Assembly: GCF_009914755.1 (NCBI RefSeq) | Contig: NC_060933.1 | Length of the DNA: 64,000 nt | Direction: 5' to 3' (one strand) | Origin: the human T2T-CHM13v2.0 reference genome, Homo sapiens | Part shown: positions 1 to 64,000 of the stretch, in pieces | Layout of the letters: the number at the start of each line of letters is the position of its first letter | How positions within the stretch are numbered: the stretch's first letter is position 1 | Translations under genes and position numbers: made by a program | The notes under the pieces: generated by a model | Seen by the model: the letters and a program-made list of their open reading frames with translations, nothing else | The model's database searches: none | Told to the model about the DNA's origin: nothing

Positions 1-3000
1 ATGGAATGGAATCTCTTCAAACCGAATGGAATGGAAAGGAATGGAATCAACACGAGTGGAAAGGAATGGAATGGAAAGGAATGGAATGGAATGGAATGGT
101 ACGGAATAGAACGGAATGGAACGAACTGGAATGGAATGGAATGGAATGGAATGGAATGGAATGGAATGGAATGGTATCGTTCCGAGTGGAATAGGAGGGA
201 ATGTATTCGAGTGGAATGGAAAGGAATGGAATCAACCAGAGTGGAATGGAAGGGAATGGAATGGAATGGAAACTAATAGAATGGAATCAACCCGAGTGGA
301 ATGGAATGGAAAGGACTGAAATGGAATGGAATGGAATGGAATGGAAGGCAATCAACTCGATTGTAATGGAATGGAATGGAATGGAATGGAATGGAATGGA
401 ATGGAATGGAATTAACCCGAATACAATGGAATGGAATGGAATGGAACGGAACGGAATGGAATGGAATGGAATGGAATGGAATGGAATGGTATGGAATGGA
501 ATGGAATGGTATGGAATAGAATGGAATGGAACGAAGTGTAATGGAATGGAATTGAATGGAATGGAATGGAATGGAATCAACGCAAGTGCAGGGGAATGTA
601 ATGGAACGGAATGCAATGGAATGGAATCATCCGGAATGGAATGGAATGGAAAGGAATGGAATGGAATGGAATCAACCCGAGTGCAATGGAATGGAGAGGA
701 ATGAAATGGAATGGAATGGAACAACCCGAATGGAATGGAATGTAATGGACAGTAAGGGAGTTGAATAGAATCAATCCGAATGTAATGGAATGGAATGCAA
801 CGGAATGGAATGGAATGGAATGGAATGGAAAGGAATGGAATGGAATGGAATGGACTGCAAAGGAATGGAATCAACCCGAGTGGAATGGCATGCAATGGAA
901 TGCAACTGAATGGAATGGAATGGAATCAACTCGAGTGGAAAGGAATGGAATGGAATGGAAAGGAATGGAATGAAGTCAACTCGAGTGGAATGGAATGGAA
1001 TGGAATGGATAGGAATGGATTGCAATGGAATGAAATGGAATGGAAAGAATGGAATCAATCATTCCGAGTGGAATGGAAGGGAATGTAATAGAGTGGAAAG
1101 AAGGGAATGGAATCAACCCGAGTGGAATGCAAGGCAATGGAATGGAATGGAAAGGAATGGAATGGAATCAACTCGATTGCAATGGAATGGAATGGAATGG
1201 AATGGAATGGAATGGAATCAACTCGATGGCAATCGAATGGAATGGAATGGAATTAACCCGAATGGAATGGAATGGAATGGAATGGAACGGAACGGAATGG
1301 AATGGAATGGAATGGAATGGAATGGAATGGAATCAACGCGAGTGCAGGGGAATGGAATGGAATGGAATGCAATGGAATGGAATCTTCCGGAATGGAATGG
1401 AATGGAATGAAAGGCAATGGATTCAACTCGATGGCAATGGAATGGAATAGAATGGAATGGAATGGAATGGAATGGAATTGAATGGAATGGATTGCCTTCA
1501 AACCGAATGGAATGGAAAGGAATGGAATAAACACGAGTGGAAAGGAATGGAATGGAAAGGAATGGAATGGAATGGAATGGTATGGAATAGAATGGAATCG
1601 AACGAACTGGAATGGAATGGAATGGAATGGAATGGAATGGAATGGAATGGAATCGTTCCGAGTGGAATAGGAGGGAATGTATTCGAGTGGAATGGAAAGG
1701 AATGGAATCAACCAGAGTGCAATGGAAGGGAATGGAATGGAATGGAAACTAATAGAATGGAATCAACCCGAGTGGAAAGGAATGGAAAGGACTGGAATGG
1801 AATGGAATGGAATGGAATGGAATGGAATCAACTCGATTGTAATGGAATGGAATGGAATGGAATGGAATGGAATGGAATGGAATTAACCCGAATACAATGG
1901 AATGGAATGGAATGGAACGGAATGGAGTGGAATGGAATGGAATCAACCCGAGTGCAGGGGAATGGAATGGAATGGAATGCAATGGAATGGAATCATCCGG
2001 AATGGAATGGAATGGAATGGAATGCAAAGCAATGGAATCCACTCGATTGCAATGGAATGGAATGGAATGGAAAGGAATAGAATTGAATCAACCCGAGTGT
2101 AATGGAATGGAAAGGACTGGAATGGAGTGGAATGGAATGGAATGGAATGGAATGGAATCAACTCGATTGGAATGGAATCTAATGGAATGGAATGGAATGG
2201 AATGGAATGGAATTAACCCGAATAGAATGGAATGGAATGGAATGGAACGGAATGGAATGGAATGGAATGGAATGGAATGGAATCAACCCGACTGCAGGGG
2301 AATGGAATGGAATGGAATGGAATGGAATGGAATCATCCGGAACGGAATGGAATGGAATGGAATGGAATCAACTCGATTGCAATGGAATGGAATGGAATGG
2401 AATGGAATGGAATGGAATGGAATGGAATGGAATGGAATGGAATTAACCGGAATAGAATGGAATGGAATGGAATGGAACGGAATGGAATGGAATGGAATGG
2501 AATCAACCCGAGTGCAGGGGAATGGAATGGAATGGAATGCAATGGAATGGAATCATCCGGAATGGAATGGAATGGAATGGAATGCAATCAACCTGATGCA
2601 ATGGAATGGAGTGGAATGGAATGGAATGGAATGGAAACATCCCGAATGGAATGGAATGTAATGGAGTGTAAGGGAATTGAATAGAATCAAACGGAATGGA
2701 ATGGAATGGAATGGAATGAAATGGAATGGAATGGAATGGAATGGAATCAACCCGAGTGCAATGGAATGGATTCGAATGGAATGGAATGGAATGGAATGGA
2801 TTCAACAAGAATGGAATGGAAAGGAATGGAATCAACCCGAGTGTAATGGCATGGAATGGAACGGAATGGAATGGGATGGAATGGAATGGTACGGCATAGA
2901 ATGGAATGGAATGAAATGGAATGGAATGGAATGGAATGGAATGGAATGGAATGAACCCGTGTGCAATGGAATGGAATGGAATGGATTCAACTCGAATGGA

Positions 3001-5019
3001 ATCAACTCGATTGCAATGGAATGGAATGGAAGTGAAAGGAATAGAATGGAATCATCCCGAGTGGAATGGAATGGAAAGGACTGGAATGGAGTGGAATGGA
3101 ATGGAATGGAATTAACCCGAATAGAATGAAATGGAACGGAATGGAATGGAATGTAATGGAATGGAATGGAATGGAATCAACCCGAGTGCAGGGGAATGGA
3201 ATGGAATGGAATGCAATGGAATGGAATCATCCGGAATGGAAAGGAATGGAATGGAATGGAATGGAATGGAATGGAATGGAATGGAATCAACTCGATTTCA
3301 ATGGAATGGAATGGAATAGAATGGAATGGAATTAACACGAATAGAATGGAATGGAATGGAATTGAATGGAACAGAAAGGAATGGAATGGAATGGAATGGA
3401 ATCAACCCAAGTGCAGGGGAATGGAATGGAATGGAATTCAATGGAATGGAATCATCCGGAATGGAATGGAATGGAATGGAATGGAATGGAATGGAATGGA
3501 ATGGAATGGAATCAACCCGAGTGCAATGGAATGGAGAGGAATGGAATGGAATGGAATGGAAACTACACGAATCGAATGGAATGTAATGGAGTGTAAGGGA
3601 ATTGAATAGAATGAATCCGAATGGAATGGAATGGAATGGAATCAACGCGAGTGCAGGGGAATGGAATGTAATGGAATGCAATGGAATGGAATCTTCCGGA
3701 ATGGAATGGAATGGAATGGAATGCAATGGATTCAACTCGATTGCAATGGAATGGAATAGAATGGAATGGAATGGAATGGAATGGAATTAACCCGAATTGA
3801 ATGGAATAGAATGGAACGGAATGGAACGGAACGGAATGGAATGGAATGGAATGGAATGGAATGGAATGGTGGGGAATGGAATGGAATGGAATGGAATCAA
3901 CGCGAGTGCAGGGGAATGTAATGGAAAAGAATGTAATGGAATGGAATCATCCGGAATGGAATGGAATGGAATGGAATGGAATGGAATCAACCCGAGTGCA
4001 ATGGAATGGAGTGGAATGGAATGGAATGGAATGGAACAACCCGAATGGAATGGAATGTAATGGAGACTAAGGGAGTTGAATAGAATCAATCCGAATGTAA
4101 TGGAATGGAATGGAACGGAATGGAATGGAATGGAATGGAATGGAATGCAATTGAATGGAATCAACCCGAGTACAATGGAATGGAATGGAATGGAATGGAA
4201 TGGAATGGAATGGAATGGAATGGAATGGCTTCAAACCGAATGGAATGGAAAGGAATGGAATCAACACGAGTGGAATGGAATGGAATGGAATGGAATGCAA
4301 TCGAATGGAATGGAATGGAAAGAAATGGAATGGAATGGAATGGAATGGAATGGAATGGAATGGAATCGTTCCGAGTGGAATAGGAGGGAATGTATTCGAG
4401 TGGATTGGAAAGGAATGGAATCAACCAGACTGGAATGGAAGGGAATGGAATGGAATGGAAACTAATAGAATGGAATCAACCCGAGTGGAATGGAATGGAA
4501 AGGACTGGAATGGAATGGAATGGAATGGAATGGAATGGAATGGAATCAACCCGATTGTAATGGAATGGAATGGAATGGAATGGAATGGAATGGAATGGAA
4601 TGGAATGGAATGGAATGGAATTAACCCAAATACAATGGAATGGAATGGAATGGAACGGAATGGAGTGGAATGGAATGGAATCAACCCGAGTGCAGGGGAA
4701 TGGAATGGAATGGAATGGAATGCAATGGAATGGAATCATCCGGAATGGAATGGAATGGAATGGAATGCAAAGCAATGGAATCAACTCGATTGCAATGCAA
4801 TGGAATGGACTGGAAAGGAATACATTGGAATCAACCCGAGTGGAATGGAATGGAAAGGACTGGAATGGAGTGGAATGGAATGGAATGGAATGGAATGGAA
4901 TCAACTCGATTGGAATGGAATGGAATGGAATGGAATGGAATGGAATTAACCCGAATAGAATGGAATGGAATTAAATGGAAGGGAACGGAATGAAATGGAG
5001 TGGAATGGAATGGAATGGA

Positions 5020-8000
5020 ATGGAATGGAATGGAATGGAATCAACCCGACTGCAGGGGAATGGAATGGAATGGAATGCAATGGAATGCATTCAACTTGAA
5101 TGGAATGGAAAGAATGGAATCAACACGAGTGGAATGGCATGGATTGTAATCGAATGGAATGGAATGAACCCGAGTACAGGAGAATGGAATGGAATGGAAT
5201 GCAATGGAATGGAATCATCCGTAATGGAATGGAAAGGAATGGAATGGAATGGAATGGAATGGAATGGAATGGAATGGAATCAACTCGATTGCAATCGAAT
5301 GGAATGGAATGGAATTAACCCGAATAGAATGGAATGGAATGGAATGGAACGGAACGGAACGGAACGGAATGGAATGGAATGGAATGGAACGGAAAGGAAC
5401 GGAATGGAATGGAATGGAATGGAATGGAATCAACGCGAGTGCAGGGGAATGGAATGTAATGGAATGCAATGGAATGGAATCTTCCGGAATGGAATGGAAT
5501 GGAATGGAATGGAATCAACCCGAGTGCAATGGAGTGGAGTGGAATGGAATGGAATGGAATGGAACAACCCGAATGGAATGGAATGTAATGGAGAGTAAGG
5601 GAGTTGAATAGAATCATTCCGAATATAATGGAGTGGAATGGAACGGAATGGAATTGAATGGAATGGAATGGAATGCAATGGAATGGAATCAACCCGAGTG
5701 CAATGGAATGGAGAGGAATGGAATGGAATGGAATGGAAACTACCCGAATGGAATGGAATGTAATGGAGTGTAAGGGAATTGAATAGAATCAATCTGAATG
5801 GAATGCAATGGAATGGAATGGAATGGAATGGAATGGAATGGAATGGAATGGTATGGAATGGAATGGAATGGTACGGAATAGAATGGAAAGGAAAGAATTG
5901 GAATGGAATGGAATCAATTGGAATGGAATGGAATGGAATGGAATCAACCCGAGTGCAGGGGAATGTAATGGAACGGAATGCAATGGAATGCAATCATCCG
6001 GAATGGAATGGAAAGGAATGCAATGGAAAGGAATGGAATGGAATGGAATTAACCCGAATAGAATGGAATGGAATGGAATGGAACGGAACGGAATTGAATG
6101 GAATGGAATGGAATGGAACGGAAAGGAATGGAATGGAATGGAATGGAATGGAATGGAATGGAATGGAATCAACGCGAGTGCAGGGGAATGGAATGAAATG
6201 GAATGGAATGGAATGGAATGGAATGGAATCAACCCGAGTGCAATGGAATGGAGTGGAATGGAATGGAATGGAATGGAACAACCCGAATGGAATGGAATGT
6301 AATGGAGAGTAAGGGAATTGAAAAGAATCAATCCCACTGTAATGGAATGCAATGGAACGGAATAGAATGTAATTGAATGGAATGGAATGGAATGGAATGC
6401 AATGGAATGGAATCAATCCGAGTGCAATCGAATGGAATCGAATGGAATGGAATGCAATGGAATGGATTCAACTTGAATGGAATGGAAAGAATGGAATCAA
6501 CACGAGTGGAATGGCATGGATTGGAATGGAATGGAATGGAATCAACCCAAGTACAGGGGAATGGAATGGAATGGAATGCAATGGAATGGAATCATCCGTA
6601 ATGGAATGGAAAGGAATGGAATGGAACAGAATGGAATGGAATGGAATGGAATGGTATGGATTGGAATGGAATGGAATGGAATCAACGCGAGTGCAGGGGA
6701 ATGTAATGGAACGGAAAGCAATGGAATGGAATCATCGGGAATGGAATGGAATGGAATGGAATGGAATGGAATCAACCCGAGTGCAATGGAATGGAGTGGA
6801 ATGGAATGGAATGGAATGGAACAACCCGAATGGAATGGAATGTAATGGAGAGTAACGGAGTTGAATAGAATAAATCCGAATGTAATGGAATGTAATGGAA
6901 CGGAATGGAATGGAATGGAATGGAATGCAATGGAATGGAATCAACCCGAGTACAATGGAATGGAATGGAATGGAATGGAATGGAATGGAATGGAGTGGAA
7001 TGGAATGGAATGGAATGGCTTCAAACCGAATGGAATGGAAAGGAATGGAATCAACACGAGTGAAATGGAATGGAATGGAATGGAAACAACCAGAATTGAT
7101 TGGAATATAATGGAGTGTAAGGGAATTGAATAGAATCAATCTGAATGTAATGAAATGGAATGGAACGGAATGGAATGGAATGGAATGGAATGGAATGCAA
7201 TGGAATGGAATCAACCCGAGTGCAATCGAATGGAATCGAATGGAATGGAATGCAATGGAATGGATTCAACTTGAATGGAATGGAAAGAATGGAATCAACA
7301 CGAGTGGAATGGCATGGATTGGAATGGAATGGAATAGAGTCAACCCGAGTACAGGGGAATGGAATGGAATGGAATGCAATGGAATGGAATCATCCGTAAT
7401 GGAATGGAAAGGAATGGAATGGAATGGAATGGAATGGAATAGATTGGAATCAACTCGATTGTAATCGAATGGAACGGAATGGAATTAACCCCAATAGAAT
7501 GGAATGGAATGGAATGGAACGGAACGGAATGGAAGGGAATGGAATGGAATGGAATGCAATGGAACGGAAAGGAATGGAATGGAATGGAATGGAATGGAAT
7601 GGAATGGAATGGATTCAACGCGAGTGCAGGGGAATGGAATGGAATGGAATGCAATGGAATGGAATCTTCCGGAATGGATTGGAATGGAATGGAATGGAAT
7701 GCAATGGATTCAACTCGATTGCAATGGAGTGGAATAGAATGGAATGGAATGGAATGGAATTAACCCGAATAGAATGGAATGGAATGGAATGGAACGGAAC
7801 GGAACGGAACGGAACGGAATGGAATGGAATGGAATAGAATGGAATGGAATTGTATGGAATGGAATGGAATGGTACGGAATAGAATGGAATGGAAAGAATT
7901 GGAATGGAATGGAATCGAATGGAATGATATGGAATGGAATGGAATGGAATGGAATCAACCCGAGTGCAGGCGAATGTAATGGATCGGAATGCAATGGAAT

Positions 8001-11000
8001 GGAATCATCCGGAATGGAATGCAATGGAATGGAATGGAATGGAATGCAATGGAATGGAATCAACCCGAGTACAATGGAATGCAATGGAATGGAATGGAAT
8101 GGAATGGAATGCAAAGTAATGGAATCAAACCGAGTGCAATCGAATGGAATCGAATGGAATGGAATGCAATGGAATGGATTCAACTTGAATGGAATGGAAA
8201 GAATGGAATCAACACGAGTGGAATGGCATGGAATGGAATGGAATGGAATGGAATGGAATGGAATGGAATGGAATGGAATCAACCCGAGTACAGGAGAATG
8301 GAATGGAATGGAATGCAATGGAATGGAATCATTAGTAATGGAATGGAAAGGAATGGAATGGAATGGAATGGAATGGAATGAACTCGATTGCAATTGAATG
8401 GAATTGAATGGAATTAACCCGAATAGAATGGAATGGAATGGAATGGAACGGGACGGAATGGAATGGAATGGAATGGAATGGAACGGAACGGAACGGAATG
8501 GAATGGCATGGAATGGAATGGAATGGAATGGAATCAACGCGAGTGCAGGGGAATGGAATGGAATGGAATGGAATGGAATGGAATGGAATGGAATCAACCC
8601 GACTGCAGGGGAATGGAATGGAATGGAATGCAATGGAATGCATTCAACTTGAATGGAATGGAAAGAATGGAATCAACACGAGTGGAATGGCATGGATTGT
8701 AATCGAATGGAATGGAATGAACCCGAGTACAGGGGAATGGAATGGAATGGAATGCAATGGAATGGAATCATCCGTAATGGAATGGAAAGGAATGGAATGG
8801 AATGGAATGGAATGGAATGGAATGGAATGGAATCAACTCGATTGCAATCGAATGGAATGGAATGGAATTAACCCGAATAGAATGGAATGGAATGGAATGG
8901 AACGGAACGGAACGGAACGGAATGGAATGGAATGGAATGGAACGGAAAGGAACGGAATGGAATGGAATGGAATGGAATGGAATGGAATCAACGCGAGTGC
9001 AGGGGAATGGAATGTAATGGAATGCAATGGAATGGAATCTTCCGGAATGGAATGGAATGGAATGGAATGGAATCAACCCGAGTGCAATGGAGTGGAGTGG
9101 AATGGAATGGAATGGAATGGAACAACCCGAATGGAATGGAATGTAATGGAGAGTAAGGGAGTTGAATAGAATCATTCCGAATATAATGGAGTGGAATGGA
9201 ACGGAATGGAATTGAATGGAATGGAATGGAATGCAATGGAATGGAATCAACCCGAGTGCAATGGAATGGAGAGGAATGGAATGGAATGGAATGGAAACTA
9301 CCCGAATGGAATGGAATGTAATGGAGTGTAAGGGAATTGAATAGAATCAATCTGAATGGAATGCAATGGAATGGAATGGAATGGAATGGAATGGAATGGA
9401 ATGGAATGGAATGGTATGGAATGGAATGGAATGGTACGGAATAGAATGGAAAGGAAAGAATTGGAATGGAATGGAATCAATTGGAATGGAATGGAATGGA
9501 ATGGAATCAACCCGAGTGCAGGGGAATGTAATGGAACGGAATGCAATGGAATGCAATCATCCGGAATGGAATGGAAAGGAATGCAATGGAAAGGAATGGA
9601 ATGGAATGGAATTAACCCGAATAGAATGGAATGGAATGGAATGGAACGGAACGGAATTGAATGGAATGGAATGGAATGGAACGGAAAGGAATGGAATGGA
9701 ATGGAATGGAATGGAATGGAATGGAATGGAATGGAATCAACGCGAGTGCAGGGGAATGGAATGAAATGGAATGGAATGGAATGGAATGGAATGGAATCAA
9801 CCCGAGTGCAATGGAATGGAGTGGAATGGAATGGAATGGAATGGAACAACCCGAATGGAATGGAATGTAATGGAGAGTAAGGGAGTTGAAAAGAATCAAT
9901 CCGATTGTAATGGAATGCAATAGAACGGAATAGAATGGAATTGAATGGAATGGAATGGAATGGAATGCAATGGAATGGAATCAATCCGAGTGCAATCGAA
10001 TGGAATCGAATGGAATGGAATGCAATGGAATGGATTCAACTTGAATGGAATGGAAAGAATGGAATCAACACGAGTGGAATGGCATGGATTGGAATGGAAT
10101 GGAATGGAATCAACCCAAGTACAGGGGAATGGAATGGAATGGAATGCAATGGAATGGAATCATCCGTAATGGAATGGAAAGGAATGGAATGGAACAGAAT
10201 GGAATGGAATGGAATGGAATGGTATGGATTGGAATGGAATGGAATGGAATCAACGCGAGTGCAGGGGAATGTAATGGAACGGAAAGCAATGGAATGGAAT
10301 CATCGGGAATGGAATGGAATGGAATGGAATGGAATGGAATCAACCCGAGTGCAATGGAATGGAGTGGAATGGAATGGAATGGAATGGAACAACCCGAATG
10401 GAATGGAATGTAATGGAGAGTAACGGAGTTGAATAGAATAAATCCGAATGTAATGGAATGTAATGGAACGGAATGGAATGGAATGGAATGGAATGCAATG
10501 GAATGGAATCAACCCGAGTACAATGGAATGGAATGGAATGGAATGGAATGGAATGGAATGGAATGGAGTGGAATGGAATGGAATGGAATGGCTTCAAACC
10601 GAATGGAATGGAAAGGAATGGAATCAACACGAGTGAAATGGAATGGAATGGAATGGAAACAACCAGAATGGATTGGAATATAATGGAGTGTAAGGGAATT
10701 GAATAGAATCAATCTGAATGTAATGAAATGGAATGGAACGGAATGGAATGGAATGGAATGGAATGGAATGAAATGGAATGGAATCAACCCGAGTGCAATC
10801 GAATGGAATCGAATGGAATGGAATGCAATGGAATGGATTCAACTTGAATGGAATGGAAAGAATGGAATCAACACGAGTGGAATGGCATGGATTGGAATGG
10901 AATGGAATAGAGTCAACCCGAGTACAGGGGAATGGAATGGAATGGAATGCAATGGAATGGAATCATCCGTAATGGAATGGAAAGGAATGGAATGGAATGG

Positions 11001-12145
11001 AATGGAATGGAATAGATTGGAATCAACTCGATTGTAATCGAATGGAACGGAATGGAATTAACCCCAATAGAATGGAATGGAATGGAATGGAACGGAACGG
11101 AATGGAAGGGAATGGAATGGAATGGAATGCAATGGAACGGAAAGGAATGGAATGGAATGGAATGGAATGGAATGGAATGGAATGGATTCAACGCGAGTGC
11201 AGGGGAATGGAATGGAATGGAATGCAATGGAATGGAATCTTCCGGAATGGATTGGAATGGAATGGAATGGAATGCAATGGATTCAACTCGATTGCAATGG
11301 AGTGGAATAGAATGGAATGGAATGGAATGGAATTAACCCGAATAGAATGGAATGGAATGGAATGGAACGGAACGGAACGGAACGGAACGGAATGGAATGG
11401 AATGGAATAGAATGGAATGGAATTGTATGGAATGGAATGGAATGGTACGGAATAGAATGGAATGGAAAGAATTGGAATGGAATGGAATCGAATGGAATGA
11501 TATGGAATGGAATGGAATGGAATGGAATCAACCCGAGTGCAGGCGAATGTAATGGATCGGAATGCAATGGAATGGAATCATCCGGAATGGAATGCAATGG
11601 AATGGAATGGAATGGAATGCAATGGAATGGAATCAACCCGAGTACAATGGAATGCAATGGAATGGAATGGAATGGAATGGAATGCAAAGTAATGGAATCA
11701 ACCCGAGTGCAATCGAATGGAATCGAATGGAATGGAATGCAATGGAATGGATTCAACTTGAATGGAATGGAAAGAATGGAATCAACACGAGTGGAATGGC
11801 ATGGAATGGAATGGAATGGAATGGAATGGAATGGAATGGAATGGAATCAACCCGAGTACAGGAGAATGGAATGGAATGGAATGCAATGGAATGGAATCAT
11901 TAGTAATGGAATGGAAAGGAATGGAATGGAATGGAATGGAATGGAATGAACTCGATTGCAATTGAATGGAATTGAATGGAATTAACCCGAATAGAATGGA
12001 ATGGAATGGAATGGAACGGGACGGAATGGAATGGAATGGAATGGAATGGAACGGAACGGAACGGAATGGAATGGCATGGAATGGAATGGAATGGAATGGA
12101 ATCAACGCGAGTGCAGGGGAATGGAATGGAATGGAATGGAATGGA
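5020..12145 (+). repeat. Tandem duplication, 2 copies of a ~3.56 kb unit
   Basis: Identical or near-identical ORF translations recur at offsets 3553 (5100/8653), 3568 (6477/10045, 8398/11966) and 3573 (7126/10699, 7744/11317). Rare markers such as atcattccgaatataat, taacggagtt, caggcgaatgt and cattagtaat each occur twice. Boundaries are approximate. Confidence 0.92.
5476..5490 (+). promoter_or_regulatory. Canonical heat-shock element (nGAAnnTTCnnGAAn), representative left-arm copy
   Basis: gGAAt-cTTCc-gGAAt. Further copies start at 1379, 3688, 7661, 9034, 11234 and 12158. The consensus match is direct; function is inferred. Confidence 0.6.
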
Positions 12146-13419
12146 ATGCAATGGAATGGAATCTTCCGGAATGGAATGGAATGGAATGGAATGGAATGGA
12201 ATGGAATGGAATGGAATTAACCCGAATACAATGGAATGGAATGCAATGGAACGGAATGGAGTGGAATGGAATGGAATCAACCCGAGTGCAGGGGAATGGA
12301 ATGGAATGGAATGCAATGGAATGGAATCATCCGGAATGGAATGGAATGGAATGGAATGCAATGCAATGGAATCAACTCTATTGCAATGGAATGGAATGGA
12401 AAGGAATAGAATGGAATCAACCCGAGTGGAATGGAATGGAAAGGACTGGAATGGAGTGGAATGGAATGCAATGGAATGGAATTAACTCGATTGGAATGGA
12501 ATGGAAAGGAATGGAATGGAATTAACCCGAATAGAATGGAATGCAATGGAATGGAACGGAATGGAATAGAATGGAATGGAATGGAATGGAATGGAAAGGA
12601 ATCAAACCGACTGCAGGGGAATGGAATGGAATGGAATGCAATGGAATGGAATCATCCGGAACGGAATGGAATGGAATGTAATGGAATCAACTCGATTGCA
12701 ATGGAATGGAATGGAATGGAATGGAATGGAATTCACCCGAATAGAATGGAATGGAATGGAATGGAAAGGAATGGAAGGGAAGGGAATGGAATGTAATCAA
12801 CCCGAGTGCAGGGGAATGGAATGGAATGGAATGCAATGGAATGGAATCATGCGGAATGGAATGGAATGGAATGGAATGGAATGGAATGGAATGGAATGGA
12901 ATAGAATGCAATGGAATGGAATCAACCCGAGTACAATGGAATGGAATGGAATGGAATGGAATGGAATGGAATGGAATGGAATGGAATTGAATGGAATGGA
13001 ATGCCTTCAAACTGAATGGAATGGAAAGGAATGTAATCAACACGAGTGGAATGGAATCGAATGGAATGGAATGGAATGGAATGGAATGGTACGGAATAGA
13101 ATGGAATGGAACGAAATGGAATGGAATGGAATGGAATGGAATCGTTCCGAGTGGAATAGGAGGGAATGTATTCGAGTGAAATGGAAAGGAATGGAATCAA
13201 CCAGTGTGCAATGGAAGGGAATGGAATGGAATGGAAACTAATAGAATGGAATCAACCCGAGTGGAATGGAATGGAAAGGACTGGAATGGAATGGAATGGA
13301 ATGGAATGGAATCAACTCCATTGTAATGGAATGGAATGGAATGGAAAGGAATGGAATGGAATGCAATGGAATTAACCCGAATACAATGAAAAGGAATGGA
13401 ATGGAACGGAATGCAAAGC

Positions 13420-13447
13420 AATGGAATCAACTCGGGTTGATTCCATT
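13420..13447. other. Inversion / strand-switch breakpoint forming a 28-bp quasi-palindrome
   Basis: aatggaatcaac-tcgg-gttgattccatt: perfect 12-bp inverted arms (13420-13431 and 13436-13447) around a 4-nt spacer. Satellite polarity flips exactly here. Confidence 0.97.
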
Positions 13448-13812
13448 CCCTTCTTTCCATTCCATTCCATTCCATTCCATTCCATTCCGTTCCATTCCAT
13501 TCCATTACATTCGGATTGATTCTATTCAATTCCCTTACACTCCATTACATTCCATTCCATTCGGGTAGTTTCCACTCCATTCCATTCCCCTCCTCTCCAT
13601 TCCATTGCACTCGGGTTGACTCCATTCCATAGCATTCCATTCCATTCCATTCAATTCCATTCCGTTCCATTCCATTCCATTACATTCGGATTGATTCTAT
13701 TCAACTCCCTTACTCTCCATTACATTCGATTCCATTCAGGTTGTTCCATTCCATTCCATTCCATTCCACTCCATTCCATTGCACTCGGGTTGATTCCATT
13801 CCATTCCATTCC

Positions 13813-13827
13813 ATTCCGGAAGATTCC
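13813..13827 (-). promoter_or_regulatory. Canonical heat-shock element, representative right-arm copy (nearest the junction)
   Basis: aTTCc-gGAAg-aTTCc. It recurs at e.g. 15639, 16024, 18639, 20169, 21017, 22330, 26411, 53490, 53555 and 60711. Confidence 0.6.
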
Positions 13828-15499
13828 ATTCCATTACATTCCATTACATTCCATTCCCCTGCACTCGCGTTGATTCCATTCCATTCCATTCCATTCCATT
13901 CCATTCCATTCCATTCCATTACTTTCCGTTCCATTCCATTCCATTCCATTCCATTCCATTCCGTTCCGTTCCGTTCCATTCCATTCCATTCCATTCTATT
14001 CGGGTTAATTCCATTCCATTCCATTCGATTGCAATCGAGTTGATTCCATTCCATTCCATTCCATTCCATTCCATTCCATTCCATTCCTTTCCTTTCCATT
14101 ACGGATGATTCTATTCCATTGCATTCCATTCCATTCCATTCCCCTGTACTCGGGTTGATTCCATTCCATTCCATTCCAATCCATGCCATTCCACTCGTGT
14201 TGATTCCATTCTTTCCATTCCATTCAAGTTGAATCCATTCCATTGCATTCCATTCCATTCGATTCCATTCGATTGCACTCGGGTTGATTCCATTCCATTG
14301 CATTCCATTCCATCCCATTTCTTTCCATTGCATTCCTTTCCATTCCATTCCATTCCATTCCATGCGATTGCAATCGAGTTGATTCCATTCCATTCCTTTC
14401 CATTCCATTCCATTGCCTTGCATTCCACTCGGGTTGATTCCATTCCCTTCTTTACACTCCATTACATTCCCTTCCATTCCACTCGGAATGATTGATTCCA
14501 TTCCATTCCATTCCATTTCATTCCATTGCAATCCATTCCAATCCATTCGTTATATTCCATTCCACTCGAGTTGATTTCATTCCATTCCTTTCCATTCCAT
14601 TCCATTCCTTTCCACTCGAGTTGATTCCATTCCATTCCATTCCTTTGCATTCCATTCCATGCCATTCCACTCGGGTTGATTCCATTCCATTCCATTCCAT
14701 TCCATTCCATTCCATTCCATTCCATTCCATTGCATTCCATTCCATTCCATTCCCCTGCAGTCGGGTTGATTTCATTCCATTCCATTCCATTCCATTCCAT
14801 TCCATTCCATTCCGTTCCGTTCCGTTCCATTCCATTCCATTCCATTCCATTCTATTCGGGTTAATTCCATTCCATTCCAATCCTTTCCATTCCATTCCAT
14901 TCCAATCGAGTTGATTCCATTCCATTTCATTCCATTCCATTCCACTCCATTCCAGTCCTTTCCATTCCATTCCACTCGGGTTGATTCCAATGTATTCCTT
15001 TCCATTCCATTCCATTCCATTGCAATCGAGTTGATTCCATTGCTTTGCATTCCATTCCGGATGATTCCATTCCATTGCATTCCATTCCATTCCATTCCCC
15101 TGCACTCGGGTTGATTCCATTCCATTCCACTCCATTCCGTTCCATTCCATTCCATTCCATTGTATTCGGGTTAATTCCATTCCATTCCATTCCATTCCAT
15201 TCCATTCCATCACAATCGAGTTGGTTCCATTCCATTCCATTCCATTCCATTCCATTCCATTCCATTCCATTCCGGATGATTCCATTCCATTACATTCCGT
15301 TCCATTATATTCCCCTGCACTCGGGTTGATTCCATTCCATTCCATTCCTTTCCATTCGATTCCATTCCATTCCAATTCTTTCCATTCCGTTCTATTCCGT
15401 ACCTTTCCATTCCATTCCATACCATACCATTCCATTCCATTCCATTCCATTCCGTTCCGTTCCGTTCCGTTCCATTCCATTCCATTCCATTGTATTCGG

Positions 15500-18400
15500 G
15501 TTAATTCCATTCCATTCCATTCCATTCCATTCCATTCTATTCCATTCCATTGCAATCGAGTTGAATCCATTGCGTTCAATTCCATTCCATTCCATTCCAT
15601 TGCAATCGAGTTGAATCCATTGCATTCCATTCCATTCCATTCCGGAAGATTCCATACCATTGCATTCCATTCCATTCCATTCCCCTGCACTCGCGTTGAT
15701 TCCATTCCATTCCATTCCATTCCGTTCCGTTCCGTTCCGTTCCATTCCATTCCATTCCGTTCCGTTCCGTTCCGTTCTGTTCCATTCCATTCCATTCTAT
15801 TCGGGTTAATTCCATTCCATTCCATTCGATTGCAATCGAGTTGATTCCATTCCATTCCATTCCATTCCATTCCATTCCATTCCATTCCTTTCCATACCAT
15901 TACAGATGATTCCATTCCACTGCATTACATTCCATTCCATTCCCCTGTACTCGGGTTGATTCCATTCCATTCCATTCCATTCCATTCCATTCCATTCCAT
16001 TCTATTCCATTCCATTCCATTCCATTCCGGAAGATTCCATTCCATTGCATTCCATTCCATTCCATTCCCCTGCACACGCGTTGATTCCATTCCATTCCAT
16101 TCCATTCCATGCCATTCCATTCCGATCCGTTCCATTCCATTCCATTCCATTCCATTCCGTTCCGTTCCATTCCATTCCATTCCATTCCATTCTATTCGGG
16201 TTAATTCCATTCCATTCCATTCGATTGCAATCGAGTTGATTCCATTCCATTCCATTCCAATCCATGCCGTTCTACTCGTTATGATTCCATTCTTTCCATT
16301 CCATTCAAGTTGAATCCATTCCATTGCATTCCATTCCATTCGATTCCATTCGATTGCACTCGGGTTGATTCCATGGCATTGCATTCCATTCCATTCCATT
16401 CCATTCCATTCCTTTCCATTCCATTCCATTCCATTCCATTCCATTCGGATTCATTCTATTCAATTCCCTTACACTCCATTACATTCCATTCCATTCGTGT
16501 AGATTCCATTCCATTCCATTCCATTCCTCTCCATTCCATTGCACTCGGGTTATTCCATTCCATTCAATTCCATTCCATTCCATTCCATTCCATTCCATTC
16601 CGGATGATTCCATTCCATTGAATTCCATTGCATTCCATTCCCCTGCACTTGGGTTGATTCCATTCCATTCCATTCCATTCCTTTCTTTTGCATTCCATTC
16701 CATTCCATTCCATTCCATTCTTTCGTGTTAATTCCATTCCATTCTATTCCATTCCATTCCATTGAAATCGAGTTGATTCCATTCCATTCCATTCCATTCC
16801 ATTCCGGATGATTCCATTCCATTGCATTCCATTCCATTCCATTCCCCTGCACTCGGGTTGATTCCATTCCATTCCATTCCATTACATTGCATTCCATTCC
16901 GTTCCATTTCATTCTATTCGTGTTAATTCCATTCCATTCCATTCCACTCCATTCCAGTGCTTTCCATTCCATTCCACTCGGGTTGATTCCATTCTATTCC
17001 TTTCAATTCCATTCCATTCCATTGCAATCGAGTTGATTCCATTCGAGTTGAATCCATTCTATTCCATTCCATTCCATTCCATTGCACACGGGTTCATTCC
17101 TTTCCATTCCATTCCATTCCATTCCATTCCATTCCATTCTATATCATTCCATTCCATTCTATTCCTTACCATTCCATTCCATCCAATTCCATTCCGTTCC
17201 ATTCCATGCCATTACACTCGGGTTGATTCCATTCCTTTCCATTCCATTCTTGTTGAATCCATTCCATTGCATTCCATTCCATTCCATTTCATTCCATTCC
17301 ATTCCATTACATTCGGATTGACTCTATTCAATTCCCTTACACTCCATTACATTCCATTACATTCGGGATGTTTCCATTCCATTCCATTCCATTCCACTCC
17401 ATTCCATTGCATCAGGTTGATTGCATTCCATTCCATTCCATTCCATTCCGGATGATTCCATTCCATTGCATTCCATTCCATTACATTCCCCTGCACTCGG
17501 GTTGATTCCATTCCATTCCATTCCATTCCATTCCATTCCATTCCATTCCATTCCGTTCCATTCCATTCCATTCCATTCTATTCCGGTTAATTCCATTCCA
17601 TTCCATTTTATTCCATTCCATTCCATTCCATTCCATTGCAATCGAGTTGATTCCATTCCATTCCATTCCATTCCGTTCCGGATGATTCCATTCCATTCCA
17701 TTCCATTTCATTCCATTCCCCTGCACTCGGGTTGATTCCATTCCATTGCATTCCATTCCATTCCGTTCCATTCCATTCCATTCCATTCTATTCGGTTTAA
17801 TTCCATTCCATTCCATTCCATTCCATTCCATTCCATTCCAATCGAGTTGATTCCTTTCCATTCCATTCCATTCCATTCCATTCCACTCCATTCCAGTCCT
17901 TTCCATTGCATTACGCTCGGGTTGATTCCATTCTATTCCCTTCCATTCCATTCCATTCCATTGCAATCGAGTTGATTCCATTGCTTTGCATTCCATTCCA
18001 TTCCATTCCATTCCGGATGATTCCATTCCATTGCATTCCTTTCCATTCCATTCCCCTGCACTCGGGTTGATTCCATTCCATTCAACTCCATTCCGTTCCA
18101 TCCCGTTCCATTCCATTGTATTCGGGTTAATTCCATTCCATTCCATTCCATTCCATTCCATTCCATTCCATTCCATTCCATTACAATCGAGTTGATTCCA
18201 TGCCATTCCATTCCATTCCATTCCATTCCAGTCCTTTCCATTCCATTCCACTCGGGTTGATTCCATTCTATTAGTTTCCATTCCATTCCATTCCCTTCCA
18301 TTCCACTCTGGTTGACTCCATTCCTTTCCATTCCACTCGAATACATTCCCTCCTATTCCACTCGGAACGATTCCATTCCATTCCATTCCATTCCATTCCA

Positions 18401-21400
18401 TTCCATTCCATTCCATTCCAGTTCGTTCCATTCCGTTCTATTCCGTACCATTCCATTCCATTCCATACCTTTCCATTCCATTCCTTTCCACTCGTGTTGA
18501 TTCCATTCTTTCCATTCCATTCGGTTTGAAGGCATTCCATTCCATTCAATTCCATTAAATTCCATTCCATTCCATTCCATTCTATTCCATTCCATTGCAA
18601 TCGAGTTGAATCCATTGCCTTTCATTCCATTCCATTCCATTCCGGAAGATTCCATTCCATTGCATTGCATTCCATTCCATTCCCCTGCACTCGCGTTGAT
18701 TCCATTCCATTCCATTCCATTCCATTCCGTTCCGTTCCATTCCATTGCATTCCATTCCATTCCGTTCTGTTCCATTCCATTCCATTCTATTCGGGTTAAT
18801 TCCATTCCATTCCATTCGATTGCCATCGAGTTGATTCCATTCCATTCCATTCCATTCCTTTCCATTCCTTTCCATTCCAGTACGGATGACTCCATTCCAT
18901 TGCATTCCATTCCATTCCATTCCCCTGTACTCGGGTTGATTCCATTCCATTCCATTCCACTCCATTCGTTTCCGTTGCATTGCATTCTATTGCATTCCAT
19001 TCTATTCGGGTTAATTCCATTCCATTCTATTCCATTCCATTCCATTCCATTCCATTGCAATGGAGTTTATTCCATTCCATTCCATTCCATTCCAGATGAT
19101 TCCATTCCATTGCATTCCATTCCATTCCATTCCCCTGCACTCCTGATGATTCCATTCCCTTCCATTCCATTCCATTCCGTTCCATTCCATTCCATTCCAT
19201 TCTATTCCGGTTAATTCCATTCCATTCCATTCCATTCCATTGCAATCGAGTTGATTCCATTCCATTCCTTTCCATTCCATTCCATTGCCTTGCATTCCAC
19301 TCGGGTTGATTCCATTCCCTTCTTTCCACTCCATTACATTCCCTTCCATGATTGATTCCATTCCATTCCATTCCATTTCATTCCATTGCAATCCATTCCA
19401 ATCCATTCCATTCCATTCCATTCCACTCGAGTTGACTTCATTCCATTCCTTTCCATTCCATTCCATTCCTTTCCACTCGTGTTGATTCCATTCCTTTCCA
19501 ATCCATTGCATTCCATTCCATGCCATTCCACTCGGGTTGATTCCATTCCTTTGCATTCCATTCCATTCCATTCCATTCCATTCCATTCCATTCCGTTGCA
19601 TTCCATTCCATTACATTCGGATTGATTCTATTCAACTCCCTTACTCTCCATTACATTCCATTCCATTCGGGTTGTTCCATTCCATTCCATTCCATTCCAC
19701 TCCATTCCATTGCACTCGGGTTGATTCCATTCCATTCCATTCTATTCCATTCCATTCCATTCCGGATGATTCCATTCCATTGCATTCCGTTCCATTACAT
19801 TCCCCTGCACTCGCGTTGATTCCATTCCATTGCATTCCATTCCATTCAATTCCATTCCATTACATTCCCCTGCACTCGCGTTGATTCCATTCCATTCCAT
19901 TCCATTCCATTCCATTCAATTCCATTCCATTACAATTCGTTCCATTCCATTCTATTCCGTACCATTCCATTCCATTCCATACCATTCCATTCCATTCCAT
20001 TCCATTCCATTCCGTTGCATTCCGTTCCATTCCATTCCATTGCATTCTATTCGGGTTAATCCCATTCCATTCCATTCCATTCCATTCTATTCCATTCCAT
20101 TGCAATCGTGTTGAATCCATCGCATTTCATTCCATTCCATTCCATTCCATTCCATTCCATTCCATTCCATTCCGGAAGATTCCATTCCATTGCATTCCAT
20201 TCCATGCCATTCCCCTGCACTCGCGTTGATTCCATTCCATTCCATTCCATTCCATTCCATTCCATTCCGTTCCGTTCCGTTCCATTCCATTCCATTCCAT
20301 TCCATTCCATTCCGTTCCATTCCATTCCATTCCATTCCATTCTATTCGGGTTAATTCCATTCCATTCCATTCGATTGCAATCGTGTTGATTCCATTCCAT
20401 TCCAATCCATTCCATTCCATTCCATTCCATTTCTTTCCTTTCCATTCCATTACGGATGATTCCATTCCATAGCATTCCATTCCATTCCATTCCCCTGTAC
20501 TCGAGTTGATTCCATTCCATTGCATTCCAATCCATGCCCTTCCACTCGTGTTGATTCCATTCTTTCCATTCCATTCAAGTTGAATCCATTCCATTGCATT
20601 CCATTCCATTCGATTCCATTCGATTGCACTCGGGTTGATTCCATTCCATTGCATTCCATTCCATTCCATTCCATTCCATTCCATTCCGTTCCATTCCATT
20701 CCATTACATTCGGATTGATTCTATTCAATTCCCTTACACTCCATTACATTCCATTCCATTCGGGTAGTTTCCATTCCATTCCATTCCATTCCTCTCCATT
20801 CCATTGCACTCGGGTTGATTCCATTCCATTGCATTCCATTCCATTCCATTCAATTCCATTCCTTTCCTTTCCATTCCATTACATTCGGATTGACTCTATT
20901 CAACTCCCTTACTCTCCATTACATTCCATTCCATTCGGGTTGTTCCATTCCATTCCATTCCATTCCACTCCATTCCATTGCACTCGGGTTTATTCCATTC
21001 CATTCCATTCCATTCCATTCCGGAAGATTCCATTCCATTGCATTCCATTCCATTCCATTCCCCTGCACTCGCGTTGATTCCTTTCCATTCCATTCCATTC
21101 CATTCCATTCCATTCCATTCCATTCCTTTCCGTTCCATTCCATTCCATTCCATTCCATTCCATTGCATTCCGTTCCGTTCCATTCCGTTCCGTTCCGTTC
21201 CATTCCATTCCATTCTATTCGGGTTAATTCCATTCAATTCCATTCGATTGCAATCGAGTTGATTCCATTCCATTCCATTCCATTCCATTCCATTCCTTTC
21301 CATTCCATTACGGATGATTCCATTCCATTGCATTCCATTCCATTCCATTCCCCTGTACTCCGGTTGATTCCATTCCATTCCATTCCAATCCATGCCATTC

Positions 21401-24400
21401 CACTCGTGTTGATTCCATTCTTTCCTTTCCATTCAAGTTGAATCCATTCCATTGCATTCCATTCCATTCCATTCCCCTGCAGTCGGGTTGATTCCATACC
21501 ATTCCATTCCATTCCATTCCATTCCATTCCATTCCGTTCCATTCCATTCCATTCCATTCTATTCGGGTTAATTCCATTCCATTCCATTCCATTCCATTCT
21601 ATTCCAATCGAGTTGATTCCATTCCATTCCATTCCATTCCATTCCACTCCGTTCCAGTCCTTTCCATTCCATTCCACTCGGGTTGATTCCAATGTATTCC
21701 TTTCCATTCCACTCCATTCCATTGAACTCGTGTTGATTCCATTCCATTCCATTCCATTCCATTCCATTCCATTCCGGATGATTCCATTCCATTGCATTCC
21801 ATTCCATTCCATTCCCCTGCACTCCGGTTGATTCCATTCCATTCCACTCCATTCCGTTGCATTCCATTCCATTACATTCGGATTGATTCTATTCAACTCC
21901 CTTACTCTCCATTACATTCCATTCCATTCCTGTTGTTCCATTCCATTCCATTCCATTCCACTCCATTCCATTGCACTCGGGTTGATTCCATTCCATTCCA
22001 TTCCATTCCATTCCATTCCATTGCATTCCGTTCCATTACATTCCCCTGCACTCGCGTTGATTCAATTCCATTCCATTCAATTCCATTCCATTACAATTCG
22101 TTCCATTCCATTCTATTCCGTACCATTCCATTCCATTCCATACCATTCCATTCCATTCCATTCCATTCCATTCCATTCCGTTCCATTCTGTTCCATTGCA
22201 TTCCATTCCATTCTATTCTGGTTAATTCCATTCCATTCCATTCCATTCCATTCTATTCCATTCCATTGCAATCGAGTTGAATCCATTGAATTTCATTCCA
22301 ATCCATTCCATTCCATTCCATTCCATTCCATTCCGGAAGATTCCATTCCATTGCATTCCATTCCATTCCATTCCCCTGCACTCGCGTTGATTCCATTCCA
22401 TTCCATTCCTTTCCGTTCCGTTCCGTTCCGTTCTATTCCATTCCATTCCGTTCCGTTCCGTTCCATTCCGTTCCATTCCATTCCATTCTATTCGGGTTAA
22501 TTCCATTCCATTCCATTCGATTGCAAACGAGTTGATTCCATTCCATTCCATTCCATTCCATTCCATTCCATTCCATTCCATTCCTTTCCATTCCATTACG
22601 GATGATTCCATTTCACTGCATTCCATTCCATTCCATTCCCCTGTACTCGGGTTGATTCAATTCCATTCCATTCCATTCCATTCTATTCCATTCCATTCCA
22701 TTCCATTCCGGAAGATTCCATTCCATTGCATTCCATTCCATTCCATTCCCCTGCACTCACGTTGATTACTTTCCATTCCATTCCATTCCATTCCATTCCA
22801 TTCCATTCCATTCCGATCCGTTCCATTCTATTCCATTCCATTCCATTCCGTTCCGTTCCATTCCATTCCATTCCATTCCATTCTATTCGGGTTAATTCCA
22901 TTCCATTCCATTCGATTGCAATCGAGTTGATTCCATTCCATTCCATTCCAATCCATGCCTTTCCACTCGTGTTGATTCCATTCTTTCCATTCCATTCAAG
23001 TTGAATCCATTCCATTGAATTCCATTCCATTCGATTCCATTCGATTGCACTCGGGTTGATTCCATGGCTTTGCATTCCATTCCATTCCATTCCATTCCAT
23101 TCCATTCCTTTCCATTACTTTCCATTCCATTCCATTCGGATTCATTCTATTCAATTCCCTTACACTCCATTACATTCCATTCCATTCGTGTAGTTTCCAT
23201 TCCATTCCATTCCATTCCTCTCCATTCCATTGCACTCGGGTTGATTCCATTCCATTCCATTCCATTCCATTCCATTCCATTCCATTCCGGATGATTCCAT
23301 TCCATTGAATTCCATTGCATTCCATTCCCCTGCACTTGGGTTGATTCCATTCCTTTCCATTACATTCCTTTCTTTTCCATTCCATTCCATTCCATTCCAT
23401 TCCATTCTTTCGTGTTAATTCCATTCCATTCTATTCCATTCCATTCCATTGAAATCGAGTTGATTCCATTCCATTCCATTCCATTCCATTCCATTCCATT
23501 CCATTCCATTCCGGATGATTCCATTCCATTCCATTCCATTCCATTGCATTCCATTGTACTCGGGTTGATTCCATTCCATTGCATTCCATTCCATTCCATT
23601 CCATTCCATTCCGTTGCATTCCATTCCATTACATTCGTATTGATTCTATTCAACTCCCTTACTCTCCATTACATTCCATTCCATTCGGGTTGTTCCATTC
23701 CATTCCATTCCATTCCACTCCATTCCATTGCATTCGGGTTGATTCCATTCCATTCCATTCCATTCCATTCCATTCCATTCCATTCCATTCCGGATGATTC
23801 CATTCCATTGCATTCCGTTCCATTACATTCCCCTGCACTCGCGTTGATTCCATTCCATTCCATTCAATTCCATTCCATTACAATTCGTTCCATTCCATTC
23901 TATTCCGTACTATTCCATTCCATTCCATACCATTCCATTCCATTCCATTCCATTCCATTCCTTTCCATTCCGTTCCATTGCATTCTGTTCGGGTTAATTC
24001 CATTCCATTCCATTCCATTCCATTCTATTCCATTCCATTGCAATCGAGTTGAATCCATTGCATTTCATTCCGTTCCATTCCATTCCATTCCATTCCGGAA
24101 GATTCCATTCCATTGCATTCCATTCCATTCTATTCCCCTCCACTCGCGTTGATTCCATTCCATTCCATTCCATTCCATTCCATTCGGGATGATTCCATTC
24201 CATTGCATTCCATTCCATTCCATTCCCCTGCACTCGGGTTCATTCCATTCCATTCCATTCCATTACATTCCATTCCATTCCGTTCCATTTCATTCTATTC
24301 GGGTTAATTCCATTCCATTCCATTCCACTCCATTCCAGTCCTTTCCATTCCATTCCACTCGGGATGATTCCATTCTATTCCTTTCAATTCCATTCCATTC

Positions 24401-26000
24401 CATTGCAATCGAGTGGATTCCATTCGAGTTGAATCCATTCCATTCCATTCCATTGCATTGCACACGGGTACATTCCATTCCATTCCATTCCATTCCATTC
24501 CATTCCATTTCATTCCATTCCATTCTATTCCGTACCAATCCATTCCATCCCATTCCATTCCGTTCCATTCCATGCCATTACACTCGGGTTGATTCCATTC
24601 CTTTCCATTCCATTCTTGTTGAATCCATTCCATTCCATTCCATTCCATTCGAATCCATTCCATTGCACTCGGGTTGATTCCATTCCATTCCATTCCATTC
24701 CATTTCATTCCATTCCATTCCGTTACGTTTGGATTGATTCTACTCAATTCCCTTACACTCCATTTCATTCCATTCCATTCGGGATGTTTCCATTCCATTC
24801 CATTCCATTCCACTCCATTCCATTGCATCAGGTTGATTGCATTCCATTCCATTCCATTCCATTCCGGATGATTCCATTCCATTGCATTCCATTCCATTCC
24901 ATTCCCCTGCACTCGGGTTGATTCCATTCCACTCCATTCCATTCCATTCCATTCTATTCCATTCCGTTCCATTCCATTCCATTCTTTTCCGGTTAATTCC
25001 ATTCCATTCCATTCGATTCCATTCCATTCCATTCCATTCCATTGCAGTCGGGTTGATTCCATTCCATTCCATTCCATTCCATTCCTTTCCATTCCATTCC
25101 GTTCCATTCCATTCCATTCCATTCTATTCGGGTTAATTCCATTCCATTCCATTCCATTCCATTCCATTCCATTCCAATCGAGTTGATTCCATTCCATTCC
25201 ATTCCATTCCATTCCACTCCATTCCAGTCCTTTCCATTCCATTCCACTCGGGTTGATTCCATTCTATTCCTTTCCATTCCATTCCATTCCATTGCAATCG
25301 AGTTGATTCCATTGCTTTTCATTCCATTCCATTCCATTCCATTCCGGATGATTCCATTCCATTGCATTCCATTCCATTCCATTCCATTCCCCTGCACTCG
25401 GGTTGATTCCATTCCATTCCACTCCATTCCGTTCCATTCCATTCCATTCCATGGTATTCGGGTTAATTCCATTCCATTCCATTCCATTCCATTCCATTCC
25501 GTTCCATTCCATTACAATCGAGTTGATTCCATTCCATTCCATTCCATTTCATTCCATTCCAGTCCTTTCCATTCCATTCCACTCGGGTTGATTCCATTCT
25601 ATTAGTTTCCATTCCATTCCATTCCCTTCCATTCCACTCTGGTTGATTCCATTCCTTTCCATTCCACTCGAATACATTCCCTCCTATTCCACTCGGAACG
25701 ATTCCATTCCATTCCATTCCATTCCATTCCATTCCATTCCATTCCATTCCAGTTCGTTAGATTCCATTCTATTCCGTACCATTCCATTCCATTCCATTCC
25801 TTTCCATTCCATTCCTTTCCACTCGTGTTGATTCCATTCCTTTCCATTTCATTCGGTTTGAAGGCATTCCATTCCATTCCATTCCATTCCATTCCATTCC
25901 ATTCCATTCCATTCCATTCCATTCTATTCCATTCCATTGCAATCGAGTTTAATTCATTGCCTTTCATTCCATTCCATTCCATTCCATTCCATTCCGGAAG
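15500..26000 (-). repeat. Older diverged duplication (~15.5-18.7 kb versus ~22.2-26.0 kb)
   Basis: tccgatccg at 16121/22812 and ccatggc at 16371/23062 (offset 6691); tttcgtgtta at 16721/23408; tgcatcaggt at 17408/24824 (offset 7416). The change in offset implies ~700 bp of extra sequence in the second copy. Confidence 0.75.
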
Positions 26001-26249
26001 ATTCCATTCCATTACATTCCATTCCATTCCATTTCCCTGCACTCGCGTTGATTCCATTCCATTCCATTGCATTCCGTTCCATTACATTCCCCTGCACTCG
26101 TGTTGATTCCATTCCATTCTATTCCATTCCATTCAATTCCATTCCATTACAATTCGTTCCATTCCATTCTATTCCGTACCATTCCATTCCATTCCATACC
26201 ATTCCATTCCATTCCATTCCATTCCATTCCATTCAATTCCATTCCATTC

Positions 26250-29200
26250 CATTCCATTCCGTTCCATTCCGTTCCATTCCATTCCATTCCATTCCATTCC
26301 ATTCGGGTTAATTCCATTCCATTCCATTCCATCCCATTCTATTACATTCCATTGCAATCGAGTTGAATCCATTGCATTTCATTCCATTCCATTCCATACC
26401 ATTCCGTTCCATTCCGGAAGATTCCATTCCATTGCATTCCATTCCATTCCATTCCCCTGCACTCGCGTTGATTCCATTCCATTCCATTCCATTCCATTCC
26501 TTTCCATTCCATTCCGTTCCGTTCCATTCCATTCCATTCCATTCTATTCAGGTTAATTCCATTCCATTCCATTCGATTGCAATCGAGTTGATTCCATTCC
26601 ATTCCATTCCATTCCATTCCATTCCATTCCATTCCTTTCCATTCCATTACGGATGATTCCATTCCATTGCATTCCATTCCATTCCTTTCCCCTGTACTCG
26701 GGTTGATTCCATTCCATTGCATTCCAATCCATGCCCTTCCACTCGTGTTGTTTCCATTCTTTCCATTCCATTCAAGTTGAATCCATTCCATTGCATTCCA
26801 TTCCATTCGATTCCATTCGATTGCACTCGGGTTGATTCCATTCCATTGCATTCCATTCCATTCCATTCCATTCCATTCCATTCCATTCCATTCCGTTCCA
26901 TTCCATTCCATTTCATTCGGATTGATTCTATTCAATTCCCTTACACTCCATTACATTCCATTCCATTCGGGTAGTTTCCATTCCATTCCATTCCATTCCT
27001 CTCCATTCCATTGCACTCGGGTTGATTCCATTCCATTGCATTCCATTCCATTCCATTCAATTCCATTCCGTTCCATTCCATTCCATTACATTCGGATTGA
27101 TTCTATTCAACTCCCTTACTCTCCATTACATTCCATTCCGTTCGGGTTGTTCCATTCCATTCCATTCCATTCCACTCCATTCCATTGCACTCGGGTTTGT
27201 TCCATTCTATTCCATTCCATTCCATTCCATTCCATTCCATTCCATTCCATTCCATTCCGGAAGATTCCATTCCATTGCATTCCATTCCATTCCATTCCCC
27301 TGCACTCGCGTTGATTCCATTCCATTCCATTCCATTCCATTCCATTCCATTCCGTTCCATTCCTTTCCGTTCCATTCCATTCCATTCCATTCCATTCCAT
27401 TCCGTTCCATTCCATTCCATTCCATTACGGATGATTACATTCCATTGCATTCCATTCCATTCCATTCCCCTGCAGTCGGGTTGATTCCATTCCATTCCAT
27501 TGCATTCCATTCCATTCCATTCCGTTCCGTTCCGTTCCGTTCCATTCCATTCCATTCCATTCTATTCGGGTTAATTCCATTCCATTCCATTCCATTCCAA
27601 TCGAGTTCATTCCATTCCATTCCATTCCATTCCATTCCACTCCATTCCAGTCCTTTCCATTCCATTCCACTCGGGTTGATTCCAATGTATTCCTTTCCAT
27701 TCCATTCCATTCCATTGCAATCGAGTTGATTCCATTGCTTTGCATTCCATTCCATTCCATTCCATTCCGGATGATTCCATTCCATTGCATTCCATTCCAT
27801 TCCATTCCCCTGCCCTCGGGTTGATTCCACTCCATTCCACTGCATTCCGTTCCATTCCATTCCATTCCATTGTATTCGGGTTAATTGCATTCCATTCCAT
27901 TCAATTCCATTCCATTCCATTCCATTCCATTCAATTACAATCGAGTTGATTCCATTCCATTCCATTCCATTCCATTCCATTCCATTCCAGTCCTTTCCAT
28001 TCCATTCCACTCGGGTTGATTCCATTCTATTAGTTTCCATTCCATTCCATTCCCTTCCATTCCACTCTTGTTGATTCCATTCCTTTCCATTCCACTCGAA
28101 TACATTCCCTCCTATTCCACTCGGAACGATTCCATTCCATTCCATTCCATTCCATTCCATTCCATTCCAGTTCGTTCCATTCCGTTCTATTTCGTACCAT
28201 TCCATTCCATTCCATTCCTTTCCATTCCATTCCTTTCCACTCCTGTTGATTCCATTCCTTTCCATTCCATTGGGTTTGAAGGCATTCCATTCTATTCAAT
28301 TCCATTCCATTCCTCTCCATTCCATTCCAGTCTATTCCATTCCATTGCAATCGAGTTGAATCCATTGCCTTTCATTCCATTCCATTCCATTCCATTCCGG
28401 AATATTCCATTCCATTGCATTCCATTCCATTCCATTCCCCTTCACTCGCGTTGATTCCATTCCATTCCATTCCATTCCATTCCGTTCCGTTCCATTCCAT
28501 TCCATTCCATTCCATTCCATTCCGTTCCATTGCAATGGAGTTGATTCCATTCCATTCCATTCCATTCCGGATGATTCCATTCCATTGCATTCCATTCCAT
28601 TCCATTCCCCTGCACTCGTGTTGATTCCATTCCATTCCATTCCATTCCATTCCGTTCCATTCCATTCCATTCCATTCTATTCCGGTTAATTCCATTCCAT
28701 TCCATTCCATTCCATTGCAATCGAGTTGTTTCCATTCCATTCCTTTCCATTCCATTCCATTGCCTTGCATTCCACTCGGGTTGATTCCATTCCCTTCTTT
28801 CCACTCCATTACATTCCCTTCCATTCCACTCGGAATGATTGATTCCATTCCATTCCATTCCATTTCATTCCATTTCAATCCATTCCAATCCATTCCATTC
28901 CATTCCATTCCACTCGAGTTGACTTCATTCCATTCCTTTCCATTCCATTCCATTCCTTTCCACTCGAGTTGATTCCATTCCATTCCAATCCATTGTATTC
29001 CATTCCATGCCATTCCAGTCGGGTTGATTCCATTCCTTTGCATTCCATTCCATTCCATTCCATTGCATTCCATTCAATTCCATTCCGTTGCATTCCATTC
29101 CATTACATTCGGATTGATTCTATTCAACTCCCTTTCTCTCCATTCCATTCCATTCCATTCGGGTTGTTCCATTCCATTCCATTCCATTCCACTCCATTCC

Positions 29201-32200
29201 ATTGCACTCGGGTTTATTCCATTCCATTCCATTCCATTCCGGATGATTCCATTCCATTGCATTCCGTTCCATTACATTCCCCTGCACTCGCGTTGATTCC
29301 ATTCCATTCTATTCCATTCCATTCAATTCCATTCCATTACAATTCGTTCCATTCCATTCTATTCCGTACCATTCCATTCCATTCCATACCATTCCATTCC
29401 ATTCCATTCCATTCCATTCAATTCGATTCCATTCCATTCCATTCCGTTCCATTCCGTTCCATTCCATTCCATTCCATTCCATTCGGGTTAATTCCATTCC
29501 ATTCCATTCCATCCCATTCTATTACATTCCATTGCAATCGAGTTGAATCCATTGCATTTCATTCCATTCCATTCCATACCATTCCGTTCCATTCCGGAAG
29601 ATTCCATTCCATTGCATTCCATTCCATTCCATTCCCCTGCACTCGCGTTGATTCCATTCCATTCCATTCCATTCCATTCCTTTCCATTCCATTCCGTTCC
29701 GTTCCATTCCATTCCATTCCATTCTATTCGGGTTAATTCCATTCCATTCCATTCGATTGCAATCGAGTTGATTCCATTCCATTCCATTCCATTCCATTCC
29801 ATTCCATTCCATTCCTTTCCATTCCATTACGGATGATTCCATTCCATTGCATTCCATTCCATTCCATTCCCCTGTACTCGGGTTGATTCCATTCCATTGC
29901 ATTCCAATCCATGCCCTTCCACTCGTGTTGATTCCATTCTTTCCATTCCATTCAAGTTGAATCCATTCCATTGCATTCCATTCCATTCGATTCCATTCGA
30001 TTGCACTCGGGTTGATTCCATTCCATTCCATTCCATTCCATTCCATTACATTCCGTTCCATTCCATTCCATTTCATTCGGATTGATTCTATTCAATTCCC
30101 TTACACTCCATTACATTCCATTCCATTCGGGTAGTTTCCATTCCATTCCATTCCATTCCTCTCCATTCCATTGCACTCGGGTTGATTCCATTCCATTGCA
30201 TTCCATTCCATTCCATTCAATTCCATTCCGTTCCATTCCATTCCATTACATTCGGATTGATTCTATTCAACTCCCTTACTCTCCATTACATTCCATTCCG
30301 TTCGGGTTGTTCCATTCCATTCCATTCCATTCCACTCCATTCCATTGCACTCGGGTTTGTTCCATTCTATTCCATTCCATTCCATTCCATTCCATTCCAT
30401 TCCATTCCATTCCGGAAGATTCCATTCCATTGCATTCCATTCCATTCCATTCCCCTGCACTCGCGTTGATTCCATTCCATTCCATTCCATTCCATTCCAT
30501 TCCATTCCATTCCGTTCCATTCCTTTCCGTTCCATTCCATTCCATTCCATTCCATTCCATTCCATTCCATTCCCTTCCATTCCATTCCATTCCATTACGG
30601 ATGATTACATTCCATTGCATTCCATTCCATTCCATTCCCCTGCAGTCGGGTTGATTCCATTCCATTCCATTGCATTCCATTCCATTCCATTCCGTTCCGT
30701 TCCGTTCCGTTCCATTCCATTCCATTCCATTCTATTCGGGTTAATTCCATTCCATTCCATTCTATTCCAATCGAGTTGATTCCATTCCATTCCATTCCAT
30801 TCCATTCCACTCCATTCCAGTCCTTTCCATTCCATTCCACTCGGGTTGATTCCAATGTATTCCTTTCCATTCCATTCCATTCCATTGCAATCGAGTTGAT
30901 TCCATTGCTTTGCATTCCATTCCATTCCATTCCATTCCGGATGATTCCATTCCATTGCATTCCATTCCATTCCATTCCCCTGCCCTCGGGTTGATTCCAC
31001 TCCATTCCACTGCATTCCGTTCCATTCCATTCCATTCCATTGTATTCGGGTTAATTGCATTCCATTCCATTCAATTCCATTCCATTCCATTCCATTCCAT
31101 TCAATTACAATCGAGTTGATTCCATTCCATTCCATTCCATTCCATTCCATTCCATTCCAGTCCTTTCCATTCCATTCCACTCGGGTTGATTCCATTCTAT
31201 TAGTTTCCATTCCATTCCATTCCCTTCCATTCCACTCTTGTTGATTCCATTCCTTTCCATTCCACTCGAATACATTCCCTCCTATTCCACTCGGAACGAT
31301 TCCATTCCATTCCATTCCATTCCATTCCAGTTCGTTCCATTCCGTTCTATTTCGTACCATTCCATTCCATTCCATTCCTTTCCATTCCATTCCTTTGCAC
31401 TCGTGTTGATTCCATTCCTTTCCATTCCATTCGGTTTGAAGGCATTCCATTCTATTCAATTCCATTCCATTCCTCTCCATTCCATTCCAGTCTATTCCAT
31501 TCCATTGCAATCGAGTTGAATCCATTGCCTTTCATTCCATTCCATTCCATTCCATTTCATTCCATTGCAATCCATTCCAATCCATTCCATTCCATTCCAT
31601 TCCACTTGAGTTGACTTCATTCCATTCCTTTCCATTCCATTCCATTCCTTTCCACTCGAGTTGATTCCATTCCATTCCAATCCATTGCATTCCATTCCAT
31701 GCCATTCCACTCGGGTTGATTCCATTCCTTTGCATTCCATTCCATTCCATTCCATTCCATTCCATTCCGTTGCATTCCATTCCATTACATTCCATTACAT
31801 TCGGATTGATTCTATTCAACTCCCTTACTCTCCATTACATTCCATTCCATTCGGGTTGTTCCATTCCATTCCATTCCATTCCACTCCATTCCACTGCACT
31901 CGGGTTGATTCCATTCCATTCCATTCCATTCCATTCCATTCCATTCCATTCCATTCCGGATGATTCCTTTCCATTGCATTCCGTTCCATTACATTCCCCT
32001 GCACTCGCGTTGATTCCATTCCATTCCATTCCTTTCCATTCAATTCCATTCCATTACAATTCGTTCCATTCCATTCTATTCCGTACCAATCCATTCCATT
32101 CCATACCATTCCATTCCATTCCATTCCATTCCATTCCGTTCCATTCCGTTCCATTCCATTCCATTCCATTCCATTCGGGTTAATTCCATTCCATTCCATT

Positions 32201-35200
32201 CCATCCCATTCTATTACATTCCATTGCAATCGAGTTGAATCCATTGCATTTCATTCCATTCCATTCCATACCATTCCGTTCCATTCCGGAAGATTCCATT
32301 CCATTGCATTCCATTCCATTCCATTCCCCTGCACTCGCGTTGATTCCATTCCATTCCATTCCATTCCATTCCTTTCCATTCCATTCCGTTCCGTTCCATT
32401 CCATTCCATTCCATTCTATTCAGGTTAATTCCATTCCATTCCATTCGATTGCAATCGAGTTGATTCCATTCCATTCCATTCCATTCCATTCCATTCCATT
32501 CCATTCCTTTCCATTCCATTACGGATGATTCCATTCCATTGCATTCCATTCCATTCCTTTCCCCTGTACTCGGGTTGATTCCATTCCATTGCATTCCAAT
32601 CCATGCCCTTCCACTCGTGTTGTTTCCATTCTTTCCATTCCATTCAAGTTGAATCCATTCCATTGCATTCCATTCCATTCGATTCCATTCGATTGCACTC
32701 GGGTTGATTCCATTCCATTGCATTCCATTCCATTCCATTCCATTCCATTCCATTCCATTCCATTCCGTTCCATTCCATTCCATTTCATTCGGATTGATTC
32801 TATTCAATTCCCTTACACTCCATTACATTCCATTCCATTCGGGTAGTTTCCATTCCATTCCATTCCATTCCTCTCCATTCCATTGCACTCGGGTTGATTC
32901 CATTCCATTGCATTCCATTCCATTCCATTCAATTCCATTCCGTTCCATTCCATTCCATTACATTCGGATTGATTCTATTCAACTCCCTTACTCTCCATTA
33001 CATTCCATTCCGTTCGGGTTGTTCCATTCCATTCCATTCCATTCCACTCCATTCCATTGCACTCGGGTTTGTTCCATTCTATTCCATTCCATTCCATTCC
33101 ATTCCATTCCATTCCATTCCATTCCATTCCGGAAGATTCCATTCCATTGCATTCCATTCCATTCCATTCCCCTGCACTCGCGTTGATTCCATTCCATTCC
33201 ATTCCATTCCATTCCATTCCATTCCGTTCCATTCCTTTCCGTTCCATTCCATTCCATTCCATTCCATTCCATTCCGTTCCATTCCATTCCATTCCATTAC
33301 GGATGATTACATTCCATTGCATTCCATTCCATTCCATTCCCCTGCAGTCGGGTTGATTCCATTCCATTCCATTGCATTCCATTCCATTCCATTCCGTTCC
33401 GTTCCGTTCCGTTCCATTCCATTCCATTCCATTCTATTCGGGTTAATTCCATTCCATTCCATTCCATTCCAATCGAGTTCATTCCATTCCATTCCATTCC
33501 ATTCCATTCCACTCCATTCCAGTCCTTTCCATTCCATTCCACTCGGGTTGATTCCAATGTATTCCTTTCCATTCCATTCCATTCCATTGCAATCGAGTTG
33601 ATTCCATTGCTTTGCATTCCATTCCATTCCATTCCATTCCGGATGATTCCATTCCATTGCATTCCATTCCATTCCATTCCCCTGCCCTCGGGTTGATTCC
33701 ACTCCATTCCACTGCATTCCGTTCCATTCCATTCCATTCCATTGTATTCGGGTTAATTGCATTCCATTCCATTCAATTCCATTCCATTCCATTCCATTCC
33801 ATTCAATTACAATCGAGTTGATTCCATTCCATTCCATTCCATTCCATTCCATTCCATTCCAGTCCTTTCCATTCCATTCCACTCGGGTTGATTCCATTCT
33901 ATTAGTTTCCATTCCATTCCATTCCCTTCCATTCCACTCTTGTTGATTCCATTCCTTTCCATTCCACTCGAATACATTCCCTCCTATTCCACTCGGAACG
34001 ATTCCATTCCATTCCATTCCATTCCATTCCATTCCATTCCAGTTCGTTCCATTCCGTTCTATTTCGTACCATTCCATTCCATTCCATTCCTTTCCATTCC
34101 ATTCCTTTCCACTCCTGTTGATTCCATTCCTTTCCATTCCATTGGGTTTGAAGGCATTCCATTCTATTCAATTCCATTCCATTCCTCTCCATTCCATTCC
34201 AGTCTATTCCATTCCATTGCAATCGAGTTGAATCCATTGCCTTTCATTCCATTCCATTCCATTCCATTCCGGAATATTCCATTCCATTGCATTCCATTCC
34301 ATTCCATTCCCCTTCACTTGCGTTGATTCCATTCCATTCCATTCCATTCCATTCCGTTCCGTTCCATTCCATTCCATTCCATTCCATTCCATTCCGTTCC
34401 ATTGCAATGGAGTTGATTCCATTCCATTCCATTCCATTCCGGATGATTCCATTCCATTGCATTCCATTCCATTCCATTCCCCTGCACTCGTGTTGATTCC
34501 ATTCCATTCCATTCCATTCCATTCCGTTCCATTCCATTCCATTCCATTCTATTCCGGTTAATTCCATTCCATTCCATTCCATTCCATTGCAATCGAGTTG
34601 TTTCCATTCCATTCCTTTCCATTCCATTCCATTGCCTTGCATTCCACTCGGGTTGATTCCATTCCCTTCTTTCCACTCCATTACATTCCCTTCCATTCCA
34701 TTCGGAATGATTGATTCCATTCCATTCCATTCCATTTCATTCCATTTCAATCCATTCCAATCCATTCCATTCCATTCCATTCCACTCGAGTTGACTTCAT
34801 TCCATTCCTTTCCATTCCATTCCATTCCTTTCCACTCGAGTTGATTCCATTCCATTCCAATCCATTGTATTCCATTCCATGCCATTCCAGTCGGGTTGAT
34901 TCCATTCCTTTGCATTCCATTCCATTCCATTCCATTGCATTCCATTCAATTCCATTCCGTTGCATTCCATTCCATTACATTCGGATTGATTCTATTCAAC
35001 TCCCTTTCTCTCCATTCCATTCCATTCCATTCGGGTTGTTCCATTCCATTCCATTCCATTCCACTCCATTCCATTGCACTCGGGTTTATTCCATTCCATT
35101 CCATTCCATTCCGGATGATTCCATTCCATTGCATTCCGTTCCATTACATTCCCCTGCACTCGCGTTGATTCCATTCCATTCTATTCCATTCCATTCAATT

Positions 35201-38000
35201 CCATTCCATTACAATTCGTTCCATTCCATTCTATTCCGTACCATTCCATTCCATTCCATACCATTCCATTCCATTCCATTCCATTCCATTCAATTCCATT
35301 CCATTCCATTCCATTCCGTTCCATTCCGTTCCATTCCATTCCATTCCATTCCATTCGGGTTAATTCCATTCCATTCCATTCCATCCCATTCTATTACATT
35401 CCATTGCAATCGAGTTGAATCCATTGCATTTCATTCCATTCCATTCCATACCATTCCGTTCCATTCCGGAAGATTCCATTCCATTGCATTCCATTCCATT
35501 CCATTCCCCTGCACTCGCGTTGATTCCATTCCATTCCATTCCATTCCATTCCTTTCCATTCCATTCCGTTCCGTTCCATTCCATTCCATTCCATTCTATT
35601 CGGGTTAATTCCATTCCATTCCATTCGATTGCAATCGAGTTGATTCCATTCCATTCCATTCCATTCCATTCCATTCCATTCCATTCCTTTCCATTCCATT
35701 ACGGATGATTCCATTCCATTGCATTCCATTCCATTCCATTCCCCTGTACTCGGGTTGATTCCATTCCATTGCATTCCAATCCATGCCCTTCCACTCGTGT
35801 TGATTCCATTCTTTCCATTCCATTCAAGTTGAATCCATTCCATTGCATTCCATTCCATTCGATTCCATTCGATTGCACTCGGGTTGATTCCATTCCATTC
35901 CATTCCATTCCATTCCATTCCATTCCATTCCGTTCCATTCCATTCCATTTCATTCGGATTGATTCTATTCAATTCCCTTACACTCCATTACATTCCATTC
36001 CATTCGGGTAGTTTCCATTCCATTCCATTCCATTCCTCTCCATTCCATTGCACTCGGGTTGATTCCATTCCATTGCATTCCATTCCATTCCATTCAATTC
36101 CATTCCGTTCCATTCCATTCCATTACATTCGGATTGATTCTATTCAACTCCCTTACTCTCCATTACATTCCATTCCGTTCGGGTTGTTCCATTCCATTCC
36201 ATTCCATTCCACTCCATTCCATTGCACTCGGGTTTGTTCCATTCTATTCCATTCCATTCCATTCCATTCCATTCCATTCCATTCCATTCCGGAAGATTCC
36301 ATTCCATTGCATTCCATTCCATTCCATTCCCCTGCACTCGCGTTGATTCCATTCCATTCCATTCCATTCCATTCCATTCCATTCCATTCCGTTCCATTCC
36401 TTTCCGTTCCATTCCATTCCATTCCATTCCATTCCATTCCATTCCATTCCCTTCCATTCCATTCCATTCCATTACGGATGATTACATTCCATTGCATTCC
36501 ATTCCATTCCATTCCCCTGCAGTCGGGTTGATTCCATTCCATTCCATTGCATTCCATTCCATTCCATTCCGTTCCGTTCCGTTCCGTTCCATTCCATTCC
36601 ATTCCATTCTATTCGGGTTAATTCCATTCCATTCCATTCTATTCCAATCGAGTTGATTCCATTCCATTCCATTTCATTCCATTCCACTCCATTCCAGTCC
36701 TTTCCATTCCATTCCACTCGGGTTGATTCCAATGTATTCCTTTCCATTCCATTCCATTCCATTGCAATCGAGTTGATTCCATTGCTTTGCATTCCATTCC
36801 ATTCCATTCCATTCCGGATGATTCCATTCCATTGCATTCCATTCCATTCCATTCCCCTGCCCTCGGGTTGATTCCACTCCATTCCACTGCATTCCGTTCC
36901 ATTCCATTCCATTCCATTGTATTCGGGTTAATTGCATTCCATTCCATTCAATTCCATTCCATTCCATTCCATTCCATTCAATTACAATCGAGTTGATTCC
37001 ATTCCATTCCATTCCATTCCATTCCATTCCATTCCAGTCCTTTCCATTCCATTCCACTCGGGTTGATTCCATTCTATTAGTTTCCATTCCATTCCATTCC
37101 CTTCCATTCCACTCTTGTTGATTCCATTCCTTTCCATTCCACTCGAATACATTCCCTCCTATTCCACTCGGAACGATTCCATTCCATTCCATTCCATTCC
37201 ATTCCATTCCATTCCAGTTCGTTCCATTCCGTTCTATTTCGTACCATTCCATTCCATTCCATTCCTTTCCATTCCATTCCTTTCCACTCGTGTTGATTCC
37301 ATTCCTTTCCATTCCATTCGGTTTGAAGGCATTCCATTCTATTCAATTCCATTCCATTCCTCTCCATTCCATTCCAGTCTATTCCATTCCATTGCAATCG
37401 AGTTGAATCCATTGCCTTTCATTCCATTCCATTCCATTCCATTTCATTCCATTGCAATCCATTCCAATCCATTCCATTCCATTCCATTCCACTTGAGTTG
37501 ACTTCATTCCATTCCTTTCCATTCCATTCCATTCCTTTCCACTCGAGTTGATTCCATTCCATTCCAATCCATTGCATTCCATTCCATGCCATTCCACTCG
37601 GGTTGATTCCATTCCTTTGCATTCCATTCCATTCCATTCCATTCCATTCCATTCCGTTGCATTCCATTCCATTACATTCCATTACATTCGGATTGATTCT
37701 ATTCAACTCCCTTACTCTCCATTACATTCCATTCCATTCGGGTTGTTCCATTCCATTCCATTCCATTCCACTCCATTCCACTGCACTCGGGTTGATTCCA
37801 TTCCATTCCATTCCATTCCATTCCATTCCATTCCATTCCGGATGATTCCATTCCATTGCATTCCGTTCCATTACATTCCCCTGCACTCGCGTTGATTCCA
37901 TTCCATTCCATTCCTTTCCATTCAATTCCATTCCATTACAATTCGTTCCATTCCATTCTATTCCGTACCAATCCATTCCATTCCATACCATTCCATTCCA
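26250..38000 (-). repeat. Nested tandem duplication: 2 x ~5.87 kb, each made of related 3.18 kb and 2.69 kb subunits (A-B-A-B)
   Basis: The marker atcccattctattacatt occurs at 26331, 29511, 32203 and 35383 (spacings 3180, 2692, 3180). ORF translations repeat at offsets 5872-5887. Boundaries are approximate. Confidence 0.93.
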
Positions 38001-39170
38001 TTCCATTCCATTCCATTCCATTCCATTCCGTTCCATTCCGTTGCATTCCATTCCATTCCATTCTATTCGGGTTAATCCCATTCCATTCCATTCCATTCCA
38101 TTCTATTCCATTCCATTGCAATCGAGTTGAATCCACTGCATTTCATTCCATTCCATTCCATTCCATTCCGGAAGATTCCATTCCATTGCATTCCATTCCA
38201 TGCCATTCCCCTGCACTCGCGTTGATTCCATTCCATTCCATTCCATTCCATTCCATTCCATTCCGTTCCGTTCCGTTCCGTTCCATTCCATTCCATTCCA
38301 TTCCATTCCATTCCGTTCCGTTCCATTCCATTCCATTCCATTCTATTCGGGTTAATTCCACTCCATTCCATTAGATTGCAATCGTGTTGATTCCATTCCA
38401 TTCCATTCCATTCCATTCCATTCCATTCCTTTCCATTCCATTACGGATGATTCTATTCCATTGCATTCCATTCCATTCCATTCCCCTGTACTCGGGTTGA
38501 TTCCATTCCATTGCATTCCAATCCATGCCCTTCCGCTCATGTTGATTCCATTCTTTCCATTCCATTCAAGTTGAATCTATTCCATTGCATTCCATTCCAT
38601 TCGATTCCATTCGATTGCACTCTGGTTGATTCCATTCCATTGCATTCCATTCCATTCCATTCCATTCCATTCCATTCCATTCCGTTCCTTTCCATTCCAT
38701 TACATTCGGATTGATTCTATTCAATTCCCTTACACTCCATTACATTCCATTCCATTCGGGTAGTTTCCATTCCATTCCATTCCATTCCTCTCCATTCCAT
38801 TGCACTCAGGTTGATTCCATTCCATTGCATTCCATTCCATTCCATTCCATTCCATTCCGTTCCATTCCATTCCATTACATTCGGATTGACTCTATTCAAC
38901 TCCCTTACTCTCCATTACATTCCATTCCATTCGGCTTCTTCCATTCCATTCGATTCCTTTCCATTCCACTCCATTCCATTGCACTCGGGTTTATTCCATT
39001 CCATTCCATTCCATTCCATTTCATTCCGGATGATTCCTTTCCATTGCATTGCATTCCATTCCATTCCCCTGCACTCGCGTTGATTCCATTCCATTCCATT
39101 CCATTCCATTCCATTCCATTCCATTCCATTCCTTTCCATTCCATTCCATTCCATTCCATTCCATTCCATA

Positions 39171-39210
39171 CCGTTCCGTTCCGTTCCGTTCCGTTCCGTT
39201 CCGTTCCGTT
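39171..39210 (+). repeat. (CCGTT)8 CpG-containing variant-pentamer run
   Basis: Eight consecutive ccgtt units. Six-unit runs occur at 41111-41140 and 44261-44290. Confidence 0.92.
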
Positions 39211-42200
39211 CCATTTCATTCCATTCCATTCTATTAGGGTTAATTCCAATCCATTCCATTCGATTGCAATCGAGTTGATTCCATTCCATTCCATTCCATT
39301 CCATTCCATTCCTTTCCATTCCATTACGGATGATTCCATTCCATTGCATTCCATTCCATTCCATTCCCCTGTACTCGGGTTGATTGCATTCCATTCCATT
39401 CCAATCCATGCCATTCCACTCGTGTTGATTCCATTCTTTCCATTCCATTCAAGTTGAATCCATTCCATTGCATTCCCTTCCATTCCATTCCCCTGCAGTC
39501 GGGTTGATTCCATTCCATTCCATTCCATTCCATTCCATTCCGTTCCGTTCCATTCCATTCCATTCCATTCTATTCCGTTAATTGCATTCCATTCCATTCC
39601 ATTCCATTCCATTCCATTCCTTTCTAATCGAGTTGATTCCATTCCATTCCATTCCATTCCATTCCACTCCATTCCAGTCCTTTCCATTCCATTCCACTCG
39701 GGTTGATTCCAATGTATTCCTTTCCATTCCATTCCATTCCTTTGCAATCGAGTTGATTCCATTGCTTTGCATTCCATTCCATTCCATTCCATTCCGGATG
39801 ATTCCATTCCATTGCATTCTATTCCATTCCATTCCCCTGCCCTCGGGTTGATTCCATTCCATTCCACTCCATTCCGTTCCATTCCATTCCATTCCATTGT
39901 ATTCGGGTTACTTCCATTCCATTCCATTCCATTCCATTCCATTACAATCAAGTTGATTCCATTCCATTCCATTCCATTCCAGATGATTCCATTCCATTGC
40001 ATTCCATTCCATTCCATTCCTCTGCACTCGTGTTGATTCCATTACCTTCCATTCCATTCCATTCCGTTCCATTCCATTGCATTCCATTCCATTCCGGTTA
40101 ATTCCATTCCATTCCATTCCATTCCATTCCATTCCATTGCAATCGAGTTGATTCCATTCCATTTCTTTCCATTCCATTCCATTGCCTTGCATTCCAATCG
40201 GGTTGATTCCATTCCCTTCTTTCCACTCCATTACATTCCCTTCCATTCCACTCGGAATGATTGATTCCATTCCATTCCATTCCATTTCATTCCCTTGCAA
40301 TCCATTCTAATCTATTCCATTCCATTCCATTCCACTCGAGTTGATTTCATTCCATTCCTTTCCATTCCATTCCATTCCTTTCCACTCGAGTTGATTCCAT
40401 TCCATTCCATTCCATTGCATTCCATTCCATGCCATTCCACTCGGGTTAATTCCATTCCTTTGCATTCCATTCCATTCCATTCCATTCCATTCCATTCCAT
40501 TCCATTCCATTCCATTCCATTTCGTTGCATTCCATTCCATTACATTCGGATTGATTCTATTCAACTCCCTTACTCTCCATTACATTCCATTCCATTCGGG
40601 TTGTTCCATTCCATTCCATTCCATTCCACTCCATTCCATTGCACTCGGGTTGATTCCATTCCATTCCATTCCATTCCATTCCATTCCATTCCATTCCGCA
40701 TGATTCCATTGCATTGCATTCCGTTCCATTACATTCCCCTGCACTCGCGTTGATTCCATTCCATTCCATTCCATTCCATTCAATTCCATTCCATTCCATT
40801 CCATTCCATTCCACTCCGTTCCATTCCATTCCATTCCATTCCATTCCATTCCACTCCGTTCCATTCCATTCCATTCCATTCCATTCCATTCTATTCGAGT
40901 TAATTCCATTCCATTCCATTCCGTTCCATTCTATTCCATTCCATTGCAATCGAGTTGAATCCATTGCATTTCATTCCATTCCATTCCATTCCATTCCATT
41001 CCATTCCATTCCATTCCATTCCGGAAGATTCCATTCCATTGCATTCCATTCCATTCCATGCCCCTGCACTCGCGTTGATTCCATTCCATTCCATTCCATT
41101 CCATTCCATTCCGTTCCGTTCCGTTCCGTTCCGTTCCGTTCCATTCCATTCCATTCCATTCCATTCCATTCCATTCCGTTCCGTTCCATTCCATTCCATT
41201 CCATTCTATTCGGGTTAATTCCATTCCATTCCATTCGATTGCAATCGTGTTGATTCCATTCCATTCCATTCCATTCCATTCCATTCCATTCCTTTCCATT
41301 CCATTACGGATGATTCCATTCCATTGCATTCCATTCCATTCCATTCCCCTGTACTCGGGTTGATTCCATTCCATTGCATTCCAATCCATGCCATTCCACT
41401 CGTGTTGATTCCATTCTTTCCATTCCATTCAAGTTGAATCCATTCCATTGCATTCCATTCCATTGGATTCCATTCGATTGCACTCGGGTTGATTCCATTC
41501 CATTGCATTCCATTCCATTCCATTCCATTCCATTCCATTCCGTTCCTTTCTATTCCATTACATTCGGATTGATTCTATTCACTTCCCTTACACTCCATTA
41601 CATTCCATTCCATTCGGGTACTTTCCATTCCATTCCGTTCCATTCCTCTCCATTCCATTGCACTCGGGTTGATTCCATTCCATTGCATTCCATTCCATTC
41701 CATTCAATTCCATTCCGTTCCATTCCATTCCATTACATTCTGATTGGTTCTATTCAACTCCCTTAGTCTCCATTACATTCCATTCCATTCGGGTTGTTCC
41801 ATTCCATTCCATTCCATTCCACTCCATTCCATTGCACTCGGGTTGATTCCATTCCATTCCATTCCATTCCAATCAATTCCATTCCATTCCGGAAGATTCC
41901 ATTCCATTGCATTCCATTCCATTCCATTCCCCTGCACTCGCGTTAATTCCATTCCATTCCATTCCATTCCATTCCATTCCATTCCTTTCCGTTCCATTCC
42001 ATTCCATTCCATTCCATTCCATTCCGTTCCGTTCCATTCCATTCCATTCCATTCCATTCTATTCGGGTTAATTCCATTCCATTCCATTCGATTGCAATCG
42101 AGTCGATTCCATTCCATTCCATTCCATTCCATTCCATTCCTTTCCATTCCATTACGGATGATTCCATTCCATTGCATTCCATTCCATTCCATTCCCCTGT

Positions 42201-45200
42201 ACTCGGGTTGATTCCATTCCATTCCATTCCAATCCATGCCATTCCACTCGTGTTGATTCCATTCTTTCCATTCCATTCAAGTTGAATCCATTCCATTGCA
42301 TTCCATTCCATTCCATTCCCCTGCAGTCGGGTTGATTCCATTCCATTCCATTCCATTCCATTCCATTCCGTGCCGTTCCATTCCATTGCATTCCTTTCTA
42401 TTCGGGTTAAGTCCATTCCATTCCATTCCATTCCATTCCATTCCAATCAGGTTGATTCCATTCCATTCCATTCCATTCCATTCCATTCCATTCCACTCCA
42501 TTCCAGTCCTTTCCATTCCATTCCTCTCGGGTTGATTCCAATGTATTCCTTTCCATTCTATTCCATTCCATTGCAATCGAGTTGATTCCATTGCTTTGCA
42601 TTCCATTCCATTCCATTCCATTCCGGATGATTCCATTCCATTGCATTGCATTCCATTCCATTCCCCTGCACTCGGGTTGATTCCATTCCATTCCACTCCA
42701 TTCCGTTCCATTGCATTCCATTCCATTGTATTCGGGTTAATTCCATTCCAATCCATTCCATTCCATTCCATTCCATTACAATCGAGTTGATTCCATTCCA
42801 TTCCATTCCATTCCAGTCCTTTCCATTCCATTCCACTCGGGTTGATTCCATTCTATTAGTTTCCATTCCATTCCATTCCCTTCCATTCCACTCTGGTTGA
42901 TTCCATTCCTTTCCATTCCACTCGAATACATTCCCTCCTATTCCACTCGGAACGATTCCATTCCATTCCATTCCATTCCATTCCATTCCATTTCGTTCCA
43001 TTCCATTCCATTCCGTATCATTCCATTCCATTCCATTCCATTCCATTCCATTCCATTCCATTCCATTGTACTCGGGTTGATTCCATTCCATTGCATTCCA
43101 TTCCATTCCATTCCATTCCATTCCGTTGCATTCCATTCCATTACATTCGGATTGATTCTATTCAACTCCCTTACTCTCCATTACATTCCATTCCATTCGG
43201 GTTGTTCCATTCCATTCCATTCCATTCCACTCCATTCCATTGCACTCGGGTTGATTCCATTCCTTTCCATTCCATTCCATTCCATTCCGGATGATTACAT
43301 TCCATTGCATTCCGTTCCATTACATTCCCCTGCACTCGCGTTGATTCCAATCCATTCCATTCCATTCCATTCCATTCCATTGCATTACAATTCGTTCCAT
43401 TCTATTCTATTCCGTACCATTCCATTCCATTCCATGCCATTCCATTCCATTCCTTTCCATTCCGTTCCATTCCGTTCCATTCCGTTCCACTCCATTCCAT
43501 TCCATTCTATTCGGATTAATTCCATTCCATTCCATTCCATTCCATTCTATTCCATTCCATTGCAATCGAGTTGAATCCATTGCATTTCATTCCATTCCAT
43601 TCCATTCCATTCCATTCCATTCCGGAAGTTTCCATTCCATTGCATTCCATTCCATTCCATTCCCCTGCACTCGCGTTGATTCCATTTCATTCCATTCCAT
43701 TCCATTCCGTTCCGTTCCATTCCATTCCATTCCATTCCGTTCTGTTCCATTCCATTCCATTCCATTCCACTCGTGTTGATTTCATTCTTTCCATTCCATT
43801 CGGTTTGAAGGCATTCCATTCCATTCCATTCCATTCCATTCCATTCCAGTCCATTCCATTCCATTGTACTCGGGTTGATTCCATTCCATTGCATTCCATT
43901 CCATTCCATTCCATTCCATTCCGTTGCATTCCATTCCATTACATTCGGATTGATTCTATTCAACTCCCTTACTCTCCATTACATTCCATTCCATTCGGGT
44001 TGTTCCATTCCATTCCATTCCATTCCACTCCATTCCATTGCACTCGGATTGATTCCATTCCATTCCATTCCATTCCATTCCATTCCGGATGATTCCATTC
44101 CATTGCATTCCGTTCCATTACATTCCCCTGCACTCGGGTTGATTCCATTCATTTCCATTCCATTCCATTCGATTCCATTCCATTCCAATTCTTTCCATTC
44201 CATTCTATTCCGTACCATTCCATTCCATTCCATACAATTCCATTCCATTCCATTCCACTCCGTTCCGTTCCGTTCCGTTCCGTTCCGTTCCATTCCATTC
44301 CATTCCATTCTATTCGGTTTAATTCCATTCCATTCCATTCCATTCCATTCCATTCCATTCTATTCCATTCCATTGCAATCGAGTTGAATCCATTTCATTC
44401 CATTCCATTCCATTCCATTCCATTCCGGAAGATTCCATTCCATTGCATTCCATTCGATTCCATTCCATTCCATTCCATTCCATTCCATTCCATTGTACTC
44501 GGGTTGATTCCATTCCATTGCATTCCATTCCATTCCATTACGTTCCATTCCATTCCATTACATTCGGATTGATTCTTTTCAACTCCCTTACTCTCCATTA
44601 CATTCCATTCCATTCGGGTTGTTCCATTCCATTCCATTCCATTCCACTCCATTCCATTGCATTCGGGTTGATTCCATTCCATTCCATTCCATTCCATTCC
44701 GGATGATTCCATTCCATTGCATTCCGTTCCATTACATTCCCCTGCACTCGGGTTGATTCCATTCCATTCCATTCCATTCCATTCGATTCCATTCCATTCC
44801 CCTGCACTCGCGTTTATTCCATTCCATTCCATTCCATTGCATTCCATTCCATTCCATTCCATTCGATTCCATTCCTTTCCATTCCAGTCTTTTCCATTCC
44901 ATTCCACTCGGGTTGATTCCATTCTATTAGTTTCCATTCCATTCCATTCCCTTCCATTCCACTCTGGTTGATTCCATTCCTTTCCATTCCACTCGAATAC
45001 ATTCCCTCCTATTCCACTTGGAACGATTCCATTCCATTCCATTCCATTCCATTCCATTCCATTCCATTCCATTTCCTTCCATTCTATTCTATTCCGTATC
45101 ATTCCATTCCATTACATTCCATTCCATTCCATTCCATTCCACTCGTGTTGATTCCATTCCTTTCCATTCCATTCGGTTTGAAGGCATTCCATTCCATTCC

Positions 45201-48200
45201 ATTCCATTCCATTCCATTCCATTCCATTCCATTGTACTCGGGTTGATTCCATTCCATTGCATTCCATTCCATTCCATTCCATTCCATTCCATTCCATTCC
45301 ATTCCATTCCGTTGCATTCCATTCCATTACATTCGGATTGATTCTATTCAACTCCCTTACTCTCCATTACATTCCATTCCATTTGGGTTTTTCCATTCCA
45401 TTCCATTCCATTCCACTCCATTCCATTGCACTCGGGTTGATTCCATTCCATTCCATTCCATTCCGGATGATTCCATTCCATTGCATTCCGTTCCATTACA
45501 TTCCCCTGCACTCGCGTTGATTCCATTCCATTCCATTCCATTCCATTCAATTCCATTCCATTACAATTCGTTCCATTCCATTCTATTCCCTACCATTCCA
45601 TTCCATTCCATACCATTCCATTCCATTCCATTCCATTCCATTCCATTCCGTTCCATTCCGTTCCATTCCATTCCATTCCATTCTATTCGGGTTAATTCCA
45701 TTCCATTCCATTCCATTCCATTCCATTCTATTCCATTCCATTGCAATCGAGTTGAATCAATTGCATTTCTTTCCATTCCATTCCATTCCATTCCATTCCA
45801 TTCCGGAAGATTCCATTCCATTGCATTCCATTCCATTCCATTCCCCTGCACTCGCGTTCATTCCATTCCATTCCATTCCATTCCATTCCATCCATTCCGT
45901 TGCGTTCCGTTCCATTCCATTCCATTCCATTCCGTTCCGTTCCATTCCATTCCATTCCATTCCATTCCATTCAGTGCCGTTCCATTCCATTCCATTCCAT
46001 TCTATTCGGGTTAATTCCATTCCATTCCATTCGATTGCCATCGAGTTGATTCCATTCCATTCCATTCCATTCCATTCCATTCCATTCTTTCCATTCCATT
46101 ACGGATGATTCCATTCCATTGCATTCCATTCCATTCCATTCCCCTGTACTCGGGTTGATTCCATTCCATTCCATTCCAATCCATGCCATTCCAGTCGTGT
46201 TGATTCCATTCTTTCCATTCCATTCAAGTTGAATCCATTCCATTGCATTCCATTCCATTCGATTCCATTCGATTGCACTCGGGTTGATTCCATTCCATTG
46301 CATTGCATTCCATTCCATTCCATTCCATTCCATTCCATTCCGTTCCATTCCATTCCATTACATTCGGATTGATTCTATTCAATTCCCTTACACTCCATTA
46401 CATTCCATTCCATTCGGGTAGTTTCCATTCCATTCCATTCCATTCCTCTCCATTCCATTGCACTCGGGTTGATTCCATTCCATTGCATTCCATTCCATTC
46501 CATTCAATTCCATTCCGTTCCATTCCATTCCATTACATTCGGATTGATTCTATTCAACTCCCTTACTCTCCATTACATTCGATTCCATTCGGGTTTTTCC
46601 ATTCCATTCCATTCCATTCCACTCCATTCCATTGCACTCGGGTTGATTCCATTGCATTCCATTCCATTCCATTCCATTCCATTCCGGAAGATTCCATTGC
46701 ATTGCATTCCATTCCATTCCATTCCCCTGCACTCGCGTTGATTGCATTCCATTCCATTCCATTCCATTCCATTCCATTCCATTCCATTCCATTCCATTCC
46801 TTTCCGTTCCATTCCATTCCATTCCATTCCATTCCAATCCATTCCATTCCGTTCCGTTCCGTTCCATTCCATTCCATTCCATTCTATTCGGGTTAATTCC
46901 ATTCCATTCCATTCAATTGCAATCGAGTTGATTCCATTCCATTCTATTCCATTCCATTCCATTCCTTTCCATTCCATTACGGATGATTCCATTCCATTGC
47001 ATTCCATTCCATTCCGTTTCCCTATACTCGGGTTGATTCCACTCCATTCCATTCCAATCCATGCCATTCCACTCGTGTTGATTCCATTCTTTCCATTCCA
47101 TTCAAGTTGAATCCATTCCATTGCATTCCGTTCCATTCCATTTCCCTGCAGTCGGGTTGATTCCATTCCATTCCATTCCATACCATTCCATTCCATTCCA
47201 TTCCGTTCCGTTCCATTCCATTCCATTCCATTCTATTCGGGTTAATTCCATTCCATTCCATTCCATTCCATTCCAATCGAGTTGATTTCATTCCATTCCA
47301 TTCCATTCCATTCCACTCCATTCTAGTCCTTTCCATTCCATTCCACTCGCGTTGATTCCAATGTATTCCTTTCCATTCCATTCCATTCCATTGCAATCCA
47401 GTTGATTCCATTGCTTTGCATTCCAATCCATTCCATTCCATTCCGGGTGATTCCATTCCATTGCATTCCATTCCATTCCATTCCCCTGCACTCGGGTTGA
47501 TTCCATTCCATTCCACTCCATTCCGTTCCATTCCATTCCATTCCATTGTATTCGGGTTAATTCCATTCCATTCCATTCCATTCCATTCCATTCCATTCCA
47601 TTAAAATCGAGTTGATTCCATTCCATTCCATTCCATTCCAGTCCTTTCCATTCCATTCCACTCGGGTTGATTCCATTCTATTAGTTTCCATTCCATTCCA
47701 TTCCCTTCCATTCCACTCTGGTTGATACCATTCCTTTCCATTCCACTCGAACACATTCCCTCCTATTCCACTCGGAACGATTCCATTCCATTCCATTCCA
47801 TTCCATTCCATTCCATTCCATTCCATTCCTTTCCATTCCATTCTATTCCGTATCATTCCATTCCATTCCATTCCATTCCATTCCATTCCATTCCATTCCA
47901 TTCCATTGTACTCGGGTTGATTCAATTCCATTGCATTCCATTCCATTCCATTCCTTTCCATTCCGTTGCATTCCATTCCATTACATTCGGATTGATTCTA
48001 TTCAACTCCCTTACTCTCCGTTACATTCCACTCCATTCGGGTTATTCCATTCCATTCCATTCCATTCCACTCCATTCCATTGCACTCGGGTTGATTCCAT
48101 TCCATTCCATTCCATTCCATTCCATTCCATTCCATTCCATTCCGGATGATTCCATTCCATTGCATTCCGTTCCATTACATTCCCCTGCAGTCGCGTTGAT

Positions 48201-51200
48201 TCCATTCCATTCCATTCAATTCCATTCCATTACAATTCGTTCCATTCCATTCTATTCCGTACCATTCCATTCCATTCCATACCATTCCATTCCATTCCAT
48301 TCTATTCCGTACCATTCCATTCCATTCCATACCATTCCATTCCATTCCATTCCATTCCATTCCGTTCCATTCCGTTCCATTCCCTTCCATTCCATTCTAT
48401 TTGGATTAATTCCATTCCATTCCATTCCATTCCATTCTATTCCATTCCATTGCAATCGAGTTGAATCCATTGCATTTCATTCCATTCCATTGCATTCCAT
48501 TCCATTCCGGAATATTCCATTCCATTGCATTCCATTCCATTCCATTCCCCTGCACTCGCGTTGATTCCATTCCATTCCATTCCATTCCATTCCATTCCGT
48601 TCCGTTCCATTCCATTCCATTCCATTCCATTCCATTCCGTTCCGTTCCATTCCATTCCATTCCATTCTATTCGGGTTAATTCCATTCCATTCCATTCGAT
48701 TGCAATCGAGTTGATTCCTTTCCGTTCCATTCCTTTCCATTCCATTACGGATGATTCCATTCCATTGCATTCCATTCCATTCCATTCCCCTGTACTCGTG
48801 TTGATTCCATTCCATTCCATTCCAATCCATGCCATTCCACTCGTGTTGATTTCATTCTTTCCATTCCATTCAAGTTGAATCCATTCCATTGCTATCCATT
48901 CCATTCGATTCCATTCGATTGCACTCGGGTTGATTCCATTCCATTCCATTCCATTCCATTCCATTCCATTACATTCGGATTGATTCTATTCAATTCCCTT
49001 ACACTCCATTACATTCCATTCCATTCGGGTAGTTTCCATTCCATTCCATTCCATTCCTCTCCATTCCATTGCACTCGGGTTGATTCGATTCCATTGCATT
49101 CCATTCCATTCCATTCAATTCCATTCCGTTCCATTCCATTCCTTTACATTCGGATTTATTCTATTCAACTCCCTTACTCTCCATTACATTCCATTCCATT
49201 CGGGTTGTTCCATTCCATTCCATTCCATTCCAATCCACTCCATTCCATTGCACTCGGGTTGATTCCATTCCATTCCATTCCATTCCATTCCATTACATTA
49301 CATTCCATTCCATTCCGTTCCATTGTACTCGGGTTGATTCCATTCCATTGCATTCCATTCCATTCCATTCCATACCATTCCATTCCATTCCGTTCCATTC
49401 CATTACATTCGGATTGATTCTATTCAACTCCCTTACTCTCCATTACATTCCATTCCATTCGGGTTGTTCCATTCCATTCCATTCCATTCCACTCCATTCC
49501 ATTGCGCTCGGGTTGATTCCATTCCATTCCATTCCATTCCATTCCATTCCATTCCGGATGATTCCATTCCATTGCATTCCGTTCCATTACATTCCCCGGC
49601 ACTCGGGTTGATTCCATTCCATTCCATTCCATTCCATTCGATTCCATTCCATTCCAATTCTTTCCATTCCCTTCTATTCCGTACCATTCCATTCCATTCC
49701 ATACAATTCCATTCCATTCCATTCCACTCCGTTCCGTTGCGTTCCGTTCTGTTCCGCTCCATTCCATTCCATTCCATTCTATTCGGTTTAATTCCATTCC
49801 ATTCCATTCCATTCCATTCCATTCTATTCCATTCCATTGCAATCGAGTTGAATCCATTGCATTCCATTCCATTCCATTCCATTCCATTCCATTGTACTCG
49901 GGTTGATTCCATTCCATTGCATTCCATTCCATTCCATTCCATTCCATTCCATTCCGTTCCATTCCATTCCATTACATTCGGATTGATTCTTTTCATCTCC
50001 CTTACTCTCCATTACATTCCATTCAATTCGGGTTGTTCCATTCCATTCCTTTGCATTCCACTCCATTCCATTGCACTCGGGTTGATTCCATTCCATTCCA
50101 TTCCATTCCATTCCATTCCATTCCATTCCATTCCGGATGATTCCATTCCATTGCATTCCGTTCCATTACGTTCCCCTGCACTCGGGTTGATTCCATTCCA
50201 TTCCTTTCCATTCCATTCGATTCCATTCCATTCCCCTGTACTCGCGTTGATTCCATTCCATTCCATTCCGTTCCATTCCATTCCATTCCATTCCTTTCCG
50301 TTCCATTCCATTCCACTCCATTCCATTCCGTTCCGTTCCATTCCATTCCATTCCATTCTATTCGGGTTAATTCCATTCCATTCCATTTGACTGCAATCGA
50401 GTTGATTCCATTCCATTCCATTCCATTCCATTCCATTCCAGTCCTTTCCATTCCTTTCCATTCCATTACAGATGATTCCATTCCATTGCATTCCATTGCA
50501 TTCCATTCCGCTGTACTCGGGTTGATTCCATTCCATTCCATTCCAATCCATGCCATTCCACTCGTGTTGATTCCATTCTTTCCTTTCCATTCAAGTTGAA
50601 TGCATTCCATTGCATTCCATTCCATTTGATTCCATTCGATTGCACTCGGGTTGATTCCATTCCATTGCATTCCATTCCATTCCATTCCATTCCCTTCCAT
50701 TCCACTCTGGTTGATTCCATTCCTTTCCATTCCACTCGAATACATTCCCTCCTATTCCACTCGGAACGATTCCATTCCATTCCATTCCATTCCATTCCAT
50801 TCCATTCCATTTCGTTCCATTCCATTCTATTCCATATCATTCCATTCCATTCCATTCCATTCCATTCCATTCCATTCCATTCCATTGTACTCGGGTTGAT
50901 TCCATTGCATTGCATTCCATTCCATTCCATTCCATTCCACTCCGTTGCATTCCATTCCATTACATTCGGACTGATTCTATTCAACTCCCTTACTCTTCAT
51001 TACATTCCATTCCATTGGGGTTGTTCCATTCCATTCCATTCCATTCCACTCCATTCCATTGCACTCGGGTTGATTCCATTCCATTCCATTCCATTCCATT
51101 CCATTCCGGATGATTCCATTCCATTGCATTCCGTTCCATTACATTCCCCTGCACTCGCGTTGATTCCATTCCATTCCATTCCATTCCATTCAATTCCATT

Positions 51201-52859
51201 CCATTACAATTCGTTCCATTCCATTCTATTCCATACCATTCCATTCCATTCCATACCATTCCATTCCATTCCGTTCCATTCCGTTCCGTTCCATTCCGTT
51301 CCATTCCATTCCATTCCATTCTATTCGGATTAATTCCATTCCATTCCATTCCATTCCATTCTATTCCATTCCATTGCAATCGAGTTGAATCCATTGCATT
51401 TCATTCCATTCCATTCCATTCCATTCCATTCCGAAAGATTCCATTCCATTACATTCCATTCCATTCCATTCCCCTGCACTCGCATTGATTCCATTCCATT
51501 CCATTCCATTCCATTCCGTTCCATTCCATTCCATTCCATTCCGTTCCGTTCCATTCCATTCCATTCCATTCCGTTCCATTCCATTCCATTCCATTCCATT
51601 CCATTCCATTCCGTTCCGTTCCATTCTATTTCATTCCACTCTATTCGGGTTAATTCCATTCCATTTCATTCGATGGCAATCGAGTTGATTCCATTCCATT
51701 CCATTCCATTCTATTCGGGTTAATTCCATTCCATTCCATTCGATTGCAATCGAGTTTATTCCATTCCATTCCATTCCATTCCATTCCATTCCATTCCTTT
51801 CCATTCCATTACGGATGATTCCATTCCATTGCATTCCATTCCAGTCCATTCCCCTGTACTCGGGTTGATTCCATTCCATTCCATTCCAATCCATACCATT
51901 CCACTCGTGTTGATTCCATTCTTTCCATTCCATTCAAGTTGAATCCATTCCATTGCATTCCATTCCATTCCATTCCCCTGCACTCGCGTTGATTCCATTC
52001 CATTCCATTCTATTCCATTCCATTCCCTTCTTTTCCGTTCCATTCCATTCCATTCCATTCCATTCCATTCCGTTCCGTTCCATTCCATTCCATTCCATTC
52101 CATTCCGTTCCGTTCCATTCCATTCCATTCCTTTCTATTCGGGTTAATTCCATTCCATTCCATTCGATTGCAATCGAGTTGATTCCATTCCATTCCATTC
52201 CTTTCCATTCCATTACGGATGATTCCATTTCATTGCATTCCATTCCATTCCATTCCATTCCCCTATACTCGGGTTGATTCCATTCCATTCCATTCCAATC
52301 CATGCCATTCCACTCGTTTTTATTCCATTCTTTCCATTCCATTCAAGTTGAATCCATTCCATTGCATTCCATTCCATTCGATTCCATTCGATTGCACTCG
52401 GGTTGATTCCATTCCATTGCATTCCATTCCATTCCATTCCATTCCGTTCCATTCCATTTCATTACATTCAGATTGATTCTATTCAATTCCCTTACACTCC
52501 ATTATATTCCAATCCATTCTGGTTGTCTCCATTCCATTCCATTCCATTTCACTCCATTCCATTGCACTCGGGTTGATTCCATTCCATTCCATTCCATTGC
52601 ATTGCATTCCATTCCATTCCAGATGATTCCATTCCATTGCATTCCATTCCATTCCATTCCCCTGCACTCGGGTTGATTCCATTCCATTCCATTCCATTAC
52701 ATTACGTTCCATTCCATTCCATTCCATTCGGATTGATTCTATTCAATTCCCTTACACTCCATTACATTCCATTCCATACGGGTAGTTTCCATTCCATTCC
52801 ATTCCATTCCTCTCCATTCCATTGCACTCGGGTTGATTCCATTCCATTCCATTCCATTC

Positions 52860-52899
52860 CATTACATTACATTACATTACATTACATTACATTACATTA
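52860..52899 (+). repeat. (CATTA)8 variant-pentamer microsatellite inside the satellite
   Basis: c attacattac attacattac attacattac attacatta. Elsewhere CATTA occurs only singly or in pairs. Confidence 0.93.
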
Positions 52900-55689
52900 T
52901 ATTCCGTTCCATTGTACTCGGGTTGATTCCATTCCATTGCATTCCATTCCATTCCATTCCATTCCATTCCGTTCCATTCCATTACATTCGGATTGATTCT
53001 ATTCAACTCCCTTACTCTCCATTACATTCCATTCCATTCGGGTTGTTCCATTCCATTCCACTCCATTCCACTCCATTCCATTGCGCTCGGGTTGATTCCA
53101 TTCCATTCAATTCCATTCCATTCCATTCCATTCCATTCCGGATGATTCCATTCCATTGCAATCCGTTCCATTACATTCCCCAGCACTCGGGTTGATCCCA
53201 TTCCATTCCATTCCATTCCATTCCATTCCATTCCAATTCTTTCCATTCCATGCTATTCCGTACCATTCCATTCAATTCCATACAATTCCATTCCATTCCA
53301 TTCCACTCCGTTCCGTTCCGTTCCGTTCTGTTCCGTTCCATTCCATTCCATTCCATTCTATTCGGTTTAATTCCATTCCATTCCATTCCATTCCATTCCA
53401 TTCCATTCCATTCCATTCCATTGCAATCGAGTTGAATCCATTGCATTCCATTCCATTCCATTCCATTCCATTCCATTCCATTCCATTCAATTCCGGAAGA
53501 TTCCATTCCATTGCATTCCATTCCATTCCATTCCATTCCATTCCATTCCATTCCATTCCGGAAGATTCCATTCCATTGCATTCCATTCCATTCCATTCCC
53601 CTGCTCTCGCGTTGATTCCATTCCATTCCATTCCATTCCATTCCATTCCATTCCTTTCCGTTCCATTCCATTCCATTCCATTCCATTCCAATCCACTCCA
53701 TTCCGTTCCGTTCCGTTCCATTCCATTCCATTCCATTCTATTCGGGTTAATTCCATTACATTCCATTCGATTGCAATCGAGTTGTTTCCATTCCATTCTA
53801 TTCCATTCCATTCCATTCCATTCCATTCCTTTCCATTCCATTCCATTACGGATGATTCCATTCCATTGCATTCCATTCCATTCCATTCCCCTGTACTCGG
53901 GTTGATTCCATTCCATTTCATTCGAATCCCTGCCATTCCACTCGTGTTGATTCCATTCTTTCCATTCCATTCAAGTTGAATCCATTCCATTGCATTCCAT
54001 TCCATTCCATTCCCCTGCAGTCGGGTTGATTCCATTCCATTCCATTCCATTCGATTCCATTCCATTCCATTCCGTTCCGTTCCATTCCATTCCATTCCAT
54101 TCTATTCGGGTTGATTCCATTCCATTCCATTCCATTCCATTCCAATCGAGTTGATTCCATTCCATTCCATTCCATTCCATTCCACTCCATTCCAGTCCTT
54201 TCCATTCCATTCCACTCGCGTTGATTCCAATGTATTCCTTTCCATTCCATTCCAATCCATTGCAATCGAGTTGATTCCATTGCTTTGCATTCCATTCCAT
54301 TCCATTCCATTCCGGATGATTCCATTCCATTGCATTCCATTCCATTCCATTCCTCTGCACTCGGGTTGATTCCATTCCATTCCACTCCATTCCGTTCCAT
54401 TCCATTCCATTCCATTGTATTCGGGTTAATTCCATTCCATTCCATTCCATTCCATTCCATTACAATCGAGTTGATTCTATTCCATTCCATTCCATTCCAG
54501 TCCTTTCCATTCCATTCCACACGGGTTGATTCCATTCTATTAGTTTCCATTCCATTCCATTCCCTTCCATTCCACTCTGGTTGATACCATTCCTTTCCAT
54601 TCCACTCGAATACATTCCCTCCTATTCCACTCGGAACGATTCCATTCCATTCCATTCCATTCCATTCCATTCCATTCCATTCCATTCCATTCCATTTCGT
54701 TCCATTCCATTCTATTCCGTATCATTCCATTCCATTCCATTCCATTCCATTCCATTCCATTCCATTGTACTCGGGTTGATTCAATTCCATTGCATTCCAT
54801 TCCATTCCATTCCCTTCCATTCCATTCCATTCCATTCCGTTGCATTCCATTCCATTACATTCGGATTGATTCTATTCAACTCCCTTACTCTCCATTACAT
54901 TCCATTGCACTCGGATTGATTCCATTCCATTCCATTCCATTCCATTCCATTCCATTCCGGATGATTACATTCCATTGCATTCCGTTCCATTACATTCCCC
55001 TGCACTCGCGTTGATTCCAATCCATTCCATTCCATTCCATTCAATTCCATTCCATTACAATTCGTTCCATTCCATTCTATTCCGTACCATTCCATTCCAT
55101 TCCATACCATTCCATTCCATTCCATTCCATTCCATTCCATTCCATTCCGTTCCATTCCGTTCCATTCCATTCCATTCCATTCTATTCGCATTAATTCCAT
55201 TCCATTCCATTCCATTCCATTCTATTCCATTCCATTGCAATCGAGTTGAATCCATTGCATTTCATTCCATTCCATTCCATTCCGGAAGATTCCATTCCAT
55301 TGCATTCCATTCCATTCCATTCCCCTGCACTCGCGTTGATTCCATTCCATTCCATTCCATTCCATTCCATTCCATTCCGTTCCGTTCCGTTCCGTTCCAT
55401 TCCATTCAATTCCATTCCATTCCGTTCCGTTCCATTCCATTCCATTCCATTCCATTCTATTCGGGTTAATTCCATTCCATTCCATTCGATTGCAATCGAG
55501 TTGATTCCATTCCATTCCATTCCATTCCATTCCATTCCATTCCATTCTTTTCCATTCCATTACGGATGATTCCATTCCATTGCATTCCATTCCATTCCAT
55601 TCCCCTGTACTCGGGTTGATTCCATTCCATTCCATTCCAATCCATGCCATTCCACTCGTGTTGATTCCATTCTTTCCATTCCATTCAAG

Positions 55690-58600
55690 TTGAATCCATT
55701 CCATTGCATTCCATTCCTTTCGATTCCATTCTATTGCACTCGGGTTGATTCAATTCCATTGCATTCCATTCCATTCCATTCCATTCCATTCCGTTGCATT
55801 CCATTCCATTACATTCCGATTGATTCTATTCAACTCCCTTACTCTCCATTACATTCCATTCCATTCGGGTTGTTCCATTCCATTCCATTCCATTCCACTC
55901 CATTCCATTGCACTCGGGTTGATTCCATTCCTTTCCATTCCATTCCGGATGATTCCATTCCATTCCATTCCGTTCCATTACATTCCCCTGCACTCGCGTT
56001 GATTCCATTCCATTCCATTCCATTCCATTCAATTCCATTCCATTACAATTCGTTCCATTCCATTCTATTCCTTACCATTCCATTCCATTCCATACCTTTC
56101 CATTCCATTGCATTCCATTCCATTCCATTCCGTTCCATTCCGTTCCATTCCATTCCATTCCATTCCATTCGGGTTAATTCCATTCCATTCCATTCCATTC
56201 AATTCCATTCCATTACAATCGAGTTGATTCCATTCCATTCCATTCCATTCCAGTCCTTTCCATTCCATTCCTCTCGGGTTGATTCCATTCTATTAGTTTC
56301 CATTCCATTCCATTCCCTTCCATTCCACTCAGGATTTTTCCATTCCTTTCCATTCCACTCGAATACATTCCCTCCTATTCCACTCAGAACGATTCCATTC
56401 CATTCCATTCCATTCCATTCCATTCCATTCCATTCCATTCCATTGTACTCGGGTTGATTCAATTCCATTGCATTCCATTCCATTCCATTCCATTCCATTC
56501 CGTTGCATTCCATTCCATTACATTCGGATTGATTCTATTCAACTCCCTTACTCTCCATTACATTCCATTCCATTCGGGTTGTTCCATTCCATTCCATTCC
56601 ATTCCACTCCATTCCATTGCACTCGGGTTGATTCCATTCCATTCCATTCCATTCCATTCCATTCCGGATGATTCCATTCCATTGCATTCCGTTCCATTAC
56701 ATTCCCCTGCACTCGCGTTGATTCCATTCCATTCCATTCCATTCCATTCAATTCCATTCCATTACAATTCGTTCCATTCCATTCTATTCCGTACCATTCC
56801 ATTCCGTTCCATTCCGTTCCATTCCATTCCATTCCATTCTATTCTAATTAATTCCATTCCATTCCATGCCATTCCATTCCCTTCTATGCGGGTTAATTCC
56901 ATTCCATTCCATTCCATTCCAATCCATTCCATTCTATTCCATTCCATTGCAATCGAGTTGAATCCATTGCATTTCATTCCATTCCATTCCATTCCATTCC
57001 ATTCTGGAAGATTCCATTCCATTGCATTCCATTCCATTCCATTCCCCTGCAGTCGCGTAGATTCCCTTCCATTCCATTCCATTCCATTCCATCCATTCGG
57101 TTCCGTTCCGTTCCATTCCATTCCATTCCATTCCATTCCATTCCGTTCCGTTCCATTCCATTCCATTCCATTCTATTCGGGTTAATTCCATTCCATTCCA
57201 TTCGATTGCTATCGAGTTGATTCCATTCCATTCCATTCCATTCCATTCCATTCCTTTCCATTCCATTACGGATGATTCCATTCCATTGCATTCCATTCCA
57301 TTCCATTCCCCTGTACTCGGGTTGATTCCATTCCATTCCATTCCAATCCATGCCATTCCACTCGTGTTGATTCCATTCTTTCCATTCCATTCAAGTTGAA
57401 TCCATTCCATTGCATTCCATTCCATTCGATTCCATTCGATTGCACTCGGGTTGATTCCATTCCATTGCATTCCATTCCATTCCATTTCATTCCATTTCAT
57501 TCCGTTCCATTCCATTTCATTACATTCAGATTGATTCTATTCAATTCCCTTACATTCCATTATATTCCAATCCATTCTGGTTGTCTCCATTCAATTCCAT
57601 TCCATTTCACTCCATTCCATCGCACTCGGGTTGATTCCATTCCATTCCATTCCATTGCATTCCATTCCATTCCATTCCGGATGATTCCATTCCATTGCAT
57701 TCCATTCCATTCCATACCCCTGCACTCGGGTCGATTCCATTCCATTCCATTCCATTACATTCCGTTCTATTCCATTCCATTCCATTCGGATTGATTCTAT
57801 TCAATTCCCTTACATTCCATTCCATTCCATTCCATTCGGGTAGTTTCCATTCCATTCCATTCCATTCCTCTCCATTCCATTGCACTCGGGTTGATTCCAT
57901 TCCATTCCATTCCATTCCATTCCATTCCATTCCGTTCCATTTTACTCGGGTTGATTCCATTCCATTGCATTCCCTTGCATTCCATTCCATTCCATTCCAT
58001 TCCATTCCGTTCCATTCCATTACATTCGGATTGATTCTATTCAACTCCCTTACTCTCCATTACATTCCATTGCACTCGGGTTGATTCCATTCCATTCCAT
58101 TCCATTCCATTCCATTCCATTCCGGATGATTACATTCCATTGCATTCCGTTCCATTACATTCCCCTGCACTCGCGTTGATTCCAATCCATTCCATTCCAT
58201 TCCATTCAATTCCATTCCATTACAATTCGTTCCATTCCATTCTATTCCGTACCATTCCATTCCATTCCATACCATTCCATTCCATTCCATTCCATTCCAT
58301 TCCATTCCGTTCCATTCCGTTCCATTCCATTCCATTCCATTCTATTCGCATTAATTCCATTCCATTCCATTCCATTCCATTCTATTCCATTCCATTGCAA
58401 TCGAGTTGAATCCATTGCATTTCATTCCATTCCATTCCATTCCGGAAGATTCCATTCCATTGCATTCCATTCCATTCCATTCCCCTGCACTCGCGTTGAT
58501 TCCATTCCATTCCATTCCATTCCATTCCATTCCATTCCGTTCCGTTCCGTTCCATTCCATTCAATTCCATTCCATTCCGTTCCGTTCCATTCCATTCCAT

Positions 58601-61600
58601 TCCATTCCATTCTATTCGGGTTAATTCCATTCCATTCCATTCGATTGCAATCGAGTTCATTCCATTCCATTCCATTCGATTCCATTCCATTCCATTCCAT
58701 TCCATTCCATTCTTTTCCATTCCATTACGGATGATTCCATTCCATTCCATTCCATTCCGGATGATTCCATTCCATTGCATTCCGTTCCATTACATTCCCC
58801 TGCACTCGGGTTGATTCCATTCCATTCCATTCCATTCCATTCCATTCCATTCCATTCCGGATGATTCCATTCCATTGCATTCCGTTCCATTACATTCCCC
58901 TGCACTCGCGTTGATTCCATTCCATTCCATTCCATTCCATTCAATTCCATTCCATTACAATTCGTTCCATCCCATTCTATTCCGTACCATTCCATTCCGT
59001 TCCATTCCGTTCCATTCCATTCCATTCGATTCTATTCGAATTAATTCCATTCCATTCCATGCCATTCCATTCCCTTCTATGCGGGTTAATTCCATTCCAT
59101 TCCATTCCATTCCATTCCATTCTATTCCATTCCATTGCAATCGAGTTGAATCCATTGCATTTCATTCCATTCCATTCCATTCCATTCCATTCTGGAAGAT
59201 TCCGTTCCATTGCATTCCATTCCATTCCATTCCCCTGCACTCGCGTTGATTCCATTCCATTCCATTCCATTCCATTCCATCCATTCGGTTCCGTTCCGTT
59301 CCATTCCATTCCATTCCATTCCATTCCATTCCGTTCCGTTCCATTCCATTCCATTCCATTCTATTCGGGTTAATTCCATTCCATTCCATTCGATTGCTAT
59401 CGAGTTGATTCCATTCCATTCCATTCCATTCCATTCCATTCCATTCCTTTCCATTCCATTACGGATGATTCCATTCCATTGCATTCCATTCCATTCCATT
59501 CCCCTGTACTCGGGTTGATTCCATTCCATTCCATTCCAATCCATGCCATTCCACTCGTGTTGATTCCATTCTTTCCATTCCATTCAAGTTGAATCCATTC
59601 CATTGCATTCCATTCCATTCGATTCCATTCGATTGCACTCGGGTTGATTCCATTCCATTGCATTCCATTCCATTCCATTTCATTCCATTCCATTCCGTTC
59701 CATTCCATTTCATTACATTCAGATTGATTCTATTCAATTCCCTTACATTCCATTATATTCCAATCCATTCTGGTTGTCTCCATTCAATTCCATTCCATTT
59801 CACTCCATTCCATCGCACTCGGGTTGATTCCATTCCATTCCATTCCATTGCATTCCATTCCATTCTATTCCGGATGATTCCATTCCATTGCATTCCATTC
59901 CATTCCATACCCCTGCACTCGGGTTGATTCCATTCCATTCCATTCCATTACATTCCGTTCTATTCCATTCCATTCCATTCGGATTGATTCTATTCAATTC
60001 CCTTACATTCCATTCCATTCCATTCCATTCGGGTAGTTTCCATTCCATTCCATTCCATTCCTCTCCATTCCATTGCACTCGGGTTGATTCCATTCCATTC
60101 CATTCCATTCCTTTCCATTCCATTCCATTCCGTTCCATTTTACTCGGGTTGATTCCATTCCATTGCATTCCCTTCCATTCCATTCCATTCCATTCCATTC
60201 CATTCCGTTCCATTCCATTACATTCGGATTGTTTCTATTCAGCTCCCTTACTCTCCATTACATTCCATTCCATTCGGGTTGTTCCATTCCATTCCATTCC
60301 ATTCCACTCCATTCCATTGCGCTCGGGTTGATTCCATTCCATTCCATTCCATTCCATTCCATTCCATTCCATTCCGGATGATTCCATTCCATTGCATTCC
60401 GTTCCATTACATTCCCCTGCACTCGGGTTGATTCCATTCCATTCCATTCCATTCCATTCCATACGATTCCATTCCATTCCAATTCTTTCCATTCCATTCT
60501 ATTCCGTACCATTCCATTCCATTCCATACAATGCCATTCCATTCCATTCCACTCCGTTCCGTTCCGTTCCGTTCTGTTCCGTTCCATTCCATTCCGTTCC
60601 ATTCTATTCGGTTTAATTCCATTCCATTCCATTCCATTCCATTCCATTCCATTCTATTCCATTCCATTGCAATCGAGTTGAATCCATTGCATTCCATTCC
60701 ATTCCATTCCATTCCGGAAGATTCCATTCCATTGCATTCCATTGCATTCCATTCCATTCCATTCCATTCCATTCCATTCCATTCCATTCCATTGTACTCG
60801 GGTTGATTCCATTCCATTGCATTCCATTCCATTCCATTCCATTCCATTCCATTACATTCGGATTGATTCTATTCAACTCCCTTACTCTCCATTACATTCC
60901 ATTCCATTCGGGTTGTTCCATTCCATTCCATTCCATTCCACTCCATTCCATTGCACTCGGGTTGATTCCATTCCATTCCATTCCATTCCGGAAGATTCCA
61001 TTCCATTGCATTCCATTCCATTCCATTCCCCTGCACTCGCGTTGATTCCATTCCATTCCATTCTATTCCATTCCATTCCCTTCCTTTCCTTTCCATTCCA
61101 TTACATTCCATTCCATTCCATTCCGTTCCGTTCCATTCCATTCCATTCCATTCTATTCGGGTTAATTCCATTCCATTCCATTCGATTGCAATCGAGTTGT
61201 TTCCATTCCATTCCATTCCATTCCATTCCATTCCATTGCATTCCATTCCATTCCTTTCCATTCCTTTACGGATGATTCCATTCCATTGCATTCCATTCCA
61301 TTCCATTCCCCTGTACTCGGGTTGATTCCATTCCATTCCATTCCAATCCATGCCATTCCACTCGTGTTGATTCCATTATTCCATTCCATTCAAGTTGAAT
61401 CCATTCCATTGCATTCCATTCCTTTCGATTCCATTCTATTGCACTCGGGTTGATTCAATTCCATTGCATTCCATTCCATTCCATTCCATTCCATTCCGTT
61501 GCATTCCATTCCATTACATTCCGATTGATTCTATTCAACTCCCTTACTCTCCATTACATTCCATTCCATTCGGGTTGTTCCATTCCATTCCATTCCATTC

Positions 61601-64000
61601 CACTCCATTCCATTGCACTCGGGTTGATTCCATTCCTTTCCATTCCATTCCGGATGATTCCATTCTATTCCATTCCGTTCCATTACATTCCCCTGCACTC
61701 GCGTTGATTCCATTCCATTCCATTCCATTCCATTCAATTCCATTCCATTACAATTCGTTCCATTCCATTCTATTCCTTACCATTCCATTCCATTCCATAC
61801 CTTTCCATTCCATTCCATTCCATTCCATTCCATTCCGTTCCATTCCGTTCCATTCCATTCCATTCCATTCCATTCGGGTTAATTCCATTCCATTCCATTC
61901 CATTCAATTCCATTCCATTACAATCGAGTTGATTCCATTCCATTCCATTCCATTCCAGTCCTTTCCATTCCATTCCTCTCGGGTTGATTCCATTCTATTA
62001 GTTTCCATTCCATTCCATTCCCTTCCATTCCACTCAGGATTTTTCCATTCCTTTCCATTCCACTCGAATACATTCCCTCCTATTCCACTCAGAACGATTC
62101 CATTCCATTCCATTCCATTCCATTCCATTCCATTCCATTCCATTCCATTGTACTCGGGTTGATTCAATTCCATTGCATTCCATTCCATTCCATTCCATTC
62201 CATTCCGTTGCATTCCATTCCATTACATTCGGATTGATTCTATTCAACTCCCTTACTCTCCATTACATTCCATTCCATTCGGGTTGTTCCATTCCATTCC
62301 ATTCCATTCCACTCCATTCCATTGCACTCGGGTTGATTCCATTCCATTCCATTCCATTCCATTCCATTCCGGATGATTCCATTCCATTGCATTCCGTTCC
62401 ATTACATTCCCCTGCACTCGCGTTGATTCCATTCCATTCCATTCCATTCCATTCAATTCCATTCCATTACAATTCGTTCCATTCCATTCTATTCCGTACC
62501 ATTCCATTCCGTTCCATTCCGTTCCATTCCATTCCATTCCATTCTATTCTAATTAATTCCATTCCATTCCATGCCATTCCATTCCCTTCTATGCGGGTTA
62601 ATTCCATTCCATTCCATTCCATTCCAATCCATTCCATTCTATTCCATTCCATTGCAATCGAGTTGAATCCATTGCATTTCATTCCATTCCATTCCATTCC
62701 ATTCCATTCTGGAAGATTCCATTCCATTGCATTCCATTCCATTCCATTCCCCTGCAGTCGCGTAGATTCCCTTCCATTCCATTCCATTCCATTCCATCCA
62801 TTCGGTTCCGTTCCGTTCCATTCCATTCCATTCCATTCCATTCCATTCCGTTCCGTTCCATTCCATTCCATTCCATTCTATTCGGGTTAATTCCATTCCA
62901 TTCCATTCGATTGCTATCGAGTTGATTCCATTCCATTCCATTCCATTCCATTCCATTCCTTTCCATTCCATTACGGATGATTCCATTCCATTGCATTCCA
63001 TTCCATTCCATTCCCCTGTACTCGGGTTGATTCCATTCCATTCCATTCCAATCCATGCCATTCCACTCGTGTTGATTCCATTCTTTCCATTCCATTCAAG
63101 TTGAATCCATTCCATTGCATTCCATTCCATTCGATTCCATTCGATTGCACTCGGGTTGATTCCATTCCATTGCATTCCATTCCATTCCATTTCATTCCAT
63201 TTCATTCCGTTCCATTCCATTTCATTACATTCAGATTGATTCTATTCAATTCCCTTACATTCCATTATATTCCAATCCATTCTGGTTGTCTCCATTCAAT
63301 TCCATTCCATTTCACTCCATTCCATCGCACTCGGGTTGATTCCATTCCATTCCATTCCATTGCATTCCATTCCATTCCATTCCGGATGATTCCATTCCAT
63401 TGCATTCCATTCCATTCCATACCCCTGCACTCGGGTCGATTCCATTCCATTCCATTCCATTACATTCCGTTCTATTCCATTCCATTCCATTCGGATTGAT
63501 TCTATTCAATTCCCTTACATTCCATTCCATTCCATTCCATTCGGGTAGTTTCCATTCCATTCCATTCCATTCCTCTCCATTCCATTGCACTCGGGTTGAT
63601 TCCATTCCATTCCATTCCATTCCATTCCATTCCATTCCATTCCGTTCCATTTTACTCGGGTTGATTCCATTCCATTGCATTCCCTTGCATTCCATTCCAT
63701 TCCATTCCATTCCATTCCGTTCCATTCCATTACATTCGGATTGATTCTATTCAACTCCCTTACTCTCCATTACATTCCATTGCACTCGGGTTGATTCCAT
63801 TCCATTCCATTCCATTCCATTCCATTCCATTCCGGATGATTACATTCCATTGCATTCCGTTCCATTACATTCCCCTGCACTCGCGTTGATTCCAATCCAT
63901 TCCATTCCATTCCATTCCATTCCATTCCATTACAATTCGTTCCATTCCATTCTATTCCGTACCATTCCATTCCATTCCATACCATTCCATTCCATTCCAT
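55690..64000 (-). repeat. Duplication with 5705-bp offset; second copy runs off the window end
   Basis: ORFs at 55690/61395, 56454/62159, 57396/63101 and 57695/63400 are offset by 5705. Shared rare markers include cactcaggatttttc, attctaatta and cgcgtagattccc. Confidence 0.9.

What the first reader, a model, noticed from the sequence alone, without database searches (positions are those of the whole stretch)
1379..62720. A recurrent satellite variant spells a perfect heat-shock element, about 40 copies in 64 kb
Seen: replacing one GGAAT by CTTCC gives gGAAt cTTCc gGAAt, an exact nGAAnnTTCnnGAAn three-unit HSE in 5-bp register. By eye there are 7 copies on the left arm and about 35 on the right, roughly one per 1.5 kb. 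Several variants change only the free positions and keep the consensus: ttccggaatattcc (28394, 34266, 48504), ttccggaagtttcc (43619) and ttctggaagattcc (57001, 59189, 62706). One copy (~51430, ccgaaag) breaks it. The frequent sister motif gGAAt cATCc gGAAt is a one-mismatch HSE. Established: HSF1 binds satellite III (notably 9q12) on stress, forms nuclear stress bodies and drives SatIII lncRNA. Inference: this motif, rather than bulk GGAAT, is the HSF1 landing site and could explain subfamily specificity. Its central CCGG CpG could make it methylation-sensitive.
Basis: partly seen in the sequence, partly recalled or inferred. Interest (0 to 1): 0.75.

Follow-up and report, generated by a model that had tools for sequence, protein, structure and literature searches.

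The report
Chromosome 9 satellite's heat-shock landing sites
One variant of the simple GGAAT repeat on human chromosome 9 spells a perfect heat-shock-factor site about 12,700 times, almost only on that chromosome, and is likely what draws HSF1 there under stress, an idea already suggested in print but not found tied to this sequence.

Summary
Observation confirmed: 44 perfect GAAnnTTCnnGAA elements (7 left, 37 right; 37 exact), the only inverted nGAAn pairs in this chr9 HSat3 window. They are not 44 events: 41 of 44 sit in one allele of a 60-bp module spread by duplication. Genome-wide the 15-mer occurs 12,700 times, apparently confined to the chr9 array. The Y-chromosome DYZ1 array carries three different perfect HSEs (about 14,500 copies). 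Together these two known primary HSF1 targets hold about 37% of all 76,189 perfect HSEs; 34 kb of other HSat3-like DNA held none. The segment under the standard SatIII primers lacks the motif in 75 of 75 copies, which may explain why the classic probe looked non-canonical. Not supported: selection on the consensus (ascertainment bias; p=0.86) and blocking by CpG methylation. HSEs in SatIII and ChIP following motif density are in print; this k-mer and census were not found. Binding was not tested here.

The parts
24..13427 (+). HSat3 block, GGAAT on + strand; holds 7 perfect HSEs at 1380, 3689, 5477, 7662, 9035, 11235, 12159
13440..64000 (-). HSat3 block in inverted orientation; holds 37 perfect HSEs between 13814 and 62719
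13430..13434 (.). Inversion junction; ACTCG is shared by a CAACT-CG unit of the left arm and an inverted CAACC-CGAGT unit of the right arm (5-bp microhomology)
   Evidence: sequence printed
1334..1393 (+). Type example of the 60-bp module allele that carries the HSE: CAACG CGAGT GCAGG, four GGAAT, GCAAT, GGAAT, then the element
   Evidence: 41 of 44 HSEs have this marker within 66 bp upstream
1379..1393 (+). Exact 15-mer GGAATCTTCCGGAAT, perfect three-unit HSE with CpG in the tail-to-tail spacer
28394..28408 (-). ATTCC variant, HSE intact; 34266 is its 5872-bp tandem-duplicate, 48504 a third copy
43619..43633 (-). GGAAA-CTTCC variant, HSE intact
57001..57015 (-). CpG-transition variant, HSE intact; 62706 lies 5705 bp away and 59189 lies 3517 bp from 62706, both duplication offsets
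51428..51442 (-). Broken copy (CTTTC) in the HSE allele
39023..39037 (-).
1989..2003 (+). Example of the sister one-mismatch element GGAATCATCCGGAAT (55 exact copies in the window)
7209..7375 (+). Example of the segment bounded by the published HSat3 qPCR primers; no HSE inside

Best explanation
A single allele of a 60-bp HSat3 module spells a perfect heat-shock element, occurs about 12,700 times in the chromosome 9 array and almost nowhere else, and likely serves as the preferred seat for HSF1 trimers that nucleate nuclear stress bodies there. Shown: the sequence, its linkage to one module haplotype, its spread by tandem duplication, its confinement to chr9 in every listing and sample, and the parallel but different HSEs in DYZ1. 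Inferred: an A-to-T change in the parent CATCC unit created it once and array turnover amplified it, probably without selection on the element; activated HSF1 binds it at HSE-like affinity about every 1.5-2 kb, with the one-mismatch sisters and plain pentamers adding weaker contacts; chromatin state then decides whether a given cell uses the array. CpG methylation likely does not block binding.
For: Canonical geometry, purine before all three GAA units in 44 of 44, pyrimidine-purine spacer in 44 of 44, matching the structural preferences in PMC8379338. No other inverted nGAAn pair in the window. 91 exact copies in 20 x 10 kb of chr9 extrapolate to 12,558 (9,660-15,318) against 12,700 genome-wide. 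Rare-flank subsets: 113 of 113 listed copies on chr9, 5 more unlisted. DYZ1 about 14,517; chr9-type 13,915; remainder 47,757 against a reversed-pattern control of 43,994. 0 HSEs in 9 HSat3-like stretches (34 kb) from chr10, 14, 15, 17, 20 and non-DYZ1 Y. HSF1 ChIP is enriched where motifs are dense in HSat3 (3.12 heat-shocked vs 1.09). HSF1 needs DNA binding and trimerisation for granules. Heat-induced RNA comes from the whole chr9 array.
Against: No binding data examined at k-mer level. The sister CATCC element is more numerous (20,563) and also chr9-restricted. chr9 and DYZ1 are also the largest arrays, so size is confounded. pHuR98, which by my primer inference lacks the motif, still bound HSF1 in vitro, at about fourfold more protein, and an HSF1 DBD structure on head-to-tail SatIII repeats exists. 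Published weight-matrix enrichment ranks chr9 B5 (median 10.0) below A1 (22.3), A5 (18.6), A6 (16.1) and A2 (14.6); A1/A2 arrays on chr10-22 were not knowingly sampled. In HT1080 cells nSBs form on Y only although 9q12 binds HSF1 in vitro.
Confidence: 0.68

Rival explanations
1. HSF1 loads on HSat3 by avidity for plain GGAAT repeats and one-mismatch sites; chr9 and Y win because they are the biggest arrays, and the perfect element adds little.
For: pHuR98 bound recombinant HSF1 though described as non-canonical; DBD crystal on head-to-tail SatIII; one-mismatch sites are twice as dense as perfect ones on chr9 (1.15 vs 0.58 per kb); weight-matrix enrichment is widespread across subfamilies.
Against: HSF1 ChIP is patchy and follows motif density whereas TEAD is uniform; the 7.5-Mb chr15 array (size) had 0 perfect HSEs in 16 kb and is not named a primary target; pHuR98 binding needed more protein and only slow-migrating probe forms.
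Confidence: 0.2
2. Chromatin state, DNA structure or a cofactor, not sequence motif, selects 9q12.
For: HT1080 cells skip 9q12 unless HSF1 is overexpressed; Jolly 2002 proposed secondary structure or special conformation.
Against: Granules are reconstituted with recombinant HSF1 on unshocked, protein-depleted chromosomes; the motif forms no unusual single-strand fold (z 0.09).
Confidence: 0.1
3. On origin only: the element was selected and is maintained as an HSF1 sink, rather than hitchhiking on satellite turnover.
For: Independent HSE words in both primary targets; distinct variants core/free 8/9 in the HSE allele against 20/6 in CATCC alleles, p=0.057; intact core 90 of 100 against 105 of 128, p=0.13.
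Against: Core sites vary as often as flanking GAA (13/900 vs 20/1500, p=0.86); free-site excess p=0.20; copies are not independent; any nTTCn unit between two intact pentamers makes an HSE, and TTC is 1 of 11 recurrent substituted triplets here.
Confidence: 0.2

Closest known systems
Canonical three-site heat-shock element bound by the HSF1 trimer (Feng 2021, PMC8379338)
   Same: Three inverted nGAAn units in 5-bp register, purine before each GAA, pyrimidine-purine tail-to-tail spacer.
   Different: Embedded in satellite at about 0.6 per kb over megabases rather than at a promoter; never four contiguous units (0 of 44); binding untested.
Perfect HSEs in Yq12 DYZ1 satellite III (Penin 2021, PMC7889540)
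   Same: Perfect HSEs interspersed in an HSat3 array that is a primary HSF1 target.
   Different: Different words and chromosome; I count three per 3.55-kb DYZ1 unit with the strict pattern (paper: four); the chr9 word sits in an irregular module, not a fixed higher-order unit.
'Putative HSEs' at 9q12 (Vourc'h 2022 review, PMC9032817, unpublished observation) and HSF1 motif/ChIP concordance in HSat3 (Franklin, bioRxiv 2024.10.22.616524)
   Same: Same idea: HSF1 recognises motifs scattered in HSat3.
   Different: Neither passage read names the word or its copy number; the review says the number of sites is unknown; weight-matrix enrichment does not single out chr9 whereas the strict element does.
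pHuR98 / chromosome 9 satellite III binding by HSF1 (Jolly 2002, PMC2173303)
   Same: Same locus and factor.
   Different: That probe was judged non-canonical; the segment under the standard primers lacks this element in 75 of 75 copies.

Membership tests
Canonical heat-shock element | At least three contiguous inverted nGAAn units | tested here: met
   44 matches
Canonical heat-shock element | Favourable flanks: purine before GAA, pyrimidine-purine tail-to-tail spacer | tested here: met
   44 of 44 against the rules
Canonical heat-shock element | Four or more units for two-trimer cooperativity | tested here: not met
   0 four-unit matches; a gapped GAA follows in 44 of 44, none precedes. Not required for membership.
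Canonical heat-shock element | Sequence-specific HSF1 occupancy after stress | not testable with these tools
   No reads or assays available; region-level support only
Canonical heat-shock element | Drives transcription nearby | not testable with these tools
   Array-wide induction reported; start sites unknown
HSat3 (chr9 B5 array) | Tandem GGAAT/ATTCC pentamers with recurrent variant units | tested here: met
   period 5, 73% matches; token table
HSat3 (chr9 B5 array) | Location within the annotated hsat3_9_3(B5) region | tested here: met
   chr9:71.80-71.86 Mb lies inside the span of that region shown in PMC11622622; k-mer subfamily classification itself not run
Selected (conserved) regulatory element | Core positions vary less than neutral neighbours | tested here: inconclusive
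   p=0.86 against flanking GAA; p=0.057 and 0.13 against CATCC alleles

The most novel reading that the evidence does not exclude
Two satellite arrays, on chr9 and Y, independently evolved and keep perfect HSE words that make up over a third of all perfect HSEs in a male genome; this one k-mer is the sequence address of nuclear stress bodies, so inherited differences in its copy number would titrate HSF1 and tune the human heat-shock response.
Probability: 0.25. Interest if true: 0.8.

Novelty: new member of a known kind. Interest (0 to 1): 0.55.

Why it matters
Since 2002 it has been unclear why HSF1 picks 9q12 among many GGAAT arrays, because the probe used showed no canonical element. A named, countable word turns that into a one-day test on existing ChIP reads, with built-in controls (a one-base sister in the same module, motif-poor subdomains of the same array, the chr15 array). 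If it holds, about 14,000 sites per chr9 and about 14,500 on Y form a sink of the same order as all other perfect HSEs (about 47,800), with a sex difference and likely person-to-person variation.

Tried and rejected
1) '44 independent occurrences': rejected; one haplotype, 34 distinct 100-bp contexts, duplication offsets 5872, 5705, 3573, 3512 bp. 2) 'Variants spare the consensus': rejected as ascertainment; with an upstream anchor 10 of 100 kept copies are broken (126 anchors, 26 dropped as out of register or lacking the slot). 3) Methylation block: judged unlikely; a literature search and two papers gave no direct data. 4) Hairpin explanation: no fold beyond shuffles for 2 of 2 tested 61-mers. 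5) Published weight-matrix enrichment as an explanation of chr9 specificity: fails, 109 of 254 non-B5 arrays exceed the B5 median. 6) Of 24 stretches taken off chr9 at recalled coordinates, 11 were not GGAAT satellite and were dropped; 13 were kept (2 DYZ1, 9 other HSat3-like, 2 HSat2-like). 7) The listing omits reverse-strand copies seen at 49.50 Mb, so long listings are not exhaustive; only counts and short listings were relied on. 8) Altemose 2022 and one HSF1 affinity paper could not be read; Neudegger 2016 is cited only through. 9) Stepwise CATCC to CTTCC to ATTCC perfects a palindrome around CCGG; template-switch origin considered, untested.

Full report
Observation. The window is pure HSat3: a GGAAT block (24-13427) and an inverted block (13440-64000), period 5, with no gap over 55 bp between pentamers. 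It holds 44 perfect GAAnnTTCnnGAA elements, 7 left and 37 right; 37 are the exact 15-mer. They are the only head-to-head (44) and tail-to-tail (44) nGAAn pairs, and none extends to four units. Dinucleotide shuffles give 1.96, but an order-6 Markov model gives 42.8, so the excess is one amplified word.

Anatomy. The element ends a 60-bp module that has several linked alleles. Of 115 modules anchored upstream, the CTTCC slot occurred only with the CAACG/GCAGG/GGAAT haplotype (30 of 39 such anchors, 0 of 76 others); in the larger set 1 of 54 of a second CAACG haplotype also had it. 41 of 44 HSEs have that marker upstream. A single A-to-T origin from CATCC followed by amplification is inferred.

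Genome-wide census. The exact 15-mer occurs 12,700 times (control 3). Twenty 10-kb chr9 samples held 91, which over 27.6 Mb (size from PMC10505914) predicts 12,558, bootstrap 9,660-15,318; 18 of 20 samples held at least one exact copy. Three rare-flank subsets gave 118 copies; all 113 listed lie in the chr9 array and 5 were not listed. All perfect HSEs number 76,189 (reversed-pattern control 43,994). HSEs preceded by GGAAT number 24,116, split into 13,915 of chr9 type, 9,728 of DYZ1 type with 8 listed off Y and 473 others; a third DYZ1 word adds 4,797. Assigning these to chr9 and Y rests on the first 100 places listed, the strand balance and the samples, not on full lists. The two arrays then hold about 37%, and the remainder (47,757) is near the control. 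Of 24 stretches off chr9 taken at recalled coordinates, 13 were GGAAT satellite: DYZ1 had 7 HSEs in 8 kb, nine other HSat3-like stretches 0 in 34 kb (16 kb from chr15), two HSat2-like stretches 0 in 6 kb. Small numbers do occur elsewhere: 6 in a chr5 array and about 95 over 12.5 Mb of the chr1 satellite region in one context. Subfamily names for sampled stretches are recalled, and A1/A2 arrays on chr10-22 were not knowingly sampled.

Against the simple reading. The one-mismatch sister occurs 20,563 times, matches the chr9 extrapolation (18,768; 16,008-21,390) and shows 1 listed copy on chr1-8, so chr9 specificity cannot separate the two. chr9 and Y are also the largest arrays. In the supplement of Franklin et al. 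(file 3, HSF1 row, 489 arrays) median weight-matrix enrichment is 10.0 for B5, below A1, A2, A5 and A6, and 0 for A4. HT1080 cells form primary bodies on Y only.

Selection. With an anchor outside the element (window plus 20 samples; 126 anchors, 100 kept), 90 copies are intact and 10 broken. Core sites carry 13 variants in 900 site-copies, flanking GAA 20 in 1500 (p=0.86); free-site excess p=0.20; against CATCC alleles p=0.13 for intact cores and p=0.057 for distinct variants. Copies share ancestry, so these p-values are lenient. No selection is shown; a weak trend remains.

Methylation. The CpG fills the tail-to-tail spacer, where a pyrimidine-purine step is preferred and a purine directly before GAA is contacted (PMC8379338 section 11). 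5mC would put a methyl where many genomic HSEs carry T (TA and TG spacers are common in the listing), so I infer tolerance. Pericentric methylation did not change on heat shock in HeLa (PMC2770647). CpG decay is similar in HSE and sister alleles (3 of 100, 7 of 128). No direct binding data were found.

The old paradox. Jolly 2002 found HSF1 binding to the 158-bp pHuR98 at over 12.5 ng against over 3 ng for an HSE probe and wrote that its nGAAn organisation is non-canonical. The segment bounded by published HSat3 primers has no HSE in 75 of 75 copies, and a random 158-mer holds one 8.4% of the time. That these primers mark pHuR98/X06137 is partly recalled (links the standard primers to X06137.1); the probe sequence itself was not seen. 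This cuts both ways: it explains the miss, and shows weaker binding without the element.

What is in print. Perfect HSEs in DYZ1 (PMC7889540, passages); putative HSEs at 9q12 as an unpublished observation, number unknown (PMC9032817, passages); HSF1 ChIP enriched where motifs are dense (Franklin preprint, passages, section 5, supplement files 2 and 3; figures and the PDF supplement not seen). A full-text search for the core 13-mers gave 2 listings, unrelated by title and not opened; searches listed no paper naming the word or a census. Subscription papers are not covered. Also seen as passages: PMC2173303 (plus section 8), PMC10505914, PMC13705371, PMC13634412, PMC8379338 (plus section 11), PMC7862700, PMC11810102, PMC11622622, PMC2770647, 10.64898/2026.02.12.705659.

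Verdict. A real, canonical HSE, one amplified allele, apparently chr9-specific, likely the preferred HSF1 seat (0.68). The concept is known; the word, the census and the chr9/Y convergence were not found in print and make the question directly testable. Interest 0.55.

Noticed in passing
window 13430-13434: The strand switch uses a 5-bp microhomology (ACTCG) between two different variant units, one of many inversion breakpoints in this array (the Franklin table splits chr9 B5 into 235 pieces).
   Followed up: partly
G000:C9, listing: Clusters of one rare variant recur at offsets of about 8.75 Mb (52.5-54.1 to 61.2-62.9 Mb) and about 10.6 Mb (55.7-58.9 to 66.3-69.5 Mb), suggesting megabase duplications inside the chr9 array; may be known.
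   Followed up: no
L013 (C9:65.50 Mb) and L001 (C9:49.20 Mb): HSE-poor subdomains of the same array: 0 and 1 perfect HSEs in 10 kb, with other module alleles; natural internal controls.
   Followed up: partly
L026, L033 (DYZ1): Three different perfect HSE words per 3.55-kb unit, about 4,800 copies each, unrelated to the chr9 word.
   Followed up: yes
G000:C5:49.72-49.91 Mb: Six HSEs with a CTTCC unit followed by CGAA or AGAA in a chr5 GGAAT array; related or convergent.
   Followed up: no
window 28394-28408: The ATTCC variant shares its first 10 bases with the core of the HSP70 HSE probe printed in PMC2173303, and completes two overlapping 10-bp palindromes.
   Followed up: no
listing: All 12 copies of one rare variant lie on the forward strand although the array is near balanced; unexplained.
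   Followed up: no
G000 C3, C4, C13 (2), C14, C15, C21, C22: Single copies of a DYZ1-like HSE context with a TA spacer on seven autosomes, possibly paralogous small HSat3 blocks.
   Followed up: no

What the first reader, a model, noticed from the sequence alone, without database searches (positions are those of the whole stretch)
13420..13447. Base-resolved satellite strand switch joined through 5-bp ACTCG microhomology, leaving a 28-bp palindrome
Seen: the left flank is the common motif gcaaagcaatggaatcaACTCG(attgc), and the right flank is the common motif (cattcc)ACTCGggttgattccattcccttct. The two overlap at ACTCG (13430-13434) with no inserted foreign bases. The product has 12-bp perfect inverted arms around tcgg. 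Inference: pure GGAAT has essentially no homology to its own complement, so the CpG-containing, quasi-palindromic variant motifs may be the main places where this satellite can switch strand by template switching or microhomology-mediated joining. That would be a sequence-encoded inversion rule. Many inversions in large human HSat3 arrays are established from T2T assemblies; I do not know whether this junction rule has been described.
Basis: partly seen in the sequence, partly recalled or inferred. Interest (0 to 1): 0.85.

Follow-up and report, generated by a model that had tools for sequence, protein, structure and literature searches.

The report
Amplified HSat3 strand-switch junction, chromosome 9
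The strand flip is real and was joined through five shared bases, but it is one old rearrangement scar that large duplications have copied at least 52 times across the chromosome 9 satellite block, so it does not by itself show a sequence rule for inversions.

Summary
Observation confirmed. Window 13420-13447 reads AATGGAATCAAC-tcgg-GTTGATTCCATT and is the only GGAAT-to-ATTCC switch in the 64 kb. Uninterrupted paralogs show both parents: left CAACTCG|ATTGC (11 of 12), right CATTCC|ACTCGGGTTG. This gives a 5-bp ACTCG overlap with no filler.

It is not a unique event. The exact 28-mer occurs 42 times, and 52 times with one mismatch allowed, all on chr9 51.07-75.68 Mb and in both orientations. 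Flanks are homologous, and junction order is conserved over megabase blocks.

Eight junction sequences (A-H) account for 206 copies, with at least 11 further switches unlisted. This matches the published figure of over 200 breakpoints.

Six of the 8 founder junctions have at least 2 bp of microhomology, against 13.9% expected for random joins, so microhomology-mediated joining is supported.

The proposed rule is not established. Three of 8 classes lie in plain pentamers. No enrichment near CpG was shown for the six classes tested. The commonest opposite-strand homology tested is unused. No other motif-to-motif junction exists in CHM13.

Only one of the three classes tested for arms (class C, outside the window) is a true fold-back with long arms.

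The parts
13420..13447 (+). 28-bp junction palindrome: 12-bp perfect inverted arms AATGGAATCAAC / GTTGATTCCATT around tcgg. I call this junction class A.
   Evidence: Sequence read. Hairpin -14.8 kcal/mol, z = -5.0. 42 exact and 10 one-mismatch copies, all on chr9.
13430..13434 (+). ACTCG: the 5-bp microhomology shared by the two parental sequences, that is, the breakpoint interval.
   Evidence: Left parent ..GGAATCAACTCG|ATTGC in 11 of 12 uninterrupted paralogs. Right parent ..CATTCC|ACTCGGGTTG in 13 of 19, and ..GATTGC|ACTCGGGTTG in the four 95-96% paralogs.
1..13431 (+). HSat3 array in GGAAT orientation. It continues upstream to chr9:71,706,100, about 103 kb in all.
   Evidence: 1500 GGAAT against 3 ATTCC. 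TRF period 5 over 24-13427. Orientation map of 264 kb.
13436..64000 (+). HSat3 array in ATTCC orientation.
   Evidence: 5660 ATTCC against 7 GGAAT. TRF period 5 over 13440-64000.
12181..13431 (+). A 1.25-kb left flank that is not collinear with the 3.57-kb nested repeat to its left. It is conserved with the junction in other copies.
   Evidence: Rare 18-mer diagonals at offset about -3570 stop after tile 11931-12180. Flanks out to -1.5 kb align at 0.9 or more in most copies.
1..12180 (+). Nested tandem repeat of about 3.57 kb within the GGAAT-oriented array.
   Evidence: Nearest-neighbour distances of rare 20-mers peak at 3553-3573. Tiles show offset -3560 to -3580.

Best explanation
This is one copy of a single ancestral strand-switch junction in the chr9 HSat3 (9q12) array. 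I call it class A.

Formation (partly shown, partly inferred): a GGAAT-oriented stretch ending in the variant motif GGAATCAACTCG(ATTGC) was joined to an ATTCC-oriented stretch beginning (CATTCC)ACTCGGGTTGATTCC. The join used the 5 bases ACTCG that both share, and no filler was added. That overlap is shown from paralogs. It exists because the HSat3 10-mer CAACNCGAGT is quasi-palindromic, since ACTCGAGT is self-complementary. Because both parents carry GGAATCAAC next to the overlap, the product is a 12+4+12 palindrome. The enzymology is inferred: microhomology-mediated end joining, or replicative template switching of the FoSTeS/MMBIR type.

Spread (shown): the junction and its flanks were copied by duplications from about 100 kb to about 10 Mb, both direct and inverted. 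One of these is the multi-megabase 9qh+ duplication reported for CHM13. The result is at least 52 copies in both orientations. The copy in this window lies in a roughly 0.9-Mb block that is an inverted duplicate of 64.99-65.89 Mb.
For: Anatomy and parents.

Microhomology beyond chance: 5 bp or more arises in 0.15% of random opposite-strand joins. Six of 8 founder classes have 2 bp or more, P = 1.6e-4; without class A it is 5 of 7, P = 8.5e-4.

Single origin plus amplification:
- 42 exact copies, all on C9, 15 on + and 27 on -, plus 10 with one mismatch.
- The left-flank 24-mer ACGGAATGCAAAGCAATGGAATCA is followed by the junction in 8 of 8 occurrences in the pool.
- Flanks of the 8 fetched copies align to the window at 0.9-1.0 in most 250-column bins over +/-1.5 kb.
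- Over 600 nt the 9 other copies score 0.77-0.94 on the left and 0.73-0.96 on the right. Background medians are 0.75 and 0.74, with maximum 0.857.
- 28, 20 and 11 consecutive junctions recur in the same order and strand at offsets of 8.74-8.80 and 10.57-10.65 Mb. Nine recur inverted, and that block includes this junction.

Literature (passages read):
[quoted passage not shown] - The number of switches correlates with array length, r = 0.90 (10.64898/2026.07.22.740206).
Against: The parents are inferred from present-day paralogs, not from the true ancestral alleles. If the left parent had been the commoner CAACCCGAGT form, the overlap would be only 2 bp (AC).

Some copies have flank stretches at background identity. 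L004's right flank scores 0.73. L005 and L008 have a large indel just right of the junction. Later rearrangement, conversion or partial recurrence near the junction is therefore not excluded.

Collinearity between the A(-) copy at 71,618,746 and this copy could be followed only for a few kb, with indels.

No read-level or other-assembly check of this particular copy was possible.
Confidence: 0.8

Rival explanations
1. Sequence-encoded inversion rule: CpG-bearing quasi-palindromic variant motifs are the main sites where HSat3 switches strand, so the many chr9 junctions reflect recurrent events at such motifs.
For: Five of 8 founder classes (A-E) have at least one breakpoint inside or beside a CpG-bearing variant motif:
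- A: both sides.
- B: TG/TGCA next to ACTCGGGTTG.
- C: GAACC|CGTGTGC.
- D: ATTACGGA|TGATTCC.
- E: AAACC|CGAGTGC.
Those five classes make up 196 of the 206 copies. Any microhomology other than AT needs a variant base. Clean pentamer-to-pentamer switches are rare genome-wide: 5 sites for GGAAT>ATTCC with a gap of 8 or less, and 9 sites for ATTCC>GGAAT with a gap of 4 or less.
Against: Copies are not independent events. Among classes C-H, only 3 of 6 have a side within 2 nt of a CpG, against 27% expected, P = 0.20. With A and B included it is 5 of 8, P = 0.038, but A generated the hypothesis and B was found as a 2-mismatch neighbour of A. Classes F, G and H join plain pentamers. No other GGAATCAAC..GTTGATTCC junction with a 5-30 nt gap exists in CHM13. 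The junction expected from the abundant ATTGCA homology gave 0 matches. How the classes were found is uneven: two by pure-pentamer patterns, two by gap filling.
Confidence: 0.2
2. Fold-back (hairpin or palindromic) inverted duplication: the 28-bp palindrome is the centre of a once-long palindrome made by fold-back priming at a break.
For: The junction is a perfect 12-bp-arm hairpin. A true fold-back does exist nearby: class C at chr9:71,706,100 has arms 94-98% identical over about 1.2 kb, offset by an 89-nt spacer. Copies of A lie on both sides of class C copies in opposite orientation.
Against: Beyond the 12 bp, the reverse complement of the left 3 kb aligns to the right 3 kb at 0.68-0.86, which is background level. 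No antidiagonal of rare 18-mers is centred on the junction. The right flank instead matches left-array positions 4-8 kb away. The 12-bp arms are fully explained by the GGAATCAAC motif present in both parents.
Confidence: 0.07
3. Two-step origin: a first join at the 8-bp TCGATTGC shared by CAACTCGATTGC (left) and CATTCGATTGCACTCGGG (right), followed by a 10-bp slippage deletion between the two ACTCG repeats.
For: The four closest right-flank paralogs (95-96% identity) carry TCGATTGC immediately before ACTCG, and the left parent carries TCGATTGC after CAAC. TCGATTGC is among the commonest 8-mers shared by the two orientations, at 7.1% of shared mass.
Against: No precursor form GGAATCAAC-(5..30 nt)-GTTGATTCC exists anywhere in CHM13; the only hit is an unrelated chr12 palindrome. 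The paralogs that share the junction-specific 24-mer on the right are preceded by GCATTCC, not GATTGC. A one-step join is more economical.
Confidence: 0.04
4. Assembly artefact: a chimeric or fold-back read error fixed in the assembly.
For: Reads could not be examined.
Against: There are 52 copies with diverged flanks spread over 24.6 Mb. GGAAT>ATTCC and ATTCC>GGAAT classes alternate almost perfectly, 104 against 102, with only 11 adjacent same-type pairs among 206. Independent assemblies are reported to carry about 129 switches per chr9 haplotype (PMC13684623, passage read) and hundreds across assemblies (10.64898/2026.07.22.740206).
Confidence: 0.02

Closest known systems
Inversion breakpoints (strand switches) of the chr9 HSat3B5 array in T2T-CHM13 (Altemose et al., 10.1101/2021.07.12.452052, section 7 read). 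Later population counts: 10.64898/2026.07.22.740206 and PMC13684623, passages read.
   Same: Same array and same phenomenon. My minimum count is 217 switches: 206 listed plus at least 11 implied. This fits 'over 200 inversion breakpoints', a figure stated jointly for the chr9 array and beta-satellite arrays. The reported correlation of switch number with array length (r = 0.90) is what amplification of junction-bearing duplicons predicts.
   Different: [quoted passage not shown] They do not give base-resolved junctions, microhomology, or a reduction to founder classes. Their supplements were not open to me and may hold more.
Microhomology-mediated rearrangement junctions: MMEJ (alt-EJ) and replicative template switching, FoSTeS/MMBIR. 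This is established knowledge, recalled, not read here.
   Same: There is a 5-bp overlap present in both parents, no filler, and opposite strands are joined. Across the eight classes the overlaps are 0-5 bp, far above the random-join mean of 0.53 bp.
   Different: The pathway cannot be told from sequence alone. No templated insertions or multi-jump signatures were seen at this junction.
Fold-back inverted duplications and palindromic amplicons (established knowledge, recalled). The local example is class C at chr9:71,706,100.
   Same: The junction joins opposite strands and has a short hairpin-forming centre.
   Different: Class A lacks extended arms. Class C has them: 94-98% identity over about 1.2 kb with an 89-nt spacer.
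[quoted passage not shown]
   Same: My junction-order blocks at offsets of 8.74-8.80 and 10.57-10.65 Mb are consistent with this duplication. It explains about half of the copies.
   Different: Copies within one block are already numerous and diverged. L001-L008, all at 51.07-54.61 Mb, show this. Earlier rounds of amplification are therefore needed too.

Membership tests
Human satellite 3 (HSat3), chr9 q12 array | (GGAAT)n / (ATTCC)n pentamer array interspersed with CAACCCGAGT-type 10-mers | tested here: met
   TRF period 5 across the window. Perfect pentamer 10-mers cover 62.5%. GGAATCAAC followed by NCGAGT variants.
Human satellite 3 (HSat3), chr9 q12 array | Subfamily B5 assignment by diagnostic k-mers | not tested
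   Taken from the literature: 'large pericentromeric HSat3B5 array on chr9', together with the hub's coordinates. No k-mer classification was run.
Microhomology-mediated junction (MMEJ or FoSTeS/MMBIR) | Bases at the join are present in both parental sequences (2 bp or more) and there is no untemplated filler | tested here: met
   ACTCG is shared. Left parent 11 of 12. Right parent 13 of 19, plus the four 95-96% paralogs. P(5 bp or more) = 0.0015 for random joins.
Microhomology-mediated junction (MMEJ or FoSTeS/MMBIR) | Dependence on Pol theta, or on replication fork template switching | not testable with these tools
   Sequence alone cannot separate the pathways.
Fold-back inverted duplication / long palindrome | Inverted arms extending well beyond the junction at above-background identity | tested here: not met
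   Arms score 0.68-0.86 over 3 kb, which is background. No centred antidiagonal. Positive control: class C at 0.94-0.98.
Amplified (paralogous) junction within segmental duplications | Many copies with homologous flanks on both sides | tested here: met
   42 exact plus 10 one-mismatch copies. Nine other copies compared: 8 are above background on both sides, and L004's right flank is at background.
Amplified (paralogous) junction within segmental duplications | Conserved order, spacing and orientation of neighbouring junctions between copies | tested here: met
   Runs of 28, 20 and 11 junctions recur directly, and a run of 9 recurs inverted and includes this junction.
Sequence-encoded strand-switch hotspot | Independent (non-homologous) junctions enriched at the motif relative to its coverage | tested here: inconclusive
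   3 of 6 unbiased classes lie near a CpG against 27% expected, P = 0.20. There is no second motif-to-motif junction in CHM13. There are only 8 classes, and how they were found is uneven.

The most novel reading that the evidence does not exclude
Nearly all of the more than 200 strand switches of the 9q12 HSat3 block descend from about ten founder junctions. Most of these were made by microhomology joins that needed a variant base, often one beside a CpG, because plain GGAAT offers only AT to its complement. On this reading the satellite's own variant motifs set where it can invert. The junction 28-mers would then serve as lineage markers that let the amplification history and 9qh size polymorphism be reconstructed and genotyped from reads.
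Probability: 0.3. Interest if true: 0.6.

Novelty: new member of a known kind. Interest (0 to 1): 0.4.

Why it matters
Strand switches in the largest human satellite block were known only as counts. Here one of them is resolved to the base. It was joined through 5-bp microhomology in a quasi-palindromic motif. It is also one of only eight junction sequences that explain 206 of at least 217 switches in CHM13 chr9.

This changes how breakpoint statistics in satellites should be read: copies are not events. It explains why switch number tracks array length. It gives short diagnostic k-mers that could be used to trace how the 9qh heterochromatin grew and varies between people. It does not establish a new inversion rule.

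Tried and rejected
- A tiled blastn of the window timed out. A blastn of the two arms around class C with word size 64 returned 0 HSPs after 215 s and is uninformative. I replaced both with k-mer diagonals and pairwise alignment.
- Whether the whole 190-kb interval A(-)...C...A(+) is one large palindrome: rare 24-mer antidiagonals are strong only near class C and near the A copies, and k=16 diagonals are noisy. This is left open.
- Whether class B is merely class A with two substitutions: rejected. Flanks on both sides are at background identity.
- Two-step origin through TCGATTGC: no precursor found.
- A junction at the abundant ATTGCA homology: 0 matches for the one 20-mer form tested. Other forms would look like normal sequence and could not be tested this way.
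- A genome-wide unbiased catalogue: not possible. Pattern listings stop at about 100 rows; one search was cut at chr9 53.96 Mb. Chromosomes after 9 were therefore seen only through the narrow patterns.
- Enrichment near CpG: not significant for the unbiased classes.

Full report
**1.

Window 13420-13447 reads AATGGAATCAAC tcgg GTTGATTCCATT. The two 12-bp arms are perfect reverse complements, and ACTCG lies at 13430-13434.

It is the only strand switch in the window.
- In 200-bp bins the orientation is GGAAT up to 13400 and ATTCC from 13401 to the end.
- Positions 1-13431 hold 1500 GGAAT and 3 ATTCC. Positions 13436-64000 hold 5660 ATTCC and 7 GGAAT. The ten minority pentamers are scattered singly.
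- Tandem Repeats Finder sees two period-5 arrays, 24-13427 (GAATG) and 13440-64000 (ATTCC).
- As single-stranded DNA, 13405-13465 folds at -14.8 kcal/mol against -5.07 +/- 1.94 for 200 shuffles (z = -5.0, none as good).

**2. The two parents and the 5-bp overlap**

In GGAAT orientation the array's non-pentamer motif is GGAATCAAC-N-CGAGTG. Variants include CAACCCGAGT, CAACGCGAGT, CAACACGAGT and CAACTCGATT.

Left parent. The left-flank 16-mer AAGCAATGGAATCAAC occurs 12 more times in the window, once forward and 11 times reverse. It is followed by TCGATTGC in 11 of 12 and by TGGATTGC in 1. The left parent therefore read ..GGAATCAACTCG|ATTGC.

Right parent. The four closest paralogs of the right flank (95-96% over about 390 nt, at 20628, 35877, 41482 and 46277) read ..CATTCGATTGC|ACTCGGGTTGATTCC. 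In the 264-kb plus loci pool, the junction-specific 24-mer GGTTGATTCCATTCCCTTCTTTCC occurs 29 times.
- 10 of these are copies of this junction.
- Of the 19 uninterrupted sites, 13 are preceded by CATTCCACTCG, 5 by CATTCCAATCG, and 1 by something else.

Both readings put the right breakpoint at the A of ACTCG. The overlap exists because ACNCGAGT is nearly self-complementary. The 12-bp arms follow from GGAATCAAC lying next to the overlap in both parents.

Caveat: the parents are inferred from paralogs. A CAACCCGAGT left parent would give only a 2-bp (AC) overlap.

**3. It is one junction copied many times**

The whole assembly could be searched.
- The exact 28-mer occurs 42 times. All copies are on chr9 between 51,074,569 and 75,682,203, 15 on the + strand and 27 on the - strand. 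The reversed-pattern control gave 0.
- Ten more copies differ by one base.
- Because the centre tcgg is not self-complementary, the strand of each copy can be read. Both orientations are present.

The flanks are homologous.
- In a MAFFT alignment of the window with the first eight copies (+/-1.5 kb), most 250-column bins are 0.9-1.0 identical to the window.
- Over 600 nt, with gaps counted as mismatches, the nine other copies score 0.77-0.94 on the left and 0.73-0.96 on the right.
- Forty random sites carrying the same 12-mer have medians of 0.75 and 0.74 and a maximum of 0.857.
- Against this: L004's right flank (0.73) is at background, and L005 and L008 have a large indel just right of the junction.
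- The left 24-mer ACGGAATGCAAAGCAATGGAATCA is followed by the junction in 8 of 8 occurrences in the pool.

**4. The other junctions of the array**

I found seven further junction sequences, all on chr9, by three routes: generic patterns, two-mismatch neighbours of class A, and fetching intervals where two like-type junctions were adjacent.

| Class | Direction | Junction sequence | Copies |
|---|---|---|---|
| B | GGAAT>ATTCC | AATGGAATGCACTCGGGTTGATTCCATT | 28 + 2 |
| C | ATTCC>GGAAT | CATTCCATTCCGTGTGCAATGGAATGGA | 80 + 3 |
| D | ATTCC>GGAAT | TCCATTCCATTACGGAATGGAATG | 11 |
| E | GGAAT>ATTCC | GGAATGGAATAAACCCATTCCGTTCCATT | 20 |
| F | GGAAT>ATTCC | GGAATGGAATCCATTCCATTCC | 2 |
| G | ATTCC>GGAAT | ATTCCATTCCATTCGGAATGGAAT | 6 |
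| H | ATTCC>GGAAT | GGGTTGATTCCAT\|GGAATGGAATCAACCC | 2 |

With class A (52 copies) this makes 206 copies, 104 of one direction and 102 of the other. Along the chromosome the two directions must alternate. Only 11 adjacent pairs break the alternation, so at least 11 switches remain unlisted (it was 35 before classes E-H). The minimum of 217 fits 'over 200 inversion breakpoints', a figure stated jointly for the chr9 HSat3B5 array and beta-satellite arrays (10.1101/2021.07.12.452052, section 7 read).

**5. How the copies spread**

The string of junction labels repeats over megabases.
- 28 consecutive junctions at 52.339-54.280 Mb recur in the same order and strand at 61.082-63.081 Mb (offset 8.74-8.80 Mb).
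- 20 junctions at 54.61-57.95 Mb recur at 65.18-68.57 Mb (offset 10.57-10.62 Mb).
- 11 junctions at 60.20-60.83 Mb recur at 70.86-71.44 Mb.
- 9 junctions at 64.99-65.89 Mb recur in inverted order with flipped strands at 71.57-72.44 Mb. This block contains the junction of this window, and its partner is the copy at 65,640,103(-).

[quoted passage not shown] This explains the largest offsets. Copies within a single block are already many and diverged (L001-L008), so earlier rounds of amplification are also needed.

A 2026 preprint finds that switch number correlates with array length (r = 0.90). [quoted passage not shown] Another reports about 129 switches per chr9 haplotype (PMC13684623, passages read). 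Amplification of junction-bearing duplicons predicts such a correlation.

In the passages and the one section I read, I saw no base-level junction analysis. Searches for HSat3 with microhomology, strand switch, HSat3B5 and inverted duplication listed none. The supplements were not open to me.

**6. Surroundings of this copy**

I fetched the 200 kb upstream. Orientation there runs as follows:
- GGAAT to 71,618,800, which is an A(-) copy.
- ATTCC to 71,706,100, which is a class C junction.
- GGAAT to 71,809,430, which is this junction.
- ATTCC to the end.

Class C is a true fold-back. The reverse complement of its left arm aligns to its right arm at 0.94-0.98 for about 1.2 kb, starting 89 nt to the right of the join.

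Class A is not a fold-back. Its arms align at 0.68-0.86 over 3 kb, which is background level, and class H behaves the same way. No antidiagonal of rare 18-mers is centred on it.

Whether the whole A(-)...C...A(+) interval was once one palindrome is open.

Inside the window:
- The left array has a 3.57-kb nested repeat up to about 12180.
- The last 1.25 kb before the junction departs from that repeat.
- The right array has periods of 3.18, 2.7 and 5.87 kb.

**7. Mechanism**

Parents reconstructed from paralogs give the following overlaps (F, G and H from the junction strings).

| Class | Overlap | Parent evidence |
|---|---|---|
| A | 5 bp (ACTCG) | see section 2 |
| B | 2-4 bp (TG or TGCA) | — |
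| C | 2 bp (CC) | right parent GAACCCGTGTGCAATGG in 12 of 21 |
| D | 3-4 bp (GGA or CGGA) | left parent CCATTACGGATGATTCC in 76 of 244 |
| E | 2 bp (CC) | left parent AAACCCGAGTGC in 18 of 27 |
| F | 1 bp | from the junction string |
| G | 0-1 bp | from the junction string |
| H | 2 bp (AT) | from the junction string |

I simulated 300,000 random joins between opposite-oriented stretches of this array. The mean overlap was 0.53 bp. The fractions were 13.9% for 2 bp or more, 2.5% for 3 bp or more, and 0.15% for 5 bp or more.

Six of 8 classes have 2 bp or more, P = 1.6e-4. Without class A it is 5 of 7, P = 8.5e-4. Microhomology-mediated joining is thus supported for the founders as a group. Which pathway acted (end joining or replicative template switching) is inference.

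**8. The proposed rule**

What supports it:
- Plain GGAAT shares only AT with its complement.
- Classes A-E each have a breakpoint in or beside a CpG-bearing variant motif.
- Clean pentamer-to-pentamer switches are rare genome-wide: 5 sites with a gap of 8 or less for GGAAT>ATTCC and 9 sites with a gap of 4 or less for ATTCC>GGAAT.

What goes against it:
- Copies are not independent events.
- Classes F, G and H join plain pentamers.
- 14-15% of positions lie within 2 nt of a CpG, so 27% of random joins have at least one such side. Among classes C-H, 3 of 6 do (P = 0.20). With A and B included it is 5 of 8 (P = 0.038), but A generated the hypothesis and B was found through A.
- The search for GGAATCAAC and GTTGATTCC facing each other 5-30 nt apart found only an unrelated chr12 palindrome.
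- The longest abundant opposite-strand homologies are ATTGCAAT and its parts. ATTGCAAT is 18.6% of shared 8-mer mass, and TGCAAT and ATTGCA are 11.1% and 10.9% of shared 6-mer mass. The one junction form I could test for them has 0 matches.

The rule is therefore a reasonable corollary of microhomology use, not a demonstrated hotspot. How the classes were found is uneven: F and G by pure-pentamer patterns, E and H by gap filling, C and D by a pattern that needs perfect pentamer dimers within 30 nt. Chromosomes after 9 were seen only through narrow patterns.

**9. Verdict**

It belongs to a known kind: the chr9 HSat3 strand switches, and microhomology junctions in general.

What appears to be new, within what I could search, is twofold. 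First, this switch is resolved to the base. Second, about 95% of the array's switches (206 of at least 217) are copies of eight junction sequences.

The interpretation as a sequence-encoded inversion rule rests on one founder event and is not established. Interest is moderate.

Noticed in passing
chr9:71,706,100 (outside the window; L019/L020, about 103 kb upstream of the finding): The class C junction ..CCATTCCATTCC|GTGTGCAATGGAATGG is a true fold-back. Its arms are 94-98% identical over about 1.2 kb and are offset by an 89-nt spacer. It has 83 copies on chr9 and is the commonest switch in the array.
   Followed up: partly
window 1-12180 and 13436-64000: Nested tandem repeats sit above the 5-bp unit. 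The GGAAT arm has a period of about 3.57 kb. The ATTCC arm has periods of about 3.18, 2.7 and 5.87 kb (rare 20-mer spacing).
   Followed up: partly
window about 12180: The 3.57-kb repeat stops about 1.25 kb before the junction. The last 1.25 kb matches other places only weakly, which suggests a second, same-strand breakpoint that travels with the junction in its copies.
   Followed up: no
chr9 52.3-72.4 Mb (junction coordinates only): The order of junction classes repeats at offsets of 8.74-8.80 and 10.57-10.65 Mb, and once inverted (64.99-65.89 against 71.57-72.44 Mb). This is consistent with the published 9qh+ multi-megabase duplication of CHM13, plus an inverted block.
   Followed up: partly
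chr9 gaps such as 51.07-52.13, 63.43-64.36, 64.83-64.86 and 75.25-75.40 Mb: Eleven adjacent same-direction junction pairs remain, so at least 11 switches belong to classes or diverged copies that are not yet identified.
   Followed up: no
chr7:58,746,835 and 59,010,655; chr14:4,700,274; chr7:58,725,954 and 59,037,545; chr1:204,088,217: These are the few clean pentamer-to-pentamer strand switches outside chr9. The chr7 ones occur as mirror-image pairs. The chr14 one joins at GGAATTCC, a perfect 8-bp palindrome with the maximal 2-bp AT overlap.
   Followed up: no
chr12:58,768,751-58,768,797: A 47-bp near-palindrome GGAATCAACC...GGTTGATTCC that is unrelated to the satellite. It was the only hit of the motif-to-motif pattern.
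   Followed up: no
window 1061, 5616, 9174 (ATTCC in the GGAAT arm); 14485, 28399, 28832, 34271, 34704, 40254, 48509 (GGAAT in the ATTCC arm): Isolated single pentamers of the opposite orientation. None is clustered, so there are no micro-inversions.
   Followed up: yes
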